The notes under the pieces: generated by a model
Database searches by the model: none
The model's input: only the letters and a program-made list of their open reading frames with translations
What the model was told of the DNA's origin: nothing
Origin: Escherichia coli
Lineage (GTDB): Bacteria > Pseudomonadota > Gammaproteobacteria > Enterobacterales > Enterobacteriaceae
Assembly: GCF_003991155.1 (NCBI RefSeq)
Contig: NZ_CP031293.1
Reading direction: 5' to 3' (one strand)
Length of the DNA stretch: 64,000 bases
Part shown: in pieces, positions 1-64,000 of the stretch
Layout: the number at the start of each line of letters is the position of its first letter
Numbering within the stretch: position 1 is the stretch's first letter
Made by a program: the position numbers and the translations under genes

Positions 1-323
1 ATGCTGCTGTTGCCTTGTTAAAAGCTTTACCACGCTTTAAGGGTATAAATTTTGTATTCCCTGCCACCCGAAAGGGACAACTCTCGGATACGGCTTTGCT
101 GGCAGTCCTAAAGCGAATGGGATACACCGATTTAACACAGCATGGGTTTAGATCGACATTCCGTGATTGGGCTGGTGAAACGACCAACTATCCGCGTGAG
201 GTAATTGAACATGCGTTAGCTCACCAGTTGGCAGATAAGGCAGAGGCTGCGTATCAACGTGGGACATTATGGCCTAAGCGGGTGGCGTTGATGGATGAAT
301 GGACGGGGTTTTGTGTTTCTTAG
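1..323 (+). CDS. Tyrosine recombinase (phage-type integrase), C-terminal fragment; 5' end lies upstream of the window
   Basis: ORF 15..323 is open to the window edge; translation carries catalytic-domain motifs (HGFRSTF, REVIEHALAH) typical of lambda/P4-type integrases. Confidence 0.7.
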   Translation, partial: AAVALLKALPRFKGINFVFPATRKGQLSDTALLAVLKRMGYTDLTQHGFRSTFRDWAGETTNYPREVIEHALAHQLADKAEAAYQRGTLWPKRVALMDEWTGFCVS

Positions 324-386
324 AAGTTCTAATTAGCTACAAATAGTCCCCGCCCTTTATGAACTGACACCATAAATTCTTAATGA

Positions 387-914
387 TTGTATAAGATTTA
401 TCAATTTAGAGTAATATACGACAGAAACGTTTCACATGAATATGCTGTTTTTAAGGAGAAAAATGAAACGAGTAAACTGGACTGGTTCAATAACGTAGAA
501 AATCGCCCACATCCTTGGGAAGGTATGGGGCTGACATGGTTGACAACAGCACTAAATGTCCCTGATGTAAAAGCAGCTATTAATTTTTACACTGAAGTAA
601 TGAAGATGGTGGTAATTTCTGAACTTGAGGGTGATGGTGGTGATGTATTATTTGCTCGTATCCGTTACCGTGGCACAAACTTCACCATAAATAAGGAAGG
701 ATGGGATTCCGACCTGAAAAGCCCAAATACTTCGGGAGCTATGCCTCCCTTTATTTTTTATATGTATGTAGATGATATGATCACTCTGGTAAATGAAATG
801 GTTGAAGCTGGCTCGACTGTTCTAAATGAACCTGCTGAAATGTTCTGGGGTGATTTAAAAGCCCGTGTGAAAGACCCATTTGGTTTTATCTGGGATATAG
901 CACAGAAACTGTAA
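387..914 (+). CDS. VOC/glyoxalase-like family protein (start uncertain: TTG at 387 or ATG at 525)
   Basis: C-terminal WGDLKARVKDPFGFIWDI resembles glyoxalase/bleomycin-resistance fold proteins; no good RBS at either start; a strong AGGAGA-ATG at 463 is out of frame. Confidence 0.4.
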   Translation: MYKIYQFRVIYDRNVSHEYAVFKEKNETSKLDWFNNVENRPHPWEGMGLTWLTTALNVPDVKAAINFYTEVMKMVVISELEGDGGDVLFARIRYRGTNFTINKEGWDSDLKSPNTSGAMPPFIFYMYVDDMITLVNEMVEAGSTVLNEPAEMFWGDLKARVKDPFGFIWDIAQKL

Positions 915-972
915 AGAAATCGTCAGATCATCGTTCAACTCCTCTTTTCGGTTAAAGTAGGCTGTTGAAATC

Positions 973-1016
973 AAAATGCACAACACATTTAATTCTTACT
1001 ATGTCGTGCATTTTTG
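973..1016 (+). terminator. Possible intrinsic terminator between convergent genes
   Basis: Imperfect hairpin aaaatgcacaac ... gtcgtgcatttt followed by T-run at 1011-1015; loop is long. Confidence 0.3.
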
Positions 1017-1056
1017 ATTCAAATAATTAATACAAAATCAATTCTGTATACTACTT

Positions 1057-2520
1057 TTATTTACATGCATATAACCTTCTGAAATTACTATAACAGTGCT
1101 CGTTCTTACTACCACTACAACGTTGTTCATCATATTCAGCGATTAAAGTTCCAGATATATAACCAAACTGAGGGCTATACGTTGACCCCGGACAGGCACA
1201 TGTCCCTGTATCACTATTCGGTATTACACACTTATATCCAGATACTTGATCGGTTATTGTTATAAAAATACCTTTCAGGCCATCACCACTTGCTGTCTGC
1301 CATTTACCACTGACACACGATAACACTCGGCCTGTACTGTCTCGCCCCACCAGACCATTAGGCGTACATTTCGCATTTAACGTTGCCTGACCATTTAAAT
1401 GGAGATATTCACCTGCTTTGATCCTGCCAGTTGATTCAATTGTTCCATTGGATTTTATCGTTCCGGCGGTAAGATTACCTGACGCATAAATATTACCCGC
1501 ATTGTTCATGTAAGCTTTAACTGTTTTACCGGTTCCTACACCAACAGTCCCTGACGCATACAAGTCATAGGTGCGAACACCGCCAGCCCAGCCAGCTGGC
1601 AGATCGTTTGGATTAAGTCCGTTCGTGGCAATACGACTACCAAATCTCGCCAGACCTGTTGTTGAAAGCGTATTCAGATAAGTATCGGATTTTACCTTCA
1701 GGTTGTTGTTGATATTTACAGGACCATTAAGGGTAGATGTTCCACCCACAGTCAGATCTGATGCAACAGACGCATTACCCGTGGTTTTCAGTGCTCCGGT
1801 TGTTGTTGTCCCTGATGCCGTCATATCTTTGATGTTTTTGATGCTCTTACCACCAAGATTCAGATCACCCGTCATCGGCAACGTTCCATCACGGCGCAGA
1901 TAAACAGAATACATTGAAGAGTTATACCCCACGCGGTAAGCCAGCAATCCACCACCCGTAATATTGCTGTAGCTGTTAGAGTTCTCACTCCACTGACCAC
2001 CATAGCCGGAAGCTATCTTGGTGTTTCTGCTCATCCCACCATCAACACCTGCCGCCTGAACCGCTTTACCTAACAGGTCATAACGAATACGACCACCTTC
2101 TTCCCACGGGCTGGCGGTTGTTATAAGGCCGTTAATGACATAATCAGGCGCTGTTCCTGAACGCTTTAACACAATCTTATAGGATGCTTTTTGCGCGTTA
2201 GTTCCTGTATAGCCTACAGGCAACAGACCTTCATTAATTAACGTCTGGTAAGTGATTTCACAACCAGCAGCCGAACATGTTCTTGGCCCCGGATCGCTAC
2301 TTTGATTGTTGGATGATGACAGTGTGGAAATCTTGTCATATCGAATACTGATATAGCGGTTAACCGCTTCACCAAGCTGTTTAATCTGTGTTCCAACATT
2401 ATCTGCTAATACCGCTTCCTGATTGTTTCGCATATCCTGAAACTTCATAAAAGCGATAAGCGTTCCAATACCTAAAACAATACTGACTTCCAGTAAGGTA
2501 AATCCTTTATTCTTTATCAT
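1057..2520 (-). CDS. pilV: Type IVb minor pilin / tip adhesin, PilV-like
   Basis: N-terminus [17 protein letters not shown] matches the type IV prepilin processing/hydrophobic motif (G|FTLLE); large Gly/Thr/Ser-rich body as in R64-type PilV; GGAGA RBS before ATG at 2520; directly downstream of pilS. Confidence 0.65.
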
Positions 2521-2572
2521 AATTATCTCCCTGTTTTGGCAATAAGAAAGAAAAGGGCTTACGCCCTCTTCA

Positions 2573-3130
2573 TTAAATAGACGTGAAAACTAATGTATTA
2601 CTTGTGGCATTCGTACATGCTGCTGCCGTAGCTGCCACATCGAGTGTTCCTCCTGCGGCTTTAACAACCTTGGTTCCAACCGTGGTAATGTAGAAATTAC
2701 CTGCTGCCGCTGTCGCAATCTTCACACATTCCGCTGCTGGCACATTATCGTATGTGATAGTGAAAGAAGAGCCAGCCGCTGATGATGGTCCTGTAGCTGT
2801 AGCAGCCAGCGTCACATTACCTTTAAAGGCATTAATGGGTTTAGCTGCCGTTCCTGACCCACTTAACATATTGTCAGGGAAGATTTTTGCCTGAACAGCC
2901 ACAGTATTTGTCAGGCCAGTAAAGCTTGATGCCGACGTGTATAATGCTTTAACACCTGCCTGTATGGTGGCAATGTTATTGGATTCTGCCTGCGCTCTTT
3001 GTGAAGCCTGAACCTTGGGATAAACGATAAAAGCCGCTACCACTAATGCAGCAATGATGCCCAAAACAAGTAATAGTTCGAGTAGTGAGAAACCTTTCTT
3101 GCTTTTTCTTTTGTTATTTAATAAAACCAT
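2573..3130 (-). CDS. pilS: Type IVb major prepilin, PilS-like
   Basis: Long basic leader [13 protein letters not shown] followed by [16 protein letters not shown], characteristic of type IVb prepilins; GGAGA RBS 6 nt before ATG. Confidence 0.65.
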
Positions 3131-3525
3131 TATTATCTCCTTTTTTGTTTTAATGATAACTCCTGTTATAACGCTTCTCTCATATCTGGCAATAGAAAGA
3201 GCAAGATATATTTAACTCTATCTGACAGACGGATGAATTAAAAAAGGCAAAGATTTCTCTTTGCCTTCCGGGAGATTTAAAAACAACATTTGTTATCACT
3301 ACTACTGTCATTACTACTTCCTCATGGGATATTTATCATATCTGATAAAAAAGTAATAATGACGTTCACTACATAAAGATAAAAATTAACAGATTACTGG
3401 TCAAACAGAACGCATGATTGAAAAGGAAAAAATATTAATAAAGGATGATCCTGTGTTCTGTTCTTTTATATAGATAACAGATAATAATTAGATATCAATA
3501 CCTGAAGCAAAATAAATTTAGTTTT

Positions 3526-3831
3526 TTATTTTTGTCTTCCATCCATTTGCGCCAGAAACTTCCTGCCTGCTTTTATATACGTTATTTTTTCAATATCATT
3601 CAGGTCAGGAACTGAAAGCAAAATCCCCATAACGAGTTCTTTATCCACCTGTTCGATATCGCAATGCATAGCTTTAGCTACTTCCGCGCCAAGTATAATC
3701 TTTAGCCTTGTTTCAATTTTCTTTCGTTCTGATTTCTCCAGAGACTTAAGACGATTAAGTTCAAGCTGAGCAAAAGCAACCTTTTGCTTTAATGTTTTTT
3801 CTGTTCTTGATCTTTTACTTTCATCACTCAT
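3526..3831 (-). CDS. Hypothetical small coiled-coil protein; weak resemblance to TraD-like relaxosome accessory proteins
   Basis: ORF; start overlaps the stop of the upstream gene by 4 nt (ATGA-type coupling); motif RKKIETRLKIILGAEVAKA recalled as similar to Ti-plasmid TraD, from memory only. Confidence 0.35.
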   Translation of the reverse strand: MSDESKRSRTEKTLKQKVAFAQLELNRLKSLEKSERKKIETRLKIILGAEVAKAMHCDIEQVDKELVMGILLSVPDLNDIEKITYIKAGRKFLAQMDGRQK

Positions 3832-4193
3832 ACAACATCATCCTTACCCAAAAAATAGGCAAATACTTCATCCACGCCTTTCATGGCGAGAACATCACTG
3901 AACAGCAAAATAGACGTCGCCAGATTTCCCGCTTCATCTGATGGTATAGACCTAAAGAACTCCATCACTTCATCTTCCTCATGGTATCGTGTCATCGCAT
4001 CAACTTTTATTTGCCATTCACCAATAGCAAAAAGCGCTGCTTCAAAGCAGGACTGAAATCGTTCTATATCAGGGCCAAAATGATACGTTATTCCGTCTTT
4101 ATATTTCGCAATGAAAATTTCAGTAATTTTTTCATTACTGCTCTGAAGAATATGAGTATCAATAGTAAAAACATAGGCCAGTTGTGCATTCAT
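3828..4193 (-). CDS. Hypothetical protein, first gene of a two-gene overlapping operon
   Basis: Clean 121-aa ORF with AT-rich upstream region; no recognisable motif. Confidence 0.4.
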   Translation of the reverse strand: MNAQLAYVFTIDTHILQSSNEKITEIFIAKYKDGITYHFGPDIERFQSCFEAALFAIGEWQIKVDAMTRYHEEDEVMEFFRSIPSDEAGNLATSILLFSDVLAMKGVDEVFAYFLGKDDVV

Positions 4194-4497
4194 TTTTTAT
4201 CTCCTTTGGTTATCGAATATTATATTTAACTATCACCAAAGAGAAATGACGTCAAATTAATAAAGTATTAGATATTACAATAGGATGTTAATCCTAAATC
4301 TACAACCGAAAATATCCCTTGTAATTATCCTTAATTTAAAATATTAAGTCATATGCACAATAATTAGTGATTCACCTAATCCAAAATCATCAGTAATTAA
4401 GTTATCAAATGATACACATTATTCTAAAACTTCTTTTATCTATATCCTCCAACGTTTACAATGCATGATAGGCAACGATTAATCATAAGAGGTAATT

Positions 4498-5376
4498 ATG
4501 AATATTTTTAGTCTCATCACTGATCCTGATAATGCAGTTTATTTGACTTTAGATAAATTTTATAAAAAAACGCATAGACATTATCCCTATATTCAAAAGG
4601 TTAATGGAGAAACTAAAGCATACGCTTTATGCCCAAGATGTCACAATCCGGTCCTTTTGGTTAATAGAATAAATAATCAGACGGAATCAAAAACTTTATA
4701 TGCTAAGCATGTTAAACATGATGTAATGGGTATCGCATCATATTCTCAACAAGGTTATGATGATTGCTCACTTGCAAACCCAACAAATCTTGATGCAAAA
4801 ATCAAAAGAGATATTAATAATAAATCAAATAATGAAATAAAAGATGCTGTTAAAAATTATTTCGATCTACTTATATACTCAATTGAATCACATATAGGCA
4901 TCAATTTTTCTGATTCCGTTTTAGCTCAAATGCTTGAGGATTTCAACGCTTGTGATGGACACCAGTATAGAGCGATTAACTTATATAATTTACCGTTATC
5001 ATTTGTCTACATCGCAAATGCTCAGGATCTTTACGGTTGTAGAGTAAACGGAAAAATCAAAGAAAATATAGATAAAAACTCAGAATCATTTATAACATCC
5101 GGTACAGAACTTTATGATAAGAGCCTGTATTATGTTAATAGAAAGAAAGGCAGTCCTTATAATAAAATCCTGTTTTATTTCTCTAATCATACCATTTCGA
5201 CAGAAAATGATGATGAATCGGTAATGTTATATATTGTAGAAAAAAAACAGGATCAGACTATAGATTCAGCAAAAATACTCTATAAAGAAAAAATATATTT
5301 TGATGGCACATATTTTTTTAATACTATGAAAAAAAGAGCACGGCTAAACGATTTAGCAAAATCAATTATTCAATAG
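4498..5376 (+). CDS. Hypothetical protein with Cys/His motif (CPRCHNPV ... HVKHD), possible zinc-ribbon or HNH-like
   Basis: 292-aa ORF, very AT-rich, Lys/Asn-rich; divergent from the 3526-4193 operon. Confidence 0.45.
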   Translation: MNIFSLITDPDNAVYLTLDKFYKKTHRHYPYIQKVNGETKAYALCPRCHNPVLLVNRINNQTESKTLYAKHVKHDVMGIASYSQQGYDDCSLANPTNLDAKIKRDINNKSNNEIKDAVKNYFDLLIYSIESHIGINFSDSVLAQMLEDFNACDGHQYRAINLYNLPLSFVYIANAQDLYGCRVNGKIKENIDKNSESFITSGTELYDKSLYYVNRKKGSPYNKILFYFSNHTISTENDDESVMLYIVEKKQDQTIDSAKILYKEKIYFDGTYFFNTMKKRARLNDLAKSIIQ

Positions 5377-5379
5377 TAT

Positions 5380-5688
5380 TTATTCTGGAATGCTAATTAT
5401 TTTTGATAACGGCTGGTTTAATACCAGCTTTATCAAGTCGATAGATATTGATGATGTATCAAATTGTTCCAACTCATACTCTGCAAAAGGTAAATCGCCG
5501 ACCACTTTTATATTCCCCATTATCTTTCCCAGAATATCACAAAATTCTTGATCTGTTTTTGGTTTTTCAATCAATCCTAAATCCAGTAACTTTTGATATT
5601 CAAATAATGCTCTAAGTGTTGCATTTTCCCAAAAAGTAAATTCCTGAAAATATGTTCCGTCTTCATATCTAGATTTTCTAAACTCCAT
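5380..5688 (-). CDS. Hypothetical protein
   Basis: 102-aa ORF convergent with 4498-5376; no recognisable motif. Confidence 0.35.
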   Translation of the reverse strand: MEFRKSRYEDGTYFQEFTFWENATLRALFEYQKLLDLGLIEKPKTDQEFCDILGKIMGNIKVVGDLPFAEYELEQFDTSSISIDLIKLVLNQPLSKIISIPE

Positions 5689-5989
5689 TATATCTCCTTA
5701 TGTTAATTATTATACATGGAGTAATACAATTATTCTCATCAGTCAAATCATAAAATTATAATAAATTCCATGAGTGGGTAAAGCTCAGTAGAAAAATAAA
5801 ATAGTGCAACGCATGTGATAGTATTTACTAACCAAAAACATCTGACACTCTCCGCGTTACTTATTTTTGCGCATTCGTGATTTTATTTTCACCTATCAAT
5901 TTTTAACTCTATTTTTCAATCTCAACCTGTGAATTGTGCAACACATAACACTCTCTGTTTTATTGGTTTTTTTCATCAAATTTAGCTAT

Positions 5990-6036
5990 CCCGCCTTACG
6001 GCGGGAATAATTAATACCTCTTTTGCCCTTACGGGC
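5990..6036 (+). other. Candidate oriT: two GC-stem hairpins sharing a TTAC loop
   Basis: cccgcc-ttac-ggcggg (5990-6005) and gccc-ttac-gggc (6025-6036), about 300 bp upstream of the relaxase gene; relaxase genes usually sit next to their oriT. Confidence 0.3.
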
Positions 6037-6337
6037 CTTTTCTTTACTCTTTTTGTCCTGTGGATGTGAAACCTACACCTTTAATCCAGTTTGCGCCGCT
6101 TATTCCGGCGTATTATTTTACAACAATACATATATTTCGTATTAATTGATAAGAGGGGCATTTTACATTGGCTTATTTTCTTAAAGACAATGCCCACCTA
6201 TACACTGCGTAGCAGTGTGTGGGGTCTACCGACGGTTGCCTGCCGCAGGCTAAAAGCAAAACCAAGGTCAACGTCAACCCCGAAGTTTTTCTGACGAAAA
6301 ACTAACAGCAGCATTTATATTTGAGGTTATATTTTTA

Positions 6338-7819
6338 ATGGCGATTTTTCATCTGGATTTTAAAATTGTGAAACGAAGCGAAGGCATGACTTCTGTTGCG
6401 AAAGCTGCCTACCATGCCCGTACACGTATTACGGATGATCGCATTGGAGAAACATTTGATTTCAGCCACAGAACAGATCTTCATGGTCATATTATATTGG
6501 CACCTGTTTCCGCACCCTCTCATATTGTTGAAAGCTCCTCAACACTCTGGAATGAAGTTGAAAGAGTGGAACGCCAGAACAATGGTCAAACAGCCCGTTA
6601 TTTTGATGTCGCTATCCCCGTAGAACTCAGTAATGATGACAAGAAAAAATTGGTTGCTGAATACTGCCAGAAGAACTTTGTTGATAAGGGAATGATTGCC
6701 GATATCGCATTTCATGATTTAGACGGTAAAAATCCCCATGCTCACGTTATGTTAACCCTGAAAACTGTTGGTCCCGAAGGCTTCGGTAAAAAAGACAGAA
6801 GCTGGAATGATAAGAAGATAATGATCCAATGGCGTGAGTCATGGGCCACGATGTCAAACAGCTACCTTGAAGCTATTGGAAGTGAAGAACGTATCGATCA
6901 CCGTTCTCTCAGGACGCAATGTGCTGATGCCCTTACCCAAGCAGAAGAAGCATTCAGCGCTGAAGAGAAAGCATTCTGGCTTGCCAAGGCAACAGAAACA
7001 AACCGCCCGGCAATGCAGCGTGTTCATCGTGCTAAATGGAATAACACCGAGTCTCAGGAACAGCGAGCTGCTGAACAAGCTCAACGCGATCATCAAATTG
7101 AGGAAGCAAAGAAGGTCTACACTACATTCAGTGAGCTACCACTGGAAATCGTGGTTGATGTTCGCTCTTACTCTGTTTACCAGCTTCCTGAACCGGAAGA
7201 GATCGTTCTCCCTGACTTCCCAGCTACAACTAAACAGCAACCTGTTTCAGCGACACCAGCCATAAGCAGAAGACCAGCAGCAAAATCTTACCGTGATCCC
7301 AGTAAGGTCAGTAAAGTAAATGTTTCAGGGAAGAAATCCCCTGTTCTGGTTGCGCCTGAACCAACTGCATCCACTAAATTGAAAACCCCATCTCTTCAAA
7401 AAACCAGAGCGATGAACCGCGCTCCTGTGAGGAGTAGGAAACAGACCAAGCCCCGCCAGAATGGTTTGTTTAAACGTTTCACGCTACTGATAGTAGGATA
7501 TATAAGAGAGAAATTTATCTGGGCCAAAAGGAAAGCAGATACCACTGATGCTGACCATGACAAGCGTATCGCAGAGAACTATATCTATGATGAAGTGCTG
7601 GGTGTCAATGTTCCACGTTCGGAGTTTGAAAAACGTACCAAATTTAACAATGGTGACTATAAATTAACACCTGATGAAATCAAGCGTTTCCCAAGCCGTC
7701 CTAATCAGGAACAGCCGGAAGTTAATAGAAGCATAGATCTCACACCTTCAATGCCACCAGAACACATGAGGCAAGGAAGCGCGCCAAAACTGAGTCCACC
7801 GAGCCATAAGAGACATTAA
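6338..7819 (+). CDS. mobA: MobA/MobL-family (MOBQ-type) conjugative relaxase
   Basis: N-terminus MAIFHLDFKIVKRSEG...AAYHARTRI parallels RSF1010 MobA (MAIYHL...), with the histidine triad region HAHVMLT and IDHRSLRTQ; C-terminal half is low-complexity. Confidence 0.8.
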   Translation: MAIFHLDFKIVKRSEGMTSVAKAAYHARTRITDDRIGETFDFSHRTDLHGHIILAPVSAPSHIVESSSTLWNEVERVERQNNGQTARYFDVAIPVELSNDDKKKLVAEYCQKNFVDKGMIADIAFHDLDGKNPHAHVMLTLKTVGPEGFGKKDRSWNDKKIMIQWRESWATMSNSYLEAIGSEERIDHRSLRTQCADALTQAEEAFSAEEKAFWLAKATETNRPAMQRVHRAKWNNTESQEQRAAEQAQRDHQIEEAKKVYTTFSELPLEIVVDVRSYSVYQLPEPEEIVLPDFPATTKQQPVSATPAISRRPAAKSYRDPSKVSKVNVSGKKSPVLVAPEPTASTKLKTPSLQKTRAMNRAPVRSRKQTKPRQNGLFKRFTLLIVGYIREKFIWAKRKADTTDADHDKRIAENYIYDEVLGVNVPRSEFEKRTKFNNGDYKLTPDEIKRFPSRPNQEQPEVNRSIDLTPSMPPEHMRQGSAPKLSPPSHKRH

Positions 7820-7897
7820 ATATAGAACATACTTTTTAATGATCTTAGTATCGTATATATTAAATACTCGGCGCATCATGTAGTTAGGGAGTTCATC

Positions 7898-8380
7898 TTG
7901 CCAACCATTAACGAAATAAAAGTAGAAGCAGTTAAATTTCGTAGATTAATTGAAAGTTGTGATAAAAAGAATACCAGCCTTGTTATAGACTGTTTTCCTG
8001 TTATGAGCTGTAAGCTTACCTCAATGCTTCTTTCTTACCATTTTCTGACACTATGGCCTGAATGTGAGCTAAAAGGAGTTAGCGCAGCTACCGGGAAAAA
8101 TAGTCAAATAACCCATTACTGGCTTGAGATAGATAATATTGTAGTTGATATAACAGGGGATCAATATAACATTATCAATGATAAGGAACTAAACAATAAA
8201 ATTATAAAAAACAGGCCATATCCTGCCATCCATGTCGTATATAAAGAAAGTAGTTATCTTTATAACTTATTCAAAATTCGAGATAAAGAACCTATTATAC
8301 ATGGATTTCCAACATTTAGTGAAGATTTTATTGAAGAAATGGAACTTGGATATAATCAACTATTCAACAGAAAAGAATGA
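7898..8380 (+). CDS. Hypothetical cytoplasmic protein (TTG start), first gene of a two-gene cassette
   Basis: 160-aa ORF; GGGAG RBS 6 nt before TTG; 59 bp before next gene. Confidence 0.4.
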   Translation: MPTINEIKVEAVKFRRLIESCDKKNTSLVIDCFPVMSCKLTSMLLSYHFLTLWPECELKGVSAATGKNSQITHYWLEIDNIVVDITGDQYNIINDKELNNKIIKNRPYPAIHVVYKESSYLYNLFKIRDKEPIIHGFPTFSEDFIEEMELGYNQLFNRKE

Positions 8381-8438
8381 AATAATAGTTAAAATATTAT
8401 ACCTTACTGGTATGAATCATTATACTTAGGAGTTAATC

Positions 8439-9011
8439 ATGACAATGGAAATACTTACAGCAATTCTTGTTATCATTACAGGAATTTATGCATTTTTGAC
8501 ATACAAGATGTCGAGAATAAGCGAACGAACAGCTCAGATAATGAATGAGCAAACCGAGGCAATGTCTCGTCCTTATATAATAATCCAGCCAATGGTAAGA
8601 CCTCACTCGCAATTCCTATACCTGAAAATTTATAATAGCGGTAAGACACCAGCCTTGAATGTAAAATTAGAATTAGATAAGGATTTTTATCAGTTCGATG
8701 AACCAACTAAAAACCTAAAAGAAACAAGTGTTTTTACATCAACTATTGATAGCTTAGCGCCCAATCAAGAGTTATTCTTCGCCCTTGGTCAAGGTTGGGT
8801 TATTTTTGGAGAATCCAAAAACCCTTTACCACAACAATTTACAATAACTGCAACGTATAGTTATATGAATAAAGAAGTTGTTGAAAAAAACAATATAGAC
8901 TTAAGCCCTTTCATGCAAAGTGAAGGTGAGAAAAATCCTATTGTTGAAGAGCTTGAAAGAATAAGAAAAACTCAAGAAAAATTGATGAAGGTATCTAACA
9001 AATCGATATAA
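8439..9011 (+). CDS. Hypothetical membrane-anchored protein (single N-terminal TM helix)
   Basis: N-terminus MTMEILTAILVIITGIYAFLTY is hydrophobic; GGAG RBS before ATG. Confidence 0.45.
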   Translation: MTMEILTAILVIITGIYAFLTYKMSRISERTAQIMNEQTEAMSRPYIIIQPMVRPHSQFLYLKIYNSGKTPALNVKLELDKDFYQFDEPTKNLKETSVFTSTIDSLAPNQELFFALGQGWVIFGESKNPLPQQFTITATYSYMNKEVVEKNNIDLSPFMQSEGEKNPIVEELERIRKTQEKLMKVSNKSI

Positions 9012-9048
9012 TAAAATATCATTCACCACATTAAATGAAATACAATTC

Positions 9049-9090
9049 ATGCCCCTTCTGTCACTTTCCACAGCGTAGCAGGGGCATTTT
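9049..9090 (+). terminator. Possible bidirectional terminator between convergent genes
   Basis: atgcccct ... aggggcat stem followed by tttt; loop is long (23 nt). Confidence 0.3.
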
Positions 9091-9104
9091 GATCCAGCAT
9101 CCTT

Positions 9105-9635
9105 TTAGTTAGCTTTCCAACCATTACTGGTCTTAACTAAATTCATGGCACTATCAGCAGGTTCATTCATCCCTTTAACGCTGGCGAAGGCTTTTTTGTC
9201 AATCCAGCCCGGAACGTCAACCAGCTTCCACGTATAAGTCACGCGAACTACTTTCTGATTACCGTTTCCCGGCTCAGTCCATTCCTTAATCTCGTCAACA
9301 GCACGACGACCAACACAGGCACCGTCTGTTGTGCTCCAGACTTTGGCTTTTTTGCCTTCCTCTGTTATCCCTAATACATTCGAATCATAACCCTGCTCAA
9401 AAACCATCAGGCCCTGCTCAATAAAACCATCGAGGATCACTGAATTCGTCCCTGTGCCAGTCGAATCAAGTCGTGGCTTGGCAAGACAGATGGGGAAGCT
9501 GGTGTTATTGTTATCCAGCGAGAAGCAGTATTTGTCTTGCCCAATCTTGGCATTAATCGCTTTCTCAAACTCACCTTTCTCACCACATCCCGCCAGTGTC
9601 AGAGTTGCGCCTACAACGAGTAAAATCTTCTTCAT
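9105..9635 (-). CDS. Hypothetical lipoprotein
   Basis: Signal peptide with lipobox MKKILLVVGATLTLAGC when started at ATG 9635. Confidence 0.5.
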   Translation of the reverse strand: MKKILLVVGATLTLAGCGEKGEFEKAINAKIGQDKYCFSLDNNNTSFPICLAKPRLDSTGTGTNSVILDGFIEQGLMVFEQGYDSNVLGITEEGKKAKVWSTTDGACVGRRAVDEIKEWTEPGNGNQKVVRVTYTWKLVDVPGWIDKKAFASVKGMNEPADSAMNLVKTSNGWKAN

Positions 9636-9780
9636 CTGCTTATCCATCCTGATAATCAAAATTGCGTATGTTTTTTGACCTAATCCGGTCAGGGCTAGAG
9701 TTGTTGCGGGATCCGGCTGATATCACATGGCAAAATCACCGCTTAACCAATTGATAGGATTCAATTCTTTTTGAGGCTCG

Positions 9781-9942
9781 TCATATCGTTTAAAACGATC
9801 AAAAACAACCATATGATAGTTTTTAACTATCATAAATTGATATTCGATCGATTATAACAATTAATAACCGATCGATATCGCGATTTCAATCGTTATAATC
9901 TATCAATAACTCATTATCGATCTTTTATATCGATCATTATTT
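9781..9942. repeat. Cluster of ATCGAT-containing motifs and a 9-bp-arm palindrome in a divergent intergenic region
   Basis: atgatagttTTTaactatcat (9822-9842) plus at least 5 ATCGAT/GATCGAT motifs within about 170 bp. Confidence 0.4.
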
Positions 9943-10054
9943 CAAGTTCTGATAGCCTTGCAACGCCGAGACCGACGCCATGAGTTTGGTGCAGTAGGAC
10001 GTATAAAACGAAGCAAAGCTCTGTGAGCGGGTTCAGTCTCTTTAACTCATTTAC

Positions 10055-10543
10055 ATGGAGGAAGTAAGAGTGGAAGCAACAAGTATCGTTTTTTTAGTGG
10101 TGCTCTTCGTCATTATCATGACCGCAGCAGTTATACAGAAGAAAAAGCACTACAACAGCTTTACGGAAGTTCTGGACGGCGACATTATTTCGTATGAATG
10201 CCAGCAGACAGGTATTGTAATTGATACTCAAAAACATACTGTCCGTATTTTCAATAAAGATAAAGACAGCACATATACTTTTGATGAAATCCGGGAAATA
10301 AATTATACGCTTTCAGAGGGTGGTAAGTTTTACGGCAATGGAACATTACGAGGTATGAATAATGCGGCTATTGCTAACTGGAGAGAACAACTTTCAGCGA
10401 ATAAACGGTCTGGCCTAAATATTTTAACCGATGATATTAAAAATCCCATGTGGAAAGTTAATGTTCCCCTGAAAAATAAAAGCACTTCAAATCACGAACT
10501 TTGTGAGCGATGGATGCTGGTATTTAAAAAGTATGTTTTCTGA
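10055..10543 (+). CDS. Hypothetical membrane-anchored protein (start may be GTG at 10070)
   Basis: N-terminal hydrophobic segment SIVFLVVLFVIIMTAAVI; GGAGG 8 nt before in-frame GTG. Confidence 0.4.
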   Translation: MEEVRVEATSIVFLVVLFVIIMTAAVIQKKKHYNSFTEVLDGDIISYECQQTGIVIDTQKHTVRIFNKDKDSTYTFDEIREINYTLSEGGKFYGNGTLRGMNNAAIANWREQLSANKRSGLNILTDDIKNPMWKVNVPLKNKSTSNHELCERWMLVFKKYVF

Positions 10544-10574
10544 GTCTCACCTTTCATCTATTTATGGAACAAAA

Positions 10575-10952
10575 ATGAAAAAATTATTACTTGCTATTTT
10601 TATCATATTACCACTTGGTGGCTGTACGGTTCATGGTAATAAATCCCTAACTGATGAAAATCATCAAACGGTTAAATTAAAAATCGTCAAGGGGAAAACT
10701 ACCCAACAAGAAATTCTTGCTGCCTTTGGAGAGCCTCAGACACGCGCTACGAATGATGGGCAGGAGATGTGGAACTACTCAAGTATGACGGGAGAAAGCC
10801 AACTATCTAACTACATACCGGGCCTTGCTCTATTGACCAATAGCAGCACGGCACACATTAAATCACTGGATATCTGGTTTAAGGGTGATGTTGTGGAACG
10901 TTATGATTTTCGTCAGACTGCAAGTAAGACATCTCGTGGCCTGCTTGATTAA
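10575..10952 (+). CDS. Lipoprotein, possibly BamE/SmpA-OmlA-like
   Basis: MKKLLLAIFIILPLGGC lipobox; mature part has a pattern reminiscent of small OM lipoproteins (VKLKIVKGKTTQQEILAAFGEP). Confidence 0.45.
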   Translation: MKKLLLAIFIILPLGGCTVHGNKSLTDENHQTVKLKIVKGKTTQQEILAAFGEPQTRATNDGQEMWNYSSMTGESQLSNYIPGLALLTNSSTAHIKSLDIWFKGDVVERYDFRQTASKTSRGLLD

Positions 10953-10966
10953 TATGTGTATATATA

Positions 10967-10992
10967 GGCCACAAATAGTTGTGGCCCTTTTC
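10967..10992 (+). terminator. Intrinsic terminator
   Basis: ggccacaa-atag-ttgtggcc perfect 8-bp stem followed by cttttcc. Confidence 0.5.
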
Positions 10993-11001
10993 CGTTATCA
11001 T

Positions 11002-11613
11002 CTATTTTTGTTTATATAAATCGTAGGAACTTAATTTTTTAGATTTCTCATAGGCATTTTCAATGTATAAAGATACATCTGCTAAAAATCGGTCTTCTTC
11101 TATCAATGAAATATAAGAACCAGTCAATTGATCATATGATTTGCACTCAGGGCAACAATATTTATCTTCTGAAGTTAAATTAAACCTATTATTATTAATA
11201 ATGTCATATAGTTCAGTTGTGTCAATAGTTCTTGATGAACATCCATCAGGCTTGATTGAAGAAGATACTAACCAGTCATAGCTATTATTAACCTTCATTA
11301 TCACACCAACAATGCCATTAGTTCGGGAAGTGGTTCCTCCTCTCTTGTATTCTTTCAATGCATATTCAATTTCCCAGTCAATCCATTTACTTTTAATCAT
11401 ATTCGGGGAAATAATAACGATTAAAACAGATGTCCCGAAAATCATATTTTTAAGATTGTTCTTTATATTATCTACTGTTGTATTACTTATATCAGGAGAC
11501 TCCGATGTTTCCCCTTTATAGTAAACAGCATCATCACCTAATGCCTTGACAATTTTGTCTCTTAAATCCTGTGCTTCACTATATTTATATGATATGAATG
11601 TTTCATGAGCCAT
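11002..11613 (-). CDS. thsB: Thoeris ThsB, TIR-domain protein
   Basis: N-terminal ETFISYKYSEAQ and WIDWEIEYAL are typical TIR-domain signatures; 16 bp downstream of thsA on the same strand. Confidence 0.8.
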   Translation of the reverse strand: MAHETFISYKYSEAQDLRDKIVKALGDDAVYYKGETSESPDISNTTVDNIKNNLKNMIFGTSVLIVIISPNMIKSKWIDWEIEYALKEYKRGGTTSRTNGIVGVIMKVNNSYDWLVSSSIKPDGCSSRTIDTTELYDIINNNRFNLTSEDKYCCPECKSYDQLTGSYISLIEEDRFLADVSLYIENAYEKSKKLSSYDLYKQK

Positions 11614-11629
11614 AACTTCACCTAATATA

Positions 11630-13066
11630 TTATTTATTCAGTTTGTTTATGATTTTTATTACAACTTCTATTGTTTTTTTTACCGAAAAATCTTTTTCAG
11701 TAAGCTCAGACAAATCATTATATATCCATTCATTACTTCCATAATATTTCTTAGGATCTTGTGATATTTGTTCAAATATATATTTAGACATATACCCGGT
11801 ATTGGGTAAAGGAATTGGTACAAGGCCATGTTGAACAGCAATCTCAAACTCTCTAAATACTCCCCTAGCATTTACTATATCATTATTTTCCTCTTGTTTA
11901 TTTCCAAAAATAAACAATGCAATACCACCAAGAGGAATCATTCTCTGTCTATACTCCTCCCAAAGTTCTTGAATATCTTTCCCCTTACTGACAGTTTGTG
12001 GAAATGGTCTAACAATGAGCTGTTCTTCTGATAATTTATCTGGCCTACTATAAATTGCATCCAACGCACCATTTATCACAGAACTTCCGACGCCCCATCC
12101 AAATCCATTCACTATCCTATAATTATTCTTTATAATCTCATATGCTAATGTGTGAATAAAATCTAATGCTTTAGGTCTTTCAAGATCCCCATATTTTTCT
12201 GCACTACCAGAAATAAATATCGTTTTCTTTTTAAATGATTGCTCTATCTTAGCTAGAATTTTAGGGATGTCAGAATATTCATCTATTAATAATACTTGTA
12301 TACCAAATCTCTTGAGATCATCGATTCGCAGTTTTTGTTTTCTGATCTTATAATTTACTGTTTCTTCATCATCTAGGGAATTATTAGCCTCATTCTTCAT
12401 AAAGCAATAGTGTGTCCTCTTGTCCCCAGAATGAGTATACAAACGACTCAAAATGTAATCCAGATTTGGGTCGGTAAAACTAAACCCTATGAATAGAAAG
12501 GTTTTTGATATTAAATCTCCGCTAAGTGCGGTGATAAATGAAGCGTGTGTTCTGTAGTATTTTTCATACTGCTCTTTATATAAAATAGCCTTGGATGGGG
12601 ACGAAATATCACCATGCATTTTATATACTATCGCGTCTCGCTTAGGTCGTGTTGTATTTAAATCATCTATGTTTCTTTTTACATCTGCAATTTTGTAAAC
12701 TTTCCGCAGACTATCTTCAATTAAAGTGTCATAGTTTGTTGTCCAAAATGTCTTAATCGGTAAACGAGCAATTATATTATGAACCTCTGATGGCTCGGCT
12801 TGCTCAGAAAACTCTTCGATTATCTTCCTTGTGAGTTTTGTAGCCCCTTTCTTTTCATTAACATGAAATTGAGCAAGCGATATTAGATCGTCTTCTTTAT
12901 TAATGTCTAAACTAAGCTCTTCTGCTATATCGCTAAGTAATTCTTTCCAATCAACATAACCTTGACTTTTAGACATTCCTGCGCCAGAAAAAATAGCAGC
13001 ACAATCATTTTCAAGATCTTTAACAAAATCTTTTATGAAAACTTCAATTTCATTACTAAACGTCAT
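11630..13066 (-). CDS. thsA: Thoeris ThsA, SIR2 (NAD-binding) plus SLOG domain protein
   Basis: From ATG at 13066 (GGAG RBS 9 nt upstream) the protein MTFSNEIEVFIKDF...AAIFSGAGMS...TTNYD...MHGD (SIR2) then IFISGSA...GFGWGVGSSVINGALD (SLOG) closely parallels Bacillus cereus ThsA as I recall it. Confidence 0.85.
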   Translation of the reverse strand: MTFSNEIEVFIKDFVKDLENDCAAIFSGAGMSKSQGYVDWKELLSDIAEELSLDINKEDDLISLAQFHVNEKKGATKLTRKIIEEFSEQAEPSEVHNIIARLPIKTFWTTNYDTLIEDSLRKVYKIADVKRNIDDLNTTRPKRDAIVYKMHGDISSPSKAILYKEQYEKYYRTHASFITALSGDLISKTFLFIGFSFTDPNLDYILSRLYTHSGDKRTHYCFMKNEANNSLDDEETVNYKIRKQKLRIDDLKRFGIQVLLIDEYSDIPKILAKIEQSFKKKTIFISGSAEKYGDLERPKALDFIHTLAYEIIKNNYRIVNGFGWGVGSSVINGALDAIYSRPDKLSEEQLIVRPFPQTVSKGKDIQELWEEYRQRMIPLGGIALFIFGNKQEENNDIVNARGVFREFEIAVQHGLVPIPLPNTGYMSKYIFEQISQDPKKYYGSNEWIYNDLSELTEKDFSVKKTIEVVIKIINKLNK

Positions 13067-13274
13067 TACACTTATCTCCATTTTAACTATTATTCCCAAA
13101 AGTAGAGAATAAACCTTTCAACCGGAGTTCATGAAACAGCATCTAAAAATATTCTGCCGGATACGAGTAAAATCATACTGGATATAAAAACAGTTGTCGA
13201 GAACTAAAACAATTGAAAACATGGCCAGATGGCATAGATAATATTACATACGAAAATTATTAACCAGATAATAT

Positions 13275-14237
13275 TCACGATGGTGATGTTTCATCGGACA
13301 TCCTTACATTATAAAGAAAAACCAGATGCATATTTACATCATTTCTTTTCTTAAAATAGCTATAACGCTGGAGGCTCAGCCATTTTGATGTTGCCAATAC
13401 GTATGGGCAGCCCTCCTTCCTGCTGGCACAACTTCTTAATGGATTGCCACTCCGCTTTTCAGACTCCATGTGAGAAGTGAGCGAATCAAAAGCACCGTCG
13501 GCTACGACGATGGTAGGTTCTTCATCTGTTTCATTGCCGATCGACTCCGTATTTGTGCTTTCAGCACGTTCTTCTTCCAGTTCAGCCAGACTCGCTTTCA
13601 GCTCATCAAGGCTGCTGGCTGCGTCTTTTGGTGCATAGAAGAACAGCCCGCTAATGAAGATGGCTTCCATAACCTCTCTAAAAGAAAACGAGGTATCGCC
13701 ATAAACAAAGCAACTGTGCTTGGAACTCTTCACACCCGATACGTTTTTCTTCAGCAAACCGTCTTTCGGTGAAGTCATTAATGTCTGTTTGCTATAGAGG
13801 ATTACAGGAAGATTTTTAATTTGTTGAACATCGCCGCTGATACTCCAGCGTTCTTTATCTCCTTTGATAAAGCCGGAAGCATCACAGCTACTTTCTATGT
13901 CAAACTCATCAGTCGGGAAGCGCTCGCGATTAAAATAGGTCGAAAAATCCTCCCCTTCTTCCATATCCTGACGCTTGTAAGCGCGATAAACCGAGCTTCG
14001 ACGGTCAATTCCGATCCATTCAATATCCCATGCCGTTGGCCCGGACGGTTTTCTTACCTCATCTATATAAGCACCAACATCTCTGTCCAGATAAGCTGCT
14101 AACAAAGCCTTCCATGGTTCTATTGCCAGAAAGATACTTGCCAGCGTTGTTCCTTCTTCAATCAGAACGGTATGGTGGAAGAACCGGAGAAGAAAGAACG
14201 GATCGGTATTGGCTATGACGTTCTGGATGGATAGCAA
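13275..14237 (-). CDS. Hypothetical protein with acidic central region
   Basis: 320-aa ORF immediately upstream of thsA; no recognisable domain. Confidence 0.35.
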   Translation of the reverse strand: MLSIQNVIANTDPFFLLRFFHHTVLIEEGTTLASIFLAIEPWKALLAAYLDRDVGAYIDEVRKPSGPTAWDIEWIGIDRRSSVYRAYKRQDMEEGEDFSTYFNRERFPTDEFDIESSCDASGFIKGDKERWSISGDVQQIKNLPVILYSKQTLMTSPKDGLLKKNVSGVKSSKHSCFVYGDTSFSFREVMEAIFISGLFFYAPKDAASSLDELKASLAELEEERAESTNTESIGNETDEEPTIVVADGAFDSLTSHMESEKRSGNPLRSCASRKEGCPYVLATSKWLSLQRYSYFKKRNDVNMHLVFLYNVRMSDETSPS

Positions 14238-14369
14238 TGGAACGGCAGCGGTTTCATCGTAATTGGATTGAAACCGTAGTATTGCATCGGAACAAAAATT
14301 AACTTACCTTCCATTGCTCATCCTTCTCCTGTAGTTATCAGACTAAATATTTTACCAGATCATAGGTTA

Positions 14370-14756
14370 TTATCGCATTTTGCTTTTTACTGATTCATAT
14401 TCGTTGGTGTGATCCTTAAAAGTGCTTATTGCTTTGGGCAATGACCTGTTAAATAAACCATTAATCTCCTGTGATGCTTTTCCGTTTCTGACAACCATAA
14501 TATATCCAAGAGTCAGATCTTGTCTTATCATTGGATTCAATGATTCTATACCTATGCTAATCCCCGTATTTTTGTATTTAGCAACCGGATACCCAACTGA
14601 ACTATGGATAACAATATTGCCGCTATCTGCAAGCCTTGATAACATTCTGTCGCTGTATATCGATTTTCTTAAATCCTCTAAAACAGGGATATAGTGTTTA
14701 TCCATTGTTCCTGTTAAAGTTGTAGGTATATAGATCTTTGTTTTTATTTTTAGCAT
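14370..14756 (-). CDS. Hypothetical protein
   Basis: 128-aa ORF, same strand as and upstream of 13275-14237. Confidence 0.35.
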   Translation of the reverse strand: MLKIKTKIYIPTTLTGTMDKHYIPVLEDLRKSIYSDRMLSRLADSGNIVIHSSVGYPVAKYKNTGISIGIESLNPMIRQDLTLGYIMVVRNGKASQEINGLFNRSLPKAISTFKDHTNEYESVKSKMR

Positions 14757-14883
14757 GATATTTTCCTGTTATTGTTTTTATTTAATACCATGCAACTGAT
14801 CGTAATATCAAAGATATTTATTATGTTCAATATAACTTTTAAAACATCTGCGATTTTATAGTTTCTTCACTCATCTGTGTGAG

Positions 14884-15108
14884 TTATGAAACCAAACGAA
14901 TATAAATATTTTTCAACCTGTCTTTATCACAACGACTTACAGACTCTGATAACAGATAATGACTATAATTATTGACACAAATATTGTTGCCGTTTTCAAG
15001 GGTTAATTTCAATCCAAGTTCTGTATCTTCAACTTTGTTTATAATACAGATCATAAATGGTGTTTTGTCATGTGGATGGAAGAGTGTGATCATTTTGATA
15101 TTGTTCAT
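14884..15108 (-). CDS. Hypothetical small protein (doubtful)
   Basis: 74-aa ORF in AT-rich DNA; no RBS assessment possible. Confidence 0.2.
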   Translation of the reverse strand: MNNIKMITLFHPHDKTPFMICIINKVEDTELGLKLTLENGNNICVNNYSHYLLSESVSRCDKDRLKNIYIRLVS

Positions 15109-15436
15109 TGTGTTTGTCCTTTTTTATTTATTACTGGTTAATACTCTATCGCAAGTGTAAAAATCAAATATATTTTCATTTATTAATGATTTTACTTCTT
15201 ATTATTAAACTTCTTTTTGAAAAGATTTTTATCTCTGTGCTTATGCACGGCTACGCCCTAAAACTGACATTTTGTATTTTATTTTACTACTATGAGGTAA
15301 TAAGTGAATGTATTCGATCATAGTCAGATCTATTTTCCTTTTAACTTTTAATTCGGTTCCTATGTTTGAACATAGCATTCCTCCTCTGACATATAGCATT
15401 TGCTCTTAAATGTATAGGAAAACTATATCTTTAGTA

Positions 15437-15474
15437 GCAGCACTTCGTGATTGTTGCCAACAATCACTTTGCTG
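15437..15474. repeat. 38-bp repeat containing a perfect palindrome gtgattgttg-c-caacaatcac (copy 1)
   Basis: Direct reading of the sequence; 10-bp arms. Confidence 0.6.
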
Positions 15475-15576
15475 AACAGGGCTTGTCCCTGTTAATTATG
15501 GATTTATCCAAAAAAAGATCGCGTCGAAGACGCATATAAAGTAAAAGGAAAATTAATTAAGCTCTCACAGTAAATG

Positions 15577-15614
15577 CAGCGGTTCGTGATTGTATGCAAC
15601 AATCACTTCGCTGT
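15577..15614. repeat. 38-bp repeat, copy 2 (gtgattgt-atgca-acaatcac), about 85 percent identical to copy 1
   Basis: Direct reading; 140 bp from copy 1 in an ORF-free stretch. Confidence 0.6.
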
Positions 15615-15835
15615 AATAACATAGTAAGGAAGATAAAGTTCAATAACGTTAGTAGGTGCCATTTATATAAGACACCAATCAACTAAAAAGAAGAACTGTT
15701 TTCTATATTTCATCCTTTTAAACGTCATCCAAAGCTTCGCTATTTGAATAATGAAGAAGAAAAATGCTCTCAAGCCAGTTATAGCTTAAAACAAAGTACG
15801 CACTCTCGGGAGTTAAAGTCCCGAATCCCGGTACT

Positions 15836-15854
15836 TAAGATGATAATCATTATC
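15836..15854. promoter_or_regulatory. Fur-box-like palindrome
   Basis: taagatgataatcattatc matches the 19-bp Fur consensus GATAATGATAATCATTATC at 16/19; core tgataatcattatca is a perfect 7-1-7 palindrome; about 170 bp upstream of gene 16023. Confidence 0.4.
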
Positions 15855-16022
15855 AATAATAAAAAATAATACAGCTCCTATTTTTACTTATTTCAGAACT
15901 TGAAGTTTTTAATAACCAAACTTCAAGTATTATTATTTTTATAAAAACTGCACTTAAAATATTGACTAACTAAAAATAGTACGTTATCTACTTTATATAA
16001 AAAGAATAAAGGGGAAAGTATT

Positions 16023-16568
16023 ATGTTAGATAATAAAATAAAAAAATCAAGAAGAGGTCTACCTCGCCATGTAAAAAACCCATTCCTTAATGATACAAAT
16101 ATACATACAAAAACAGGTATCAGACGTATCACAACAGGAAAAGATCGCTTAGCCGTAGTAAATGAAAATACAGGAGAACAGGTTGGGCATGGTGGTTTCT
16201 TTCAGTCAATGGAAGTAGACAAGACACAGTTCGTGAAGCTTTATGTGGATGGCGTATCAGCTATTGAGGGTTTATCCTCATCCGGTAAGAAAGTATTTAA
16301 GATACTGTATCTTGCTATTAGAGACAATAAAGATACAGATACGATATTAATGTCATTCGATATTGTTGATCAAGAGATTGTAAAAATATCAAGAACGACA
16401 TATTTCAAAGGGATGAAAGAACTTGCTGACAAGAAATTTATTGCTGAGACCATGATACAGAACTATTATTTTATTAATCCAGACTATATGTTTAATGGTG
16501 ATCGTTTAACTTTCATGAAAACTTATTACTTGAAGGGTAAAAAGAAAACAGCGAATAATAAAAATTAA
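16023..16568 (+). CDS. Hypothetical basic protein, possibly DNA-binding
   Basis: 181-aa ORF with AAAGGGGAAAG RBS-like region upstream; weak resemblance to small replication/DNA-binding proteins, not verified. Confidence 0.35.
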   Translation: MLDNKIKKSRRGLPRHVKNPFLNDTNIHTKTGIRRITTGKDRLAVVNENTGEQVGHGGFFQSMEVDKTQFVKLYVDGVSAIEGLSSSGKKVFKILYLAIRDNKDTDTILMSFDIVDQEIVKISRTTYFKGMKELADKKFIAETMIQNYYFINPDYMFNGDRLTFMKTYYLKGKKKTANNKN

Positions 16569-16722
16569 TTACCAACGGGAAAACAGGTTAAAAAATCGCC
16601 GTAATAAACTACGATTACATTAAAGGTATTTTCTTGCCAAGAGAGAAACATCACCAATTTGACACCTGAACCATATCTCGTAATATAAATATATCAACCA
16701 TTTTATTTACGAGGTATTTCTT

Positions 16723-17202
16723 ATGAGAAAAGTAAAAACAGACAACAGTGATTTAATCGAATACGTAAATACAGTTAAAGAACTAAAAAATCACATTCCA
16801 ATAGAAGAATACAGAAATGAATATCGTAAACTGCGTTCCGATGATATTCCATTGGTTAAAGCTCAGAAATTTAAATCTGCCCATACCGAACTTCGCAGAC
16901 TTGAAAAAAAGAGAGAGTCTCTTATTGAATACTTTATTGACGAGTTAAATCCCATCAGCAGTTCAAAAGCTAACACATCAGCGAGATCAACTAGTAATCT
17001 CGATTTATTTAACGAACGCGTGTTATACCGTAAGGCTATTTCAGAAAAGAGTGATGAAGAAATAGTAGCCTTGGTCATAAAACAACGCACAGAAGCCGCT
17101 GTTGAGTTCCAACGTTCAATTGAACATAGTCTTGAGCAACTATCTCGTATCTCGTCAGAGTTCGAACCAGCAAGCCAAAAGCGCAGGAAAATGTCTCTTT
17201 AA
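16723..17202 (+). CDS. Hypothetical protein
   Basis: 159-aa ORF, charged and coiled-coil-like. Confidence 0.35.
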   Translation: MRKVKTDNSDLIEYVNTVKELKNHIPIEEYRNEYRKLRSDDIPLVKAQKFKSAHTELRRLEKKRESLIEYFIDELNPISSSKANTSARSTSNLDLFNERVLYRKAISEKSDEEIVALVIKQRTEAAVEFQRSIEHSLEQLSRISSEFEPASQKRRKMSL

Positions 17203-17359
17203 AACGACTCTATGCTATTCGTGTGAAATGTGATGTATTAGATTGCTTATGCAATAATGTTTACTATATTATTTACTGACTGTTTTTTTTGATTTTTCCA
17301 ACAGCACCGTAAGCATTATTTTTATTAATCGCCTATTTTAAAACACCGGATGACATACT

Positions 17360-17764
17360 ATGAGTGAAGCTCTCAAGGCACTGAACAATATTCGTACACT
17401 TCGCGCACATGCTCGTGAAACAGATCTGACAACTCTGGAAGAGATGCTGGAAAAGCTCTCTGCTGTCGTTGAAGATCGCCGTGAGGAAGAAAATTCAGCC
17501 CGTAAAGAACAAGAAGAACGTCAGGCTAAACTGGAAGCCTTCCGCCAGAAATTGTTAGAAGACGGTATCGATCCTACAGAACTACTCGCTGCTGTTAGTT
17601 CATCCCAGCCTAAAGCCAAATCAACTCGTGCTCCTCGTCCTGCTAAATACAAATATACAGATGAAAACGGTAATGAGCAGACTTGGACGGGTCAGGGCCG
17701 TACTCCTAAAGCAATCGCCGCTGCTATCGAAGCTGGTAAGACACTGGAAGACTTTGCAATCTAA
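17360..17764 (+). CDS. H-NS family nucleoid-associated protein (island-encoded paralogue)
   Basis: [20 protein letters not shown]...[25 protein letters not shown] aligns closely with E. coli H-NS, including the DNA-binding TWTGQGRTP motif. Confidence 0.85.
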
Positions 17765-17827
17765 CCGCTACAGCATATCCGGGCTTCACTGTTCTCAAGA
17801 TAACAGGCCCGGAAAATATTCGATTTT

Positions 17828-18208
17828 TCATCCAAGGCTATCCCAGTCTGGCAGGTTGTTAACGACCTTTCGCCACCAATGATACGCAGCCATAAGAACA
17901 CCAAAACAAATACCTGCGACGACGCTTGAGACAAATGCAGTGCCCGGTTGTATCCCTGTATCCTTCCAAGTAAAAAACCACATACAGATCCCCCATGCCG
18001 GACCAAACCATCCACCCATCAACAAAGTGATTTGCCAGAATGAGGCAAAAGGTAGCGGTGGTATCTTGAGTCCAGCTTTCCATGCGAGGTGTAGCAAAGG
18101 AGGGGCATAATTACTTCGCCACATCTTCTTGCTTTCCATGATGGCAATAGCGTGTTTCTTTTTAGCTTCAAAGCCCATACGGTTCCCTCCAGCTCCACCT
18201 TTACTCAT
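17828..18208 (-). CDS. Hypothetical inner-membrane protein
   Basis: 126-aa ORF with two or more hydrophobic, Trp-rich segments. Confidence 0.4.
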   Translation of the reverse strand: MSKGGAGGNRMGFEAKKKHAIAIMESKKMWRSNYAPPLLHLAWKAGLKIPPLPFASFWQITLLMGGWFGPAWGICMWFFTWKDTGIQPGTAFVSSVVAGICFGVLMAAYHWWRKVVNNLPDWDSLG

Positions 18209-18282
18209 CTATCGATAAAAAGCCACAATAGACAATAATGATTATCAATTCCATGTATGTAAGTCAAAAATAACTCAAATAG

Positions 18283-18525
18283 TCATTCCTTTAGATCTTC
18301 TGGCGAAACCCGGTCACATGCCATTTTCTCAAGCATTCTTTGTAATCTTTTCATTTTCAACTTACGCGCTTTTTTCTCACCAATCTCCTGATAGTATTCT
18401 TCACGACGTTCGTTGACCACGCTCCTGAAATTTTTCAAAAGCTGTTCAAGTGTTTTGATGTCAGTAGTTGCGGCTTCCGCTTGGATTTTTTTATACATAT
18501 ACATCACATGAAATTCATCGATCAT
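18283..18525 (-). CDS. hnsT: Truncated H-NS-like protein (H-NST-like, oligomerisation domain only)
   Basis: 80-aa protein with TLEQLLKNFRSVVNERREE matching the H-NS N-terminal dimerisation region but no DNA-binding domain. Confidence 0.6.
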   Translation of the reverse strand: MIDEFHVMYMYKKIQAEAATTDIKTLEQLLKNFRSVVNERREEYYQEIGEKKARKLKMKRLQRMLEKMACDRVSPEDLKE

Positions 18526-18598
18526 TTTTTAGCTCCTTGAATAGACAAATAATATTTGTTATCAGCCCCAAGAAGGGGCCGATAGACACCAGAACATA

Positions 18599-18895
18599 TC
18601 AACATATTGATTCCGCCAGAACCGTATAATGCATTTTGGCTAATGCCTGCTTAACCCCCTTAAAATCCACCTCAGATAGTTTTTCAGCCGCGTTCTTTTT
18701 CCATGCTTTTTTCAGAAGATGTTTCTCCGCATTTCTCATCGCCAGATCGATTAGCCTACAGACAAACTCATGATCCATTACATGCGTTATAATCATATTA
18801 CTGGTCGTTTTATCCTTTGAGTTAAAAAGCTCCGCGTAGATATGCAAGGACACAACATAAAAGATTTCAGTATTTTTATTTTTAAATGTATTCAT
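18599..18895 (-). CDS. Hypothetical protein
   Basis: ORF 18599..18955; likely start MNTFKNK at 18895. Confidence 0.3.
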   Translation of the reverse strand: MNTFKNKNTEIFYVVSLHIYAELFNSKDKTTSNMIITHVMDHEFVCRLIDLAMRNAEKHLLKKAWKKNAAEKLSEVDFKGVKQALAKMHYTVLAESIC

Positions 18896-18939
18896 TGGCT
18901 TTTCCTTTTGGTTAATATTAAAAATGAAATGCTGTAGCA

Positions 18940-19242
18940 TTAGCGGTATACACACTTATAGACAATCCAAAGCTGACGAAGGTGTTGTTTTACCTTACTG
19001 TGGCTTACTTCTCCATAAATCCGATTCCTTTGGTCTTCTTCTGTGTCATCATAAAAATGATATCTCGTTTTTTTAATGATACTTTCCATAATGTCATTCA
19101 TATTGTATTTATTGTTGAGAAAATAATAAAAATCATCTGGTGCATTCCTCTGCAATTCGTCCATATAGTTCCTAAAATAACATTCGGCTTGTTCAATAAA
19201 CTGTTTTGTCGTAATAAGTTCTATCTTCATATTCTTCTCCAT
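18940..19242 (-). CDS. Hypothetical protein
   Basis: 100-aa ORF. Confidence 0.3.
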   Translation of the reverse strand: MEKNMKIELITTKQFIEQAECYFRNYMDELQRNAPDDFYYFLNNKYNMNDIMESIIKKTRYHFYDDTEEDQRNRIYGEVSHSKVKQHLRQLWIVYKCVYR

Positions 19243-19311
19243 TATTATTTAGGATAATAAAATGCCCTGTGCGAACAGTTATCTGTTCGACACGAGATCT
19301 TGTTTCTGTTT

Positions 19312-19530
19312 TTATGCAGCGTTCTGGCGTGAGTTTCGAATAGTCGTTTCAATCCATTCATCAATCTCACTTTCAACAAAAGCAACACACCTCGGACCTA
19401 TTTTTACTCTGTCAGGAAAGTTTCCTTCCTTAATACGCTCATATAAAGTCGTGCGACTGAATCCCACTCGATTTAAAACATCAGGAACGCGGATAAATCG
19501 TTTTACGCTGGTTTCAATATTTTCTTTCAT
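19312..19530 (-). CDS. alpA: AlpA-family phage regulatory protein (MerR-like HTH)
   Basis: IRVPDVLNRVGFSRTTLYERIKEGNFPDRVKIGPRCVAFVESEIDEWI matches the AlpA pattern; AGAGGA RBS 6 nt before ATG 19530. Confidence 0.7.
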   Translation of the reverse strand: MKENIETSVKRFIRVPDVLNRVGFSRTTLYERIKEGNFPDRVKIGPRCVAFVESEIDEWIETTIRNSRQNAA

Positions 19531-19745
19531 TGTCTGTCCTCTATTATTGTAAGTAATCTCTATGAGATTTCGCTTTTCTCTATGTTGTTTCGACGTGAAC
19601 AATGATAGCGATTTTGCTTATGGTAATTTAGGGACGTTCAAAGAAGTTTTTTTTGAAAAATTCGAAGGGGCACGGATGGAAAGATAACGGTTAACACTGG
19701 ATGAGATCACGTTCGCTCGGAGCGAACGTAACCCTTTTACTTGGC

Positions 19746-20639
19746 TTATTTTTTCTTATTCCTGTCGTCTTCTACATGCTTTTCAACAGGGGAGTCTTTC
19801 AAGTGGTTGTTTTCCATCATGTAATCTTCAAGCGATTTCAGATAGCTCGCATCCGTCAGAAAAGCCATTGCTAACGGGTAGTCCGTTGCCTTTAGCATTC
19901 CTTCATCACGATCGTTGTCGCTGTCCTCGTGAAGCAGCGAAGAAATCAGTGAAAGCGGGATTTTAATGCCGTTATCTTCTCCCCAGAAGATCAGGTCCAT
20001 CATCGGGATAAGACGATATTCAATGATTTTTCTGAATGTGCTTTTGCCGAAACGATACTCTCTTGGCGCTGGAGACTTCATCTTAAGCTGTCTCTTCCAT
20101 TGAGGGATCAGCACTTTCAGATGTTCAATGATTTCTTCAGTTGATGCCTCTTCCAGATGAATATCGACAGTAATGCGTGAAAGATTATTAAGGGATGTTT
20201 CTTTTAGATACTCGGACAGAAATTCGGATTCGCTTAACGCGGAAAGCTCAGGCGTGGCTTCGGTTAATGCCAGCGTTTTCGCATAAAATTGCGCGTGGCT
20301 TCGTGTCGTAGGATTTACCGCGTAGGTTCTGGCAAGCTCATGTCCAAGGGTAGCGGTATCACCACTGAAAAAGATTTCACCGCTGAGGATCTTGTTGCGG
20401 TAATCATCCAGCATTAATCGGTTAAAGGTAGGTATGGTGTTCCGGCTCAACAACATTCTGTAAGCCAAGATACGCCGCTCAACCTCAACATAAAACTGCT
20501 GTAAGGTGAGTTTCTCTATCGCCTCATATCGTTCCACATCAAACCATGCTTCCAGTGCTTTCCTGATTTCACTTCTTTTCATCCATCCTCCAACAATCCA
20601 TTTCCTTTGATATATCTTCACAGGATCCGTTTGGAACAA
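19746..20639 (-). CDS. Hypothetical protein occupying the position next to tRNA-Ser where an integrase would be expected
   Basis: 297-aa ORF, no tyrosine- or serine-recombinase motifs recognisable; same orientation as alpA. Confidence 0.4.
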   Translation of the reverse strand: MFQTDPVKIYQRKWIVGGWMKRSEIRKALEAWFDVERYEAIEKLTLQQFYVEVERRILAYRMLLSRNTIPTFNRLMLDDYRNKILSGEIFFSGDTATLGHELARTYAVNPTTRSHAQFYAKTLALTEATPELSALSESEFLSEYLKETSLNNLSRITVDIHLEEASTEEIIEHLKVLIPQWKRQLKMKSPAPREYRFGKSTFRKIIEYRLIPMMDLIFWGEDNGIKIPLSLISSLLHEDSDNDRDEGMLKATDYPLAMAFLTDASYLKSLEDYMMENNHLKDSPVEKHVEDDRNKKK

Positions 20640-20860
20640 TTGAAGTTCAACTGTTTTGTCATCAGAGACGGGGGAATGGCTAAGTTGTTGTTAAGAGTGT
20701 GAACTCGAGAGCATAAAAGTGGATGCCCGACGCGCGGCAAAATGGTAAAAAACAGCATCAGTAGTAAGAAAAATTGAGCGAGAGAAAGGAATTTTAATGC
20801 AGGGATTTATGCATGACAAAATCAAAAATACTTTGTAAGTGATTGATTTTGTTGAATGAT

Positions 20861-20950
20861 TGGCGGAGAGAGGGGGATTTGAACCCCCGGTAGAGTTGCC
20901 CCTACTCCGGTTTTCGAGACCGGTCCGTTCAGCCGCTCCGGCATCTCTCC
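20861..20950 (-). tRNA. serU: tRNA-Ser (anticodon CGA), serU
   Basis: Reverse complement reads GGAGAGATGCCGGAGCGGCTGAACGGACCGGTCTCGAAAACCGGAGTAGGGGCAACTCTACCGGGGGTTCAAATCCCCCTCTCTCCGCCA, matching the E. coli serU sequence as I recall it. Confidence 0.95.
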
Positions 20951-21043
20951 GTTCAGATGGTTGCCATGATGCCAGGAAATTTGGCATTTTAACAGTCCCT
21001 GTCCGTGCAATTTTGTTCAAGTGACGAGTTTGCGAGCAAAACG

Positions 21044-21841
21044 ATGATTAAGTGGCCCTGGAAAGTACAAGAATCAGCACATCAAACTGCCCTTCCCTGG
21101 CAGGAAGCACTATCGATCCCCCTTTTAACGTGTCTGACGGAACAGGAACAAAGCAAATTAGTCACTCTTGCCGAACGTTTTTTACAGCAAAAGCGGCTTG
21201 TTCCTTTACAGGGCTTTGAACTGGATTCATTAAGAAGCTGCCGGATAGCACTTCTATTTTGCCTACCCGTTCTGGAGTTAGGACTGGAATGGCTGGATGG
21301 TTTTCATGAAGTCTTAATTTATCCTGCGCCATTTGTGGTCGATGATGAATGGGAAGACGATATCGGTCTGGTGCATAACCAACGTATTGTTCAGTCAGGT
21401 CAGAGCTGGCAGCAAGGGCCTATCGTTTTGAACTGGTTGGATATACAAGATTCTTTTGATGCTTCTGGTTTTAACCTGATTATTCATGAAGTCGCTCATA
21501 AGCTGGACACCCGTAACGGCGATCGCGCCAGCGGAGTTCCCTTTATTCCGTTGCGTGAGGTTGCTGGCTGGGAACACGATCTTCATGCTGCAATGAACAA
21601 CATTCAGGAAGAAATCGAATTGGTTGGCGAGAATGCGGCGAGCATCGATGCTTATGCTGCCAGTGATCCTGCTGAATGTTTTGCCGTACTTTCTGAATAT
21701 TTCTTTAGCGCCCCAGAACTTTTTGCTCCTCGTTTCCCTTCATTGTGGCAACGTTTCTGCCAATTTTATCAACAAGATCCTTTGCAGAGACTGCATCACG
21801 CTAATGATACAGACTCGTTTTCGGCGACGAATGTTCATTAA
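21044..21841 (+). CDS. mtfA: MtfA (Mlc titration factor A, zinc-dependent peptidase)
   Basis: MIKWPWK... and HEVAHKLD zinc-binding motif; near-identical over most of its length to E. coli MtfA, with a divergent C-terminal tail. Confidence 0.9.
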
Positions 21842-21941
21842 TTAACAACTTTGCAGATTAATTAACCAATTGAAATGACTTATGAAATTTATTGTTGACA
21901 GACAAGGTACCGCTAAGTAATATGCGCCCCGTTCACACGAT

Positions 21942-22017
21942 TCCTCTGTAGTTCAGTCGGTAGAACGGCGGACTGTTAATCCGTATGTCACTGGTTCGAG
22001 TCCAGTCAGAGGAGCCA
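21942..22017 (+). tRNA. asnT: tRNA-Asn (anticodon GTT), asnT locus
   Basis: TCCTCTGTAGTTCAGTCGGTAGAACGGCGGACTGTTAATCCGTATGTCACTGGTTCGAGTCCAGTCAGAGGAGCCA, matching E. coli tRNA-Asn. Confidence 0.95.
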
Positions 22018-22183
22018 AATTTTAGTCTTGAGACATCTCTATAAGTCTCAGGATAGTTAAAAAACAAGAACTTATCTTTACCCGGTTGTCTCGCAAGAGG
22101 CTGCTGGGTTTCTTGACATCCATAGTTTTTAGGGGCCTAATCAGGGGCCTCACGGTTCGGTGAGCAAACGGAGCCCCCACGCT

Positions 22184-23446
22184 ATGGCATTAACAGACAC
22201 CGCTATTCGCAAGACTAAACCCTCTGACAAACCCTTCAAAATGACGGACAGTTCTGGACTGTACCTGTTGATCAAACCTAACGGCTCAAAACTCTGGTAT
22301 ATGAAGTACCGCATCGACGGCAAAGAGAAGAAACTGGCCTTTGGCCCCTACCCGGAGATCTCCCTGTTGCAGGCTCGCCGCCTGCGCGAAACAGCACGCA
22401 ATAACATTCATGCAGGCGTCGATCCGGCTGCGGTGAAGCAAACCGAGAAACAGAAGAGGAAAAACGGGCAGACGTTCAGCCAGATCGCCATCAACTGGCA
22501 TAGCGAGCATAAACGCTGGTCTGAGCATTACGCGAAAACGGTTATGCGCAGGCTGGAAATGTACGTTTTCCCGGATATCGGGGATCGCCTTATCGAGGAG
22601 ATCGAAACGGAGGATTTGTTATTCACGTTGCGCAAGGTAGAGAGTAAAGGCTTTCTGGAAATCACCGCGCGGCTGAAAAACTACGTCACCGATATCATGC
22701 ACTACGCGATGAAAAAGAAACTGCTCAAAGCGAACCCGGCGCTGTATCTGGACGGTGAGTTTGCCGCGCCAGAAACCAGTCACTACCCGGCCCTGTCGCT
22801 GGATAAGTTGCCTGAGCTTTTATCCCGGACAGAGAATTACTGCGGCAGGCTGCTGACGAAATACGCCCTCAAACTTTCGCTGCTGTTTTTCGTGCGCTCC
22901 AGCGAGCTACGTTTTGCCCGCTGGAGTGAAATCGACTGGCAGCAAAAACTGTGGGTGATCCCGGAAGAACGCGAGCAGATCGAAAACGTGCGCTTCTCTT
23001 ACCGGGGGGCGAAAATGAAAATCCAGCACATTGTGCCGCTGTCGGATCAGGCGATTGCGATACTGAAGCAGATCGAGGCCCTCTCCGGGCATCTGGCCTT
23101 TATTTTTCCCGGCGAATACGACCAGAACAAGTGCATGAGCGACAACACCGTCAACAAGGCGCTGCGCGTGATGGGTTACGACACCAAAAAGGATATCTGC
23201 GGGCATGGCTTCCGGGCAATGGCCTGTAGTGCGCTGAGCGAATCGGGATTATGGAGCAAAGAAGCCATTGAAAAGCAGATGAGCCACCAGGAAAGAAACA
23301 GCGTCCGTGCTGCCTATATTCACAAGGCTGAATATCTGGAGGAACGGATCGAGATGATGCAGTGGTGGTCAGATTATCTTGATGCAAACAGTGACGGGTA
23401 TGTCTCGGCTTACCAGTATGCCCGCCGCCTAAAACAGGCGTCGTAA
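22184..23446 (+). CDS. int: P4-type tyrosine integrase
   Basis: MALTDTAIRKTKPSDKP...LYLLIKPNGSKLW N-terminus and C-terminal HGFRAMA...RAAYIH catalytic motifs; immediately downstream of tRNA-Asn. Confidence 0.9.
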   Translation: MALTDTAIRKTKPSDKPFKMTDSSGLYLLIKPNGSKLWYMKYRIDGKEKKLAFGPYPEISLLQARRLRETARNNIHAGVDPAAVKQTEKQKRKNGQTFSQIAINWHSEHKRWSEHYAKTVMRRLEMYVFPDIGDRLIEEIETEDLLFTLRKVESKGFLEITARLKNYVTDIMHYAMKKKLLKANPALYLDGEFAAPETSHYPALSLDKLPELLSRTENYCGRLLTKYALKLSLLFFVRSSELRFARWSEIDWQQKLWVIPEEREQIENVRFSYRGAKMKIQHIVPLSDQAIAILKQIEALSGHLAFIFPGEYDQNKCMSDNTVNKALRVMGYDTKKDICGHGFRAMACSALSESGLWSKEAIEKQMSHQERNSVRAAYIHKAEYLEERIEMMQWWSDYLDANSDGYVSAYQYARRLKQAS

Positions 23447-23540
23447 GTTAACAAAGCATCAGAGGGGGAAAAGGTATATTCCCCCTTTGTGCGTTTCAAA
23501 TGTCGATGCTGACTGTAGCTTTTAAACTAAATTACTGGAT

Positions 23541-23569
23541 AAAAAGTAGCTTTTAAGCTACTATCTTTT
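23541..23569. promoter_or_regulatory. Palindrome agtagctt-tt-aagctact, with a related copy about 30 bp upstream; candidate operator
   Basis: Perfect 8-bp-arm inverted repeat immediately before the toxin-gene start. Confidence 0.3.
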
Positions 23570-23738
23570 ATGAAAACGATAAAGACCTACATAACTGCCG
23601 ACGGGCGAGATCTGTATGCAGAGTTTTTTAAAGGGTTACGCAACCCCATCGCGAAGGCAACGATCGCTTCCCGGATCAACCGGATGGCTTCGGACAATTT
23701 TGGCGACCATAAGCCCTGCCGGGAAGGTGTCTGGGAAC
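23570..23738 (+). pseudogene. 5' fragment of an addiction-module killer protein (RelE/ParE superfamily), truncated by IS insertion
   Basis: MKTIKTYITADGRDLYAEFFKGL...NFGDHKPCREGVWEL runs directly into the IS terminal repeat at 23739; no continuation on the other side. Confidence 0.45.
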
Positions 23739-23746
23739 TGTAGTGG

Positions 23747-25709
<1,963 letters not shown>

Positions 25710-25988
25710 ATCTCGTTCTCCTTCATAACATTCCAGATTCCAGAGGTACTTCGTGCTGCTATAACGTACCCGACAACCGGAACACCGGGACAGACAATGG
25801 ATGCGGTATTCGGTTATAAAACGGTATATATTTAAATAGTGAACACCATGAGCGTAATATATTTATTTGATGAATGTATTGATGAAAGGAAAATTGCTTT
25901 TTAGCTATTATCGGCGGGTGTATAATTTAGTCCGTTTTTTTCAAATAAATAATCGCAAATAGCATCTGATGCCACTGAGGACGCAGGT

Positions 25989-26780
25989 ATGAATTTCAGA
26001 CCAGCAGTATATTTATGTGCAGCAACATTTTTACTGGCTGGCTGTGCGCCACGCTCCCCCATTGATGCGAAGAAAACGGGCGCATCCGCCAAAGAGAGCA
26101 GCATCAGCAAAAACACAACGGCACAACTGACCGATAAAGATATTTTTGGCAATGAAACCACGCTGGCAGTTTCTGAGGAAGATATTCAGGCAGCACTGGA
26201 AGGCGAAGCGTTCCGCGTGCCGCTGAATTCACCCGTGATTCTGGTTCAATCCGGTAGCCGCGCACCGGAGGCCATGATGCAGCAGGAAATGAGTAAATAT
26301 TATACCGTTGCCACATTCTCCGGTATCCCGGACAGACAAAAACCTGTGACCTGTAACAAAGACAAAAACAAAGATAAAAGCGAGAACCAGGATGTTGCTG
26401 TTGTTGAGAATATGAACTGGATGCAGGCACTGCGTTTTGTGGCTGCAAAAGGACATCAGAAATCGATTATTGTTTACCAGGATACGTTGCAGACAGGAAA
26501 ATATGACTCTGCGCTGAAATCAACAGTGTGGTCAGATTATAAAAATCAAAAACTAACTGACACAATGTCATTACGTTTTTTGGTTCGCTTCACTCTGGTG
26601 GATGTGGCAACTGGCGAGTGGGCTACCTGGTCACCTGTAAATTATGAGTCCAGAGTTATCTTCCCTCAGACTGAAAAAAAGGGTGCAATCACTACCGATG
26701 TGACAGAGCAACAAATCACCCAGCTTAAGCAGAAAACATACGCAGCAATGACCAGGGATCTGGTGAACCGCTATCAGTAA
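25989..26780 (+). CDS. Hypothetical lipoprotein
   Basis: Signal peptide with lipobox [10 protein letters not shown]; GAGGA RBS. Confidence 0.5.
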
Positions 26781-26988
26781 GCAACATCCCCCTTACCTGC
26801 CGCTAATAAATAGTGGCGGCAGGCACTGGCACGAAAAACTCCCTGATGCTGACGATTATTAAACATCTTTCTGGTATTTTCTGTTGCAAACCATCCCATT
26901 CATAGCATATCAGTATCCATCATTTTAAATTTACAGTGATTGTATGCCTCAAAGCTAATCGCTTCCGATGATGGTGCCCGCAATAAAT

Positions 26989-27288
26989 TTAATCGGAATC
27001 GTCTTCTGTATCCTCCTCATATGAATCCCTGACGGTCCCCAGTTTTGTATTGCCATTGGCAGGCGTCCCATCTCCCATCAGAACGTCGATGTCATAGCCA
27101 GGATATTGTTTCTTTATATTGCGTTTGAACTCTGAGACCGTCGAATCATTTTTGGACATTTTCACCCGCTGATATTGTGGCATATCTTTTTTATCACCCC
27201 GGACGTCCTTACCATCGGGTGTTTTGAAGCGAACATCAAATCCCTGTACATCCCAGATTTTCTTTTCAACATTTTTTACTAATGGCAT
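26989..27288 (-). CDS. Hypothetical small protein with acidic C-terminal tail, downstream of hcp
   Basis: 99-aa ORF, no signal peptide; last gene of the T6SS operon direction. Confidence 0.35.
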   Translation of the reverse strand: MPLVKNVEKKIWDVQGFDVRFKTPDGKDVRGDKKDMPQYQRVKMSKNDSTVSEFKRNIKKQYPGYDIDVLMGDGTPANGNTKLGTVRDSYEEDTEDDSD

Positions 27289-27340
27289 TTTTATTCTCTC
27301 TTCAGAAAATTACACTAAATCAAAAAAAGTATCGCTATTC

Positions 27341-27820
27341 TTAATAGAGTCTCTCTTCCCATAAGCTATATGCACTGGTTCCTGCAACACAGTGCTCCTG
27401 AGTAATACTTTCATAGGTGAATGATATGGCCTCTTCTGGTTGTCCCTGGCTATTGTTGACAGTGTGCGGCACAATATGCTTTATGCTGGCAATGCGGGCG
27501 TTAATCAGCTTCACTTTGAAATACAGCTCGTTAATACCAAAACGGTTGGTGCGGTAATACTCAAAATCACAGGTCAGACACTCATTTTCGCTGATAGCCT
27601 TACTCAACAAAGGGGAAGATTTATCCACGGGTTTCTGAATAATGAGCGCTTGATGATTCACGTTTTGTGCACGGGTTAATCCGTGGCTGAGTCCCAGCAC
27701 CATGATCTGATCCATATGCGCAATCTGCGCTTTGTTCCCAATAGATGCCAGTGATGAACAGCCTGCGGAGATCAGCCCCTGGAGATCGCCGTTCAGTGTC
27801 AGGTAAACAGGATTTGCCAT
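27341..27820 (-). CDS. hcp: Hcp-family T6SS tube protein (second copy)
   Basis: MANPVYLTLNGDLQG... with KPVDKSSPLL and ELYFKVKL pattern typical of Hcp; AAGGAG RBS. Confidence 0.7.
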   Translation of the reverse strand: MANPVYLTLNGDLQGLISAGCSSLASIGNKAQIAHMDQIMVLGLSHGLTRAQNVNHQALIIQKPVDKSSPLLSKAISENECLTCDFEYYRTNRFGINELYFKVKLINARIASIKHIVPHTVNNSQGQPEEAISFTYESITQEHCVAGTSAYSLWEERLY

Positions 27821-27841
27821 ATTAAGCTCCTTGGTCCGGGG

Positions 27842-29197
27842 TTATTTCCCGACCCCTTTATCAATAATTGCCGTTTCCGGTAGAGAGTGATTTTTCAGCA
27901 ACAACCAGCGACTTAACACGCCGTCCAGCCGCTCGTTAATCTGTTTTTCCAGTACGTCGGTATTCTGCCCCTGCGCACGGGCGTCCTGGTACTGCGTCAG
28001 CAGCGACTCAACGGGTGTTTCCTGCCCCAGCCCCCGCTCCGCCTGCCAGATAACATTTTTGATGTAGGAAAGGGTTACCCCCTCTTTCTCACGTTTCATC
28101 ACGAGGTCTGCAAAGGCATGTAAGTCCTGGCGGGCCTGTAACCAGCCGCGTAACTGTGGACTACTCTGCGCACGAGTTTTCAGCGTCTCATTCCACTGTG
28201 CGGTGGCCTGCTGCTGTTGCAGACTCTCCGGCCAGCGGCTGTCGGCGGTACGCGCCATCTGTAAGCCCGTATTCAGCGGCTGAACAGGTGAAGCATCAAG
28301 GAGTTGCTGTAGCCTGCGCTCATAGTTTTCCAGCTCAGGCGACACAAGCCAGACTGTCGCAGCGCCCTGCGCGGTATCGCTGACCTGGGTGAGTTGTTGC
28401 TGCATGGGAGAGACCAGCCACCACCAGAGAGCGGCGGCAACAGCCCCGGAGCAGAGAACACCCGCGATAAAACCTTTCACCGCACTGCCCTGCTTTGCCA
28501 CACTGGTCGGTGGCGTACTGTCAGCCAGGCTGCGCACCTCCACCTTCATCTCCGGCAGTTCAGGCAGCGGCGGCATCACCGTTTCGGTTGCTGGCGTAAT
28601 ACCGTTTTCCGGGGCATAAATCAGCGTTCTGACCGTGGTCTGTGCGGTGTGTTCAACGCTGCTTTTCGGCTGCGGCTCAAGTCGTTTACGCGTGTTCTGA
28701 ACAAAATAAAGCAGGTTTTCCACGCGCGGCTGGCGCTTCAGTTCCACCTGCTGGAGCTTGTCACAGATAAGCTGTAGTGCCCGTTCCGTGCGATATAACA
28801 GAGGCAGGTCAGCCTCCACAAAGGATATCTGCTGGCGCAGGATATTCCCGGTGCGGGTGTTGAACCAGTCCAGCATCTCGGTCCGCGCCGGGCCGCCCTG
28901 CGGCCAGAAGTTATCCCACTCGTGAGTGACCATCGCCGCCAGCAATTCCGCCCCTTCGCAGAATCCCGCCAGCCCCTGTGTCCGGGTCCGGGCCAGCGTG
29001 TAGTAGGTGGCGGTATGCAAATCCACCCCGTTGGCCTTAAATATCGCCAGCGCCAGCGACTCCACCAGTTTCCAGTTCAGCTCCGGCTGCGACGGGTGGC
29101 TGGCCTTGTTGATTTCCTCGCGGATGGCGCTGAACTCTGGCAGGCCACGCGGGTCACTGCCGGTAACGATAGTTTGTGTCAGTACGTTATTGCTCAT
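27842..29197 (-). CDS. vasL: T6SS-associated protein VasL-like (ImpA N-terminal domain, TM segment)
   Basis: From ATG 29197: MSNNVLTQTIVTGSDPRGLPEFSAIREEINKASHPSQPELNW is the ImpA_N signature; internal hydrophobic segment; last core-cluster position as in the Vibrio cholerae vas cluster. Confidence 0.6.
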   Translation of the reverse strand: MSNNVLTQTIVTGSDPRGLPEFSAIREEINKASHPSQPELNWKLVESLALAIFKANGVDLHTATYYTLARTRTQGLAGFCEGAELLAAMVTHEWDNFWPQGGPARTEMLDWFNTRTGNILRQQISFVEADLPLLYRTERALQLICDKLQQVELKRQPRVENLLYFVQNTRKRLEPQPKSSVEHTAQTTVRTLIYAPENGITPATETVMPPLPELPEMKVEVRSLADSTPPTSVAKQGSAVKGFIAGVLCSGAVAAALWWWLVSPMQQQLTQVSDTAQGAATVWLVSPELENYERRLQQLLDASPVQPLNTGLQMARTADSRWPESLQQQQATAQWNETLKTRAQSSPQLRGWLQARQDLHAFADLVMKREKEGVTLSYIKNVIWQAERGLGQETPVESLLTQYQDARAQGQNTDVLEKQINERLDGVLSRWLLLKNHSLPETAIIDKGVGK

Positions 29198-29207
29198 CCC
29201 TGTCTCC

Positions 29208-32200
29208 TCAGTACAGCGTGTCCGACAGCCTGAACTGGCTGAAAAGCCCGCCACTGAATGGATTGTCCTCGGTGTCAGCGTGTATCCTGTAGACCATCGC
29301 GCCACCGTCCACGTTAAACCGCACGCTGAATGTCCCTGCCTCAACGCTGGTTAACTGCCCTGCCCCGAACAGGCGGAACTGCGCCCACGGCCCGGTGAAA
29401 CGGATGCTGCGCGGCGCTCCGCCGCTGACACCTATCAGCGTCAGTTTGCTTTCATTGCCTTCCCGCATATTGTTCGGCCACACCAGGTGGGCGGTATAGT
29501 TGCGGCCCTGGCTGTAATCGACTAACTGACCGTCGAGGTTCAGTACACTGCGCCGTTTGTTGCCGGAGAGCGATACCGTTTCCACCGCAAACTGCGTTCC
29601 CAGACCGTTTTGTTTACTGAAGAAGATGTCGCGAATCTTCTGCGCAGTATCCAGTTGCCGGATGATGTCCTCACGGATAATCACCCCGTCATCGCCATCA
29701 CGGCTCAGGTCATTTTCAATAAACAGTTTCAGGTTCTGCTGCCAGAATGTGTCCAGTACGCCATCCGGTTTAAAGAAACGCTCAAACGCATCCAGTGAGG
29801 CATCCTGCGCCGAGCGCGGATTAAACGGATAGTTACCGGCAAGCTGTTCATTGAACGGTTTCACCACGTTGTCACGCCAGTCAATTTCCATATAGTGAAC
29901 GGCCTCCACCATCACCACATGCCAGGCCTGGTCGGCCAGCTTGCCCACCCAGCGGTTAAGTGGCGCGGGCAGGGTTTTCGCCATCTGGCGGGTGGCGAAT
30001 ATCGGGTCGCTACTGTTCTGGTCCAGACGTAGCTGGACGGCTTTCAGCGCCGATTTCCCCGGCACCGGCGCGTTCTGGATCGCCAGCAGATAGCGGTGCA
30101 GTTCCGTTAACTGCTGGTACACCGCCTGCATGGTACTTTCTTTGTCCTTCTGCACCGCGAGCGTACTGTTTTCCGGGGCGAATTCATGCCCGAGGCGCGT
30201 CAGCAGGCGGTAGTCCGGCTCCGCCAGCGCGTCCTCCCGTTCTTTATCAGAGAGTTTTTCAGAGAGTACCGCAGGCTGCGTGTTATCACGCAGGGCAGTC
30301 AGCGCCCGCTGAAGTGGCTGGTCACCACTGATAATCTGCTCCAGCGCACCGGTCAGTTGCGCAATGGATTCATAATCCCGGACGTTCAGGTTATCCATCC
30401 CGGCCCGCCAGGTGGCGGTGTAGTCGCTGAGATACTGTTCAGTCAGCTGGCGCTGGATCTCTGTCTGGTCAGCGTCGCTGTATTTCACGCTGCGGGTGAG
30501 GTTGAGTACCCAGGAATCCATCGCCGTCAGTTCAACCAGTTCATCGCGCTGCTTCACAAAGTAGCTTTGCAGGCCGTAACGGGTGAGAAACTGCGGAACA
30601 ACCAGTTTGTTGTCATCGGCAGACGTGAACACCTGCTCAAAGGTCGGCCCCACCTGGTCACGCAGGTTAAGGTCAGCAGGCAGTACGCCCAGTGCCCGCG
30701 TTTTCAGGCTCTGGTAAACCCGCTGGTAGACAGGCAGTTTGCTCAGTTCTTTCTGTGCTGACACAACGGGCTTGTCATACGGCATCCAGCGGCTGATGGC
30801 GTCACCGTCACCCGCCTGACGCTCTGCGTGCCAGTCCGTGTGCGCCAGCGCGTAGTCAAGATGAGACATCAGTTGCGCCTGGATATCGCGCTGGCCGTGG
30901 AACTTTTCGCTCCAGCGTTTTGCCATATACTGCTTTACGACCTCATTATTACGTCCGCTTTTATCCTCCAGCATTCGCATCACGCGCAGCACAGCGAGTT
31001 TTTCCTCGCTCTCCGGCGGCGCGGCGTTCATCTCTTTGACCAGCCCGTTAAACAGGGCAGGCAAATAACGCTGCTCCAGCAGTTGCAGGTAGGTCTGCTC
31101 CACATACGGCCCGACACGCCGCCCCTGGTATAACCCCATATCCGCCAGGCGGCTGCGGTCGCCCCAGTCGCCATAAGCAAGAGTGGCATCACGTACCGGG
31201 TTCAGCAGCGGCAGTTGCAGGTTGCCATAGTCATCCATCCCCTGCGGGGGCGTGATATCCATAAACGCTTTCGCCTGCTTCAGCACCAGGACGCCGGAGG
31301 CATAGTTGTCATTGTAATAATGGTGCCAGCCGGTGATTAACAGCAGCGCCGCCACGCCGCCCGTTGCGGAAAAGGCGGTCAGGCGGCGGCGACTGCTGGT
31401 CAGCCAGGTCCGGCTCTCCGTTGCCAGGTTAGGCTCTGCCAGTAATGCCTGCGGGAACAGGTTGCGGGTGAAATACGGCGTGGTATCCACCAGCGGCCAG
31501 GCCGTCAGCGGACTGCTGCCCAGCCGGTACTGGCGGGCGGCGGACTGGGTAAAGATGTCATCCATCTGGCCGCGTTGCAGTGACGAGGTGAGATAGACGC
31601 CGCGCAGCATGACGTCCATGTTTTCGCCATCCAGCAATCCATCCAGCAGCGCCACCAGGGATTCCCGGCTTCCCTGCATCTGGCGGGCAAAGCTGAACAG
31701 GGAGCCACGCATATGGCTCTGCGCCAGCATCAGATCCGGCAGCGCCTGGTTCATTCGGTCACACCACGACTGCCAGAAGGCATTAAGTTCGCTTCGCCAG
31801 TCCTCGTTTTCATGGGCACGACGGGTGAACGTGACGCCCAGAATGGTGTCACGATCTTTTTTATCCAGTGACTGAAACAGCGTGGCAAAACCATGCAGCA
31901 GATCCAGCCGGGTCAGCACCACATAGACCGGCAACTGGCAGTGAAGCTGCTGGCGTACATCCTGGAGGCGGCTGCGCAGCGTCTGTAGCAGATACTCACG
32001 GCGGCGCTTGTCGGCGGTCAGCAGGTCAGGTAAATCGAGGGTCAGAATGAGCCCGTTCAGCGGCTGACGGGCGCGCTTCTCTACCAGCCAGCCCAGGGCA
32101 TGTTCCCATAACCGGCGGTGCAAAACATTTGCATCCGGCTGTTCACAGAGCGAGCCATCAATATCGAATATCACCGCCTGTTGCCCGACATGCGGGATGA

Positions 32201-32729
32201 GATACAGGCGCGGCTCCGCCCCACGCACCGCTTCGGGGATATAAATTATGTCAGACGGAAAACCCTCGCGCAGCAGTGTCGTTTTGCCACTGCCCGCCGG
32301 ACCGATAACCATATACCAGGGCAACTGCCACAGGTAGCGGCGGTTGTCGAGATGGCGTTGCAGGCGCAGTAACCAGCGGTCGAGGTAACGCTGCTGGGCG
32401 TTCAGCTCCACGCTGAGCGGATCAACGGCCTCTTCGCGCTGCTGTTTTTGCTGTTTTTCAAGCTGTTGCAGGCGCTTCATTACCCGGACAGTAAGCCACA
32501 CCAGGGCAATAATCCCCCATGCTGCCGTTGCCAGCCAGCGGTTAGCCAGTGGTTTGAGCCACTGTTCTTCATACAGCGTCCACGTCGGGCCTTTCCACCA
32601 GATCCACACCAGCAGGAAAATCCACGCCAGTATCAGCAGCCAGAATGCAGAAACCTTAAACCGGGGCATCGCCGGGCGCAGGGCTGATTTGAGTCCGCTG
32701 AATAGTCGGGGTGTTGGTAATCTGAACAC
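29208..32729 (-). CDS. tssM: T6SS membrane complex protein TssM (IcmF)
   Basis: 1173 aa; N-terminal TM helices, Walker A GPAGSGKTT; GTG start with AGGAG RBS. Confidence 0.9.
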   Translation of the reverse strand: MFRLPTPRLFSGLKSALRPAMPRFKVSAFWLLILAWIFLLVWIWWKGPTWTLYEEQWLKPLANRWLATAAWGIIALVWLTVRVMKRLQQLEKQQKQQREEAVDPLSVELNAQQRYLDRWLLRLQRHLDNRRYLWQLPWYMVIGPAGSGKTTLLREGFPSDIIYIPEAVRGAEPRLYLIPHVGQQAVIFDIDGSLCEQPDANVLHRRLWEHALGWLVEKRARQPLNGLILTLDLPDLLTADKRRREYLLQTLRSRLQDVRQQLHCQLPVYVVLTRLDLLHGFATLFQSLDKKDRDTILGVTFTRRAHENEDWRSELNAFWQSWCDRMNQALPDLMLAQSHMRGSLFSFARQMQGSRESLVALLDGLLDGENMDVMLRGVYLTSSLQRGQMDDIFTQSAARQYRLGSSPLTAWPLVDTTPYFTRNLFPQALLAEPNLATESRTWLTSSRRRLTAFSATGGVAALLLITGWHHYYNDNYASGVLVLKQAKAFMDITPPQGMDDYGNLQLPLLNPVRDATLAYGDWGDRSRLADMGLYQGRRVGPYVEQTYLQLLEQRYLPALFNGLVKEMNAAPPESEEKLAVLRVMRMLEDKSGRNNEVVKQYMAKRWSEKFHGQRDIQAQLMSHLDYALAHTDWHAERQAGDGDAISRWMPYDKPVVSAQKELSKLPVYQRVYQSLKTRALGVLPADLNLRDQVGPTFEQVFTSADDNKLVVPQFLTRYGLQSYFVKQRDELVELTAMDSWVLNLTRSVKYSDADQTEIQRQLTEQYLSDYTATWRAGMDNLNVRDYESIAQLTGALEQIISGDQPLQRALTALRDNTQPAVLSEKLSDKEREDALAEPDYRLLTRLGHEFAPENSTLAVQKDKESTMQAVYQQLTELHRYLLAIQNAPVPGKSALKAVQLRLDQNSSDPIFATRQMAKTLPAPLNRWVGKLADQAWHVVMVEAVHYMEIDWRDNVVKPFNEQLAGNYPFNPRSAQDASLDAFERFFKPDGVLDTFWQQNLKLFIENDLSRDGDDGVIIREDIIRQLDTAQKIRDIFFSKQNGLGTQFAVETVSLSGNKRRSVLNLDGQLVDYSQGRNYTAHLVWPNNMREGNESKLTLIGVSGGAPRSIRFTGPWAQFRLFGAGQLTSVEAGTFSVRFNVDGGAMVYRIHADTEDNPFSGGLFSQFRLSDTLY

Positions 32730-32747
32730 AAAAACTCCTGTTCTCTT

Positions 32748-34175
32748 TTATTGTTCTGCCGTGAATTTTTGTTCAAGCTGTTCAAGTAACGATGGCTCCC
32801 AGTCGGCCACCATCATTTGCAACCCCATCCTGAACAACATCCGGTACTGCTGCTGCGCAAGCTGTACCAGCCCCGCCTCTTCCGTCAACTGGGCGGCAAG
32901 GTACTGGCGGTGAAACTGATCGCGGGGATCGCCTTCGGGTAGCATGTCCAGATACCGCAGCGCCGCCTCCAGCCCCTGCTCAGCAAAACAGGCCCTGGCC
33001 GCCTGCGATTCCTCACCGGCCTGCGCAACCGGTGCCACTTTGCAGTCGGGCGAAGCGGACAGCCATTGTTTCGTCTGCTCACTGATAAACGGTGTGCGGT
33101 CATTAAACAGCAGCCCGGTAAGCTGGGGCAGGCGCTCAAGGAAGCGGGTGACCTCATCGCGGATGGCGTCTGCCACCTGTTTGTAACCCAGGCGCAGTGC
33201 CGTCTGTGCAGAAAGGCAGTGACCGTCCAGCCAGTAAGGAGCCAGCAGTACGCTTTTCTCCACCTGCTGCCACAGCGCCATATCCGCGCTGGCAAGCCGG
33301 GACTGGTAATCCGCCACCATATCGGCAGAAACCGCAGCCAGCGGGGTGCGTCCATCGCTTTCCACCTGGGGTGTACTGGTGATGTTCTGCCACAGCGCAT
33401 GGCGGCGCAGACGGTAGCCCTGCGGTGAGTCCGGCTGGCGTTCACATAAAATGGCCGCCACTTTTAACAGCGTGTCACGCCAGGCTTTGTCGTCGTGACT
33501 GTCAACCGTAACCTGGGGGGCCGGGACGGCAGGCGCCGTACTGGCGTTTTGCGAAGCAGCGGATACGGGAGCAGCAACGGTTTGCGCCAGTGTGCCGGTA
33601 TTTGCCGGAGAGGCCGGTGACACGGGCGCAGTACCATTAAACGCGCGCTGGTACAGGGCAAAAAGATCATCCGTCGCCTGTGCCAGTTCCGGGACGTTAT
33701 GCGACTGCCAGCACTGCGCCAGCTTTGCCAGTTCCCCCAGCAGCGCATCGCGCTGTGCCGTGGCTGCACTTTCCGCAAAAGACGTGACGCCCGCCTCAAA
33801 ACGTTTTATCACCTGACTGGCAAAGCGTTTTTTATGCGCCATATTCTGCGGCGCGGCCACCGCCCAGTAATGCTCCACATACAGCGCCAGCAGGCGCAAG
33901 GCCAGGAGCGGATCACCGGCATGTTGCAGGGTTCTCAGCAGATGCGCCAGCAGGCGAAAATCCTTACTCTCCGAAGCCAGAAGGACCAGCCCCCGGTGCT
34001 GGAGTTCAGGGATATCCAGCTGGCTGTGCGCCAGCGATCCCAGCTTGACAATCCCACCGTCGATATACTCCCAGTCCGGGTTATCGTCCTTCAGCGCTGA
34101 TGCCAGTTTCTCTTCCGGCAGGTTTTCCAGCAGGTGCGATACCCAGACATTCGGATCGCGTAAGTCCATTGCCAT
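32748..34175 (-). CDS. tssA: TssA-family protein (VasJ-like)
   Basis: Position between vasI-like gene and tssM; Ala/Pro-rich linker; GGGAGA RBS before ATG 34175. Confidence 0.6.
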   Translation of the reverse strand: MAMDLRDPNVWVSHLLENLPEEKLASALKDDNPDWEYIDGGIVKLGSLAHSQLDIPELQHRGLVLLASESKDFRLLAHLLRTLQHAGDPLLALRLLALYVEHYWAVAAPQNMAHKKRFASQVIKRFEAGVTSFAESAATAQRDALLGELAKLAQCWQSHNVPELAQATDDLFALYQRAFNGTAPVSPASPANTGTLAQTVAAPVSAASQNASTAPAVPAPQVTVDSHDDKAWRDTLLKVAAILCERQPDSPQGYRLRRHALWQNITSTPQVESDGRTPLAAVSADMVADYQSRLASADMALWQQVEKSVLLAPYWLDGHCLSAQTALRLGYKQVADAIRDEVTRFLERLPQLTGLLFNDRTPFISEQTKQWLSASPDCKVAPVAQAGEESQAARACFAEQGLEAALRYLDMLPEGDPRDQFHRQYLAAQLTEEAGLVQLAQQQYRMLFRMGLQMMVADWEPSLLEQLEQKFTAEQ

Positions 34176-34179
34176 ATTT

Positions 34180-34923
34180 TTATTCTCCCGCCCAGTGGCA
34201 GGCATCGCGCAGGGGTGCAATCGCCCCTGCCAGCCCGTCAATGTTAAAGGTCAGCTTTCCGGCGGCGTTGTCTGCGCCGGTATCCACCGTCAGCGTTTTT
34301 GCGCCAAATAACTGTTTAATTTCATCAATACCGGATAACCCCCGGCTGGACTCCAGCAGGGTGCCGTTCTCGCGTACAAACCAGTGGCTGCGTAATGCCC
34401 GGCTGTCAGCATTCAGGGTAACGGCGATATCATGGACATCCAGAGGGTGCATCAGCGCCACCTGCATCCGGGTAATATTGTCCACGCAACTGAACATCAG
34501 CACCGGGCGCGGCGGAACATGGCCGATAGCCGGGGTGGTTATCACCACCGTCGGGCGTTCCCCCGGCACCTGCGTCACCAGCAGCTCCGTGGTGTTGCCC
34601 TGGCGGCGTTTTTCCTGCTCTGTGGCGCGGGTCCAGGCTTCGCCCACAAAACCAGCTTTGACCAGCGCCCCGTCAAACCCTGACGGGGACAGCGGTTCCA
34701 GCAGGCGGTCATAGCAGTCAAGCCGCTCCAGCGCCGCAGACTCCCGCCGACAGGACTGCATGGCCTGTAACGTGGCTGTCGCATCCGGCGGTGTCGCTGT
34801 GGCGACAGCTACTGCCACACCGGCCATTGACGATGTTTCTGCGGGCGCGGCACTGGCGGGTAAGCCCGCCATCAGGCCCGCGATAAACCATCCTGTCTGC
34901 CGGAAAACGCGCAACCTGCTCAT
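34180..34923 (-). CDS. T6SS-associated secreted protein (VasI-like by position)
   Basis: Signal peptide FIAGLMAGLPASAAPA; start overlaps clpV stop (ATGA). Confidence 0.45.
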   Translation of the reverse strand: MSRLRVFRQTGWFIAGLMAGLPASAAPAETSSMAGVAVAVATATPPDATATLQAMQSCRRESAALERLDCYDRLLEPLSPSGFDGALVKAGFVGEAWTRATEQEKRRQGNTTELLVTQVPGERPTVVITTPAIGHVPPRPVLMFSCVDNITRMQVALMHPLDVHDIAVTLNADSRALRSHWFVRENGTLLESSRGLSGIDEIKQLFGAKTLTVDTGADNAAGKLTFNIDGLAGAIAPLRDACHWAGE

Positions 34924-37658
34924 AAAACCGTTTCATCCTCTGTGACGGACTCGTCGTCCAGAGCATCTTCCACATCTGCTGTGAACGCGCCGTCTGCCGC
35001 CGACAGCCGAATCCGGGCAATCGCCGTGTTGGCTGCCATCTTCTGCAACAGCAGCAGGGAGAGCGGCGGCAGCATGTCGCCGTCAATGACCGATTCGAGC
35101 ATCCTCGCGCCGTTTTCCGCTCGGGTGACGCGGCTCATGATTTCGTCCGTCACTTCCGGTTCAATAATCACTTCTGCGCTAAAGCGGCTGCGCAGCACGT
35201 TATCCAGGCGGGTGAGTTTCCCGGCAATGATGGTGGCGAGTGTCTCTTTCGACAGCGGCAGGTACGGCACCACTTCCATACGCGCCAGCAGGGCAGGTTT
35301 AAAGAAGTCCGCCAGCACCGGATACAGGGCTTCCTGCATGGTTTCCGGGTCATCGGCATGTTCGACAATCACCTGGTAGCCGAGGTTGGAGGTGAGGAAG
35401 AAGACGATATTTTTGCAGTCAATCAGGCGGCCCTCACCGTCGGCCATCTCACCCTTGTCAAATGCCTGGTAGAACAGGTTGAGCACATCCGGGTGCGCTT
35501 TTTCCACTTCGTCGAGAAGTACCACCGAGTACGGTTTCTGGCGGATCGCTTCGGTCAGCACGCCGCCTTCGCCATAGCCGACATAGCCCGGAGGAGAACC
35601 AATCAGCCGCGAAACGGTGTGTTTTTCCTGAAACTCGGACATATTGATGGTGGTGAGGTACTGGCGACCGCCGTAGAGCAGCTCCGCCAGTTGCAGGACG
35701 GTTTCGGTTTTACCCACGCCGCTGGGGCCAGCCAGCAGGAACGCGCCAAGCGGACGTCCCGGACGGCGCAGGTCGGCGCGCGCGGTCAGCAGGTGTTTAT
35801 GCAGGCTGGCAATCGCCAGGTCCTGGCCTTTGATGGTGTCGCCCAGCCATACCGGCAGGTCGGTGATGACTGACATCTCATTCTGCGACAGGCGGTTAAG
35901 CGGCACACCGGTCCATTCGGCAATCACCGCCGCAATCTGTTTTTTATCGACATGCGGGGAAACCAGCAACCGGTCGTTATGCAGGGCGTCCAGTTCGGCA
36001 GTGAGCTGTGCCAGCCGCTGCACCGGGGAAACTGTTTCAGCGGTCTCTTCCGGCTGTACACTGCCAGCTTCATCAGCCGGTGTGGCACCGGTATTATCCT
36101 GCTCTGAATCTGGCGGCGTATCCACTACGACATCTGTGTCCTCTGCCACGCCCAGTAACTTCTGACGCAGCGCGATAATCTCCTGTACCAGCGTCTGTTG
36201 CTGATGCCAGGCGGCCTCCAGTTCATCCAGCGCCGTCAGCGTTTCATCATACTGCACCAGCACTTCGGTCATCCGTGTGGTGTCGGTACGCAGCCCGATG
36301 CGAAGCTCGCGCTCAAGCTGGCGAATTTCCGCCTCCTGCTGGTGGCTCAGGGTGGTCAGCGCCGAGATTTGCTTCGGTGGCGATGACAGGTTGATTGCCA
36401 CACGGGCGCAGGCGGTATCCAGCACATCAATGGCTTTGTCCGGCAACTGACGCCCGGAGAGATAACGCTCACTTAATGTCGCAGCGGCCTGCAAGGCGTC
36501 ATCATCAATCAGCACGCCGTGAGACTGTTCATAGACCGAAGAGAGGCCGCGCAGAATAATGGTGGCTTCGGCGGCACTGGGTTCGCTGACCTTCACCAAC
36601 TGGAAGCGGCGCGACAGGGCGGCATCTTTCTCAAAGTATTTTTTGTATTCGCTCCAGGTTGTGGCGGCGATGGTTTTCAGTTCGCCACGCGCCAGCGCCG
36701 GTTTGAGCAGGTTGGATATATCCAGCCCGCCCTGCTGGTTGCCCGCGCCAATCAGGGTGTGCGCTTCGTCAATAAACAGAATGACCGGCTCCGGGGACGA
36801 TATGACTTCCGCCATCAGCCCCTTGAAGCGTTTTTCAAACTCACCTTTCACCGACGCACCAGCCTGCAATGCGCCCAGGTCAAGGGTCATAATATCGGTG
36901 TTTTTCAGCTTGTCCGGCACCTGGCCTGTCACAATACGCAGCGCCAGCCCTTCAATCAGCGCGCTTTTTCCCACGCCTGCTTCGCCCACCACAACCGGGT
37001 TGTTTTTACGGCGGCGGCAGAGAATGTCGATCATCAGGTCAATTTCATGATCGCGGCACAGCACCGGGTCGAGCCTGCCGTTACGGGCATCTTCGGTCAT
37101 GTTTTTGGCGTAGCGGGCAAGCAGGGTGTCCCCTGTATCCACCACAACACTGACGGCCTTTTCGTCGACCCCCTGCATCGCGGTTTCTGCCGACTCGCGC
37201 GTCCACTGCGCAAAGTCCTGTTGCAGACGATCGCGGTTAATGCCGGTCAGCAGACGTGCGGCCACGCCGGGGACATAACGCAGTGGTGAATGCAGCAGGG
37301 CCAGCAGCAGTACACCGCCACGCAGTTCGCTGTGCTGCATCTCTGCGGAGGCCAGCAGCCCCCCCTCTTTCAGCCACTCGACCAGCATCGGGGAAAATGC
37401 CGGGTAATTGTCTGCTGTGCGCGACGTGGCGTAGTTCTCCACCGTCAGCGCCCGGCGAAGCTCATTCAGGTCGATGTCGGCCCGCTCAGAGATCACCCTT
37501 AAGTCGCTGCGCACTGATGCCAACATCTGCAACAGAACATGCGCCACCGTAATTTCCGATGCCTGCTGACTCATGCACTCCGCTGCCGCCGCTTCCAGCG
37601 CCTGGCGGGAAAACGGATTAAGATGTTTAACCAGTGAGGCCAGATTAATCTGGATCAT
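34920..37658 (-). CDS. clpV: T6SS AAA+ ATPase ClpV (TssH)
   Basis: 912 aa with two AAA+ modules (GEAGVGKS, GPSGVGKTE) and ClpV-type N-domain. Confidence 0.9.
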   Translation of the reverse strand: MIQINLASLVKHLNPFSRQALEAAAAECMSQQASEITVAHVLLQMLASVRSDLRVISERADIDLNELRRALTVENYATSRTADNYPAFSPMLVEWLKEGGLLASAEMQHSELRGGVLLLALLHSPLRYVPGVAARLLTGINRDRLQQDFAQWTRESAETAMQGVDEKAVSVVVDTGDTLLARYAKNMTEDARNGRLDPVLCRDHEIDLMIDILCRRRKNNPVVVGEAGVGKSALIEGLALRIVTGQVPDKLKNTDIMTLDLGALQAGASVKGEFEKRFKGLMAEVISSPEPVILFIDEAHTLIGAGNQQGGLDISNLLKPALARGELKTIAATTWSEYKKYFEKDAALSRRFQLVKVSEPSAAEATIILRGLSSVYEQSHGVLIDDDALQAAATLSERYLSGRQLPDKAIDVLDTACARVAINLSSPPKQISALTTLSHQQEAEIRQLERELRIGLRTDTTRMTEVLVQYDETLTALDELEAAWHQQQTLVQEIIALRQKLLGVAEDTDVVVDTPPDSEQDNTGATPADEAGSVQPEETAETVSPVQRLAQLTAELDALHNDRLLVSPHVDKKQIAAVIAEWTGVPLNRLSQNEMSVITDLPVWLGDTIKGQDLAIASLHKHLLTARADLRRPGRPLGAFLLAGPSGVGKTETVLQLAELLYGGRQYLTTINMSEFQEKHTVSRLIGSPPGYVGYGEGGVLTEAIRQKPYSVVLLDEVEKAHPDVLNLFYQAFDKGEMADGEGRLIDCKNIVFFLTSNLGYQVIVEHADDPETMQEALYPVLADFFKPALLARMEVVPYLPLSKETLATIIAGKLTRLDNVLRSRFSAEVIIEPEVTDEIMSRVTRAENGARMLESVIDGDMLPPLSLLLLQKMAANTAIARIRLSAADGAFTADVEDALDDESVTEDETVL

Positions 37659-37669
37659 ATATTGTGTCC

Positions 37670-38488
37670 TTACCTGGCGAGCAGCCGGTTCAGTTGATGC
37701 AGAATATCCTGCGTCTGACTGTCCAGACGCAGCATGTAGAACAGATAAAACAATGCCAGTACCACCACGCCCCCCATCAGAACATGCTTTATGGTCAGGC
37801 GTTTCATTAACTGATAGCGCCCGCCCTGGGTCTTTTTGTCCTGGTGCAGTAATGGGAAGGGGGCATCGCCACGCAACGTATGCAGGACGTGGTGCAGACG
37901 GCGGTAGATCCGCTCAAACTCCCCCTGATCCTGGACGGCCACTTTGTAGCGCCCGCGAAATCCCAGCGAAAAACAGATAAAGATAAACTCCAGCAGATCC
38001 TGGTAGCGTTTTGGCTCACGGATCAGGCGCTCCAGCAGGATGAAGACCTTCTCCCCCCCCCAGGCTTCATTGTGGAAATGGACCAGCAGCGACTGTTTGA
38101 TCCACTCATTCTTGTTCGACCAGCCGTTACCCAGCGCAGCCTCATCGATAAAAGTGCACAGAACATAGCGAAAAGAGACGATCACGCCAGGCTCATAGCC
38201 CTGCTCCTGGAGTAACTGCTCCACTGCCTGAACGTCGGTCACAACCTGTGCAAAAAGATGTTCCGGCATGGTCTGACTGTTCATCCCGTCCAGGCGCATC
38301 ACCATCCCCAGTAACGGCGTGGCGGCATCGATCATCGGGTTCAGACTGTTACCGCGCAGGGGCAACCGGTACTGGCGGCTGGAAATATCGCCATCGCTGT
38401 CCGGCACCACGGTACTCTGCCTCTCCGGTATATTCCCCATAGCCAGATATTCATTTTCACCGGCTGGCAGGATGAACGGATCGTTCAT
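37670..38488 (-). CDS. tssL: T6SS TssL (DotU family)
   Basis: DotU-like cytoplasmic domain and C-terminal TM helix (VVVLALFYLFYML). Confidence 0.8.
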   Translation of the reverse strand: MNDPFILPAGENEYLAMGNIPERQSTVVPDSDGDISSRQYRLPLRGNSLNPMIDAATPLLGMVMRLDGMNSQTMPEHLFAQVVTDVQAVEQLLQEQGYEPGVIVSFRYVLCTFIDEAALGNGWSNKNEWIKQSLLVHFHNEAWGGEKVFILLERLIREPKRYQDLLEFIFICFSLGFRGRYKVAVQDQGEFERIYRRLHHVLHTLRGDAPFPLLHQDKKTQGGRYQLMKRLTIKHVLMGGVVVLALFYLFYMLRLDSQTQDILHQLNRLLAR

Positions 38489-38492
38489 GGCC

Positions 38493-39836
38493 TTAACCTC
38501 TTATTGCCCACAGTTGTACCCCCAGATCCGGGAAAGTGCCGGAAATATGCAGCGCCAGTGCCCCGGCTTTCATCACGTCCTGCCAGGCAGCTACGCCCTT
38601 GTCGAGTTCGAAGTAAACATAACCGTCGTGATAGGGTAACTGGCGCGGCGCGGCGGTCCGTGGCGTCAGCGGCACGCCCGGCACCTGGACGCTGACCATA
38701 TCGCGGATTTTGTTGGTGGCGGCAATTTTTGACTGCTGGGTAAACTGGTGGATAAGCTGGCTGTGAGGCATTCGCGCACGCACCGCCAGAATAAAGGTGC
38801 CGGACTGCAACAGTGTAGGATCGTTAACGGTGGCGACATAAAACCCATCCGAGAAGACCAGCGGCAGGTTCTGCGCACGCGGCATCAGTACAGTATTGAG
38901 CGCCCGGCGCAGTTCCGGGATCACGGTACTGAATGAGTGGGTCAGATCGCGGTGACTGTACACCTCCACCGGACAGGGAAGACGGCTGTCCTCCGTGAAG
39001 GTCATCAGTTCACCCAGCAGGCGAACAAGATCCAGATAAAAGGTTTCCGGATGCAGGGTATGCAGGTGCGTGCGGTGAGTGAAGTGCATCTGGCTGCGGT
39101 TAAGCATCTGCAACATCATAAACTCGGCCACATCGGCAATGCCACTTTGCTCTGGCGAGCCAATACGCTTTGCCAGTTCGCTGGCGCGGTTGCTGATAAG
39201 CCCCTGCACATCACCGGCAAACCCGCTGAGTACCGGACTGACCCGGATGGCCTGACAGGTGGGAATAAAACTGTCGTCCAGCACCAGCGCGCCATTAGCC
39301 AGCTTGTCACGGATACGGCACAGCGGCAGCGTCACCATTGCGCTGAGATCATCCGCACCGCTGACAATTTTGGGTGCAAGTTGCCCGAGGACAATTTGCT
39401 GAACATCGCCATCATCAGAGTGCAAATCACGGACATCAGCACGGGCCAGGCGGTAACGCTCCGTCCCCTGCCCTGCGCTCTGACGTCCCTCAATTTCACA
39501 GGTAATATCGCTGATGACAGGCAGCGCCAGATAAATGTCATGGCTTCCGGGTTTTGAGAGATCAAGCGGCTGATACGGGACAGGAAGCTGATCCTGCTCC
39601 GGAATGCTGAACACCGTACCATCCGGCATACAGCCTGCTGCGTTGTCGAGCATGAGTTTTCCCTGGGCCAGCAGCTCGGTGTTAATCGACAATGACGTGA
39701 AGCCCCAGGCAAAATCATCCTGTGCGCTGATACGCTGGTTCAGCAAATACTCCTGGTTCCGCTGCTGTTGCTGAAAATGCTGCGGCAGGGCAAACAACCC
39801 TTCCTGCCAGATCACCCTGTTTTTCATGGTCGCCAT
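38493..39836 (-). CDS. tssK: T6SS baseplate protein TssK
   Basis: N-terminus MATMKNRVIWQEGLFALPQHFQ typical of TssK; GAGGAAAA RBS. Confidence 0.8.
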   Translation of the reverse strand: MATMKNRVIWQEGLFALPQHFQQQQRNQEYLLNQRISAQDDFAWGFTSLSINTELLAQGKLMLDNAAGCMPDGTVFSIPEQDQLPVPYQPLDLSKPGSHDIYLALPVISDITCEIEGRQSAGQGTERYRLARADVRDLHSDDGDVQQIVLGQLAPKIVSGADDLSAMVTLPLCRIRDKLANGALVLDDSFIPTCQAIRVSPVLSGFAGDVQGLISNRASELAKRIGSPEQSGIADVAEFMMLQMLNRSQMHFTHRTHLHTLHPETFYLDLVRLLGELMTFTEDSRLPCPVEVYSHRDLTHSFSTVIPELRRALNTVLMPRAQNLPLVFSDGFYVATVNDPTLLQSGTFILAVRARMPHSQLIHQFTQQSKIAATNKIRDMVSVQVPGVPLTPRTAAPRQLPYHDGYVYFELDKGVAAWQDVMKAGALALHISGTFPDLGVQLWAIRG

Positions 39837-39838
39837 TG

Positions 39839-40372
39839 TCAGTTTTCCTCTTTTTTCATTTCGATACTGCTTTGCCTTACATGCACCAGCAAACGGTAGT
39901 GATGGCCTGTACCTTCCACCGCTTCGATTTGTTTCCATTCGGTCGCCTGGTCATCGGAGAAGTAGGCCACGACACCGATAAACTGCGTTTTCTCATCCAG
40001 CTTTACCGGCGGCAGGGTTTTAATGGTGTCCGGCAGCAGGTTAAAGTCCTGGTGGTCGATATAGTTTTTACCCAGCACATCCGGCAGCGGCGTACTGGCG
40101 ATCTGGTCATAGTCGGCTGCCTGCAACTTAGAGTCGTCGCTCATATAAATCAGTTGCACATCAACTGCCGCCGCCTCACCTTCTGCATTAATATTTGTGT
40201 CCGGCTCGGTCAGCAACGTGACCGTCACCTCTGAGGCCTGATCCGCCAGTTTCCCGACCTGAATATCCGGATTCTTGATCACCTGGCCGAGCTTTTTCAC
40301 TGTTTCGCAGCCTGTCAGGGTGAGGCTGAACAGCACCACCATCGTGCAGACGCGAAAGAAGCGCGCGGTCAT
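39839..40372 (-). CDS. tssJ: T6SS outer-membrane lipoprotein TssJ
   Basis: Lipobox LTLTGCE; start overlaps tagH stop. Confidence 0.75.
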   Translation of the reverse strand: MTARFFRVCTMVVLFSLTLTGCETVKKLGQVIKNPDIQVGKLADQASEVTVTLLTEPDTNINAEGEAAAVDVQLIYMSDDSKLQAADYDQIASTPLPDVLGKNYIDHQDFNLLPDTIKTLPPVKLDEKTQFIGVVAYFSDDQATEWKQIEAVEGTGHHYRLLVHVRQSSIEMKKEEN

Positions 40373-41667
40373 GCTTCCGGCTCCCGCTGTTTCTCACGCA
40401 GTACCCGGTCATAGACCTGGGCATAGACTTCGTTAAACAGCATTTCAAATCCCTGCTGGCGATCGGACGCCAGTTCTTCGTAATAATGGCTGTACATCTG
40501 CCAGGCTCCGGCGGCGTCCAGCGGCTGGCGAAGTTCATGGCTGCGGCGGTACTGCACAAAACGGCGCATCAGGCTCTGTGGTGAAAACGCATCCAGCAGC
40601 ACGCGGAGCGACTCCACAATCGCCGCCCGGTTGGCCTCTTCGTGATGGCGGATATTGCGCAGGCTTTCGCTGACGGCGGCAGGGGCCGCCAGATGTACCG
40701 GGCTTTTGCCCTCTGCAAACATCACATCAAGCGCGGTGGCGTAATCCATGTTCAGCCGCAGCGGGTTATCTTCCAGCGGGCGCAAATGTTTATCCGACAG
40801 GCTGTTACGGTGCTGTTGTAGATCGAGTAACCCTTTTATTGCCGCCTGTAGGGTTCGTCCGGCCTCTTCGAGAAAACCATCCGCATCCTGCGAGTTGCGT
40901 ACAGCCAGGGTACTACCCAGCCCACGCAGTAGCGGGGTAACAGCAAGATGGAGTTGGGCGATGTCAGTCGGATTAACGGAATCATCATGCTTCTCCTGCG
41001 GATCGGGATACACCGGAGGCAGATCCATAAACGGTTTGTCGATCACACCATCCCTGACGGGAGCCGAAGAGCGGGTTGGGACGATCCCGGAGAGAGGATC
41101 ACCCGCCACCGTCAAACTTTCTGCCTGAAGCGCCTGCAACGGATCGGCTGAAAAACTGTTGGCCACGGTATCTGCAAGCTGGTGTCGCTGGGGCATACCT
41201 GGATATGCAGGCTGGCCGTCCGTTGTCAGCAATGAGTCCGCCAGACGATCACGGTTAGTGACGATAGTTTCAGGTGCTGCCATCTGTTCGCTGTAAGTGA
41301 TCAGTTTTCCTGTGTGGATAAACACCTTCAGCGCCAGTGCCCCCAGCACGATCTCGTCCCCCTGTCGCAGACGTACCAGCCCGGCATCCAGGGCAACCGG
41401 AGCCAGGTTAATCATCAGTCCTGTACCCAGACTCTTCAGACAAAATGCGCCGTCATGCACCACCACCTGGCAGGCACGACCGGCAACGGAACCGGCCCTG
41501 TCCTGTACCGGCCAGTGGCACTCAGGCAGGTTACCGATATCCCCGCCATCAGCAGTAAAGAGGCATTTTGCGGCACGTCCGCTCTCCAGTTCATTACCGT
41601 TCATCACCTGTAATGTCATTGAGAGCCGGGAGGACTGCGTTTTTTCTTCAGCCATATGCGATTCCAT
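40369..41667 (-). CDS. tagH: T6SS FHA-domain protein TagH
   Basis: N-terminal FHA-like region then Pro-rich linker; start taken at ATG 41667 with AGGGA RBS. Confidence 0.65.
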   Translation of the reverse strand: MESHMAEEKTQSSRLSMTLQVMNGNELESGRAAKCLFTADGGDIGNLPECHWPVQDRAGSVAGRACQVVVHDGAFCLKSLGTGLMINLAPVALDAGLVRLRQGDEIVLGALALKVFIHTGKLITYSEQMAAPETIVTNRDRLADSLLTTDGQPAYPGMPQRHQLADTVANSFSADPLQALQAESLTVAGDPLSGIVPTRSSAPVRDGVIDKPFMDLPPVYPDPQEKHDDSVNPTDIAQLHLAVTPLLRGLGSTLAVRNSQDADGFLEEAGRTLQAAIKGLLDLQQHRNSLSDKHLRPLEDNPLRLNMDYATALDVMFAEGKSPVHLAAPAAVSESLRNIRHHEEANRAAIVESLRVLLDAFSPQSLMRRFVQYRRSHELRQPLDAAGAWQMYSHYYEELASDRQQGFEMLFNEVYAQVYDRVLREKQREPEA

Positions 41668-41671
41668 AAAA

Positions 41672-42715
41672 TTAATCCCTGATGTGAAGGGTGACGGAGG
41701 GCGGCGTTTTGGGCTGACCAATAAACGCCGTGCGTCCGATGCAGGAGCGGGAACGATCACCCAGCAGCATTCCTTTTGCCTGTTCCGGAGCCAGATCCAG
41801 CCGGAGATCCCAGGCAAACTGATCGCGCAACAGAAAGGCAATAAACATGGTCAGCGCCTGGTGGTTTTCGCCTTCCGGTAAAAACGAGAGATAGCACGCC
41901 ATGGAAAGATTACTTAACCGCAGCAGAAATTTTCCGCTGCGATCAGGTACTCTGGCACCCAGCGTAAAATTAACGCCAATGACGGAGCGCCCTGGTACGT
42001 ATCCGGCGGTTTTCTTTTTAGCATTACGCACGCCCAGCCGGTTCTGCTGGTCAGGCGCAATGACCACCTTTCGTAACTGCCAGCTTTCAATACTGACATC
42101 CGGCAGATCAAAGCAGTGGCTGACCAGGTTGCACACCACATCCGGCGAGCGCCCCGGCGTTGCCAGAATTCCGGCATACGCGAGCATTTTGCTGTGGTTG
42201 ATGGCAAGCCTGTCACGCACACTCTGGTTGCCCAGCCCAACCAGCGCATACATTCGCTGTGAAAAGACATCCGTCCCACCGTTGCGAAAACAGATGTAAT
42301 AGCGGTACTTACGCCAGGCATGGTAGGCAAATTGCGTCCAGCGGTGGCTGAACAGATCAAGAAATGCTTTCAGCCCTTCTTCATTCTGTGCGGATTCCCG
42401 CGCCATCCGATCCAGGTAATAACCGGGTAGCGGAGACTGGCCGCCGGAGAAACCGAGAAATTTTGTGGTCAGGGTAAACTGCCCGGAATCCCTGCGCTCA
42501 AGCGTGCTCAGGTCGCTACAGGGAAAGGCAATACTGGCGTCAGATTTAAACAGCGCCACTTCCTTTTCTGGCTCGGTGCGCAGGGACGGATCCTGATTCG
42601 GTGCACCATATCGGCGGTACAGTGATTCCATCAGCACATAAAAATTTATCCCGCGCACATCCGGGAGTATTCCCGTTCCCTCTATATCAGGGCGTGCTGG
42701 CCCGTATGTTGCCAT
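41672..42715 (-). CDS. tssG: T6SS baseplate protein TssG
   Basis: Size and position between tssF and tagH. Confidence 0.7.
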   Translation of the reverse strand: MATYGPARPDIEGTGILPDVRGINFYVLMESLYRRYGAPNQDPSLRTEPEKEVALFKSDASIAFPCSDLSTLERRDSGQFTLTTKFLGFSGGQSPLPGYYLDRMARESAQNEEGLKAFLDLFSHRWTQFAYHAWRKYRYYICFRNGGTDVFSQRMYALVGLGNQSVRDRLAINHSKMLAYAGILATPGRSPDVVCNLVSHCFDLPDVSIESWQLRKVVIAPDQQNRLGVRNAKKKTAGYVPGRSVIGVNFTLGARVPDRSGKFLLRLSNLSMACYLSFLPEGENHQALTMFIAFLLRDQFAWDLRLDLAPEQAKGMLLGDRSRSCIGRTAFIGQPKTPPSVTLHIRD

Positions 42716-44505
42716 TCCCAGGACTCCTGACTTTCCGTGTTAATAATTTTGAGGCAGTGAAATGAGTTGATGCTGGCATAAAGGGCAAAGAAGTATGAGA
42801 GCACCGTCCCCAGGAAATAGATCTCCCCCTCACAGACAAAGGGTGCGGGGTTAATCCACAGCGTGGTGGAGAGACCGCGGACCGGTATGCCTTTAAACAG
42901 GCGATCGACGGGACGGGATTCCATTTTTTCGATGGCATCCAGCTTCTGGGAGGAAAGCCGGGCCTGCTGCGGGTGATGAATGCCTGGTAAATCAAAAGTA
43001 CGCAGTACCTGAACCAGTGCTTCCCTGTCCAGCAGCGAGAGGTAGTTCAGGTTCATGCTTGAAATCAGCGACCAGTGCATATCACCATCCGTCACCGGGT
43101 ATAACGGGCGGGTTGGCCGGGTGACATTGCTGAAGGAAGCCACTGCCGGGTTTTTATTCACGGCTTCACAGATATCACCCACATGCAGTGACGCGGGCAA
43201 CATCCGGTTGGTGCATACCAGCGAGGCCGTGAACACTTCTCCGTCCAGTAGGGCCTGCTCCGGCAGGCTGCCATCAGCATGGACAAAGGCAATGGAATGA
43301 TCCAGTCCCCGGTGAAACAGTGACGTTTTTGTGCGGTGATGCCAGTAAACGACTTCACGCTGACGGCTGTACTCGATCTGGTGCTGAAAACCCTCAAATT
43401 CAGGCCAAAGGCGATACTTTTCCCCTTTGCTGACCGTTGGAAGTTTGCTGGAAACAGATTTTATCTGAAAAATATCATAGAACTCTGGATACTGTTGGCT
43501 GGCCGTTAATGGGTACTGTGGCGCACTGTCATCGGGCCTCACGGGTTCAGAATGATGGACAAACAGGTTCACTGCTGGTGTGCAATATGGACGAAGTGAA
43601 GCCTTACGCAGCTTAACATCCACCGGAAGAGGCAGATTAAAGTGCAGTCGTAGTGTAAAAGCATGGAGCGGGAAGCCTTTCGGCAACGGTGCAGCCTCCC
43701 GCAGATGAAAGAAGAAAAAGCTCTCCGGATAACAGAAATACTCCTGAAGTACACGGTAGCCATTATGTACGTTTTTCGGCCACGGCAGCAGCGCATCCTC
43801 CCGCTCAAATCCCGCAGCCTCAAGCCACAGATCCGGCAGCGCCACACGGTGATCTCCGGCTACCAGTTCCGCATCCATCAGACGCTCACTAAACCACAGA
43901 TAGAGTTGATGGCGGGTATAATCATCCTCATTTCCCAGCCAGAAGGAGAGCTTATTCAGATCCAGTTCACCGGGAGAAACGTTTCCCTCAGTGAAAAAAT
44001 CTATCTCAATGACACCTTCTTTGAGGGTACTGGTATTCCGTACATCCCTTACCATCAGGGGTTGTAGCCAGATATCACGCGCCAGTGTGAAATAGCAGTT
44101 CGGCAGTGCGGCTTTGTTATCATCATCGGTTAACGCCCCCCGAGCATAAGTTCGCATACTGCTGCCTGTCTGCGTTTTTATCAGCTCGTCGCGGTGTACC
44201 TGGACGGATGATTTCAGTTCCTTACGGGGTTGGTATTCAATCACTGCCATTGCCGGAACCGGGCGTAAATAGTTAGGCCACAACATATTAATCAGGCTAT
44301 GCGTAAATTCCGGGAATTCATCCTCCAGCTTTTGTCGCAAACCGCCCGAGAGAAACGCAAACGCCTCCATCAGGCGTTCCACATCAGGATCACCTTCCTT
44401 TTCAGCCAGAAAGCGGGCCAGATAAGGTTTCTCCTGTGACAGCAGCTTGCCAAGCTGACGTAGATAATCAAGCTCTTCTCGATAGTAACGTTCTTCGAAG
44501 GCCAT
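42682..44505 (-). CDS. tssF: T6SS baseplate protein TssF
   Basis: MAFEERYYREELDYLRQLG N-terminus typical of TssF; GGAG RBS. Confidence 0.8.
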   Translation of the reverse strand: MAFEERYYREELDYLRQLGKLLSQEKPYLARFLAEKEGDPDVERLMEAFAFLSGGLRQKLEDEFPEFTHSLINMLWPNYLRPVPAMAVIEYQPRKELKSSVQVHRDELIKTQTGSSMRTYARGALTDDDNKAALPNCYFTLARDIWLQPLMVRDVRNTSTLKEGVIEIDFFTEGNVSPGELDLNKLSFWLGNEDDYTRHQLYLWFSERLMDAELVAGDHRVALPDLWLEAAGFEREDALLPWPKNVHNGYRVLQEYFCYPESFFFFHLREAAPLPKGFPLHAFTLRLHFNLPLPVDVKLRKASLRPYCTPAVNLFVHHSEPVRPDDSAPQYPLTASQQYPEFYDIFQIKSVSSKLPTVSKGEKYRLWPEFEGFQHQIEYSRQREVVYWHHRTKTSLFHRGLDHSIAFVHADGSLPEQALLDGEVFTASLVCTNRMLPASLHVGDICEAVNKNPAVASFSNVTRPTRPLYPVTDGDMHWSLISSMNLNYLSLLDREALVQVLRTFDLPGIHHPQQARLSSQKLDAIEKMESRPVDRLFKGIPVRGLSTTLWINPAPFVCEGEIYFLGTVLSYFFALYASINSFHCLKIINTESQESWEWQHTGQHALI

Positions 44506-44509
44506 CAGA

Positions 44510-44932
44510 TTACTCCACACACCAATGCTGGTGGTTATCCAGCAAAATATCAAATTCCAGAACATCCTGTCGGTCACTGAAATCTATGTACGCTACAATA
44601 TGAAAACCTAGCTCCAGTGGCGCGTGCATTTCCTCTTCGGCAGCACTAACCACCACATCAGAAATGCGGGGTTCGTAACGCAGAATGCTATTTTTAATAG
44701 CCAGAATCATCCAGTCCCGGATGTTCATGGAGTCAGGGGAGCCATCATTAAAATCTACAATCCCAAGCTCCGGAGAACCGTGGCAACTACCAGAACGGGT
44801 GTTGAGTATATTGCGCAGGTTATTGCGAACAGAATGCAACAACGCCACCTTTGGACGTTGACGCGAAGAGGGATTTACCGCCTCACCAATACGCTCAAAC
44901 AAACTTCCTCCCGACTCCCGTTCCGTTACCAT
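44510..44932 (-). CDS. tssE: T6SS baseplate protein TssE (gp25-like)
   Basis: SLFERI motif near N-terminus; about 140 aa. Confidence 0.75.
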   Translation of the reverse strand: MVTERESGGSLFERIGEAVNPSSRQRPKVALLHSVRNNLRNILNTRSGSCHGSPELGIVDFNDGSPDSMNIRDWMILAIKNSILRYEPRISDVVVSAAEEEMHAPLELGFHIVAYIDFSDRQDVLEFDILLDNHQHWCVE

Positions 44933-44934
44933 GC

Positions 44935-46419
44935 TCACTCCTTGTCCAGACGTCCGACCAGGGATAATTCAAATGAAGCCCCCATGTATTTGAAGTGCGG
45001 ACGTACTGCGATATTGACCTGATACCAGCCCGGTTCACCTTCAACATCAGCAACTTCAATTTTTGCCTGGCGTAATGGCTTGCGGCTGCGAACTTCTGAA
45101 GGCGGGTTTTCCTGGTCAGCCACATACTGACGAATCCAGGTGTTTAACTCGCGTTCAAGATCTCCACGCTCTTTCCATGAACCCAACTGTTCACGCTGAA
45201 GCACTTTAATGTAATGCGCCAGCCTGTTGATAATGAACAGATAAGGAAGCTGAGTGCCCAGTTTGTAGTTAGTCTCGGCTTCTTTTCCTTCCGGCGTATT
45301 GGGGAATACTTTCGGCTTCTGTACTGAATTGGCGGAGAAAAATGCTGCATTGTCAGAGCCTTTACGCATAGTCAGAGTGATGAAACCCTGCTCTGCCAGC
45401 TCATACTCCCGTCTGTCGGTAATGAGAATTTCCGTCGGGACTTTAGCCTGAAGCTGGCCCATAGCCTCATATAAATGCACGGGCAAATCTTTTACAGCAC
45501 CACCACTTTGTGGACCGACAATATTCGGGCACCAGCGCGTTGACATGAAACTCTCAGCCATGTTTGCTGCCAGCAGAAACGCGGTGTTACCCCACAAATA
45601 GTGTTCGTGGTTTTTGCTGACATTTTCATGATAATTAAAGCTTTTCACCGGATTCTCATCAGGCGCATAAGGGTGACGCAACAGGAAACGCGGTGCTGTC
45701 AGACCGAGATTTCGGGAGTCTTCTGACTCACGCAGTGAACGCCATTTGGTGTAAGCCGGGCCTTCGAAAATGGCGGCAACATCCTTGATACCAGGAAGTT
45801 CGGTAAACGAATCCAGGCCAAAGAAATCAGGGGAAACGGAAGACAGGAACGGGCAGTGAGCCATCGCGCTGACTGCGCTGATATATTTCAGCAGCTTCAT
45901 ATCGGCGGCGGTATTATCGAAAGCGTAATTACCAATAACAGCGGCAACTGGCTCCCCACCAAACTGGCCGAAACCACTGGAATAAACATGCCGGTAGTAT
46001 CCTGACTGGGTAATTTCCGGAGCAAATTCAAAATCATCCAGCAGTTCTTCTTTGGTAGCATGCATCAGATGAATTTTGATGTTTTCGCGCGGATCGGCAT
46101 GGTCAACCAGCAGTTTCAGTGAACGCAGGAACGATTCCAGCTCCTGAAACTCCGGGGCATGGAGAATCAAATCCATTTGACGCCCCATGCGCTCATCGAT
46201 GTCAGCAATCATGCCATTGACGGCAAGAATATCGACGGACTCCGCCTCTTCATCACTTTGTAACAGCGCAGTGATAAAAGCAGTCACGCCCTGACGGGCA
46301 ATATCGTAGCTTTCTGATTCCGGTTTAAAACGAGTCTGCGCCATGATTTCATCCAGCAGGGTGGGCGCGGAGACCGGTGCAGCGGAAGCAGATACTTCCG
46401 GTAAGGTAGTTTCTGACAT
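44935..46419 (-). CDS. tssC: T6SS sheath large subunit TssC
   Basis: About 495 aa, conserved sheath protein pattern; start at ATG 46419. Confidence 0.9.
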   Translation of the reverse strand: MSETTLPEVSASAAPVSAPTLLDEIMAQTRFKPESESYDIARQGVTAFITALLQSDEEAESVDILAVNGMIADIDERMGRQMDLILHAPEFQELESFLRSLKLLVDHADPRENIKIHLMHATKEELLDDFEFAPEITQSGYYRHVYSSGFGQFGGEPVAAVIGNYAFDNTAADMKLLKYISAVSAMAHCPFLSSVSPDFFGLDSFTELPGIKDVAAIFEGPAYTKWRSLRESEDSRNLGLTAPRFLLRHPYAPDENPVKSFNYHENVSKNHEHYLWGNTAFLLAANMAESFMSTRWCPNIVGPQSGGAVKDLPVHLYEAMGQLQAKVPTEILITDRREYELAEQGFITLTMRKGSDNAAFFSANSVQKPKVFPNTPEGKEAETNYKLGTQLPYLFIINRLAHYIKVLQREQLGSWKERGDLERELNTWIRQYVADQENPPSEVRSRKPLRQAKIEVADVEGEPGWYQVNIAVRPHFKYMGASFELSLVGRLDKE

Positions 46420-46438
46420 ACTGAAGTCCTTGTACAAG

Positions 46439-46945
46439 TTATTTCCGGCCTGCGAGGCCCAGCTCTGCAATCAGTTGCTCACGGCTCTTTTCGTCATCAA
46501 GCAATGCCTGAAGTTGTGCACGGAACGCAGGGATATTGCCCATTGGCCCCCGAAGCGCCACCAATGCTTCGCGTAGTTCCAGCATTTTGCGCATCTCCGG
46601 CACCTGGGAGGCAATGTTGTCCGGAGAAAGATCGGCCAGCGAGCTGATTTTCAGATTTACGCTCATGCGCGTATCAGGCGTTTCGCTGAGAGCAGACGGA
46701 ACGGTGAAATCACGACCAATCCCTGCCTGATCCAGCACTGCGTTAAAGTTGTTGCGGTTGATGGCAACGGGCTGGCGCTCATCCAGTGGCGTGTTATCTG
46801 CATCACCTGTCAAATTGCCAGTAACCAACAGATTTAGCGGTAATTCCACTTCTGCTGTCTGATTCCCCGTTTTTGGCTTAAATTTAATATTTACTCTTTC
46901 TTTTGGGGCAATACTGCCACCACCGTCATTTCTTCTGCTGCTCAT
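46439..46945 (-). CDS. tssB: T6SS sheath small subunit TssB
   Basis: MSSRRNDGGGSIAPKERVNIKFK... typical TssB; start ATG 46945. Confidence 0.85.
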   Translation of the reverse strand: MSSRRNDGGGSIAPKERVNIKFKPKTGNQTAEVELPLNLLVTGNLTGDADNTPLDERQPVAINRNNFNAVLDQAGIGRDFTVPSALSETPDTRMSVNLKISSLADLSPDNIASQVPEMRKMLELREALVALRGPMGNIPAFRAQLQALLDDEKSREQLIAELGLAGRK

Positions 46946-47230
46946 AAGAATAATCCATAAGGTTATCATCCAGGCCATGAGCGCAGCATGTTCTGCATTT
47001 AAAAAATACAGCAAATACCAGCCCAATGGCAGTAAAAAAATAAAATTCTACACATTCATAGCGTCACATTCTACGCGCAGAAAAGCATTTGAAAAGAAAA
47101 TTTTCAAGGGGTATCCTTCCACGAAACAATAGGAACAACAAAAGACAAAGAAGCCTGAAACCATGCATGCCAAGCACGCAATGCCCAATAGTGAATTATG
47201 TAACTCATTGATTTTAGATCTTTGATCAAG

Positions 47231-47312
47231 AAACATAAGGATTTCTTATGACTTACAGAATATATATAAATTCCGTGATTATAATTTGAAATAAAATAAG
47301 GATATCCTTATT
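47231..47312. promoter_or_regulatory. Two related palindromes in the tssB-hcp divergent promoter region
   Basis: cataaggatttcttatg (about 47234-47250) and perfect 18-bp palindrome aataaggatatccttatt (47295-47312). Confidence 0.35.
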
Positions 47313-47627
47313 TTTATCAAAGTGACAATTAAGAACAACAGAATATAATATATATTCATGATAAAGCCATGCCTTTTATAGATGGTGATTGAAAAACATT
47401 TACCAACCACTAGCGATCATCCACTCGTTGATTAAAGTTTAACTAAACAGAAAGTTTAAAATTTGTAAAAACAATTATTACGACAAGCGTTAATTCGCAT
47501 TGTCTGTAAATCAAGCACAGAGAAATGGTGTGGTTCTAGGCATGGACCGTATCGTTATCTGCCTGCCAGGGATTAATGGCAGGTCATCAGCAAGTTGTTG
47601 TTAAGAACATTCACAAGGAGTTTACAA

Positions 47628-48146
47628 ATGCCAACACCGTGTTATATCTCAATTACTGGTCAGACCCAGGGAAACATCACCGCAGGTGCATTTACTGCTG
47701 ATTCCGTCGGCAATATCTACGTGCAGGGCCATGAAGATGAAATGCTGGTGCAGGAATTCCTGCATAACGTCACCGTCCCGACGGACCCACAATCTGGCCA
47801 GCCAGCCGGACAGCGCGCTCACAAGCCATTTATCTTCACTGTGGCGCTGAACAAAGCAGTCCCCCTGCTGTACAACGCGCTGGCCTCCGGTGAAATGCTG
47901 CCTACCACTGAACTGCACTGGTGGCGTACCTCTGTGGAAGGCAAACAGGAACATTACTTCACTACCCGCCTGACAGACTCGACAATTGTTGATATGAAGT
48001 TGCATATGCCGCACTGCCAGGACCCGGCAAAACGCGAGTTCACCCAGTTACTCGAAGTTTCGCTGGCCTACCGCAAAATCGAGTGGGAACACGTTAAGTC
48101 AGGCACTTCTGGCGCTGACGACTGGCGTGCACCGCTGGAAGCATAA
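47628..48146 (+). CDS. hcp: Hcp T6SS tube protein
   Basis: MPTPCYISITGQTQGNITAGAF... typical Hcp1; AAGGAG RBS 7 nt before ATG. Confidence 0.9.
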   Translation: MPTPCYISITGQTQGNITAGAFTADSVGNIYVQGHEDEMLVQEFLHNVTVPTDPQSGQPAGQRAHKPFIFTVALNKAVPLLYNALASGEMLPTTELHWWRTSVEGKQEHYFTTRLTDSTIVDMKLHMPHCQDPAKREFTQLLEVSLAYRKIEWEHVKSGTSGADDWRAPLEA

Positions 48147-48156
48147 GTTAAGACAA

Positions 48157-48190
48157 CAGCATCCGACCGTCTGGCCGGGTGCTGTTTTTG
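48157..48190 (+). terminator. Intrinsic terminator after hcp
   Basis: 9-bp stem cagcatccg / cgggtgctg (one G-U wobble), 10-nt loop, then ttttt. Confidence 0.5.
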
Positions 48191-48359
48191 TATTACACCG
48201 CAGGAAAAAAGGTTGTCAGTAAGGGGTTACGTTTTTACGGGAGATGGCGGATGCCGGATACTTCGGCGGTAGCGTGCCTGAAATCCAGCGTAACACTGTA
48301 CTGTCACAGCAACTGAACTGTGGAGTGTGTGTTTTCCTGTAAGCATCAGGGAGGTCTAA

Positions 48360-50348
48360 ATGTCATTAAAAGGATTGCGTTTTACGCTGAAAGTGGACGG
48401 CCAAAATGCGGACACCTTCGCCGTGGTAAATTTCTGGCTGATGCAGAATTTCTCGTTTCCATTTGTTATGGATGTAGATGTCGCCAGCAAGGAGTTTGGT
48501 ATTCAAGCAAATAGCTTGCTGGAAAAAAAAGCCACGCTGATCATCTGGCAGGGCCCCAAGGCGCTGCGTTATGTATCGGGTGTAATTGCCAGTTTCGGAA
48601 TGAAAGAAAACAATAACTGGCAGATGCAGTACCGCCTTCGTATCCAGCCACCTCTGTGGCGTAGCGGCCTACGCCAGAATTTCCGTATTTTTCAACAGCA
48701 AGATATTGCAACTATTTCAGCCACCTTACTGGATGAGAATGGTGTAACAGACTGGGAGCCATCCTTAAACAGTGAGCACCCTACTCGCGAGTTCTGCGTA
48801 CAGTATGGCGAAACGGACCTGGCATTTCTGTCACGGCTATGGGCAGAAGAAGGCATTTATTTTTATGATAAGTTAGCCCCGAACGGCCCGGATCAGAAAC
48901 TGACATTATGTGATGATGCAGCAGGTTTGTCGCCAATAGGAACCATTACCTTCAACCCAAATACCCGAACTGAAGCCGACAAGGAGTGCATCAATGCGTT
49001 TCATTACGAAGCTAATGTTCGTCCTTCATCAATACTGAGCAAAGACTACACCTTTAAAACCCCCGGCTGGGAAGGCAAATATATCCGACAGGGCGAGAAT
49101 CTGAACAACCAGTTTGAACAGTATGAAATCTATGACTACCCAGGACGTTTCAAGGATGAACAGCACGGGCAGGATTTTACCCGTTATCAGATGGATGGGT
49201 TGCGTAATGATGCGGAATTAGGCAGCGGTAGCAGCAATTCGCCGAGGCTATGGCCAGGAACCCGTTTCAAACTGGAGAACCATCCACAGAAAACCCTGAA
49301 CCGGGAATGGCAAGTGATCGGTAGCACACTAACGGGCGAACAGCCGCAGGCATTACATGGTAGCCAGGGTTACGGAACCTCGATGCATAACCAGTTTACT
49401 GTTATCCCGGCAGACCGTACCTGGCGTCCACAGCCAATGATGAAGCCAAAGGTAGATGGTCCACAAAGTGCCATTGTCACCGGTCCGGCTGGCGAGGAAA
49501 TTTTCTGCGATGAACATGGCCGGGTACGGGTGAAGTTTCACTGGGACAGAACCAAAACCAAAGATGAGAATAACTCCTGTTGGGTACGAGTGTCACAAGC
49601 CTGGGCTGGAGCCGGATTCGGCAACCTTGCCATTCCGCGTATAGACCAGGAAGTGATTGTCGATTTTCTTAACGGCGATCCCGACCAGCCCATCATCATG
49701 GGACGTACTTATCACCAGGATAACCGCTCTCCCGGTGGTCTGCCTGGCACCAAAACGCAGATGACTATCCGTTCAAAAACCTACAAAGGTGAGGGTTTTA
49801 ACGAACTACGTTTTGAGGATGCGACCAGTAACGAACAGCTTTATATGCACGCCCAGAAGGACATGGTGACAGAGGTACTGCATGACCGGACGACAACAGT
49901 GGATCACGACCATACCGAAACAGTGAAGAATAACCAGACGGTCACAGTAGTTGTTGGTCAGACGGTCAATGTGGGCAGTAAAAAAGAAGGCGGACACGAC
50001 CAGAAAGTGACGGTTGCCCACGACCAGACAGTCACGGTTCAGAACAACCAGACGCTGAATGTCACAGAAAAGCGTGAAAAAAATGTGGGTGGAGACCAGA
50101 AGGTCACTATCACTGGCGGCGATGATGAAACTGTCATGAAGTCGCAAAAGGTAACAGTAAAAGAAAACTATACGCTTGATGTCACCAAAGAAACGAAGAT
50201 TATTTCCGGCGAGTCGATTGAGCTTATCTGTGGCTCCTGCTCCCTGAAAATGGAAAAAGGTGGCAAGGTAACAATCTCCGGCTCAGAGTTTGATTTTACT
50301 GCTGGTGGCCTTGTGCATATCAACGGTAAAGACGTATTTATCAACTGA
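48360..50348 (+). CDS. vgrG: T6SS spike protein VgrG (TssI)
   Basis: 662 aa; gp27/gp5-like pattern and C-terminal beta-helix repeats (VTV..NQTV); AGGGAGG RBS. Confidence 0.9.
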   Translation: MSLKGLRFTLKVDGQNADTFAVVNFWLMQNFSFPFVMDVDVASKEFGIQANSLLEKKATLIIWQGPKALRYVSGVIASFGMKENNNWQMQYRLRIQPPLWRSGLRQNFRIFQQQDIATISATLLDENGVTDWEPSLNSEHPTREFCVQYGETDLAFLSRLWAEEGIYFYDKLAPNGPDQKLTLCDDAAGLSPIGTITFNPNTRTEADKECINAFHYEANVRPSSILSKDYTFKTPGWEGKYIRQGENLNNQFEQYEIYDYPGRFKDEQHGQDFTRYQMDGLRNDAELGSGSSNSPRLWPGTRFKLENHPQKTLNREWQVIGSTLTGEQPQALHGSQGYGTSMHNQFTVIPADRTWRPQPMMKPKVDGPQSAIVTGPAGEEIFCDEHGRVRVKFHWDRTKTKDENNSCWVRVSQAWAGAGFGNLAIPRIDQEVIVDFLNGDPDQPIIMGRTYHQDNRSPGGLPGTKTQMTIRSKTYKGEGFNELRFEDATSNEQLYMHAQKDMVTEVLHDRTTTVDHDHTETVKNNQTVTVVVGQTVNVGSKKEGGHDQKVTVAHDQTVTVQNNQTLNVTEKREKNVGGDQKVTITGGDDETVMKSQKVTVKENYTLDVTKETKIISGESIELICGSCSLKMEKGGKVTISGSEFDFTAGGLVHINGKDVFIN

Positions 50349-50358
50349 GGCGTGAAAA

Positions 50359-51540
50359 ATGGAATTTCGTAATCTTACGCCGTTTTCAGTAATGCAATAT
50401 GCAATGGACGACAAACACAACGAGCGTCATTGTGTGGTCGCCATGAAAACCGGCTTCCGGCTGAAGCAGGACGAGAATGGTCAGTGGCAGGCACAACTGA
50501 TGGAAAACCCGCCATTGCCGCTCTGTGTGGAGGATGAGTATGCCGGGGAGATGAACACCTCTCCGGTACTGCGTGAAAGTGACCTTGCTCCTCTGAAACC
50601 CGCCTGTGACATCATCATCAACGGAACAGCTTATACGCCGGGAGGCGCTGCCGTGCCAGAAATGACGGCAGGCGTTCTTATGCTCTCATCGACAGGTGAG
50701 GTGCTGACAGACAAAAAACTGCGGATAACAGGCCAGCGTTTCTACAGGTACCAGCCGTTAATCCGCCAGTGGTATGAAACTGAACCGGAACCCTTCACCT
50801 CCCTGCCGCTTGACTACCGTTACGCTTTCGGCGGCGAATGCCGCGTGGAGGCAGGCAGCGAATATGCCAGCCGCGTCCCCGAAGAATATCGCCTGACCGA
50901 AGACCAGCGTCGGGAACACCCAAACCAGGAGAATCCACCACTGGCGCATATGGCCTGTCCGGTCAATCCACTCGGATTAGGCTATATGCAGCAGTGGTAT
51001 CTGCGGGCCTGTCAGGTTCAGCAGGTTGAAGCGCCCCGCATCATCGCCGTGGACAGCCCATTCACACTCAAACAGTTCACAGACTGTCTCGAAGGGAAAG
51101 CAGACTGGTTTGCCCCCGAATTTCAGCCAGCCGGTTTTGGCTGTATCGGGCGCGCCTGGCTGCCACGGTTATCTCTTGCTGGCACCTATGACCAGGAGTG
51201 GCTGGAAACACAACACCCCGACCTGCCGGATGATTTTGATTTTAACTACTGGAACTGCGCCCCGGATGACCAGCGCATCCCTTTTCCTCTGCCAGGACTG
51301 GGATTTGTACTGACGGGTTTTCGCCCGGAGGGCGATATCCGGTTCACCCTGCCCGCACATGAAGGACGCCTTCTGTTGCGCGCCATGAGCGGGCATCGAA
51401 TGCCATTACCCATGTTGCTGGATACGGTGGAAATCAATACTGACACCCTGACCGTGGCGCTGACCTGGCGCTTTCTGCTGCCCAACAGCACACCACCGGT
51501 GCGGGTACTGGAAGCCCGCTACAGAACAAGGAGCGCCTAA
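50359..51540 (+). CDS. DUF2169-family T6SS adaptor protein
   Basis: Position between vgrG and PAAR-Rhs; size and sequence pattern as in DUF2169 adaptors. Confidence 0.7.
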   Translation: MEFRNLTPFSVMQYAMDDKHNERHCVVAMKTGFRLKQDENGQWQAQLMENPPLPLCVEDEYAGEMNTSPVLRESDLAPLKPACDIIINGTAYTPGGAAVPEMTAGVLMLSSTGEVLTDKKLRITGQRFYRYQPLIRQWYETEPEPFTSLPLDYRYAFGGECRVEAGSEYASRVPEEYRLTEDQRREHPNQENPPLAHMACPVNPLGLGYMQQWYLRACQVQQVEAPRIIAVDSPFTLKQFTDCLEGKADWFAPEFQPAGFGCIGRAWLPRLSLAGTYDQEWLETQHPDLPDDFDFNYWNCAPDDQRIPFPLPGLGFVLTGFRPEGDIRFTLPAHEGRLLLRAMSGHRMPLPMLLDTVEINTDTLTVALTWRFLLPNSTPPVRVLEARYRTRSA

Positions 51541-51542
51541 GG

Positions 51543-54500
51543 ATGGCCGACAACTTTACAGCCCGTAAGCACGGACAATGGAAAGTCATCAGCACCAAAC
51601 CGGATGTCTGTAAAACACCACGCGGAGATTCCACACCGCCTGTCCCCTACCCTGTCACAGCCAATATGGCTGAAGCAGTGATGGTGGTGCAGTCGGTGAA
51701 GCTGAACGGCTGCCCGGCAGTGGTCCTAAACCAGAGCACCATCCCTCAGACAAAGGGCGATGCCGCAGGTGCGGCAAAAGGTGTCAGCAGCGGTACAGTG
51801 GGTGATGTCTGCGAGCCGCTGGACCACAGCGAGACAGTATTTTTTGGCGGCAAGCCGATACTGCGTCACCACGATGAGTTCTGGATGAACAGCCGTAACA
51901 CCATCGGCCTAATCGTGGGCCAGCCGCCACCGGCAGGCGTGCCTGCGGAAGAAGCGGACCCGCCGGATGAACCGGAGACGGAAGAAGAGGAAGAAAAGAG
52001 CAGCTGGCTGGACTGGGTGCAGACAGGACTGGATATTGCCGGGTTTGCACCGGGCTTTGGTTTTTTTGCCGATATGCTGAATGCGGGTATCAGCCTGGCG
52101 CGTGGTAATTATGCTGACGCGTTTATGTCTGTGGCGGCCTCACTTCCGGGGATAGGTGATGCGGCAGCGGCTGGCAGGATGGCAGTTAAAGGACGAAAAG
52201 CAGCAAAGGCGGCTAAAGAAGCCGCCGAACGAGCCGCAAAGAAAAAGCTGGAGAAGGAGGCGGCAATGCGCTCCCGTGCGCTGAGAAAAGCCCAGAAGAA
52301 AGCGGCAGCTAAAAAGAAAGGGGGTATCGTTAAGGGGAAAGCGAAAAATAACAAAGGCAAAGGTAAGGGTGCGGAAAGCAGTGATTGTACCAAACCCGGC
52401 GAACCCGTGGACGCCGGAACCGGCGACTTTCTCCAGCACTTCAGCGTTCTTTCCCTTCCCGGCTCACTTCCTCTCACGCTTTCCCGGTTTTACCGTTCTC
52501 AGGCACAACATGGCGGCATCTTTGGTCCCAAATGGACCGATGAATGGTCCGTATCCCTGAAGGTACACACTGACGGCAACCTGCACTTCACTGACGGTGA
52601 AGGGGTGGAACTGTACTACCCCATTCCGCAGGACGGCATTTTTGAGGGTGCAGCGAACTCCCGCCAGGCACACTACCGGCTGACGGGCGACATGAGCGGA
52701 GAACTGTCGTTGTCCGACCGCCGCACACAGCAGACACAGATTTTTTCTCAGGCAGGCACAGGTACTTATTTGCTGTCTGCCCTTCATGACAATTACGGCA
52801 ACCGGATTGATTTTATCCGCACGGACGGCCTGCTGACAGAAATCCGCCACAGCGACGGCTACACGCTCGCGCTTGCCTGGCTACAGCAGCAACTAATGAG
52901 CATTGACCTGGCAACACCGCGGCGTCAGCGCCTTGTCACCTGTCAGTACGATGATAATGGTTATCTGGCAGAGTGCGATACTTTCCAGTTTTCTCATCTG
53001 TGGCATGAATACACGACTGAAGGGTTTATGACCCGCTGGCGGGATACGGATAAAACCTGCGTGGATATCCGTTACGACCCGCAGGGGCGCGCCATCAGCA
53101 CCCTGTCAACCGAAGGCTATTACGACGACCGTTTTATCTATAACGATGAAGAGCACTGTACCACCTACGTGGATGCAGAAGGCGGCGAAACCCGTTACTG
53201 GTATAACGAAGACGGCCTGGTCACCCACAGCACCGACCCGCTGGGCCGTGAAGAGATTACAGTATGGGAAAACACGCAACTTCAGTCGCGCACCGACGCG
53301 CTGGGGCGTAAAACAGCGTATGAATATAACGATGAGGGCGATATCTGGCATGTTGCCCTGCCGGGCGGCTACAGCCTCTATTACGACTACAACGACGCCG
53401 GGCAGTTAACCCGCCTGACCCTGCCGGGCGACCAGGTATGGCTGTGGGACTACGACGATAAGGGCAGCATGGTCTGCCTGACCGACCCGCAGGGCCGGAA
53501 ACAGCAGTTCAGCTACAGCCAACAGGGTGATTTACTGGCGCGGATTATGCCGGGCGGAGCCACCTGGCGCTGGAGCCATGACGCCCTGCACCAGGTGCGC
53601 GAGACCACTGCGCCGGACGGCGGCGTCACGCAGACTGAACAGGATATGCTGGGCCGCCTGCTGAGTGTGAAAGACCCGCTGGGCTTCACCACGCAGTTCC
53701 GCCACAGCAAAACCCACGCTGGGCCGCTGGGCAGCGTGGAAGAAATTAACCGCCCGGATGGCGTGCGGGAACTGATGCGCCAGAACAGTGAAAAGCTGCC
53801 GGAGAGCTTCACCGATGGCGAAGGCAAAACCACCCGCTACGAATATGGTGCATTTGACCTGTTAACGGCAGTTATCCGCCCGGATGGTGAACGGCTGGAG
53901 TGCCGCTACGACAAGCTGACCCGCCTGACCGAAATCACCAACGCGGAAGGTGAGCACTACCGTCTGGAATATGATAAAGCCGGGCAGCTTATCGCGGAAA
54001 CCGACTTCACCGGGCGCACACTGACCTACAGCTACGATGCGGCAGGCCGCTGTACCCGCACCACCTTCCCGGACGGCACTCACCTGAACCGCCGCTACAA
54101 CGTGACCGACCAGGTAACGGACGAGGAAGTCACCCAGGGCGACAGCAACCGTACCCTGAGCGCCACCACCTTCCTCTATGACACGCTGTGCCGCCTGGTG
54201 GAGGCGAAAAACGATGATGCCATCGTTACGTATGAATATGACAGTGCCAGCAGGGTTGTGGCCGAGACAATCAACGGCAGGCGTACAGAATACAGTTACG
54301 ACAATAATCTCGACACAGTTTCACAGCGCACCACCGCAGGCATCACAGAGCACTTCACCCGCAACCTGATGGGCTATCTGACCACCTGGCAGATAGCCGA
54401 CCATGCCCCGCTGACATTTGAACATGACCTGCGCGGCATGGAAACGTCCCGACGCAGCGAGGCCGGGTTTTACCAGACGCTGGCTTACACCCGCACAGGA

Positions 54501-55961
54501 ATGCCAACGAAGCAGAATGCCGGGGACCACCGGGCCGGCTCGGATGAGCGGAATAAAAGCCTGAAGCGCCAGTGGCTGTATGACAAAGCGTATAATCTGA
54601 CCGCAATCGCCGACTCGCTGCGCGGCTCCATGTTCAACACCATCACGGCGAACGACCAGATAAGCCACGCCACCTGGACGGGTGATTCCAGTCAGTTTCC
54701 GCTGTGTGAGGAACTGTTCACTTACGACAAAAACCTGAACATCACCCGCCGCCAGACCCGGGTGAATGACATACTGGAAAGCGAAACGCACCAGCAGAAC
54801 CGGCATGGACGGGTGATATCAAGTGAGCATGAAGGCTGGCGGCACTCAACGCACCGCATCAATCCGCAGACAGGAAAACCGGAAGAAGGGAAATTTGTCC
54901 GGGTGGTGAACGCCCATAACGTCACCTGGAAATACGATGTTAACGGCAGGCTGATACAGAAGCTGGTCGATAAAGGCGGTTACCGACCGCTGGAATGGCG
55001 CTACAGATGGGACGCGCGCAGCCAGCTAACCGGGCTGGAAACCCCGGATGGTGAACGCTGGGAATACAAATACGACCCCTTCGGCAGGCGCATCAGCAAG
55101 CGCTGCACCAACCGCGACAAACCCGGTATGGATTTTCACTGGAATGGCGACCAGTTGACGGAGGAAATTCCGGTCGGCGCTGACAGTAGTCCTGATACTG
55201 AAAACAGCATCCGCTGGATATATGAGCCGGGAAGTTTTACACCGATTGCGCGTTATGAGAAGGGGCAACTGCATTATGCAGTGACGAACACGGTTGGCCG
55301 CGTACAGGAACTGCTGACAGAAAACGGCCTGATAGTCTGGAAAGGCAAGCAGCAGCTATGGGGCCGTGAGGAAGGCAGAAATAAGAAAGATGCGCCCACA
55401 TGCCGGTTACGTTTTCCGGGGCAGTACGAGGATGTGGAATCAGGGTTGTACTATAACCGGTTCCGGTACTATGATTGCGAGACAGGACAATATCTGTGTG
55501 CTGATCCGTCAGGATTGGACGGAGGGATTAATCCATATGGGTATGTGCATAATCCATTAGGGTGGGCAGACCCTTTTGGGCTAGCCAAAAAGAACGCTCA
55601 GAATACAGTTTTCAGATATCTGAGTGCAGACGATCGTATTCGATATGAGAATGGTCAAAGTTTATTACCTAAAGGTGAGTTTGGTTCAATAGTTGAACAT
55701 GTTGATGGAAAAAATACAGGACATATTTCTGCATCGCTTACCAAGTGTGCAGCTAAAATATTTGATTCGGGCAATGGGTATATAGAAATTGATGTTCAAA
55801 AAATTATCGACAGTGGTATATCATTTATTGATCACAAGAATGTTATGCAAGCGGTTCGTCGTAGCGGCTCTTTAACTAACAGGAGAGATGCCGAAAGAGC
55901 ACTAGAAGTTCTCTTCAAAGGTGAAATTCCCTTTGATGCAATTATTCGTCATGTTATATAA
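51543..55961 (+). CDS. rhs: PAAR-like (DUF4150) Rhs-repeat polymorphic toxin with variable C-terminal toxin domain
   Basis: N-terminal PAAR-like region; many YD/Rhs repeats; demarcating motif PYGYVHNPLGWADPFGL at about 55540-55583 followed by an unrelated AT-rich 125-aa C-terminus. Confidence 0.9.
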   Translation: MADNFTARKHGQWKVISTKPDVCKTPRGDSTPPVPYPVTANMAEAVMVVQSVKLNGCPAVVLNQSTIPQTKGDAAGAAKGVSSGTVGDVCEPLDHSETVFFGGKPILRHHDEFWMNSRNTIGLIVGQPPPAGVPAEEADPPDEPETEEEEEKSSWLDWVQTGLDIAGFAPGFGFFADMLNAGISLARGNYADAFMSVAASLPGIGDAAAAGRMAVKGRKAAKAAKEAAERAAKKKLEKEAAMRSRALRKAQKKAAAKKKGGIVKGKAKNNKGKGKGAESSDCTKPGEPVDAGTGDFLQHFSVLSLPGSLPLTLSRFYRSQAQHGGIFGPKWTDEWSVSLKVHTDGNLHFTDGEGVELYYPIPQDGIFEGAANSRQAHYRLTGDMSGELSLSDRRTQQTQIFSQAGTGTYLLSALHDNYGNRIDFIRTDGLLTEIRHSDGYTLALAWLQQQLMSIDLATPRRQRLVTCQYDDNGYLAECDTFQFSHLWHEYTTEGFMTRWRDTDKTCVDIRYDPQGRAISTLSTEGYYDDRFIYNDEEHCTTYVDAEGGETRYWYNEDGLVTHSTDPLGREEITVWENTQLQSRTDALGRKTAYEYNDEGDIWHVALPGGYSLYYDYNDAGQLTRLTLPGDQVWLWDYDDKGSMVCLTDPQGRKQQFSYSQQGDLLARIMPGGATWRWSHDALHQVRETTAPDGGVTQTEQDMLGRLLSVKDPLGFTTQFRHSKTHAGPLGSVEEINRPDGVRELMRQNSEKLPESFTDGEGKTTRYEYGAFDLLTAVIRPDGERLECRYDKLTRLTEITNAEGEHYRLEYDKAGQLIAETDFTGRTLTYSYDAAGRCTRTTFPDGTHLNRRYNVTDQVTDEEVTQGDSNRTLSATTFLYDTLCRLVEAKNDDAIVTYEYDSASRVVAETINGRRTEYSYDNNLDTVSQRTTAGITEHFTRNLMGYLTTWQIADHAPLTFEHDLRGMETSRRSEAGFYQTLAYTRTGMPTKQNAGDHRAGSDERNKSLKRQWLYDKAYNLTAIADSLRGSMFNTITANDQISHATWTGDSSQFPLCEELFTYDKNLNITRRQTRVNDILESETHQQNRHGRVISSEHEGWRHSTHRINPQTGKPEEGKFVRVVNAHNVTWKYDVNGRLIQKLVDKGGYRPLEWRYRWDARSQLTGLETPDGERWEYKYDPFGRRISKRCTNRDKPGMDFHWNGDQLTEEIPVGADSSPDTENSIRWIYEPGSFTPIARYEKGQLHYAVTNTVGRVQELLTENGLIVWKGKQQLWGREEGRNKKDAPTCRLRFPGQYEDVESGLYYNRFRYYDCETGQYLCADPSGLDGGINPYGYVHNPLGWADPFGLAKKNAQNTVFRYLSADDRIRYENGQSLLPKGEFGSIVEHVDGKNTGHISASLTKCAAKIFDSGNGYIEIDVQKIIDSGISFIDHKNVMQAVRRSGSLTNRRDAERALEVLFKGEIPFDAIIRHVI

Positions 55962-55980
55962 AATAGGAAGGAGTGGAATA

Positions 55981-56274
55981 ATGCCTGCACTATCTGAGTA
56001 CTCGAATGTACACAACACTGTTTTTAATATTTTGATTTGTAAAGGATATCGATTGTGGCATGAAAAAAAACAAGAAAGATATTATGCCGAAAAAGATGGT
56101 TGGGATTTTGTAGCCAATAGCCCGTGTGCTCTCTTGGGGCTCATTGCTATTTATGAATATAAAAAACCCGATCATTATTATGAGTACTGGTGGAAAGATG
56201 AAGGATTACATTTAGAAAAAAACATTAGTGAAATCGCTCCTGAATATAACTCAATCATTTTAAAAAATAATTAG
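55981..56274 (+). CDS. Putative Rhs immunity protein
   Basis: Small AT-rich ORF immediately after the toxin domain, GGAAGGAG RBS before ATG 55981. Confidence 0.5.
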   Translation: MPALSEYSNVHNTVFNILICKGYRLWHEKKQERYYAEKDGWDFVANSPCALLGLIAIYEYKKPDHYYEYWWKDEGLHLEKNISEIAPEYNSIILKNN

Positions 56275-56299
56275 TTGTATACTACTATGATGATGACTC

Positions 56300-56810
56300 G
56301 GTAATAATAACAAACGAAACCCTCAACGGCAGACGGACGGAATATGGCCACGACGCAGAACAGGATTATGTCACCCGGCGCACCACCGCAGGCATTACGG
56401 AACGTTTCACCCGCGGGTTGATGGGTGAGCTGACATCGTGGCAGATAGCCGACCATGCGCCGCTGGCATTTGAATATGACCTGCGCGGCCAGGAAACATC
56501 CAGACAAAGCGAGGCCGGATTTTACCAGACGCAGGGCTACACGCAGACAGGAATGCTGACAACGCAGCGTTCGGGAAGCCAGGCAGAGCCGGAGGCGAAG
56601 AATAAAGACCTGCAACGCCAGTGGCTGTACGACCATGCGTATAACCTGACGATGATATCGGACACGCTGCGCGGGACGATGGTCAACAGCGTGACAGCGA
56701 ACGACCAGATAAGCCATGCCACCTGGACGGGCAGCAGTAATATGCCGATGAGTGAGGAACGCTTCCTCTACGACAAAAACCTGAATATCACCGCCGCCAG
56801 ACCTGGGTGA
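56300..56810 (+). pseudogene. Orphan Rhs core fragment, frameshifted relative to the downstream CT ORF
   Basis: Near-duplicate of main rhs about 54270-54770; a 1-nt difference near 56795 (ccc to cc) breaks the frame. Confidence 0.6.
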
Positions 56811-58030
56811 ACGAGGTACTGGAGAGCGAGACACATCAGCAGCAACAGCATGGCCGGGTGGCGTCGCGTGGACACAAAGAATGGCGACACTCAACGCACC
56901 GGATTAACCCGGACACTGGCAAGCCGGAGGAAGGGAAATTTGTCCGGGTGGTCAACGCGCACGGTATCACCTGGAAGTACGATATTAACGGTCGTCTGGT
57001 GGAGAAGCTGGTCGATAAAGGTGGCTATCGCCCTCTCCAGTGGCGTTACAAATGGGATTCACGCAGCCAGTTGACCGGGCTGGAAACACCGGATGGTGAA
57101 CGCTGGGAGTATAAATACGACCCGTTCGGCAGGCGCATCAGCAAACGCTGTACCAGCCACGATAAACCCGGTATGGATTTTCACTGGAACGGCGACCAGT
57201 TGACGGAGGAAATTCCGGTTGGTGTGGATGGCAAACCGGAAGACGAAAACGCCATCCGCTGGATATACGAGCCGGGAGATTTCACGCCGTTTGCGCGTTA
57301 TGAGAAGGGGCAACTGAATTATGCGGTGACGGACACGGTTGGACGAGTACAGGAACTGCTGACCGAAGACGGCCTGATTGTCTGGAAAGGCAAGCAGCAG
57401 CTATGGGGACGTGAGGAAGGCATCAATAAGGGCGATGCACCCACCTGTCGGTTACGTTTTCCGGGGCAGTATGAGGACACAGAATCGGGACTGTACTATA
57501 ACCGGTTCCGGTACTATGATTGCGGGACGGGGCAGTATATCTCTTCAGATCCGATTGGGCTGAGAGGGGGAATAAAACCATATGGCTATGTTCATAGTCC
57601 ATTAAATTATATTGACCCATTAGGTTTAGCTAACGCTAAAGTTATAGATAATGTTTTGCATATTGTGGATAAATTTGGAGTAAATGGGGCTGCTCCTGAT
57701 ACTGCAGCATCCAGAGAATTGGCTGAGTTTGTAAAAAGATGGAACGAGCAGATAGTGGCGAATGGTGGTTCAATGGCCAGACGTTCTGTTTGTAAAGAAG
57801 TCAGAAAAGCAGCAAGTGAAGCCGCCGCTGCTGAGAGAAAACTTAACCCAAGTTTATATGCTAATGGTGAAGTGGCGGGGCATATTCCAGATGTTGGATG
57901 GGGTGGAAAAATTGATGGTCCGTTTATGCCGTTAAGTCCAAAAGTAAATTCTTATATTGGTGGGTTAACTCAAGCAGTGCCTGTTGGTACAACTTATACA
58001 TCGGTAAGAATAGTGGACATTATACTATGA
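56807..58030 (+). CDS. Orphan Rhs C-terminal region with alternative toxin domain
   Basis: Rhs core ending in PYGYVHSPLNYIDPLGL followed by a distinct 139-aa C-terminus; GTG start, no own promoter evident. Confidence 0.6.
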   Translation: MNEVLESETHQQQQHGRVASRGHKEWRHSTHRINPDTGKPEEGKFVRVVNAHGITWKYDINGRLVEKLVDKGGYRPLQWRYKWDSRSQLTGLETPDGERWEYKYDPFGRRISKRCTSHDKPGMDFHWNGDQLTEEIPVGVDGKPEDENAIRWIYEPGDFTPFARYEKGQLNYAVTDTVGRVQELLTEDGLIVWKGKQQLWGREEGINKGDAPTCRLRFPGQYEDTESGLYYNRFRYYDCGTGQYISSDPIGLRGGIKPYGYVHSPLNYIDPLGLANAKVIDNVLHIVDKFGVNGAAPDTAASRELAEFVKRWNEQIVANGGSMARRSVCKEVRKAASEAAAAERKLNPSLYANGEVAGHIPDVGWGGKIDGPFMPLSPKVNSYIGGLTQAVPVGTTYTSVRIVDIIL

Positions 58031-58554
58031 AAAAATTAAAAGAATTGATTAACGATATTTTGGTTGATTTAAAAATAAATATAACGGAATTACCTGTCAC
58101 TTTACACAGCCATGATAAAGTACCCACGCTAAAAAAAGATTACTATAGAAATCTTAGCCCTATGCTAAAGGTTAGATTTGGTATGTTCTCTAGTTGGAAG
58201 AATGCAACACATGGGGATTGGCTTTCAATAGAAGAGATGATGGAAATTTGGCGTGATGATTTGGTAATAAATGACCGATTGTGGCGAATTAAGGAGAATC
58301 AGATAGCTGCTCGTAATAATTGGGACAATGATGCTTCTTCGCTTTTCAAAAATAATAGATTATCACTTTTTGCTGGAAGTGAGTCTACCTATGAACGAAT
58401 ATATCTGCTTTGGTTAGATAGTGAAATTGAACCTGAGATATGGGTATATGACTGCAATGGTGAATCGAGATATAAAAATCTAGAGTCTTATTTAAATGCA
58501 TATATAAATGACGATGTTAGTGCTAGTAATGAGTCATGGAGAGCCAAATACTGA
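58027..58554 (+). CDS. Putative immunity protein for orphan toxin 1
   Basis: AT-rich ORF overlapping the toxin stop (ATGA). Confidence 0.5.
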   Translation: MKKLKELINDILVDLKINITELPVTLHSHDKVPTLKKDYYRNLSPMLKVRFGMFSSWKNATHGDWLSIEEMMEIWRDDLVINDRLWRIKENQIAARNNWDNDASSLFKNNRLSLFAGSESTYERIYLLWLDSEIEPEIWVYDCNGESRYKNLESYLNAYINDDVSASNESWRAKY

Positions 58555-58777
58555 CGCAGCGACAGTCACCCAGTTAGAGTGAGAGCATGAAAAATATGTT
58601 TTTATACAATATTTTATCGCTATATTTTTGTCATCTGTTTTTGCGCGAAAATCACTCGACAATTTGCATGATATAACCAATTACTCATTAAATTTACCTG
58701 CAGCCTAGTAGGGCTGTCTGACCACCTGGCAGATAGCGGACCATGCCCCGCTGACATTTGAGCATGACCTGCGCGGC

Positions 58778-60310
58778 ATGGAAACCTCCCGACGCAGCGG
58801 GGCCGGATTTTACCAGACGCTGGCTTACACGCGCACAGGGATGCCAGCGAAGCAGAATGCCGGGGACCACCAGGCCGGGCCGCATGAGCGAAATAAAAGC
58901 CTGGAGCGGGAATGGCTTTACGACAAAGCGTATAACCTGACCGCAATCGCCGACTCGCTGCGCGGCTCCATGTTCAACACCATCACGGCAAACGACCAGA
59001 TAAGCCACGCCACCTGGACGGGTGATTCCAGCCAGTTTCCGCTGTGCGAGGAGCTGTTCACTTACGATAAAAACCTGAACATCACCCGCCGCCAGACCCG
59101 TGTGAATAACGTCCTGGAAAGCGAAACGCACCAGCAACAGCAGCATGGCCGGGTGATATCCAGTGAGCATGAAGGCTGGCGGCACTCAACGCACCGCATC
59201 AATCCGCAGACAGGAAAACCGGAAGAAGGGAAATTTGTCCGGGTGGTGAATGCCCATAACATCACCTGGAAATACGATGTTAACGGCAGGCTGGTACAGA
59301 AGCTGGTCGATAAAGGTGGCTACCGCCCTCTCGAATGGCGCTACAGATGGGATGCAAGAAGCCAGCTAACCGGACTGGAAACCCCGGATGGCGAACGCTG
59401 GGAATATAAATACGACCCGTTTGGCAGGCGCATCAGCAAACGCTGCACCAACCGCGACAAACCCGGCATGGATTTTCACTGGAACGGCGACCAGCTAACG
59501 GAGGAAATTCCGGTTGGCGTTAACGGTAAACCGGAAGACGAAAACGCCATCCGCTGGATATACGAGCCGGGAGATTTCACGCCGTTTGCGCGTTATGAGA
59601 AGGGGCAACTGAATTATGCGGTGACGGACACGGTTGGACGAGTACAGGAACTGCTGACCGAAGACGGCCTGATTGTCTGGAAAGGCAAGCAGCAGCTATG
59701 GGGACGTGAGGAAGGCATCAATAAGGGCGATGCACCCACCTGTCGGTTACGTTTTCCGGGGCAGTATGAGGACACAGAATCGGGACTGTACTATAACCGG
59801 TTCCGGTACTATGATTGCGAGACGGGGCAGTATATCTCTTCAGATCCCATAGGATTACTTGGGGGGATAAATCCTTATGGATATGTTCGTAACTCGCTGG
59901 AATTGATTGACCCTTGGGGGCTAGACAGTAAACGCGCTCGACTCCTCAAACAAAAAGGATTCCAAGAACATCATATTATCAGCGATAAAAACAGCTTAAC
60001 CAAAAACCATCCATTGTTGAAGGCCGCGGCATACGACCTACAGAAAATGAAAAACAAGATTTTCTTACCTACAAAATGTGAACTTCATGCAACTCGATCC
60101 ATTCATAAAGGGAGGCATCAAAAAAAGGTAAGTGAAAACCTGGCAAATGAAATGGACAAAGTGTTAGAACACGGGAGAAAACATGGGTGGACGCAAAAAC
60201 AATACAGTGACGCACTTGACGAAATAGTTGCTAAAGAAAGAGCCCTCTTGAAATCTGGCCATAGAGCTTTAAATAAAAACAGACGTGCATGGTCTGTTTT
60301 ACTAACTTAA
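58778..60310 (+). CDS. Orphan Rhs C-terminal region 2 with HNH-superfamily-like nuclease toxin domain
   Basis: Homology to main rhs begins about 58712; ends in PYGYVRNSLELIDPWGL then a C-terminus containing FQEHHIISDK ... HATRSIHKGRH. Confidence 0.6.
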   Translation: METSRRSGAGFYQTLAYTRTGMPAKQNAGDHQAGPHERNKSLEREWLYDKAYNLTAIADSLRGSMFNTITANDQISHATWTGDSSQFPLCEELFTYDKNLNITRRQTRVNNVLESETHQQQQHGRVISSEHEGWRHSTHRINPQTGKPEEGKFVRVVNAHNITWKYDVNGRLVQKLVDKGGYRPLEWRYRWDARSQLTGLETPDGERWEYKYDPFGRRISKRCTNRDKPGMDFHWNGDQLTEEIPVGVNGKPEDENAIRWIYEPGDFTPFARYEKGQLNYAVTDTVGRVQELLTEDGLIVWKGKQQLWGREEGINKGDAPTCRLRFPGQYEDTESGLYYNRFRYYDCETGQYISSDPIGLLGGINPYGYVRNSLELIDPWGLDSKRARLLKQKGFQEHHIISDKNSLTKNHPLLKAAAYDLQKMKNKIFLPTKCELHATRSIHKGRHQKKVSENLANEMDKVLEHGRKHGWTQKQYSDALDEIVAKERALLKSGHRALNKNRRAWSVLLT

Positions 60311-60322
60311 CAGAGAAAATAT

Positions 60323-60880
60323 ATGTATAGATGGACAATCCCAGAACAATATGCCAATAAGTATATTGGAGAATATCAATATGAATCTTTTGATTACTTA
60401 CTTTTTTCTCATAGCACACCAATTGAAAGAGTTGAGAATATCAATCCAGTCATTATCTACGCGATGCCCGATGAAATGATAAATAAATATGATTGCTTGC
60501 CAAATAGTTCATTGATCCCCGTAGTTAATGAACGACTAAAGGACTTCCTGGAAACACATGCCAAAGGTAATGTTGAGTTTCATAAAATAGACCTTCACAC
60601 GAACAATGGACTCAAAGATGGTTTTTATCTTTTGAATACACTCACAAAACTACCGTTAATTGATATGCAGCACTCTCATTGCCAGTATATTCCCGGAACA
60701 ACAGCGATCATGGGGTTTGAACAGGTTTTTTTTATTGAAGAGCCTCCGGAAGATTTTTGCATTGCACGATGCGCAGAATATTCATCTTATCTTATGTTAT
60801 CTGATTCATTAGTAAAAAAAATGAAAAAAGAAAAATTTAAAGGAATTTCATATTCGAAAGTTCCTGTTCACCGAGGTTAA
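60323..60880 (+). CDS. Putative immunity protein for orphan toxin 2
   Basis: 185-aa AT-rich ORF 13 bp after the toxin stop. Confidence 0.5.
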   Translation: MYRWTIPEQYANKYIGEYQYESFDYLLFSHSTPIERVENINPVIIYAMPDEMINKYDCLPNSSLIPVVNERLKDFLETHAKGNVEFHKIDLHTNNGLKDGFYLLNTLTKLPLIDMQHSHCQYIPGTTAIMGFEQVFFIEEPPEDFCIARCAEYSSYLMLSDSLVKKMKKEKFKGISYSKVPVHRG

Positions 60881-60964
60881 AATAATTGGACATATAACAA
60901 ATATATTAAATCGGTAGCATCTCCAGGGAAGGATCATCGTATTCGTATGCCGTAGGCACGCCGT

Positions 60965-61357
60965 AATCTGGTATAACGAAGACGGCCTGCTCACCCGCAG
61001 CACCGACCCGCTCGGTCGGGAAGAGATTACGGTATGGGAGAACACGCAACTCCAGTCACGCACCGATGCACTGGGGCGTAAAACAGCGTATGAATACAAC
61101 GATGAGGGCGATATCTGGCACGTCGCCCTGCCGGGTGGTTACAGTCTGTACTATGACTACAACGACGCCGGACAGTTAACCCGCCTGACCCTGCCGGGCG
61201 ACCAGGTATGGCAGTGGGATTACGACGATAAGGGCAGCATGGTCTGCCTGACCGACCCGCAGGGCCGGAAACAGCAGTTCAGCTACTGCGCACAGGGGGA
61301 TTTACTGGCGCGGATTATGCCGGGCGGAGCCACCTGGCGCTGGAGCCATGACGCCCC
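60965..61357 (+). repeat. Rhs core remnant (duplicate of main rhs about 53196-53590)
   Basis: About 390 bp nearly identical to the internal rhs segment, no start codon. Confidence 0.7.
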
Positions 61358-61507
61358 AGGGAACAGGGAAAGATCACGTAACGCTGCTTTTTTGTACTAA
61401 ATAATTCGCATTTTATGTTTAAAAATTGAGATATTCCTCATTACCTAAAGCTTTTTTTTATTGCTTATACATGATCAAATACTCCTTACATAATTAAGGA
61501 GAACAAA

Positions 61508-62644
61508 ATGGAACTTAAAAAATTGATGGAACATATTTCTATTATCCCCGATTACAGACAAGCCTGGAAAGTGGAACATAAATTATCGGATATTCTACTG
61601 TTGACTATTTGTGCCGTTATTTCGGGTGCAGAAGGCTGGGAAGATATAGAGGATTTTGGGGAAACACATCTCGATTTTTTGAAGCAATATGGTGATTTTG
61701 ATAATGGTATTCCTGTTCACGATACCATTGCCAGAGTTGTATCCTGTATCAGTCCTGCAAAATTTCACGAGTGCTTTATTAACTGGATGCGTGACTGCCA
61801 TTCTTCAGATGATAAAGACGTCATTGCAATTGATGGAAAAACACTCCGGCATTCTTATGACAAGAGTCGCCGCAAGGGTGCGATTCATGTCATTAGTGCG
61901 TTCTCAACAATGCACAGTCTGGTCATCGGACAGATCAGGACGGATGAGAAATCCAATGAAATTACAGCTATCCCTGAACTTCTTAACATGCTGGATATTA
62001 AAGGAAAAATCATCACAACTGATGCGATGGGTTGCCAGAAAGATATTGCAGAGAAGATACAAAAACAGGGCGGTGATTATTTATTCGCTGTAAAAGGAAA
62101 TCAGGGGCTGCTTAATAAAGCCTTTGAGGAAAAATTTCCACTGAAAGAATTAAATAATCCAGAGCATGACAGTTACGCCATTAGTGAAAAGAGTCACGGC
62201 AGAGAAGAAATCCGTCTTCATATTGTTTGCGATGTCCCTGATGAACTTATTGATTTCACGTTTGAATGGAAAGGACTGAAGAAATTATGCGTGGCAGTCT
62301 CCTTTCGGTCAATAATAGCAGAACAAAAGAAAGAGCCAGAAATGACGGTCAGATATTATATCAGTTCTGCTGATTTAACCGCAGAGAAGTTCGCCACAGC
62401 AATCCGAAACCACTGGCACGTGGAGAATAAGCTGCACTGGCGTCTGGACGTGGTAATGAATGAAGACGACTGCAAAATAAGAAGAGGAAACGCAGCAGAA
62501 TTATTTTCAGGGATACGGCACATTGCTATTAATATTTTGACGAATGATAAGGTATTCAAGGCAGGGTTAAGACGTAAGATGCGAAAAGCAGCCATGGACA
62601 GAAACTATCTCGCGTCAGTCCTTGCGGGGAGCGGGCTTTCGTAA
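61508..62644 (+). CDS. ISAs1-family transposase (H-repeat-associated protein)
   Basis: [18 protein letters not shown]...[20 protein letters not shown] matches H-rpt/ISAs1 transposases found beside rhs loci. Confidence 0.85.
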
Positions 62645-62645
62645 T

Positions 62646-62762
62646 CTTGCCCTGGGGTTTTGGGCTAACGAAATGGAAAATTTAACATAAATTTAATTCA
62701 TGCTCTTGCCCTGATTTCGGGCTGACATAATAGTGAAGATTTTAACACAAATTTAATTCATG
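62646..62762. repeat. Two imperfect tandem direct repeats of about 57 bp
   Basis: cttgccctg...ttaaca(t/c)aaatttaattcatg occurs twice back to back after the transposase stop. Confidence 0.5.
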
Positions 62763-62813
62763 TCCTCATCCCAGTATAGACTTTAATTTTATTTTTTTGA
62801 TAAGGTACTACAT

Positions 62814-63647
62814 ATGGCTTTCGTTTCTGCGTTAGTTAATTTGCGTTATGATTTAAACAAATATATTGTAGAGTTACGACGCATTTCAAATCTTGCCGCG
62901 ACATTTCTTATGGAAGATGATTTTATTAAGAATTTCTATCTTAATGAAGTTGAAATAAGCATAAATAATTATAATTTTAGATTCAATAACGAGCGAAACC
63001 CATTCAAGCAAAGGGAAATAGTTTTTGAACTTAAAGAAGAAGTTGAGTTGGAAAAAAAAGAATATGATATATTAAGAATGAAAGATCATGTTACTTATAT
63101 GGTAACTGATATGTTTGAAGAACAAGGCGTGTTAAAATATGTAAAAATATTTGGAGGGGTTGCTACAGGAGGAATAGAACTTTTCACTGCCTATGGGTAT
63201 TATCAATTGGGTAAAACATTACACCTTAGAAGATTACGTGGGATAGCAATTGTTTTTGCTTCTTATGGCGTTGATAATATATGGGAGTCAGTCTCTCCTT
63301 TGATTTTTGAAGAAGCGAATGCAGGGCCTCTTAGACGTGTTATTCGGGGAATTGCTGGTGAGTTTGGAATAAGTGAAGATGATTCTGATTTAGGGTATAG
63401 TTTTGTTGAATTTTCATTGTCCTTATATAATACTTTTAATGCAAGAAAATTGTTTCCGAATGAAAATAGGTTAGTTATAGGTGTGGGAAGAAAAAGGCCA
63501 GGGACTGGTAGGCTTTTTAATAATGTAAGCTGGGATTATGCATCTAAATGGTCAAAAATGAATACAAATATGAAGATTTGGAATTTAGGGTATAGCGCTT
63601 ATAAAGCCAAACTGGAATTTTATGATGAGAAATATAAATTTAAATAA
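62814..63647 (+). CDS. Hypothetical protein
   Basis: 277-aa AT-rich ORF. Confidence 0.35.
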   Translation: MAFVSALVNLRYDLNKYIVELRRISNLAATFLMEDDFIKNFYLNEVEISINNYNFRFNNERNPFKQREIVFELKEEVELEKKEYDILRMKDHVTYMVTDMFEEQGVLKYVKIFGGVATGGIELFTAYGYYQLGKTLHLRRLRGIAIVFASYGVDNIWESVSPLIFEEANAGPLRRVIRGIAGEFGISEDDSDLGYSFVEFSLSLYNTFNARKLFPNENRLVIGVGRKRPGTGRLFNNVSWDYASKWSKMNTNMKIWNLGYSAYKAKLEFYDEKYKFK

Positions 63648-63723
63648 TATTTCACATTACGTACTTTTAAAAAAGTATAATTATTAGCCGGTTAATTCAA
63701 TTATATAACACAGCCTCATTGCG

Positions 63724-63966
63724 CTAAAATAAAATTCGTATACCAAGTTTTATCAGCTTTAACTGAGTGATGATCTTTACATTATTGTTTTTTGCATCTG
63801 AGCATAAAATCATGACACTAAATATTGAAAACACAGCAGACATAAAGAAAAAAGCGGCCCCTCTTTCCAAGAGGATTCCGAGAATGAAAGCAAAAAATGC
63901 CACTGCCGGAAACCATAGCGACAAAGCGTCTTTTGCAGAGTCATATATCACATCTATTAGTGTCAA
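63724..63966 (-). CDS. Hypothetical small membrane protein (doubtful)
   Basis: 80-aa ORF with two hydrophobic segments. Confidence 0.2.
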   Translation of the reverse strand: MTLIDVIYDSAKDALSLWFPAVAFFAFILGILLERGAAFFFMSAVFSIFSVMILCSDAKNNNVKIITQLKLIKLGIRILF

Positions 63967-64000
63967 ATCTTTAGTTAAATTTGGATGAAGAGTTTTTTAA

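What the first reader, a model, noticed from the sequence alone, without database searches (positions are those of the whole stretch)
15300..16020. ORF-free 700 bp with twin palindromic repeats and a Fur-box-like site
Two 38-bp repeats 140 bp apart each contain a hairpin-capable palindrome (gtgattgttg-c-caacaatcac), and a 16/19 match to the Fur consensus lies about 170 bp upstream of gene 16023. This suggests either a small RNA locus or a complex, possibly iron-responsive, promoter for 16023-16568.
Basis: seen in the sequence. Interest (0 to 1): 0.45.

Follow-up and report, generated by a model that had tools for sequence, protein, structure and literature searches.

The report
Conserved control module of a genomic island
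The twin hairpin repeats are real and belong to an undescribed, highly conserved non-coding module beside the replication-initiator-like gene of a widespread mobile island (the ROD21/tcpC family), probably a replication-control region, and this island also has a perfect Fur box on the gene's likely promoter.

Summary
The 914-bp spacer (15109-16022) has no annotated gene. It holds two 38-nt bipartite palindromes (R1 15437-15474, R2 15576-15613) and a Fur-like site.

The spacer lies in an EARL (ROD21-like) mobilizable island at tRNA-Ser, between a small divergent gene and a RepL-like winged-helix gene.

The repeats are the core of a module of roughly 260-390 nt. It occurs in 779 of 5,426 E. coli genomes and across Enterobacterales. 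The inner arms almost never vary and the loops do. Two small hairpins between the repeats show compensatory changes.

R2 coincides with a conserved leftward promoter. A terminator-like hairpin follows, predicting an RNA of about 70 nt.

In sister islands the downstream gene is an O-like initiator. There the module adjoins class-specific arrays of 3-4 dyad-symmetric iterons at 21-23 bp spacing, which resembles a replication origin. The class in this window has no such array, which fits published data that ROD21 does not replicate on its own.

The Fur site is a perfect 7-1-7 box (15841-15855) over the orthologous repL promoter. Homologues match only 12 of 14.

The function of the R palindromes is unresolved. 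Nothing here was tested experimentally.

The parts
14884..15108 (-). Small divergent gene 'hyp74' (74 aa, no Pfam, NCBIfam or PHROG match). It is the usual left neighbour of the module.
   Evidence: ORF. RefSeq hypothetical protein. No family match. tblastn finds it in 82 loci at 40-100% identity.
15236..15262 (.). Block X: a short hairpin (GTGC/GCAC here, ATGAGC/GCTCAT in Buttiauxella) followed by GGCTACGCCCT. It forms the upstream edge of the conserved module.
   Evidence: At least 90% column conservation in 102 distinct units. The stem sequence differs in L027.
15360..15375 (.). 16-bp perfect palindrome CTATGTTTGAACATAG. It matches (identical to one copy) the iteron motif used four times by another initiator class, and sits 77 nt upstream of R1.
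   Evidence: present at -77 in 44 twin units; 4 copies at 22-23 bp spacing downstream of R2 in O_L027-class islands.
15388..15430 (.). Block A (TATAGCATTTGCTCTTAAATGTATAGGAAAACTATATC). It holds overlapping face-to-face -10-like hexamers: minus strand TATAGT (15427->15422, with its -35 ATCACG inside R1) and plus strand TATATC (15424-15429, with -35 TTGCTC).
   Evidence: Alignments. Promoter-position scan: minus strand 79/102, plus strand 45/102. The window allele lacks the final T of the plus-strand -10.
15437..15474 (+). R1: a 38-nt bipartite palindrome. Outer stem CAGCA/TGCTG, asymmetric internal loop, inner arms GTGATTGT/ACAATCAC, variable centre.
   Evidence: Seven of eight inner-arm pairs never vary in 31 sequences.
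15475..15493 (.). Hairpin C (AACAGGG-CTTGT-CCCTGTT).
   Evidence: Compensatory variants GTG/CAC, GGA/TCC and GAG/CTC.
15499..15512 (.). Block D: near-invariant palindrome TGGATTTATCCA overlapping a DnaA-box-like TTATCCAAA (8 of 9 to TTATCCACA).
   Evidence: A site with at most 1 mismatch is present here in 83 of 102 units.
15521..15533 (-). Hairpin E (GCGTC-GAA-GACGC). On the minus strand it is followed by GATCTTTTTTT, which is terminator-like.
   Evidence: Terminator scan. Compensatory GCGGC/GCCGC and ACGTC/GACGT variants. U-rich tail in 90 of 102.
15510..15582 (-). Predicted leftward RNA of about 70 nt, running from the R2 promoter to hairpin E and its U tract. The body (block F, 15534-15575) is A+T-rich and poorly conserved.
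   Evidence: predicted length 64-94 nt, median 70. This is an inference; no transcript data.
15576..15613 (+). R2: second copy of the bipartite palindrome, with outer stem CAGCG/CGCTG. It lies between the -35 (ATTACA, 15617->15612) and the -10 (TACAAT, 15594->15589) of a minus-strand promoter-like site.
15794..15836 (.). 43-bp imperfect palindrome, which can also be read as two 22-bp-spaced repeats (AAGTNCCGA..CCGG). It is specific to the RepL class and sits just upstream of the predicted repL promoter.
   Evidence: (I1 in L003).
15836..15867 (+). Fur-like site (19-mer 15836-15854; perfect 7-1-7 at 15841-15855) overlapping the predicted repL promoter: -35 ATGATA 15840-15845 and -10 AAAAAT 15862-15867. 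Orthologues carry TTGATA-16-AATAAT.
16023..16568 (+). repL-like winged-helix gene, homologue of SEN1990 of ROD21.
   Evidence: RefSeq name. Pfam RepL at E = 2.4e-5. Family alignment and Pfam scan. Literature: PMC10655114.

Best explanation
The spacer is the conserved non-coding control region of the replication-initiator-like cassette (repL-DUF4756-hns) of an EARL/ROD21-type integrative mobilizable island.

Shown: its core is a module of about 260 nt (about 390 nt with the upstream blocks), in the order A-R1-C-D-E-F-R2. The module is the same whichever class of winged-helix RepL/O-like protein is encoded downstream.

Shown: in sister islands the module lies next to 3-4 class-specific, dyad-symmetric iterons spaced two helical turns apart.

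Inferred: the whole spacer is therefore built like a lambda-type origin or replication-control region, with a shared part and an initiator-specific part.

Shown: the island in this window belongs to the RepL class, which has no iteron array. It keeps only one relic iteron of another class and a 43-bp palindrome at the repL promoter.

Inferred: here the region probably acts mainly as a divergent promoter and control region, or is a vestigial origin.

Inferred: within the module, R1 and R2 are hairpin- or cruciform-capable palindromes whose inner arms are read sequence-specifically by a very conserved factor that I could not identify. R2 sits between the -35 and -10 of a leftward promoter, which would make an RNA of about 70 nt ending at hairpin E. 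R1 overlaps the -35 of a second leftward promoter facing the hyp74 operon.

Inferred: in this allele, repL itself is probably transcribed from a promoter about 150 nt upstream of its ATG, and a perfect Fur box covers that promoter.
For: Context. The island carries an integrase, MobQ, TraD, RepL, an H-NS paralogue, a truncated H-NS, an RDF and tRNA-Ser. This is the EARL family of PMC6035254 and PMC10655114.

Conservation. Homologous spacers occur in 779 of 5,426 E. coli genomes, all on chromosomes and, in the listed hits, none annotated. The motif was found in 36 stretches of DNA from many species across Enterobacterales and in at least 120 metagenome contigs. That gave 98-102 distinct twin units.

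Anatomy and covariation. See the alignments and pair counts. In 31 sequences 95.3% of cells are paired. Seventeen cells carry double changes, against 4.8 +/- 1.6 in shuffles (0 of 500 shuffles reach the observed value).

Promoter and terminator. Conserved positions.

Initiator family. The downstream proteins are diverged homologues matching Pfam RepL, Phage_rep_O and HTH_36 and a PHROG 'replication initiation O-like' family.

Iteron arrays. O_L027 class: 26 of 26 distinct loci have 4 copies of CTATGTTYRAACATAG. O_L008 class: 17 of 21 have 3-4 copies of GTTTCC-N5-GGAAAC. O_L018 class: 11 of 11 have 3-4 copies of GTTATCG-N5-CTATAAC. L029 has GGAC-N6-GTCC. The RepL class has none in 29 loci.

Literature. 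Deleting SEN1990 does not change ROD21 copy number or the amount of excised form. That paper also notes a long, poorly transcribed non-coding region upstream of SEN1990 homologues (PMC10655114).

Fur box..
Against: There are no experimental data for this element.

Four palindromic sites at 21-23 bp spacing could be a repressor operator array, as in lambda OR, rather than origin iterons. The protein-family matches are weak (E from 1e-4 to 1e-8). The only functional study of a family member points to a transcriptional role.

The module is richer in G+C than its flanks, so it is not an obvious unwinding element. Its only DnaA-like site is a single 8/9 match, and no DnaA or IHF sites flank the iterons.

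No island protein is conserved enough to explain the invariant R arms. Only the H-NS paralogue comes close, at a median of 88% identity. The recognition helices of the downstream proteins differ between classes.

R1-R2 spacing varies (138-142 nt or 164 nt), and one class has a single R.

The predicted RNA has a variable body. Its pairing with the rep ribosome-binding site shows no co-variation.
Confidence: 0.4

Rival explanations
1. The module works as single-stranded DNA during or after conjugative transfer or rolling-circle copying of the excised island. It would be a single-strand initiation or origin site, or a single-stranded promoter, read by host primase or RNA polymerase. This would explain invariant hairpins that do not track the island's own proteins.
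For: Hairpins C, E and X show compensatory changes, so they act in a single-stranded state.

The R outer stem co-varies between the two paralogues: A-T in R1 and G-C in R2. One variant closes the internal loop into a perfect 13-bp stem.

The asymmetric 4x2 internal loop is conserved, which is unusual for a symmetric duplex operator.

Both strands fold far better than shuffles (z = -5.3 and -6.0).

The A-R-C-D-E unit can be tandemly repeated. Extra R copies lie about 680 bp upstream of mobQ, near the probable oriT, in some islands.

The island is a MobQ-mobilizable element, so it is presumably transferred as a single strand. Low transcription in the duplex state is reported in PMC10655114. ICEBs1 sso and plasmid Frpo/ssi elements are precedents (PMC11541004).
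Against: The module has no sequence similarity to any plasmid element; it is absent from true plasmids.

The hairpins do not rebuild a -35/-10 pair the way Frpo does (my inspection).

G-T wobble counts do not point to one strand.

MobQ has no recognisable primase domain.

The transferred strand is unknown. The module is 9 kb from the probable oriT.
Confidence: 0.2
2. R1 and R2 are ordinary duplex-DNA operators for one dimeric regulator, either host-encoded or a still unrecognised island protein. The regulator would co-ordinately control the leftward promoters (hyp74 and cargo operon, and the small RNA) and, in some islands, mobQ. The replication resemblance would be irrelevant.
For: The arms are invariant and the centre varies. 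This is a 21-bp 8-5-8 palindrome of the TTGT..ACAA type.

R2 spans the -35 to -10 of a conserved promoter, and R1 overlaps another -35.

Copies are scattered in front of different operons, always in the orientation of the downstream genes.

PMC10655114 suggests that the family protein acts as a transcription factor.
Against: No candidate binder is as conserved as the site.

The outer arms are asymmetrically spaced.

Symmetric co-variation of the outer stem argues for base pairing rather than protein read-out.

The sites lie 400-700 bp from the start codons.
Confidence: 0.2
3. The region from R1 to R2 is one structured non-coding RNA of about 190 nt. R1 and R2 would pair as a long closing stem, with hairpins C, D and E in a multiloop.
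For: The minimum-free-energy fold on both strands pairs R1 with R2. A plus-strand promoter-like site, TTGCTC-18-TATATT, would start transcription at the 5' edge of R1 in 45 of 102 units.
Against: There is no terminator after R2. The window allele lacks the key T of that -10. Loop-loop co-variation between R1 and R2 is marginal: 3.70 against 3.55 expected. There is no Rfam match. One island class has a single R. Reported transcription is low.
Confidence: 0.08
4. The twin repeats are the island's origin of transfer. This was suggested in passing for the homologous ROD21 spacer in PMC10655114.
For: The layout, an inverted repeat followed by a conserved ..TTGCTG flank, loosely recalls MOBP-type oriTs; this rests on my recollection of R64 and RP4 sequences and is a lead only. 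The oriT of ROD21 has not been mapped.
Against: A better candidate lies directly upstream of mobQ. There, an inverted repeat with compensatory changes is followed by an invariant GTGGGGTCTACC, conserved across the 14 distinct loci aligned.

The twin repeats are 9 kb from the relaxase gene. Two direct copies 139 bp apart would be unstable as nick sites. The loops are variable.
Confidence: 0.05

Closest known systems
Lambda-type origin (ori lambda with the O protein) and iteron-plasmid origins
   Same: A winged-helix initiator-like gene lies next to four dyad-symmetric repeats spaced about two helical turns apart. The repeats change with the protein class, while a neighbouring segment stays the same. 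This holds in sister islands. A short leftward RNA sits next to the initiator gene, as oop RNA does in lambda (that comparison is from my own knowledge).
   Different: The repeats lie upstream of the gene, not inside it. The island in this window has no array. There is no obvious A+T-rich unwinding element or helicase loader. Replication has never been shown, and ROD21 seems not to replicate (PMC10655114).
Fur boxes of Fur-repressed promoters
   Same: A perfect 15-bp 7-1-7 motif, and 16 of 19 to the classical consensus, placed over the -35 and spacer of the predicted promoter.
   Different: The promoter is predicted only by orthology and is weaker in this allele. Most orthologues have a degraded box (12 of 14). 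No iron-related gene is nearby.
Counter-transcript or small-RNA control of plasmid rep genes (CopA, Inc RNA, RNA I) and lambda oop RNA
   Same: A predicted RNA of about 70 nt, made from a constitutive-looking promoter, ending in a hairpin and U tract, and encoded upstream of and opposite to a rep-like gene.
   Different: It lies about 430 nt from the start codon, upstream of the predicted repL promoter, so overlap with the repL mRNA is not established. Its body is variable and shows no co-variation with the rep translation start.
Frpo/ssi single-stranded promoters and sso elements of conjugative plasmids and ICEs
   Same: A non-coding unit of a few hundred nucleotides with many hairpins, sometimes tandemly repeated, on a transferable element. 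Its invariance does not follow the element's own proteins.
   Different: There is no sequence homology. No rebuilt -35/-10 pair is present in a stem. The element is not shown to lie in the leading region.
The long non-coding region upstream of SEN1990 homologues in EARL islands (PMC10655114)
   Same: This is the same locus. That paper noted the long intergenic region, its low transcription, and a possible oriT.
   Different: That paper did not describe the repeats, hairpins, promoters, iteron arrays or Fur box.

Membership tests
EARL (ROD21-like) excisable, mobilizable genomic island | Insertion at a tRNA 3' end with a tyrosine integrase and an RDF, a MOBQ relaxase and TraD, type IV pilin genes, and full-length and truncated H-NS paralogues. 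| tested here: met
   RefSeq annotation of an identical locus, tRNA-Ser at 20861-20950, MobA_MobL domain, and the same backbone in Nissle 1917 and strain 042. Family definition from PMC6035254 and PMC10763509.
Fur box | Match to the 19-bp consensus or to the 7-1-7 motif. | tested here: met
   16 of 19 and 14 of 14 specified positions of TGATAATNATTATCA. No Markov simulation of 3000 reached this.
Fur box | Overlap with the core promoter of the regulated gene. | tested here: inconclusive
   The box overlaps the position of TTGATA-16-AATAAT conserved in orthologues. The window allele reads ATGATA-16-AAAAAT (8 of 12). No transcription start data exist.
Fur box | Conservation in orthologous loci. 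| tested here: not met
   Of 29 distinct RepL-class alleles, 22 score 12 of 14, one 11 and one 13; only 5 are perfect. On the 19-bp measure orthologues score 12 of 19.
Fur box | Fur binding and iron-dependent expression. | not testable with these tools
   Needs EMSA or footprinting and reporter assays.
Iteron-type (lambda-like) replication origin | Array of at least 3 initiator-specific repeats at helical spacing, next to the initiator gene. | tested here: not met
   The window and all 29 distinct RepL-class loci have chains of 2 or fewer. The feature is met in the sister classes: 26 of 26, 17 of 21 and 11 of 11.
Iteron-type (lambda-like) replication origin | Adjacent gene belongs to a replication-initiator family. 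| tested here: inconclusive
   Pfam RepL at E = 2.4e-5 for the window protein. Phage_rep_O at 1.3e-4 and a PHROG O-like family at 7.5e-8 for one sister class. PDB profile hits are only weak winged-helix regulators.
Iteron-type (lambda-like) replication origin | A+T-rich unwinding element and host-factor sites (DnaA, IHF). | tested here: inconclusive
   There is one 8/9 DnaA-like site in block D and none near the iterons. The module is more stable than its flanks.
Iteron-type (lambda-like) replication origin | Supports autonomous replication. | not testable with these tools
   Literature for the RepL-class island ROD21 is negative (PMC10655114). The O-like classes are untested.
Small RNA with an intrinsic terminator | Sigma-70 promoter, then a hairpin with a U tract within about 50-300 nt, both conserved. 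| tested here: met
   ATTACA-17-TACAAT scores 9 of 12. The promoter is at a conserved position in 83 of 102 units. The hairpin with at least 5 U in 8 is present in 90 of 102, with a median predicted length of 70 nt.
Small RNA with an intrinsic terminator | Detected transcript, or membership of a described RNA family. | tested here: not met
   No Rfam match at E <= 1 over 13000-19000. Transcript detection is not testable here, and PMC10655114 reports low transcription of the homologous spacer.
Origin of transfer of a MOBQ element | Inverted repeat plus a conserved nick region next to the relaxase gene. | tested here: not met
   The twin repeats lie 9 kb from mobQ. A separate conserved inverted repeat with GTGGGGTCTACC lies within about 150 bp upstream of mobQ.
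Frpo/ssi single-stranded DNA promoter | Homology to known Frpo/ssi elements, or a hairpin that rebuilds -35, -10 and UP elements. | tested here: not met
   No match in true plasmids. The folds do not place a -35/-10 pair in one stem.

The most novel reading that the evidence does not exclude
The bipartite R hairpins and their companion hairpins may be a new class of cis-acting element read by the host. One possibility is a single-strand initiation or promoter signal. Another is an RNA-polymerase- or primase-binding structure. Integrative mobilizable islands would use it to establish, replicate or switch on their H-NS 'stealth' cassette after transfer. Interchangeable initiator-plus-iteron cassettes would plug in beside it.
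Probability: 0.2. Interest if true: 0.75.

Novelty: new variant of a known kind. Interest (0 to 1): 0.55.

Why it matters
EARL islands carry virulence and defence cargo in major pathogens and in a probiotic strain. Examples are ROD21 of Salmonella Enteritidis, ICEKp258.2 of Klebsiella ST258, and the tcpC island of CFT073 and Nissle 1917.

How these islands are maintained, regulated and established after transfer is largely unknown. Their oriT is unmapped, and the RepL-like protein has no clear role.

This work adds three things:

- a precisely delimited, near-invariant non-coding module;
- the finding that sister islands pair it with class-specific iteron arrays and interchangeable initiator-like proteins;
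- a perfect Fur box on the repL promoter of one lineage.

Each gives a concrete, testable handle on replication or control of this family. The results also suggest why the RepL-class island ROD21 showed no replication phenotype.

Tried and rejected
- Rfam. No match at E <= 1 over 13000-19000. ARAGORN finds no tRNA-like gene in the spacer.
- Phage or plasmid origin of the module. There is no phage match. Only four 'plasmid' records match (310 kb to 4.8 Mb), and they are probably chromosomal sequence filed as plasmids. All but two unrelated IMG/VR hits are EARL islands.
- Small proteins. The 12-codon ORF at about 15751-15789 shows mostly non-synonymous changes and loses its stop codon in two loci. 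The 30-codon ORF across R1-E is broken by 1-nt indels in homologues.
- The predicted RNA pairing with the rep ribosome-binding site. Cognate duplex energy is -12.83 kcal/mol against -12.86 for non-cognate pairs, p = 0.55.
- Long-range R1:R2 pairing tested through loop co-variation. The result is marginal: 3.70 against 3.55, p about 0.02 on non-independent data.
- Strand assignment from G-T wobbles. Hairpin E favours the plus strand and hairpin C the minus strand, so there is no call.
- The RepL/O-like protein as the R binder. The recognition helices differ between classes while R stays the same.
- Another island protein as the binder. None is conserved enough. hyp74 has no family match.
- A primase domain in MobQ that could use the hairpins. 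None is recognisable.
- DnaA or IHF sites near the iterons. None found.
- The module as the least stable duplex. It is not.
- A periodicity score for iterons. It was too insensitive, so I replaced it with palindrome and chain searches.
Full report
**1.

The two repeats are at 15437-15474 (R1) and 15576-15613 (R2). They are 38 nt long, 84% identical, and start 139 nt apart. A degenerate pattern covering the hairpin matches the 64-kb window exactly twice and never in 100 shuffles.

R2 is 8-5-8.

The Fur-like 19-mer TAAGATGATAATCATTATC lies at 15836-15854 and matches 16 of 19 positions. With the local A+T-rich composition, such a match is expected in about 0.2% of simulated spacers.

The stretch 15109-16022 contains only short mechanical ORFs. 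RefSeq annotates nothing there in the listed genomes that carry it.

**2. Context**

The window is E. coli chromosome. The spacer is 100% identical in about 30 complete genomes. Recognisable homologues occur in 779 of 5,426 genomes, always on the chromosome.

It lies in an island of about 22 kb inserted at tRNA-Ser, between zinT and mtfA. The gene order is:

- integrase;
- pilV and a type IV pilin gene;
- traD and mobQ;
- variable cargo, here a TIR plus SIR2 pair;
- the spacer;
- repL, DUF4756 and an hns paralogue;
- a truncated hns, an RDF and DUF6387.

The same backbone occurs in Nissle 1917, where the cargo includes tcpC, and in strain 042. This is the EARL (ROD21-like) family of PMC6035254 and PMC10763509.

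The RepL-like protein is the homologue of SEN1990. PMC10655114 predicts that SEN1990 is a winged-helix protein. Its deletion does not change ROD21 copy number or maintenance. That paper also mentions a long, poorly transcribed non-coding region upstream of SEN1990 homologues and suggests it might hold the oriT. Nothing more has been published on it in the library I could search.

**3. The repeats belong to a conserved module**

A pattern scan of one genome per species found the motif in 36 stretches of DNA from many species, spread over Enterobacterales genera such as Dickeya, Serratia, Pectobacterium, Yersinia, Citrobacter, Klebsiella and Salmonella arizonae. After removing duplicates there are 98-102 distinct twin units. 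Most have 138-142 nt spacing, and a minority have 164 nt.

Alignments define these parts, left to right, in window coordinates:

- block X (15236-15262), a short hairpin followed by GGCTACGCCCT;
- a 16-bp palindrome (15360-15375);
- block A (15388-15430);
- R1;
- hairpin C (15475-15493);
- block D (15499-15512), a near-invariant palindrome TGGATTTATCCA that overlaps TTATCCAAA, an 8/9 DnaA-box-like site;
- hairpin E (15521-15533);
- block F (15534-15575), A-rich and variable;
- R2.

The inner arms of R (GTGATTGT / ACAATCAC) are almost invariant while the central 5 nt vary freely. Part of this invariance comes from how I found the sequences, because the pattern scans required one exact copy. But the second copy, and the homologues found by BLAST down to 69% identity, show the same invariance.

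Hairpins C and E behave differently. Their stems change by compensatory substitutions:

- C: GGG/CCC changes to GTG/CAC, GGA/TCC and GAG/CTC;
- E: GCGGC/GCCGC changes to GCGTC/GACGC and ACGTC/GACGT.

On a 31-sequence alignment, 95.3% of cells are paired. Four pairs have double changes. Seventeen cells carry double changes, against 4.8 +/- 1.6 in shuffles; 0 of 500 shuffles reach that value.

The outer stem of R also co-varies between the two paralogues: CAGCA/TGCTG in R1 and CAGCG/CGCTG in R2. One metagenomic variant replaces the internal loop with a perfect 13-bp stem.

So several elements are constrained as base-paired structures, and the R inner arms are constrained as sequence as well.

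**4. Promoters and a predicted small RNA**

I scanned all 102 distinct units for sigma-70-like sites and projected the hits onto the alignment. Three positions are conserved:

- Minus strand, -10 TACAAT inside R2 (15594->15589), with a -35 at correct spacing (ATTACA, TGGACA or TTTTCA). Found in 83 of 102. R2 therefore lies between the -35 and -10 of a leftward promoter. The TA that makes this -10 is the consistent difference between R2 and R1.
- Minus strand, -10 TATAGT in block A (15427->15422), with -35 ATCACG inside R1. Found in 79 of 102, facing the hyp74 operon.
- Plus strand, TTGCTC-18-TATATT, a weaker site found in 45 of 102. The window allele lacks the final T.

Downstream of the R2 promoter on the minus strand, hairpin E is followed by a U-rich tail in 90 of 102 units. 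This predicts an RNA of 64-94 nt, median 70 nt. Its body is poorly conserved. It shows no cognate-specific pairing with the ribosome-binding site of the downstream gene. There is no Rfam match.

**5. Link to replication**

The gene downstream of the module belongs to one of at least four diverged classes of the same winged-helix family. Members match Pfam RepL, Phage_rep_O, HTH_36 and DnaD_N, and a PHROG 'replication initiation O-like' family, all weakly.

In three O-like classes, the segment between R2 and the gene holds 3-4 dyad-symmetric repeats at 21-23 bp spacing. The sequence is specific to the protein class:

| Class | Repeat | Loci with an array |
|---|---|---|
| O_L027 | CTATGTTYRAACATAG | 26 of 26 |
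| O_L008 | GTTTCC-N5-GGAAAC | 17 of 21 |
| O_L018 | GTTATCG-N5-CTATAAC | 11 of 11 |
| L029 (distant RepL-like) | GGAC-N6-GTCC | single locus |
| RepL (this window) | none | 0 of 29 |

A class-specific array next to a shared segment and an initiator-like gene is the layout of lambda-type and iteron-plasmid origins. An operator array for a repressor would look similar, and sequence alone cannot separate the two.

The RepL class, which includes this window, Nissle 1917 and strain 042, has no array. It keeps one copy of the O_L027-type palindrome at 15360-15375 and a 43-bp palindrome at 15794-15836, just upstream of the predicted repL promoter. This fits the published absence of a replication phenotype for ROD21.

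**6. What the R palindromes do remains open**

- They cannot be the specific sites of the downstream protein, because the recognition helices differ between classes while R does not.
- No island protein is conserved enough to be the binder. Only the H-NS paralogue approaches it.
- They are unlikely to be the oriT. A conserved inverted repeat with compensatory changes, followed by an invariant GTGGGGTCTACC, lies directly upstream of mobQ.
- They have no homologue on plasmids or phages.
- Both strands of the R1-R2 segment fold much better than shuffles, with R1 paired to R2. Loop co-variation for that pairing is marginal.
- The A-R-C-D-E unit is duplicated in tandem in Buttiauxella.
- Single R-C units lie about 680 bp upstream of mobQ in strain 042 and others.

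I therefore rank the readings as follows:

1. A shared part of a replication or control region, with R as a hairpin-capable site overlapping leftward promoters.
2. A single-strand-active element used after transfer.
3. A plain duplex operator.

**7. The Fur site**

The site contains TGATAATCATTATCA (15841-15855), a perfect 7-1-7 Fur motif. No simulation of 3000 reached that score.

Orthologues carry TTGATA-16-AATAAT at this position, a 10/12 promoter about 150 nt upstream of the repL start codon. In the window allele the box covers the -35 and spacer of that promoter.

Five of 29 distinct alleles have the perfect box. Most of the rest score 12 of 14, itself a 2% event anywhere in such a spacer. 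Fur repression of repL is a reasonable, lineage-specific prediction, but it is untested.

**8. Verdict**

The finding is real and is not an artefact.

The new results are the family-wide module, the initiator-specific iteron arrays in sister islands, the promoter embedded in R2 with its predicted RNA of about 70 nt, and the perfect Fur box.

The mechanism of the R palindromes is inferred, not shown.

Noticed in passing
window 6190-6250 (also L003 5140-5200): Probable oriT of the island. An inverted repeat (ACACTGC-GTA-GCAGTGT, replaced by ACACTCAC-TTCG-TGAGCGT in other islands) is flanked by invariant CAATGCCCACCTAT and GTGGGGTCTACCGACGGTTGCCTGCCGCAGGC, within about 150 bp upstream of mobQ. 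The ROD21 oriT is reported as unidentified.
   Followed up: partly
L003 4632-4712; L025, L033, L037: In strain 042 and several other islands, an extra single R-plus-hairpin-C unit lies about 680-770 bp upstream of mobQ, in the same orientation as mobQ. The window's island lacks it.
   Followed up: partly
L027 4480-5200: In Buttiauxella massiliensis the X-A-R-C-D-E unit is tandemly duplicated (R copies 299 and 309 nt apart) before the R2-type copy. A perfect DnaA box, TTATCCACA, lies between the units.
   Followed up: no
window 14955-14973 (minus strand): A second 16/19 match to the Fur consensus (AATAATTATAGTCATTATC) lies inside the hyp74 coding region.
   Followed up: no
window 11002-13066: The cargo next to the spacer is a TIR-domain gene plus a SIR2-family gene on the minus strand, a Thoeris-like defence pair. 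Other islands of the family carry tcpC, radical SAM genes, a reverse transcriptase or DotA/TraY at the same place.
   Followed up: no
window 13275-14237 (minus strand): The 320-codon ORF left of hyp128 overlaps a gene annotated as a frameshifted pseudogene in the identical RefSeq locus.
   Followed up: no
window 1057-3130: The mobilizable island encodes a PilV-type shufflon tip adhesin and a type IV major pilin but no secretion system. This suggests it modifies a helper plasmid's thin pilus.
   Followed up: no
window 17360-17764 and 18283-18525: A full-length H-NS paralogue and an 80-aa truncated H-NS are present. The H-NS paralogue is by far the most conserved backbone protein across the loci collected (median 88% identity).
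   Followed up: partly
L006 1099-1863, L009, L020, L036, L043: Some islands carry a second, divergent RepL-like paralogue (about 30% identity) on the opposite strand, left of the module. There the module lies between two initiator-like genes.
   Followed up: no
L173 5393-5416 and L174 4490-4513: Two IMG/VR contigs contain GTGATTGT-N5-ACAATCAC without the R flanks or any island gene. This is either a chance match or an unrelated operator.
   Followed up: no

Follow-up and report, generated by a model that had tools for sequence, protein, structure and literature searches.

The hfp–hnsT Locus

The stretch of DNA analysed here (in the following the window; 64,000 nt) is E. coli chromosome, because it is 99.99–100% identical to E. 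coli chromosomes: positions 1–38700 are 99.99% identical to NZ_CP041996.1, from whose RefSeq annotation, together with ARAGORN, the layout in Table 1 was taken, and the 1.5 kb from 17200 to 18700 show 100% identity with many complete E. coli genomes. The interval 17360–18525 holds three open reading frames, those of the H-NS paralogue Hfp, of a protein with the domain DUF6404 and of the truncated H-NS-like protein H-NST. The two H-NS-like genes had been described in a preliminary description as a convergent pair. They do point toward each other, but they are not adjacent, since the DUF6404 gene lies between them, on the hnsT strand and downstream of hnsT.

Table 1. Features in and next to the window (positions are those of the window unless stated otherwise).
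Feature	Position	Strand	Remarks
zinT	before window start		RefSeq annotation
Tyrosine integrase gene	cut by window start		adjoins zinT; RefSeq annotation
Type IV pilus genes, TraD, MobQ relaxase	1057–7819		within serU island, upstream of Thoeris
ThsB and ThsA (type I Thoeris)	11002–13066	-	RefSeq and PADLOC
Frameshifted hypothetical gene	13360–14314	-	RefSeq annotation of an identical genome (region L001, 16161–17115); many stop codons
RepL	16023–16568		between Thoeris and hfp
DUF4756 gene	between Thoeris and hfp		RefSeq annotation
hfp (= hnsB, hns2)	17360–17764	+	ORF, 134 aa; PF22470 and PF00816
Hairpin	17778–17813		in the 63 nt that separate the stop codons of the convergent genes hfp and DUF6404
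DUF6404 gene	17828–18178	-	116 aa; RefSeq annotation of identical genomes; an upstream ATG at 18208 would give 126 aa
hnsT	18283–18525	-	ORF, 80 aa; PF22470 alone, without DNA-binding domain
Shine-Dalgarno sequence AAGGAG	18533–18538	-	7 nt before the start codon of hnsT; strong
Genes for 98-aa and 96-aa hypothetical proteins	18599–19230	-	upstream of hnsT; RefSeq annotation
AlpA-like excisionase/HTH gene	19312–19530	-	72 aa; phrog_66 (E 1.7e-12), phrog_2790 (E ~2e-12)
DUF6387 gene	ends at 20582		RefSeq annotation
Right-hand direct repeat	20852–20874		overlaps serU 3' end; region L001, 23653–23675
tRNA-Ser (serU, anticodon CGA)	20861–20950	-	ARAGORN; island boundary
mtfA	between tRNA-Ser and tRNA-Asn		core gene
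tRNA-Asn (asnT)	21942–22017		ARAGORN
Second island	22184–64000		own tyrosine integrase and complete T6SS; RefSeq annotation

The Two Islands in the Window

That both genes lie on one island holds true: hfp and hnsT are inside the island at serU, and so is the Thoeris system. Between zinT and serU an AT-rich insertion is found that is flanked by direct repeats and carries a tyrosine integrase gene next to zinT. The repeat, TGGCGGAGAGAGGG, which is the 3' end of serU, has its left copy at 1717–1739 of the corresponding region (L001) of an identical genome, approximately 1.08 kb before the window start; the two copies are 21,936 nt apart. The island thus delimited is 21.9 kb long, which matches the 22.5–23 kb published for the serU island (PMC7074111, PMC2814080), and its GC content is 30–43% vs. 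approximately 50% for the core genome, a composition typical of H-NS targets. It looks mobilisable, like the EARL-type islands as described. Among its mobility genes are those for a PilV shufflon-type tip adhesin, a BfpA-like type IV pilin, TraD and the MobQ relaxase. Of the defence and T6SS loci only the Thoeris genes share this island with hfp and hnsT, ThsB being a TIR protein of 203 aa (PADLOC E 1.4e-85) and ThsA a SIR2/STALD protein of 478 aa (E 8e-203); PADLOC gave no defence-system membership for Hfp, H-NST or the DUF6404 protein.

The type VI secretion system (T6SS), which the preliminary description had put on the same island, is located elsewhere. The serU island ends at the tRNA-Ser gene, and the T6SS belongs to a second island at asnT; it is set apart from hfp and hnsT by the tRNA genes and mtfA, by a second integrase and by its GC profile, and its assignment to their island was therefore rejected. 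The core of the T6SS has 56–60% GC, which is well above the E. coli average and atypical for an AT-rich H-NS target. The system comprises tssA–M, two Hcp genes, VgrG, DUF2169, a 1,472-aa PAAR-like protein, Rhs fragments together with an imm11 immunity gene, and copies of ISAs1. The asnT island also carries a RelE/ParE fragment and an IS3 element. In strain CFT073 the yersiniabactin HPI is found at the same tRNA-Asn.

Hfp

For both H-NS-like proteins the matches in Pfam, NCBIfam and the PDB are far beyond chance. In Hfp, Pfam finds the Histone_HNS_N domain at residues 1–78 (E 2.4e-24) and the C-terminal Histone_HNS domain at residues 95–134 (E 7.3e-17). The alignment shows that the protein contains the sequence TWTGQGRTP, i.e., the DNA-binding Q/RGR motif, with the same letters as in H-NS, and that the N-terminal segment NNIRTLRA is likewise the same. 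The NCBIfam models for H-NS (E 3.6e-52, 176 bits) and for StpA (E 2.4e-49, 167 bits) both match Hfp from end to end. The equivalog cut-offs of these models are, however, 211 bits for H-NS and 202 bits for StpA, and since Hfp scores below both, it is a paralogue and neither H-NS nor StpA itself. In agreement with this its identity to the K-12 proteins is 62% for H-NS and 55% for StpA.

The alignment to H-NS, StpA, Hfp and H-NST that had been proposed as a check was run; it identifies the 134-aa protein as Hfp and the 80-aa protein as H-NST. Hfp of the window is 94% identical (126/134) to Hfp/H-NSB of CFT073, with which it shares one 90% protein cluster, and with its two domains it is indeed the full-length island-borne H-NS paralogue that it had been taken for. 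The eight substitutions (window residue first, CFT073 residue second) are H17Q, T24A, S34T, A35T, V36I, A78S, S80G and A86T; none of them hits the DNA-binding motif. In identical genomes the RefSeq label of the hfp product is H-NS family protein. Residue 17 (window 17408–17410), which lies in the N-terminal helix and adjoins the conserved NNIRTLRA segment, is His in the window and Gln in H-NS and in CFT073 Hfp; in five other Hfp alleles sampled it is Gln in two and His in three.

H-NST

The 80-aa protein has Histone_HNS_N as its sole Pfam domain (residues 1–79, corresponding to positions 1–76 of the 79 of the model; E 2.6e-11); PF00816 and a recognisable DNA-binding fold were not found in it by Pfam. 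The NCBIfam H-NS/StpA models reach it over model positions 5–75 (E 8e-7). Its top PDB match is H-NS 1–83 in entry 3NR7 (E 6.7e-6, residues 6–78), and it aligns to H-NS from residue 1 to approximately residue 77, with a three-residue insertion after position 55. H-NST therefore presumably retains the first dimerisation site and the larger part of the second one, whereas the end of helix 4 is lacking. The 80-aa protein had been thought to resemble only the H-NS dimerisation domain, which is correct in that it is confined to the N-terminal part but is too narrow, as nearly the whole oligomerisation domain is present. The sequence AAGGAG, 7 nt before the ATG, supports the start codon assigned to this ORF.

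[quoted passage not shown] Identities of 91–96% to characterised proteins, taken together with the matches in Pfam and the PDB, settle the question of the fold. With its neighbour Hfp, in contrast, the identity is just 29%. Columns that are invariant over seven aligned H-NS, StpA, Hfp and H-NST sequences include A18, L26, E27, L30, R40–E43, D68, P72 and L75. The residues Ala16, Leu30, Arg60 and Arg63, for which functional importance has been reported (PMC3897749, PMC7074111), are all present, and a lysine/arginine-rich stretch, KKARKLKMKRLQR, is conserved. Arg60 aligns with Lys57 of H-NS, a residue in the second dimerisation site. In some RefSeq records the 80-aa protein is labelled hypothetical protein.

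Comparison with Known Relatives

As reference loci we used those of CFT073 and E2348/69 and, for the core paralogues, hns and stpA of K-12. [quoted passage not shown] The window agrees with CFT073, the strain from which the names hfp/hnsB and H-NST(UPEC) originate, in island, insertion site and gene order: DUF4756, hfp, DUF6404, hnsT, two hypothetical genes, the AlpA-like HTH gene, DUF6387 and tRNA-Ser follow one another in both, and positions 16656–22023 are 96.8% identical to the CFT073 region at the nucleotide level. Hfp of UPEC 536 and CFT073 (Müller et al., 2010; Fitzgerald et al., 2020) is, as in the window, a two-domain protein of 134 aa that is encoded on the serU island and has the same Q/RGR motif. 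The two H-NST proteins differ at three positions, where CFT073 and Nissle 1917 have V16, K32 and H54 and the window has A16, N32 and R54. In the CFT073 island the segment from the relaxase gene to the lipoprotein gene is annotated with two TIR proteins, one of which is the TIR NAD+ hydrolase TcpC, and with a macro-domain protein; since this cargo differs from Thoeris, TIR-type cargo varies between otherwise syntenic islands.

H-NST of E2348/69 is, like that of the window, an 80-aa protein with the N-terminal domain only and with Ala16, Leu30, Arg60 and Arg63. The seven substitutions (window residue first) are I23L, N32K, E50D, L61A, M64L, K79I and E80D, of which three fall in the basic C-terminal part. 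In E2348/69 the genes upstream of hnsT are also those of the window, namely those for the 98-aa and 96-aa hypothetical proteins, the AlpA-like HTH protein and DUF6387, so that hnsT adjoins the module with the recombination directionality factor (RDF) and DUF6387 in all three strains. The EPEC island IE3 is located, however, at an Asn tRNA gene, whereas the copy in the window is at serU together with hfp, and on its other side the EPEC gene is followed by an 80-aa hypothetical gene and a PIN-domain gene (region L006, 11974–13121) rather than by DUF6404 and hfp. The EPEC protein that has been studied experimentally therefore works without a co-resident Hfp.

A similar arrangement is known from the EARL (ROD21-like) islands of Enterobacteriaceae (Piña-Iturbe et al., 2018, 2020), on which H-NS homologues of 132–134 aa and of 78–90 aa are encoded in opposite orientation, and which resemble the window also in the RDF/excision module beside the pair, in being AT-rich and mobilisable and in their pilus, relaxase and TIR-type cargo. 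A full-length homologue is encoded on 33 of 54 EARL islands, 14 of which have in addition a truncated homologue that runs the opposite way; the short and the long homologues form separate clades, and a role in regulating island genes has been suggested for them (PMC6035254). It should be noted that the serU island differs from EARL islands in its integrase and in its attachment site, which is serU and not an Asn tRNA gene (PMC7074111).

An H-NS paralogue on a mobile element is also found in Sfh, encoded on R27/pSf-R27, a "stealth" homologue considered to leave the host's supply of H-NS intact upon the arrival of AT-rich DNA. By function Hfp may be likened to Sfh, although the latter is plasmid-borne and belongs to another clade. 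Sfh is not known to have a paired truncated antagonist.

The finding is thus an ordinary one in that it re-identifies a published gene pair. The two proteins, their opposite orientation and the idea of a silencer and an anti-silencer are already known (Williamson and Free, 2005; Müller et al., 2010; and the EARL papers), and for the serU island of CFT073 the co-occurrence of the two genes in opposite orientation has been published as well (PMC6035254, PMC7074111).

Frequency and Alleles

The full module of 1,166 bp (at least 80% coverage) is present in 275 of 5,426 complete E. coli genomes, i.e., in about 5%, and any part of it in 666 of them. In a large protein collection the exact H-NST of the window, the CFT073 form and the EPEC form were each found on at least 1,000 contigs.

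The residue at position 16 deserves attention because Ala16 was reported to be essential and the A16V protein to be inactive, H-NST of CFT073 having Val16 (PMC3897749). The alleles were counted with probes of 56 nt that have codon 16 in the middle, so that almost all of their 28-mer seeds include the variable base. Exact matches were obtained in at least 158 genomes for the window-type Ala16 allele (GCG), in at least 169 for the CFT073-type Val16 allele (GTG) and in at least 13 for the EPEC-type Ala16 allele (GCA), these counts being lower bounds that do not directly reveal the co-presence of hfp. Six further full modules were therefore sampled individually. The module of Nissle 1917 has Val16; the other five, which are 96.3–98.9% identical to the window at the nucleotide level, have Ala16 beside an intact hfp. 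Ala16 H-NST beside Hfp is a common combination, and from these sequences Val16 looks like a lineage-specific derived allele.

The serU-island H-NST treated in the papers cited here is the CFT073 form with Val16, which is reported to be inactive, whereas this strain and most carriers of the serU island outside the CFT073/Nissle lineage have Hfp together with an Ala16 H-NST that is predicted to be active. Whether such an active H-NST antagonises Hfp, or controls island cargo such as Thoeris, would bear on the balance of silencing and expression on mobile islands.

Proposed Function of the Pair

We consider the two genes to be orthologues of the serU-island hfp and hnsT, with Hfp acting as silencer and H-NST as its dominant-negative counterpart that antagonises H-NS, and would put the probability of this reading at about 90%. 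The evidence obtained here consists of identity, domain content, key residues, synteny and island boundaries; the binding to H-NS, the de-repression of proU, bgl and LEE and the formation of heteromers of Hfp with H-NS are taken from published work on orthologues that are 91–96% identical. Thus Hfp of strain 536 was found to co-purify and cross-link with H-NS, to complement hns phenotypes and to be repressed by H-NS (PMC2814080). By homology to the 536/CFT073 protein, Hfp of the window would bind AT-rich DNA through its C-terminal Q/RGR motif, would oligomerise by means of its N-terminal domain, both with itself and with host H-NS, and may serve as an extra or back-up silencer. In strain 536, Hfp phenotypes became visible only when hns was mutated (PMC7074111); the contribution of Hfp in wild-type cells may therefore be small.

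H-NST antagonises H-NS at proU and bgl, probably via heterodimers (PMC7074111). The general statement of the preliminary description that truncated H-NS proteins on pathogenicity islands antagonise H-NS is borne out by the EPEC orthologue, for which the antagonism was shown experimentally (Williamson and Free, 2005, as summarised in PMC7074111 and PMC3897749). H-NST of the window is predicted to join oligomers of H-NS, and presumably also those of StpA and Hfp. Having neither the DNA-binding domain nor the terminal part of the second dimerisation site, it would poison filament growth and DNA bridging, so that genes silenced by H-NS would be de-repressed in a dominant-negative manner. The loss of DNA bridging that N-terminal H-NS peptides cause in vitro (PMC5647153) agrees with such poisoning. 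Having Ala16, as does the active EPEC protein, it is probably an active antagonist. Its activity in this strain is inferred from these likenesses, and it may have an effect on Thoeris, on the pilus and transfer genes or on excision.

The 80-aa ORF could also be seen as a decaying remnant of a duplicated hns or hfp gene without a function of its own, because it is short, corresponds to no more than the N-terminal half of a protein of the H-NS type and is labelled hypothetical in some records. This is hardly credible. The low identity to Hfp shows that it is no recent truncation of Hfp; length and reading frame have been kept in EPEC, in UPEC and in every genome sampled; the ribosome-binding site is strong and the exact sequence is on at least 1,000 contigs; short and long forms fall into separate clades (PMC6035254) and the EPEC orthologue is active experimentally; and the sampled hnsT alleles show neither a dN/dS near 1 nor frequent frameshifts. 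A different role for the same protein has more in its favour, namely that H-NST acts mainly as a co-activator which binds DNA and assists anti-silencers, for example Ler, in displacing H-NS at specific promoters, and less as a dominant-negative subunit of H-NS oligomers. Levine et al. found that H-NST binds LEE DNA directly, with gel shifts of LEE1 and LEE3 that depended on Arg60, Arg63 and Ala16, and Arg60 and Arg63 contribute to both activity and DNA binding (PMC3897749); both arginines and the basic stretch are conserved in the window. The direct binding to LEE DNA means that a model of pure poisoning may be incomplete. As the principal function we nevertheless regard co-activation as very unlikely, since H-NST has neither the C-terminal domain of H-NS nor a recognisable DNA-binding fold, since the defect of the R60Q protein could be one of protein-protein contacts in view of the position of Arg60 in the second dimerisation site, and since truncated N-terminal H-NS peptides by themselves abolish DNA bridging in vitro (PMC5647153).

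The preliminary description went further and suggested that the element tunes the silencing of itself, including the defence and T6SS loci, the pair thus being a self-contained rheostat of one island. Such self-tuning has been voiced earlier as a hypothesis for EARL and serU islands (PMC6035254, PMC7074111), and it is in line with an AT-rich island that carries a homologue of the silencer, its antagonist and, on the same DNA, thsA and thsB. The idea as put forward we see as unlikely: the T6SS is part of the other island, with its own integrase and its high GC content, and the loci on which H-NST and Hfp have been reported to act, i.e., proU, bgl, LEE, fimbriae and capsule, lie outside the island.

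Genes Next to hnsT

The genes from DUF6387 through DUF6404 are all on one strand with gaps of 44–216 nt, those within 18599–19530 being separated by 44–81 nt, and a terminator scan from DUF6387 to DUF6404 found no terminator-like site between the genes. Promoter and terminator scans of hfp, hnsT and the upstream genes gave no more sites than shuffled sequence, and operon boundaries around hfp and hnsT can therefore not be called from them. From the arrangement of the genes it is possible that hnsT is co-transcribed with those at 18599–19530. One could go on from there to a life-cycle switch of the island, in which hnsT would be co-transcribed with the AlpA-like excisionase and active H-NST would be coupled to excision or transfer, transiently lifting the silencing of pilus, relaxase and Thoeris by H-NS and Hfp, with Hfp as a direct target of H-NST. 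We mention this scheme, which is built on gene arrangement, as quite unlikely.

The DUF6404 protein belongs to phrog_31022, a family of unknown function, and its gene has the same position in CFT073; a search of PADLOC and NCBIfam with the product gave no match. The hairpin between hfp and the DUF6404 gene is moderately stable; it folds, as plus-strand RNA, with -16.9 kcal/mol (z = -2.65 vs. shuffled sequences) and may be a shared transcription stop of the two genes. As a called terminator it was rejected, because it has no canonical U-tract and was missed by a simple terminator scan.

The 90% clusters returned for H-NST also hold its 98-aa neighbour (18599–18895), and the cluster of the DUF6404 protein holds 80-aa H-NST variants. 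Paralogy of H-NST and the 98-aa protein, which such a mixed cluster might suggest, was rejected, because the two sequences are unrelated; the mixed clusters look like a clustering artefact, perhaps caused by read-through or fused gene calls.

Follow-up and report, generated by a model that had tools for sequence, protein, structure and literature searches.

The window analysed here, a stretch of 64,000 nucleotides of Escherichia coli DNA (contig NZ_CP031293.1), carries serU, a tRNA-Ser(cga) gene on the minus strand (20861–20950), and a tRNA-Asn gene on the plus strand (21942–22017), both located with ARAGORN. The first open reading frame on the same strand after the serU 3′ end (19746–20639, minus strand) translates into 297 amino acids from a TTG codon. 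A preliminary description of this DNA had noted that this frame is co-oriented with the tRNA gene, is followed by alpA, and bears no recombinase signature at a place where an integrase is expected, and ARAGORN, Pfam, NCBIfam, PHROG, and fold searches bore this out. The frame itself stands, while the length given for its product does not: because both the Pfam match and all homologues begin at residue 20 of the 297-residue version, the true start is probably the ATG at 20582, and the protein would then comprise 278 rather than 297 residues. A GGAGG motif lies 4 nt upstream of this ATG, and RefSeq calls a "DUF6387 family protein" of 278 residues. The features of the locus, with the basis of each assignment, are as follows:

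1–323, plus strand: 3′ end of an integrase gene (RefSeq annotation of strain 2016C-3878, Pfam, PHROG integrase)
1057–3130, minus strand: type IV pilus genes, backbone, for a pilV-like tip adhesin and the major pilin (annotation; also in CFT073)
3526–3831, minus strand: traD-like conjugal transfer gene (annotation)
6338–7819, plus strand: MobQ-family relaxase gene (annotation; a 60% identical homologue in related locus L019)
11002–11613, minus strand: ThsB (TIR), Thoeris defence cargo (PADLOC, E 1.4e-85)
11630–13066, minus strand: ThsA (SIR2), Thoeris defence cargo (PADLOC, E 8e-203)
16023–16568, plus strand: RepL-like replication or maintenance gene (annotation; 90–92% identical homologues in Asn-type islands L011 and L018)
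17360–17764, plus strand: full-length H-NS paralogue, Hfp-like (annotation and serU-island Hfp literature, PMC6035254, PMC7074111)
18283–18525, minus strand: truncated H-NS N-terminal paralogue (annotation)
19312–19530, minus strand: alpA-type gene, 72 aa, presumed recombination directionality factor (RDF) or regulator (PHROG, RefSeq, CFT073 annotation)
19746–20582, minus strand: DUF6387 gene, 278 aa (837 bp), from its probable start (Pfam PF19924, phrog_23422, dN/dS, AlphaFold2 model)
20583–20860: island-internal att arm, from the core repeat to the DUF6387 gene (homology with island-free genomes ends at 20861)
20861–20874: core direct repeat TGGCGGAGAGAGGG, 14 bp, at the serU 3′ end, with a distal copy 1076–1063 bp upstream of window position 1
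20861–20950, minus strand: serU, tRNA-Ser(cga), the integration target, which stays intact through the island-borne repeat (ARAGORN and RefSeq annotation)

Extent and ends of the serU island

The gene map was taken from RefSeq for strain 2016C-3878, to which the region is 100% identical. From its far end to the tRNA gene, the order is integrase, a VOC-family gene, pilV, type IV pilin, traD, MobQ relaxase, a lipoprotein gene, DUF4755, the TIR and SIR2 genes, RepL, DUF4756, H-NS, DUF6404, short H-NS, two hypothetical genes, alpA, DUF6387, and serU. The alpA gene encodes 72 residues in RefSeq, within a longer open reading frame of 96 residues from a TTG at 19602; it is labelled "helix-turn-helix transcriptional regulator" in RefSeq and "AlpA family" in CFT073, and its product matches the PHROG category "excisionase and transcriptional regulator" (E 1.7e-12). 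The integrase gene, of which only the 3′ end falls within the window, is 1221 bp long in full (406 aa), with its start 898 bp before the first position of the window. Its product has the Pfam domains Arm-DNA-bind_3, Phage_int_M, and Phage_integrase and, when aligned to the integrase of the asnT island in the same window, keeps the Arg (ARSGE), HGFR (HxxR), His, and AAY (Tyr) motifs, the two integrases being 28% identical. Judged by its sequence, it is thus an intact P4-type tyrosine integrase, placed at the tRNA-distal end of the island and reading inward; its identity to the P4-type integrases adjoining Asn-type islands L010 and L018 is 26–32%.

The direct repeat of the serU 3′ end that the preliminary description had proposed to look for at the distal boundary was found. 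It is a direct copy of 14 bp, located outside the window at a distance of 165 bp upstream of the start codon of the integrase gene, and no copies of TGGCGGAGAGAGGG other than those at the two island ends were detected across the window and the distal flank. E. coli K-12 W3110 provides the empty site: there, the sequence downstream of serU runs on into the flank left of the distal repeat, and the two junction alignments share exactly the 14 bp of the core. Similarly, homology to thousands of island-free genomes starts exactly at window position 20861. CFT073 has the identical repeat at the identical distance from a matching integrase, beside zinT. The resulting island measures ~21.9 kb, and its end was found in about 340–380 of the 5426 complete genomes of E. 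coli, CFT073 being one of the carriers; many complete E. coli chromosomes match the 1.9 kb around DUF6387, alpA, and serU at 100% identity.

An intact integrase, an RDF-type gene, both att junctions, and a core present in two copies indicate a single element rather than a fixed remnant or a tandem pair. The region belongs to the known serU island of E. coli, of which it forms the tRNA-proximal end; this island is a ROD21-like (EARL), integrative, and MobQ-mobilisable element. This catalogued island is probably excisable rather than decayed, the evidence for the mobility of the serU island itself being its presence/absence polymorphism among E. coli genomes. Hence, the integrase fragment at 1–323 belongs to the same element, as the preliminary description had considered, and not to a second one in tandem, the 14-mer being present at two ends only. 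Because the polarity of the island is reversed relative to the tRNA gene, the earlier reading had been misled. It is extremely improbable that a tRNA-proximal integrase was lost or replaced, that the island became fixed, and that the fragment derives from another, tandem element: no recombinase adjoins the tRNA gene and P4-type islands usually have int there, the asnT island 1 kb away within the window being one example, but here an intact 406-residue integrase lies just inside the distal repeat, the core is confined to the two island ends, the K-12 empty site is exact, and CFT073 has the same layout, with int opposite alpA and DUF6387 being the norm for the family (PMC10763509).

DUF6387 and alpA read inward as well, from the tRNA-proximal end. 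Excision would give a circle in which alpA, DUF6387, attP, and int follow one another, transcription of DUF6387 and of int leading away from attP. A pattern scan of the att arm between DUF6387 and the core repeat (20583–20860) gave weak evidence: a single sigma-70-like site, at 20819 to 20791 of the minus strand, which is fewer than in shuffled sequences, and no terminator-like site. No convincing exact 9-mers common to both att arms were found as candidate arm-type repeats.

Known islands with a similar layout

The island corresponds to the "serU island" of the uropathogenic E. coli (UPEC) literature (PMC5521745), since CFT073 carries tcpC on it. PAI-CFT073-serU, the TcpC/Hfp island, shares with the element described here the insertion site, the 14-bp repeats, and the position of the integrase beside zinT, along with pilV, the pilin gene, traD, mobQ, repL, DUF4756, H-NS, DUF6404, alpA, and DUF6387, the DUF6387 proteins of the two being 99% identical. 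The cargo differs: Thoeris ThsA/ThsB and a VOC-family gene in the window, and tcpC, a second TIR gene, and a macro-domain gene in CFT073.

A broader comparison links this layout to EARL (Enterobacteriaceae-associated ROD21-like) islands, which have an integrase at one end and alpA with a conserved gene of unassigned role at the other (PMC10763509, PMC6035254). "An 843 bp gene of unknown function" was reported to accompany the RDF gene (PMC6035254), EARL papers ascribing it to "most" islands, not all, and in ICEKp258.2 the last open reading frame, adjoining an AlpA-family gene, is annotated as DUF6387 (PMC10763509). ROD21 of Salmonella Enteritidis and ICEKp258.2 of Klebsiella pneumoniae ST258 have a P4-type integrase opposite an AlpA-type RDF and the conserved gene annotated as DUF6387 in ICEKp258.2, and share with the serU island MobQ, TraD, a type IV pilus, H-NS paralogues, TIR cargo, and direct repeats at a tRNA gene. 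Both have been shown experimentally to excise into a circular form (PMC3198454, PMC10763509). The type IV pilus genes are listed as EARL backbone and TraD as part of the EARL conjugation module (PMC10763509); at the level of annotation, the serU island has the corresponding pair of TraD and a MOBQ relaxase, and it also has the end with the P4-related integrase, the end with alpA and a gene of ~843 bp, and direct repeats with a precise empty site.

The serU island departs from the typical EARL arrangement in several respects. EARL islands typically, though not universally, target an Asn tRNA gene and carry the integrase beside it, which is not what is seen here: the serU island occupies serU instead of an Asn tRNA gene, its integrase belongs to a different lineage, and its repeat spans 14 bp as opposed to 25 bp. 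In addition, it is the DUF6387 end that borders the intact tRNA gene, and the integrase that borders the partial repeat, whereas the EARL norm is an integrase beside the tRNA gene. EARL relatives with a different integrase are known to occupy Ser or Phe tRNA genes (PMC10763509). The polarity seen at serU, with the tRNA gene at the DUF6387/alpA end, recurs among the loci collected here, both at serU in an Escherichia species and at tRNA-Ser(tga) in Mangrovibacter and Citrobacter.

The DUF6387 protein family

The DUF6387 protein yielded a single full-length match to Pfam PF19924 (E 2e-53, model positions 1–258 of 258), as did all of the aligned homologues to the same family (114 of 114), and was assigned to phrog_23422, which is labelled as of unknown function. 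Ratios of dN/dS between 0.04 and 0.12 against orthologues of 72–99% identity identify the reading frame as a real gene and are indicative of purifying selection. An exhaustive HMMER scan (E ≤ 1e-3) recovered homologues forming 233 clusters at 50% identity, nearly all of 250–345 residues. Compared to PF19924 and PHROG 23422, the window protein showed no difference, with the same full-length match, length class, and motifs. The gene family and the serU island are thus both already catalogued, and their presence here is explained by known biology. The preliminary description had named an island function as its alternative to a replaced integrase, and this alternative is the one upheld, in the form of a protein from an uncharacterised Pfam family that is not a recombinase.

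Few positions are conserved in the 114-sequence alignment: W13, F14, Y19, R37, L159, K/R163, K185, P193, D196, L197, and W200. They fall within two basic segments (residues 1–66 and 146–220) of an otherwise acidic protein, with a pI of 5.6 against a family median of 5.5. Such an acidic pI is unusual for a DNA binder.

With the same alignment as input, AlphaFold2 returned a confident, all-helical model (pLDDT 91, pTM 0.86). A Foldseek search with this model gave nothing below E = 1 against the PDB, in which the protein has no sequence relative either; against AFDB50, all matches were uncharacterised or DUF6387 proteins, from Enterobacterales, Aeromonas, Photobacterium, Alteromonas, and Burkholderia. 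The predicted fold therefore appears to have no relative outside its own family. For tyrosine recombinases, there was no integrase match in Pfam, NCBIfam, or PHROG and no fold match, and for serine recombinases there was no Pfam match, and the all-helical model is without the alpha/beta resolvase core. The recombinase fold that the preliminary description had proposed to look for by structure prediction was not encountered, nor was homology to a standard prophage regulatory protein, whereas an intact integrase with attL and attR, the other finding on which the preliminary description had set its own refutation, is present. Taken together, these searches show that the reading frame beside serU does not encode a recombinase.

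Neither fold nor sequence comparisons revealed any resemblance to topoisomerases, relaxases, or nucleases, or to known replication initiators or ParB/ParA. A known defence protein was likewise rejected as an identity for DUF6387, as no PADLOC family matched at E 0.01 or better. A phage or plasmid origin was discarded too: the phage and plasmid matches were mis-filed chromosomal records only, and the family is essentially absent from phage and true plasmid records.

These results bear on the idea that DUF6387 is a new DNA-processing enzyme acting at att, for instance with Tyr19 as a nucleophile assisted by Arg37 and Lys/Arg163, which would replace or supplement the integrase. Across the 114 diverse sequences, Y19 never varies and R37 and K/R163 hardly do, and the gene always lies beside att, int, or alpA. 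However, such an enzyme would resemble none of the recombinases, topoisomerases, relaxases, or nucleases searched for, the loci with enough sequence have a canonical integrase nearby or belong to a family with one at the other end (PMC10763509), and the conserved residues are mainly aromatic or aliphatic, as in a fold core. We therefore consider a catalytic role of this kind very improbable.

Neighbourhood and possible role of DUF6387

Gene neighbourhoods were compared across 25 loci from a one-genome-per-species collection (13-sequence alignment), supplemented with metagenomic and other loci. An alpA gene lies 150–300 bp downstream of DUF6387 on the same strand in 20 of the 25 species-level loci, and 2.6–2.9 kb downstream in two others (L021 and L024); among the metagenomic and other loci, the six with sufficient flanking sequence all have alpA 110–150 bp downstream. 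Including the window and CFT073, where alpA is likewise directly downstream on the same strand, DUF6387 directly precedes alpA in about 30 loci overall. No alpA was seen within the 0.8 kb available downstream of DUF6387 in L013 or within 2.1 kb in L025, and the DUF6387 copy of L009 is truncated. On the other side, DUF6387 is immediately preceded by a co-oriented P4-type integrase gene in L006, L021–L028, L033, L035, L039, and L040; in L032 and L036, the stop of the integrase gene and the start of DUF6387 share 4 nt. This synteny is kept at DUF6387 identities of 22–95%, in elements that use six tRNA targets (Ser cga, tga, and gga; Leu; Arg; Asn) and that have unrelated backbones, i.e., MobQ islands, DUF3987-primase elements, and DnaT-type elements.

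Comparison between islands with an EARL backbone suggests which genes DUF6387 accompanies. Between Ser-type and other EARL-backbone islands, H-NS, DUF4756, and RepL are 57–92% identical, and where the integrase and att type change, identity falls to 36–45% for DUF6387 and 42–59% for AlpA. This drop with integrase and att type suggests that both proteins travel with the integrase and att, to which they would be contiguous around attP in the circle. At the same time, physical linkage around attP could by itself produce co-segregation with int and alpA, which speaks against reading a shared role into this pattern.

In many DUF6387 loci, int, DUF6387, alpA, and replication genes follow one another in a single direction, which matches the order described for the "integration zone" of Gram-negative phage-inducible chromosomal islands (PICIs) and P4-like elements, in which int and then alpA read inward (PMC10111431). 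The described PICIs, GIsul2, and CP4-57 are without DUF6387. We examined two candidates for a counterpart and rejected both: YfjH, located between intA and alpA in the CP4-57 element of K-12, had an hhalign probability of 0.3% and is on the opposite strand, and GIsul2 has no gene in the interval, alpA being directly after int (PMC9376610). In GIsul2, Int alone is enough for integration, and the fact that a P4-type Int and AlpA work there without DUF6387 counts against a module role for this protein (PMC9376610).

More distant elements also offer a point of comparison, although not a homologue. DUF6387 is co-directional with alpA and has no detectable sequence or fold similarity to P2 C, Stl, ImmR, or ImmA. 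In other elements, regulators occupy the position between int and the excision gene, namely C in P2, Stl in SaPIs, and ImmR/ImmA in ICEBs1. SaPI Stl is similar to DUF6387 in size and helical content, and regulators of the P2 C, Stl, and ImmR type are usually divergent from the excision gene.

Overall, we favour, at a probability of about 0.55, the reading that combines the island anatomy described above with DUF6387 as an accessory or regulatory component of the integration/excision module. In favour of this role are the synteny with alpA and int across identities, targets, and backbones, the joint drop in identity with integrase type, and the purifying selection on the gene. On the opposite side, homology lends no support to the function, L009 has a truncated copy, L013 and L025 are without alpA in the available flank, and "most" rather than all EARL islands are said to have the gene. 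DUF6387 would be a third component of the module that P4-type integrases form with AlpA-type factors; it would be produced along with AlpA and, in many elements, also along with Int from one int–DUF6387–alpA transcription unit. It would most likely work through binding rather than catalysis, with att-arm DNA, promoter DNA, or Int and AlpA themselves as candidate targets, and such binding would tune the expression of int and alpA or the assembly of the intasome at island excision. In ROD21, the AlpA homologue SEN1998 binds both attL and attR, more tightly the arm on the side of the RDF gene, and deletion or overexpression of the RDF gene changes excision only slightly (PMC8844411), which leaves room for another factor. 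A more specific version, in which DUF6387 is a new all-helical third protein that binds Int, AlpA, or the att arm and sets the timing or direction of recombination, common to EARL islands and P4/PICI-like satellites of Gamma- and Betaproteobacteria, is offered tentatively, at a little under even odds.

Two other roles were weighed against this accessory or regulatory one. DUF6387 may be hitch-hiking cargo, or a host-interaction gene involved in defence, anti-defence, exclusion, or stabilisation, that resides at the island edge and has no part in recombination. Island edges and the int–alpA zone do acquire cargo, and the inserts of 2.6–2.9 kb in L021 and L024 include a protein matching a PADLOC candidate model; the acidic character of DUF6387 also fits. 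Against this, its position is kept down to 22% identity, on unrelated backbones and at six tRNA targets, unlike that of variable cargo, DUF6387 itself has no PADLOC match and hardly occurs in phages or true plasmids, and in some lineages the overlapping stop and start codons suggest translational coupling to int. On balance, we regard a cargo role as unlikely. Alternatively, DUF6387 may serve the excised circle, through replication initiation, partition, or the coupling of excision to mobilisation, rather than recombination itself. The gene order implies co-expression with excision functions, the islands have RepL as well as MobQ/TraD, and the basic conserved segments could bind DNA. Yet the gene is combined with at least three unrelated back-ends (RepL with MobQ, a DUF3987 primase, and DnaT/Lin1244), with which a dedicated partner should co-vary, and it resembles no known initiator or partition protein, so that a function in the circle appears distinctly unlikely.

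The question of what DUF6387 does is a modest one, sharpened by the int–DUF6387–alpA synteny and by a predicted fold without a relative outside the family. EARL islands include medically relevant elements, among them ROD21, ICEKp258.2 of K. pneumoniae ST258, and the TcpC island of UPEC. Excision of ROD21 affects Salmonella virulence. Control of excision in EARL islands is only partly understood, given how slight the effects of RDF deletion or overexpression are (PMC8844411). As a conserved protein under purifying selection, with an unmatched predicted fold and encoded beside att, int, and alpA throughout the lineages compared, DUF6387 is an obvious candidate for the missing control element.

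Integrase position and the DUF6387–alpA junction

Integrase genes were noted next to that of DUF6387, the 278-aa protein encoded beside the serU 3′ end, at several related loci. In Affinibrenneria salicis (locus L006, 1388-3892), the integrase gene lies directly upstream of DUF6387 and alpA, all on the same strand, and is therefore inverted compared with its place in the circularised E. coli island. The integrase and DUF6387 are 81% and 80% identical to those of the serU island, respectively, and a tRNA-Ser(gga) is found 0.8 kb away in divergent orientation. At two other DUF6387 loci, L010 (4325-5482) and L018 (4121-5368), the gene for a P4-type integrase from a different lineage is divergent from DUF6387, and the ~0.5 kb separating the two genes contains no intact tRNA, an arrangement as expected for tandem islands integrated at a shared repeat.

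In Mangrovibacter plantisponsor (L009, 6001-6813), the DUF6387 frame seems to end after ~84 codons while similarity runs on beyond this point, which probably reflects a pseudogene or a sequencing frameshift. In two tRNA-Leu/Arg islands (L021, 6957-9600; L024, 6800-9350), 2.6–2.9 kb of extra genes separate DUF6387 from alpA, including one in L021 encoding a 298-aa protein that matches the PADLOC candidate model ‘cll’ (E 4e-16). Cargo can be taken up at the DUF6387–alpA junction.

Flank and neighboring asnT island

Outside the serU island, strain 2016C-3878 (L002, identical to the window region) differs from K-12 in that a different stretch of ~220 bp takes the place of ~1 kb between zinT and the serU flank, including the cytochrome b561 homologue yodB.

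1523-1744 bp upstream of window position 1 (outside the window, in L002): ~220-bp replacement segment, from comparison with K-12

A second island occupies the asnT tRNA, 1 kb from serU (21942-41100 and beyond).

22160-23446: P4-type integrase
23747-24960: IS3 element

This asnT island also includes a relE fragment and a type VI secretion cluster (hcp, vasL, tssM, tssA, vasI, tssH, tssK, tssJ, tagH) of high GC content (57–61%), whereas in the UPEC strain CFT073 asnT is occupied by the yersiniabactin HPI.

Mobility genes and cargo of the serU island

The serU island encodes two H-NS paralogues, the shorter of which resembles the truncated H-NST type known from EARL islands.

17360-17764 (+): full-length, Hfp-like H-NS paralogue, 134 aa
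18283-18525 (-): short H-NS paralogue, N-terminal part only, 80 aa

The island is stated to lack both mobilisation and transfer genes (PMC5521745). RefSeq annotates genes for a MobQ relaxase and a TraD-like protein, together with type IV pilus genes, both in the window (1057-7819) and in CFT073. The island may be mobilisable rather than immobile. Its cargo includes a defence pair, with matches at E 1.4e-85 for ThsB (TIR) and 8e-203 for ThsA (SIR2).

11002-13066 (-): type I Thoeris pair, ThsB and ThsA

In the CFT073 serU island, the equivalent slot instead holds tcpC, another TIR gene, and a macro-domain gene, and TIR-based cargo has therefore been exchanged on a common backbone.

What the first reader, a model, noticed from the sequence alone, without database searches (positions are those of the whole stretch)
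27842..46945. Complete T6SS core cluster with Vibrio-like gene order but no VasH activator
The order tssB-C-E-F-G-tagH-tssJ-K-L-clpV-vasI-tssA-tssM-vasL mirrors the V. cholerae vas cluster, with several translationally coupled junctions (ATGA overlaps), but no sigma-54 enhancer-binding protein gene is present. Regulation must come from elsewhere, possibly via the palindromes at 47231-47312 and the island H-NS proteins.
Basis: partly seen in the sequence, partly recalled or inferred. Interest (0 to 1): 0.45.

Follow-up and report, generated by a model that had tools for sequence, protein, structure and literature searches.

The report
Ordinary E. coli T6SS-2 cluster without VasH
This is an intact type VI secretion gene cluster of the common Escherichia coli "T6SS-2" kind, sitting in a tRNA-Asn island, and its lack of the VasH activator is the normal state for this whole enterobacterial lineage rather than an oddity.

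Summary
NCBIfam and RefSeq annotation confirm tssB-C-E-F-G-tagH-tssJ-K-L-clpV-vasI-tssA-tssM-vasL on the minus strand at 27842-46945. hcp, vgrG and PAAR-Rhs lie just outside. No sigma-54 enhancer-binding protein is encoded anywhere in the 64 kb window.

It is not unusual. The window is E. coli chromosome, identical to 28 RefSeq genomes. The common aspV-linked T6SS-2 (EHEC, UM146) has the same order without vasH. Of 80 related loci from Enterobacterales, all are colinear. Only 2 keep a full VasH, 47 keep a ~265-aa remnant without the AAA+ domain, and 27 of the 75 that cover the junction have nothing, as here.

The regulatory ideas are partly right. The 682-bp tssB-hcp spacer is 34% GC against 56% in the cluster, and its EHEC counterpart is H-NS-silenced in published work. 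Sigma-70-like promoters are conserved. Two weak sigma-54-like sites are not. The 22-bp palindrome is real but lineage-specific. The H-NS-family genes lie in a separate serU island and look like Hfp and H-NST.

One new lead emerged: the hcp leader carries two hairpins supported by covariation, with GGA in a loop and at the ribosome-binding site. This fits the reported CsrA repression of hcp.

Verdict: already known, low interest.

The parts
46439..46945 (-). tssB (sheath small subunit), first gene of the structural operon
   Evidence: TIGR03358, 167.6 bits; RefSeq tssB
44935..46419 (-). tssC (sheath large subunit)
   Evidence: TIGR03355, 677 bits. The best solved homologue is V. cholerae VipB, 746-793 bits
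44510..44932 (-). tssE (baseplate)
   Evidence: TIGR03357
42682..44505 (-). tssF (baseplate)
   Evidence: TIGR03359
41672..42715 (-). tssG (baseplate); overlaps tssF by 34 nt
   Evidence: TIGR03347; junction shown
40369..41655 (-). tagH (FHA-domain accessory protein)
   Evidence: TIGR03354
39839..40372 (-). tssJ (outer-membrane lipoprotein). The RefSeq start is 40342. A start at 40372 would give an ATGA overlap with tagH.
   Evidence: TIGR03352
38493..39836 (-). tssK (baseplate); used as the anchor for the search of related loci
   Evidence: TIGR03353
37670..38440 (-). tssL / DotU
   Evidence: TIGR03349
34920..37658 (-). tssH / clpV ATPase
   Evidence: TIGR03345, 1122 bits
34180..34923 (-). 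vasI. Its ATG overlaps the clpV stop (ATGA), which is the position where vasH sits in VasH-containing clusters.
   Evidence: TIGR03360
32748..34175 (-). tssA
   Evidence: TIGR03362, 489 bits
29208..32639 (-). tssM / IcmF
   Evidence: TIGR03348, 939 bits
27842..29197 (-). vasL (TssA-type N-terminal domain only)
   Evidence: Partial TIGR03362 hit, below cut-off; RefSeq 'VasL domain-containing protein'
27341..27820 (-). second hcp (tssD) at the end of the structural operon
   Evidence: TIGR03344
46946..47627 (.). Divergent tssB<>hcp control region, 682 bp, 33.9% GC against 56.3% in the cluster
   Evidence: The orthologous EHEC region is reported as H-NS-bound with several transcription start sites (PMC13141884).
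47068..47095 (-). Sigma-70-like tssB promoter: TTTTCA, 16 nt, TAGAAT. The -10 hexamer is kept in nearly all 16 close relatives examined.
   Evidence: inference; no transcription start data
47322..47349 (+). Sigma-70-like hcp promoter: GTGACA, 16 nt, TATAAT (11 of 12 matches). It would give a leader of about 270 nt.
   Evidence: inference
47293..47314 (.). Perfect 22-bp palindrome AAAATAAGGATATCCTTATTTT, just upstream of the hcp -35 hexamer; specific to this lineage
47527..47584 (+). Two hairpins in the hcp leader. Hairpin 2 (47561-47584) has the loop GGGAUUAA, and the ribosome-binding site that follows is ACAAGGAG (47611-47618).
   Evidence: Covariation across 14 species; fold z-score -2.2; GGA in the loop in 12 of 14
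47628..48146 (+). hcp (tssD), followed by a terminator-like hairpin at about 48153-48190
   Evidence: RefSeq; sequence; compare region I of h3R in EHEC (PMC13141884)
48360..50348 (+). vgrG (tssI)
   Evidence: RefSeq
50359..55961 (+). DUF2169 accessory gene and PAAR-Rhs effector (1472 aa), followed by orphan Rhs tips and immunity genes up to about 60880
   Evidence: RefSeq
21942..23446 (+). tRNA-Asn next to mtfA, and the island's tyrosine integrase; this is the left end of the island
   Evidence: The island runs to about cbl, roughly 45 kb.

Best explanation
The region is an intact contractile type VI secretion system of the kind called T6SS-2 in E. coli. It has the V. cholerae-like gene order and the accessory genes tagH, vasI and vasL. 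It is carried on a roughly 45-kb integrase-bearing island at a tRNA-Asn gene next to mtfA.

The structural genes form one tightly packed minus-strand operon, tssB to hcp. The operon hcp / vgrG-DUF2169-PAAR-Rhs diverges from it on the plus strand.

The lack of VasH is inherited, not a local deletion. This lineage of Enterobacterales lost the sigma-54 activator stepwise: a full EBP, then an AAA+-less remnant, then nothing. hcp sits next to the main cluster instead of in a separate VasH-dependent operon.

The likely control, which is inferred, has three layers:
1. Sigma-70-type divergent promoters lie in a 34% GC spacer.
2. The host's H-NS silences that spacer, as shown for the EHEC orthologue.
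3. The structured hcp leader adds a post-transcriptional layer. Its hairpin-loop GGA and its GGA at the ribosome-binding site look like a CsrA binding pair.
For: Shown here:
- Every core gene passes its NCBIfam equivalog cut-off, and RefSeq marks none as a pseudogene.
- The window is 100% identical to E. coli chromosomes.
- UM146 and EDL933 aspV clusters have the same order and no EBP.
- All 80 TssK-anchored loci are colinear. The VasH state is full in 2, remnant in 47 and none in 27, with 4 loci not covering the junction.
- No EBP motif or VasH homology occurs in the window.
- The spacer is 33.9% GC against 56.3% in the cluster.
- The -10 TAGAAT upstream of tssB is conserved, and hcp has an 11-of-12 sigma-70 match.
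- The leader hairpins are 92% paired against 37-48% for slid controls, with 24 double-change cells against 6.7 in shuffles.
- Only the hcp-proximal 173 nt of the spacer aligns with 2182 other E. coli genomes.

From the literature:
- T6SS-2 nomenclature: PMC10711316, PMC13141884.
- H-NS repression of the EHEC cluster: PMC5363993.
- H-NS bound at the tssB-hcp spacer, and CsrA repression of hcp3 and tssC: PMC13141884, citing Kim 2022 and Wang 2017.
- VasH/RpoN drive the hcp operons, not the main cluster, in V. cholerae: PMC3439928.
Against: - There are no expression, transcription-start or binding data for this locus, so the promoter assignments are consensus matches only.
- The H-NS and CsrA evidence comes from the EHEC orthologue. 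Its spacer aligns with this one only over the hcp-proximal 173 nt, at 71% identity.
- Two sigma-54-like sites (9 of 12 matches) face tssB and hcp at plausible distances.
- V. cholerae DNA was not fetched. The comparison with it rests on established knowledge, on the VasH-containing Yokenella and Brenneria loci, and on VipB being the best solved homologue.
- Only the best 80 of 363 related stretches were examined.
Confidence: 0.8

Rival explanations
1. The cluster is still sigma-54 dependent. A chromosomal enhancer-binding protein acting in trans would replace VasH and fire promoters at 47577-47592 (+, TGGCAGGTCATCAGCA, upstream of hcp) and 47025-47010 (-, TGGGCTGGTATTTGCT, upstream of tssB).
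For: Both sites match 9 of 12 core positions, have the GG and GC dinucleotides, and point at the right genes. About 0.34 such sites are expected by chance in the spacer.
Against: - Neither site is conserved. In 13 orthologous leaders the TGGCA of the hcp site reads CGGCA, CGACG, TGACA, GGGCA, CGGTA, CGGCG or TGATG, and its -12 GC is lost.
- The changes at the hcp site preserve base pairing of a hairpin instead.
- The tssB site loses its GG or GC in UM146, EDL933 and the Citrobacter relatives.
- 32 sites of the same or better score occur in the window, mostly inside genes.
Confidence: 0.05
2. A dedicated regulator specific to this lineage binds the 22-bp palindrome at 47293-47314, centred about 52 bp upstream of the predicted hcp start. 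It would switch the hcp operon, and possibly both operons.
For: A perfect 22-mer is improbable by chance (0.06% of shuffles). The half-site AAGGAT recurs at 47235 and, on the other strand, at 47109-47118. The position suits an activator acting upstream of a promoter.
Against: - No relative has a palindrome there. Only a TAAGGA half-site appears at a similar position in about five relatives.
- This spacer exists only as 28 identical copies, so conservation cannot be tested.
- No regulator gene is evident in the T6SS island.
- AT-rich DNA readily produces palindromes.
Confidence: 0.12
3. The neighbouring serU-island H-NS paralogues set the expression level. These are a full-length Hfp/H-NSB-like protein (17360-17764) and a truncated H-NST-like protein (18283-18525). 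H-NST would antagonise H-NS silencing of the T6SS spacer.
For: Both genes are present and intact. H-NST from serU-type islands relieves H-NS repression of other loci, and Hfp forms heteromers with H-NS (PMC7074111). The T6SS spacer looks like an H-NS target.
Against: The genes belong to a different island, beyond mtfA and two tRNA genes. serU islands occur in many strains regardless of this T6SS. No data link them to any T6SS. Identity to the published H-NST and Hfp was inferred from size, domain and location, not from a sequence comparison.
Confidence: 0.12
4. The cluster is a silent or decaying passenger with no working regulation, as reported for parts of the O157:H7 T6SS.
For: T6SS-2 is off under laboratory conditions in EHEC, and some EDL933 genes are frameshifted (PMC5363993; PMC12981562 by title and abstract).
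Against: All 19 genes here have full-length ORFs that match their family profiles end to end. None is flagged as a pseudogene. The island is identical in 28 genomes from people, animals and wastewater.
Confidence: 0.08

Closest known systems
E. coli T6SS-2 (aspV-linked cluster of EHEC EDL933/Sakai, UM146 and ST410-A)
   Same: The gene order is identical from hcp-vasL through tssB, with a divergent hcp-vgrG-DUF2169-PAAR/Rhs operon. There is no vasH. The GC content is similar (55.6-56.4%). The spacer is AT-rich. The hcp leader hairpins are the same.
   Different: This copy is inserted at tRNA-Asn next to mtfA rather than at aspV, and it has its own integrase. Nucleotide identity is only 79-87%. 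The cluster is a mosaic: tssB-tssK are nearest to Citrobacter (86-95% aa, against 59-76% to EDL933), while clpV-vasI-tssA-tssM-vasL are nearest to EDL933 (84-97%). The spacer is mostly unrelated apart from the 173 nt next to hcp. It is found in 28 of 5426 complete genomes.
Citrobacter youngae / C. sedlakii T6SS, and the Lelliottia and Buttiauxella clusters
   Same: These are the closest relatives overall (TssK 85-93%). They share the order, the lack of vasH and the divergent hcp.
   Different: VasI and TssA are only 64-72% identical, which suggests recombination in that part of the E. coli cluster.
V. cholerae vas cluster (VCA0107-VCA0123)
   Same: The order vipA/B-tssE-vasA-B-C-D-E-F-G-(H)-I-J-K-L is the same (established knowledge). 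TssC is most similar to VipB among solved structures.
   Different: V. cholerae encodes VasH between vasG and vasI and keeps its hcp operons elsewhere, under VasH/RpoN control (PMC3439928). Here there is no VasH, hcp is adjacent, and no conserved -24/-12 promoter is present.
VasH-containing enterobacterial clusters (Yokenella regensburgei L075, Brenneria alni L078)
   Same: The structural genes are colinear, and VasI follows the regulator gene.
   Different: They carry a 512-513-aa sigma-54 EBP between clpV and vasI. No hcp was detected within the 3 kb held upstream of tssB. TssK is 48-49% identical.

Membership tests
Canonical proteobacterial T6SS | All 13 core components, TssA-M, are present | tested here: met
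   NCBIfam equivalogs above cut-off for TssA, B, C, D (two copies), E, F, G, H, J, K and M, and the DotU domain model for TssL. VgrG and PAAR come from the RefSeq annotation. hcp and vgrG lie outside the stated interval.
E. coli T6SS-2 / V. cholerae-type architecture | Gene order tssB-C-E-F-G-tagH-tssJ-K-L-clpV-vasI-tssA-tssM-vasL, with a divergent hcp-vgrG and Rhs effectors | tested here: met
   Colinear with UM146 and EDL933. Literature: presence of rhs genes (stated for T6SS-2 only) and a locus with an FHA-domain gene classed as T6SS-2 (PMC10711316); the EHEC cluster is T6SS-2 (PMC13141884).
E. coli T6SS-2 / V. cholerae-type architecture | Phylogenetic subtype assignment (SecReT6 or TXSScan tree of core proteins) | not testable with these tools
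   Indirect support only: the best solved TssC homologue is V. cholerae VipB at 746-793 bits, against 345 bits for the next-but-weaker sheath chain 5n8n and 269 for the Francisella-type chain 3j9o (organism of 5n8n from memory).
VasH / sigma-54-controlled T6SS | An enhancer-binding protein gene in the cluster, between clpV and vasI | tested here: not met
   clpV and vasI overlap by 4 nt. No GAFTGA or Walker-A motif in six frames. No tblastn hit to VasH or its remnant.
VasH / sigma-54-controlled T6SS | A conserved -24 GG / -12 GC promoter upstream of hcp or tssB | tested here: not met
   Two sites with 9 of 12 matches are present but not conserved in orthologues.
H-NS-silenced horizontally acquired locus | AT-rich control region relative to its surroundings | tested here: met
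   33.9% GC over 682 bp against 56.3% in the cluster. Median 30% GC in 68 orthologous spacers.
H-NS-silenced horizontally acquired locus | H-NS binding, and de-repression in an hns mutant | not testable with these tools
   Shown for the EHEC orthologue only (PMC5363993, PMC13141884).
CsrA-controlled mRNA leader | A GGA motif in a hairpin loop plus a second GGA overlapping the Shine-Dalgarno sequence, within bridging distance | tested here: met
   GGA in the loop of hairpin 2 in 12 of 14 species. ACAAGGAG/ACAAGGAA at the Shine-Dalgarno position in 13 of 14. The two sites are about 44 nt apart.
CsrA-controlled mRNA leader | CsrA binding and an effect on translation or stability | not testable with these tools
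   CsrA is reported to repress hcp3 and tssC in EHEC, with the binding sites unmapped (PMC13141884, citing Wang 2017).
tRNA-linked genomic island | A tyrosine integrase next to a tRNA gene, with foreign cargo | tested here: met
   tRNA-Asn at 21942-22017 and the integrase at 22184-23446. The island ends near cbl. The flanking direct repeat was not looked for.

The most novel reading that the evidence does not exclude
Two linked proposals remain open.

1. The VasH-less state seen here is the end point of a stepwise dismantling of sigma-54 control within Enterobacterales. The stages are a full VasH (Brenneria, Yokenella), a ~265-aa 'mini-VasH' that keeps the N-terminal domain and the Fis-type HTH but has lost the AAA+ motor (Yersinia, Serratia, Photorhabdus, Xenorhabdus, Proteus, Morganella), and no gene at all (Escherichia, Citrobacter, Lelliottia, Buttiauxella, Rahnella).

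2. In the last group, control of hcp moved to a conserved two-hairpin mRNA leader. That leader would be the unmapped cis-element through which CsrA represses hcp.

Public databases annotate the mini-VasH only as 'Fis family regulator', 'HTH domain protein' or 'hypothetical'. Four full-text searches that included the term VasH found no description of it or of the leader element.
Probability: 0.35. Interest if true: 0.4.

Novelty: already known. Interest (0 to 1): 0.15.

Why it matters
The finding as stated matters little. It re-describes the standard architecture of E. coli T6SS-2, which is already annotated in RefSeq and studied in EHEC.

Three by-products have modest value:
- This is a rare second insertion site (tRNA-Asn near mtfA) for a mosaic Citrobacter/E. 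coli T6SS-2. That illustrates recombination between T6SS loci of different genera.
- The comparative map of VasH states (full, motor-less, absent) gives a concrete evolutionary route for the loss of sigma-54 control.
- The covariation-supported hcp leader gives EHEC researchers a defined target. They report that removing H-NS or swapping promoters is not enough to switch the system on, and that CsrA represses hcp through unmapped sites.

Tried and rejected
- Sigma-54 promoter search. A plain consensus search with 3 mismatches gave 280 hits against 318 expected, so it was uninformative. A stricter GG-N10-GC scan gave two 9-of-12 sites in the spacer. Both were rejected because orthologues do not keep them.
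- Positive control for that scan. The VasH-containing loci L075 and L078 showed no strong site upstream of tssB either. This agrees with V. cholerae, where VasH acts on hcp operons located elsewhere, so the control says nothing about sensitivity.
- Rfam scan of 46400-48500 at E<=1 returned no known RNA family.
- Palindrome conservation. No equivalent palindrome occurs in 19 relatives. No intermediate variants of the spacer exist in 5426 E. coli genomes. The palindrome therefore cannot be supported or dismissed by comparison.
- The H-NS high-affinity motif TCGATAAATT gave one 2-mismatch hit in the spacer, which is not informative.
- A short upstream ORF before tssB (MLRSWPG) was considered. It was rejected because its length and sequence vary from 3 to more than 20 codons among relatives, while the nucleotides are conserved regardless of frame.
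- Bernard et al. 2011 and Kim et al. 2022 were not held in the library.
- One script failed because locus files were not yet written, another because of how the locus files are named, and one paper query was rejected for a short term. All were repeated successfully.

Full report
**What is there**

The minus strand from 46945 down to 27842 carries fourteen closely packed genes. NCBIfam equivalog models, each above its curated cut-off, identify TssB, TssC, TssE, TssF, TssG, TagH, TssJ, TssK, DotU/TssL, ClpV/TssH, VasI, TssA and TssM. The last gene has only a TssA-type N-terminal domain and is named VasL-domain protein in RefSeq. A second hcp follows at 27341-27820. On the plus strand, 682 bp away, lie hcp (47628-48146), vgrG, a DUF2169 gene and a 1472-aa PAAR-Rhs effector, followed by orphan Rhs tips and immunity genes. 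The 13-gene core is complete only when hcp and vgrG, just outside the stated interval, are counted.

With RefSeq starts there is one ATGA overlap (clpV/vasI). A second (tagH/tssJ) exists if tssJ starts at 40372, as annotated in UM146 and EDL933. There is also a 34-nt tssF/tssG overlap and four gaps of 2-4 nt.

**No VasH**

No GAFTGA or EBP Walker-A motif occurs in any frame of the 64-kb window. tblastn with two full VasH proteins and three VasH remnants taken from related loci finds nothing in the window. clpV and vasI overlap, so no gene can sit between them.

**Where it comes from**

The window is E. coli chromosome. The cluster is 100% identical to strain 2016C-3878 and others, and 28 of 5426 complete genomes carry it at 99% identity or more. 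It lies in an island of about 45 kb that starts at a tRNA-Asn gene beside mtfA with a tyrosine integrase, and ends near cbl. A further 3355 genomes match at 60-95% identity. These are the common aspV-linked cluster, which the literature calls T6SS-2 (PMC10711316, PMC13141884). UM146 and EDL933 show exactly the same gene order, the same divergent hcp-vgrG operon and no vasH. GC content is the same, 56.3% here against 55.6-56.4%.

**Wider comparison**

A scan of one genome per species, anchored on TssK, kept 80 loci, all from Enterobacterales. All 80 are colinear with the window. The nearest are Citrobacter youngae and C. sedlakii (TssK 93%), then Lelliottia and Buttiauxella.

At the clpV-vasI junction there are three states:
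- Full VasH. A 512-513-aa sigma-54 EBP is present only in Yokenella regensburgei and Brenneria alni.
- Remnant. A ~265-aa protein is present in 47 loci: Yersinia including Y. pestis, Serratia, Photorhabdus, Xenorhabdus, Morganella, Proteus and others.
- Nothing. No gene is present in 30 loci, which are 27 of the 80 plus the three E. coli reference loci.

The 265-aa protein aligns with residues 1-204 of Brenneria VasH (29% identity, E=7e-20) and with residues 456-508, and it carries a Pfam HTH_8 domain. It lacks the roughly 250-residue AAA+ sigma-54-interaction domain. Databases name it only 'Fis family regulator', 'HTH domain protein' or 'hypothetical'.

The absence of VasH in the window is thus a trait of a whole clade (TssK 55% identical or more), and looks like the last step of a gradual loss. 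It is not a feature of this locus. The comparison with V. cholerae itself rests on three things: established knowledge of VCA0107-0123, these VasH-bearing relatives, and VipB being the best solved homologue of TssC. I did not fetch Vibrio DNA.

**Mosaic structure**

Per-gene identities show two halves. TssB-TssK are closest to Citrobacter (86-95%, against 59-76% to EDL933). ClpV, VasI, TssA, TssM and VasL are closest to the EDL933 type (84-97%, against 64-90% to Citrobacter). The cluster is best read as a recombinant between two T6SS-2 lineages.

**Regulation: sigma-54**

A strict scan requiring GG-N10-GC finds two 9-of-12 sites in the spacer. Both point at the right genes: 47577 (+) before hcp and 47025 (-) before tssB. 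About 0.34 such sites are expected by chance. Neither survives comparison. In 13 orthologous hcp leaders the TGGCA becomes CGGCA, CGACG, TGACA, GGGCA, CGGTA, CGGCG or TGATG, and the -12 GC disappears. The tssB site loses its GG or GC in UM146, EDL933 and the Citrobacter relatives. I reject sigma-54 dependence (about 5% residual).

**Regulation: what is conserved**

- Upstream of tssB, a -10 hexamer TAGAAT/TAAAAT (47073-47068) is kept in nearly all 16 close relatives. It is preceded by a poor -35 hexamer and by a conserved box, ATACCCCTC.
- Upstream of hcp, GTGACA-16-TATAAT (47322-47349) matches 11 of 12 positions and has counterparts in EDL933 and UM146.
- The spacer is 33.9% GC, and the median of 68 orthologous spacers is 30%.
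- For the EHEC orthologue, published work shows strong H-NS repression (PMC5363993). It also reports H-NS binding at this spacer, several transcription starts, and a need for further signals beyond hns deletion or promoter swapping (PMC13141884).

I therefore infer sigma-70 promoters silenced by the chromosomal H-NS.

**The hcp leader**

The sigma-54-like site before hcp is in fact the 3' arm of a hairpin, CCUGCC-A-GGGAUUAA-U-GGCAGG (47561-47584). A second hairpin lies just upstream. Across 14 species 92% of cells pair, against 37-48% when the partners are slid. There are 24 cells with changes on both sides against 6.7 in shuffles, with 0 of 500 shuffles reaching the observed value. Nine of the 15 pairs show compensatory change. 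The window's own leader folds with z = -2.2.

The loop holds GGA in 12 of 14 species, and the ribosome-binding site reads ACAAGGAG (ACAAGGAA in one) in 13 of 14. This is the classic two-site arrangement for CsrA. CsrA is reported to repress hcp3 and tssC in EHEC, with unmapped sites (PMC13141884). Only this hcp-proximal 173 nt of the spacer aligns with the 2182 other E. coli genomes, which argues for function. Rfam has no matching family.

A terminator-like hairpin follows hcp (about 48153-48190), as described for EHEC. The tssB leader may also be structured (GCCA...CGGCAU / AUGCYG...UGGC), but the covariation there is weak: one pair has 4 compensatory changes.

The palindrome is real. It is a perfect 22-mer at 47293-47314, and such a palindrome arose in 0.06% of shuffles. 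It sits just upstream of the hcp -35 hexamer. No relative has a palindrome there, and this spacer exists only as 28 identical copies. It remains an untested, lineage-specific possibility.

The H-NS-family genes (17360-17764, 134 aa; 18283-18525, 80 aa) are not in the T6SS island. They lie left of tRNA-Ser, with mtfA and tRNA-Asn in between. Their size, domain content and location match the serU-island pair Hfp/H-NSB and H-NST. H-NST is a known H-NS antagonist (PMC7074111). An effect on the T6SS is conceivable but unsupported.

**Verdict**

The thing itself is a known kind of system, already annotated, whose missing VasH is normal for its lineage. Interest is low. The by-products, the VasH decay series and the conserved hcp leader, are modest leads.

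Noticed in passing
L032:14716-15510, L043:14761-15558, L077:14819-15613 and 44 further loci: A ~265-aa 'mini-VasH' sits between clpV and vasI. It is homologous to the N-terminal domain and the C-terminal HTH_8 of VasH, but the whole AAA+ sigma-54-interaction domain is deleted. It is found in Yersinia (including Y. pestis), Serratia, Photorhabdus, Xenorhabdus, Morganella and Proteus. Databases annotate it only as Fis-family, HTH or hypothetical protein.
   Followed up: partly
window 47527-47584, with the Shine-Dalgarno sequence at 47611-47618: The hcp 5' leader carries two hairpins supported by covariation in 14 species. GGA is in the loop of the second hairpin and at the Shine-Dalgarno sequence. 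This is a candidate CsrA site, and Rfam has no matching family.
   Followed up: yes
window 46950-47035 (minus strand): The conserved blocks in the tssB leader (GCCA, CGGCAU, AUGCYG, CAUGGC) are mutually complementary and may form a long-range RNA structure. Covariation is weak.
   Followed up: partly
window 27842-46945 compared with L003, L004, L005: The cluster is a mosaic. tssB-tssK are most like Citrobacter youngae/sedlakii, while clpV-vasI-tssA-tssM-vasL are most like the E. coli EDL933 aspV type. This suggests recombination between T6SS-2 lineages.
   Followed up: partly
window 11002-13066 (minus strand): A type I Thoeris anti-phage pair lies in the serU island: ThsA (SIR2/STALD, 672 bits) and ThsB (TIR, 284 bits).
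   Followed up: yes
window 17360-17764 (+) and 18283-18525 (-): A full-length and an 80-aa truncated H-NS-family gene lie side by side left of tRNA-Ser. They fit the published serU-island Hfp/H-NSB and H-NST (an H-NS antagonist). No sequence comparison with the published proteins was made.
   Followed up: partly
window 1-20860: The serU island also carries a MobQ relaxase, RepL, a type IV pilin and a PilV shufflon adhesin next to a tyrosine recombinase. It looks like a mobilisable element of plasmid origin.
   Followed up: no
window 55981-60880; L084 (record 1545000-1560515): An array of orphan Rhs C-terminal tips with immunity genes, including imm11, lies downstream of the PAAR-Rhs gene. Two further tRNA-Asn genes nearby each carry an integrase. 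One of them also has an Rhs gene and a DUF2169 fragment, so several asn-tRNA sites hold T6SS-related cargo.
   Followed up: no
window 48153-48190: A terminator-like hairpin (AACAGCA..TGCTGTTTTTG) lies directly after hcp. It matches the 'h3R region I' element described for EHEC. The simple terminator scan missed it because the stem has bulges.
   Followed up: partly
window 32640-32747: RefSeq starts tssM at a CTG codon (32639), which leaves a 108-nt gap after tssA. An in-frame GTG at 32729 would close the gap. The NCBIfam profile begins near the RefSeq start, and UM146 has a similar 79-nt gap.
   Followed up: no
L008:12164-14811: clpV of Lelliottia nimipressuralis is split into two ORFs (514 and 417 aa). 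This is probably a frameshift or a sequencing error.
   Followed up: no
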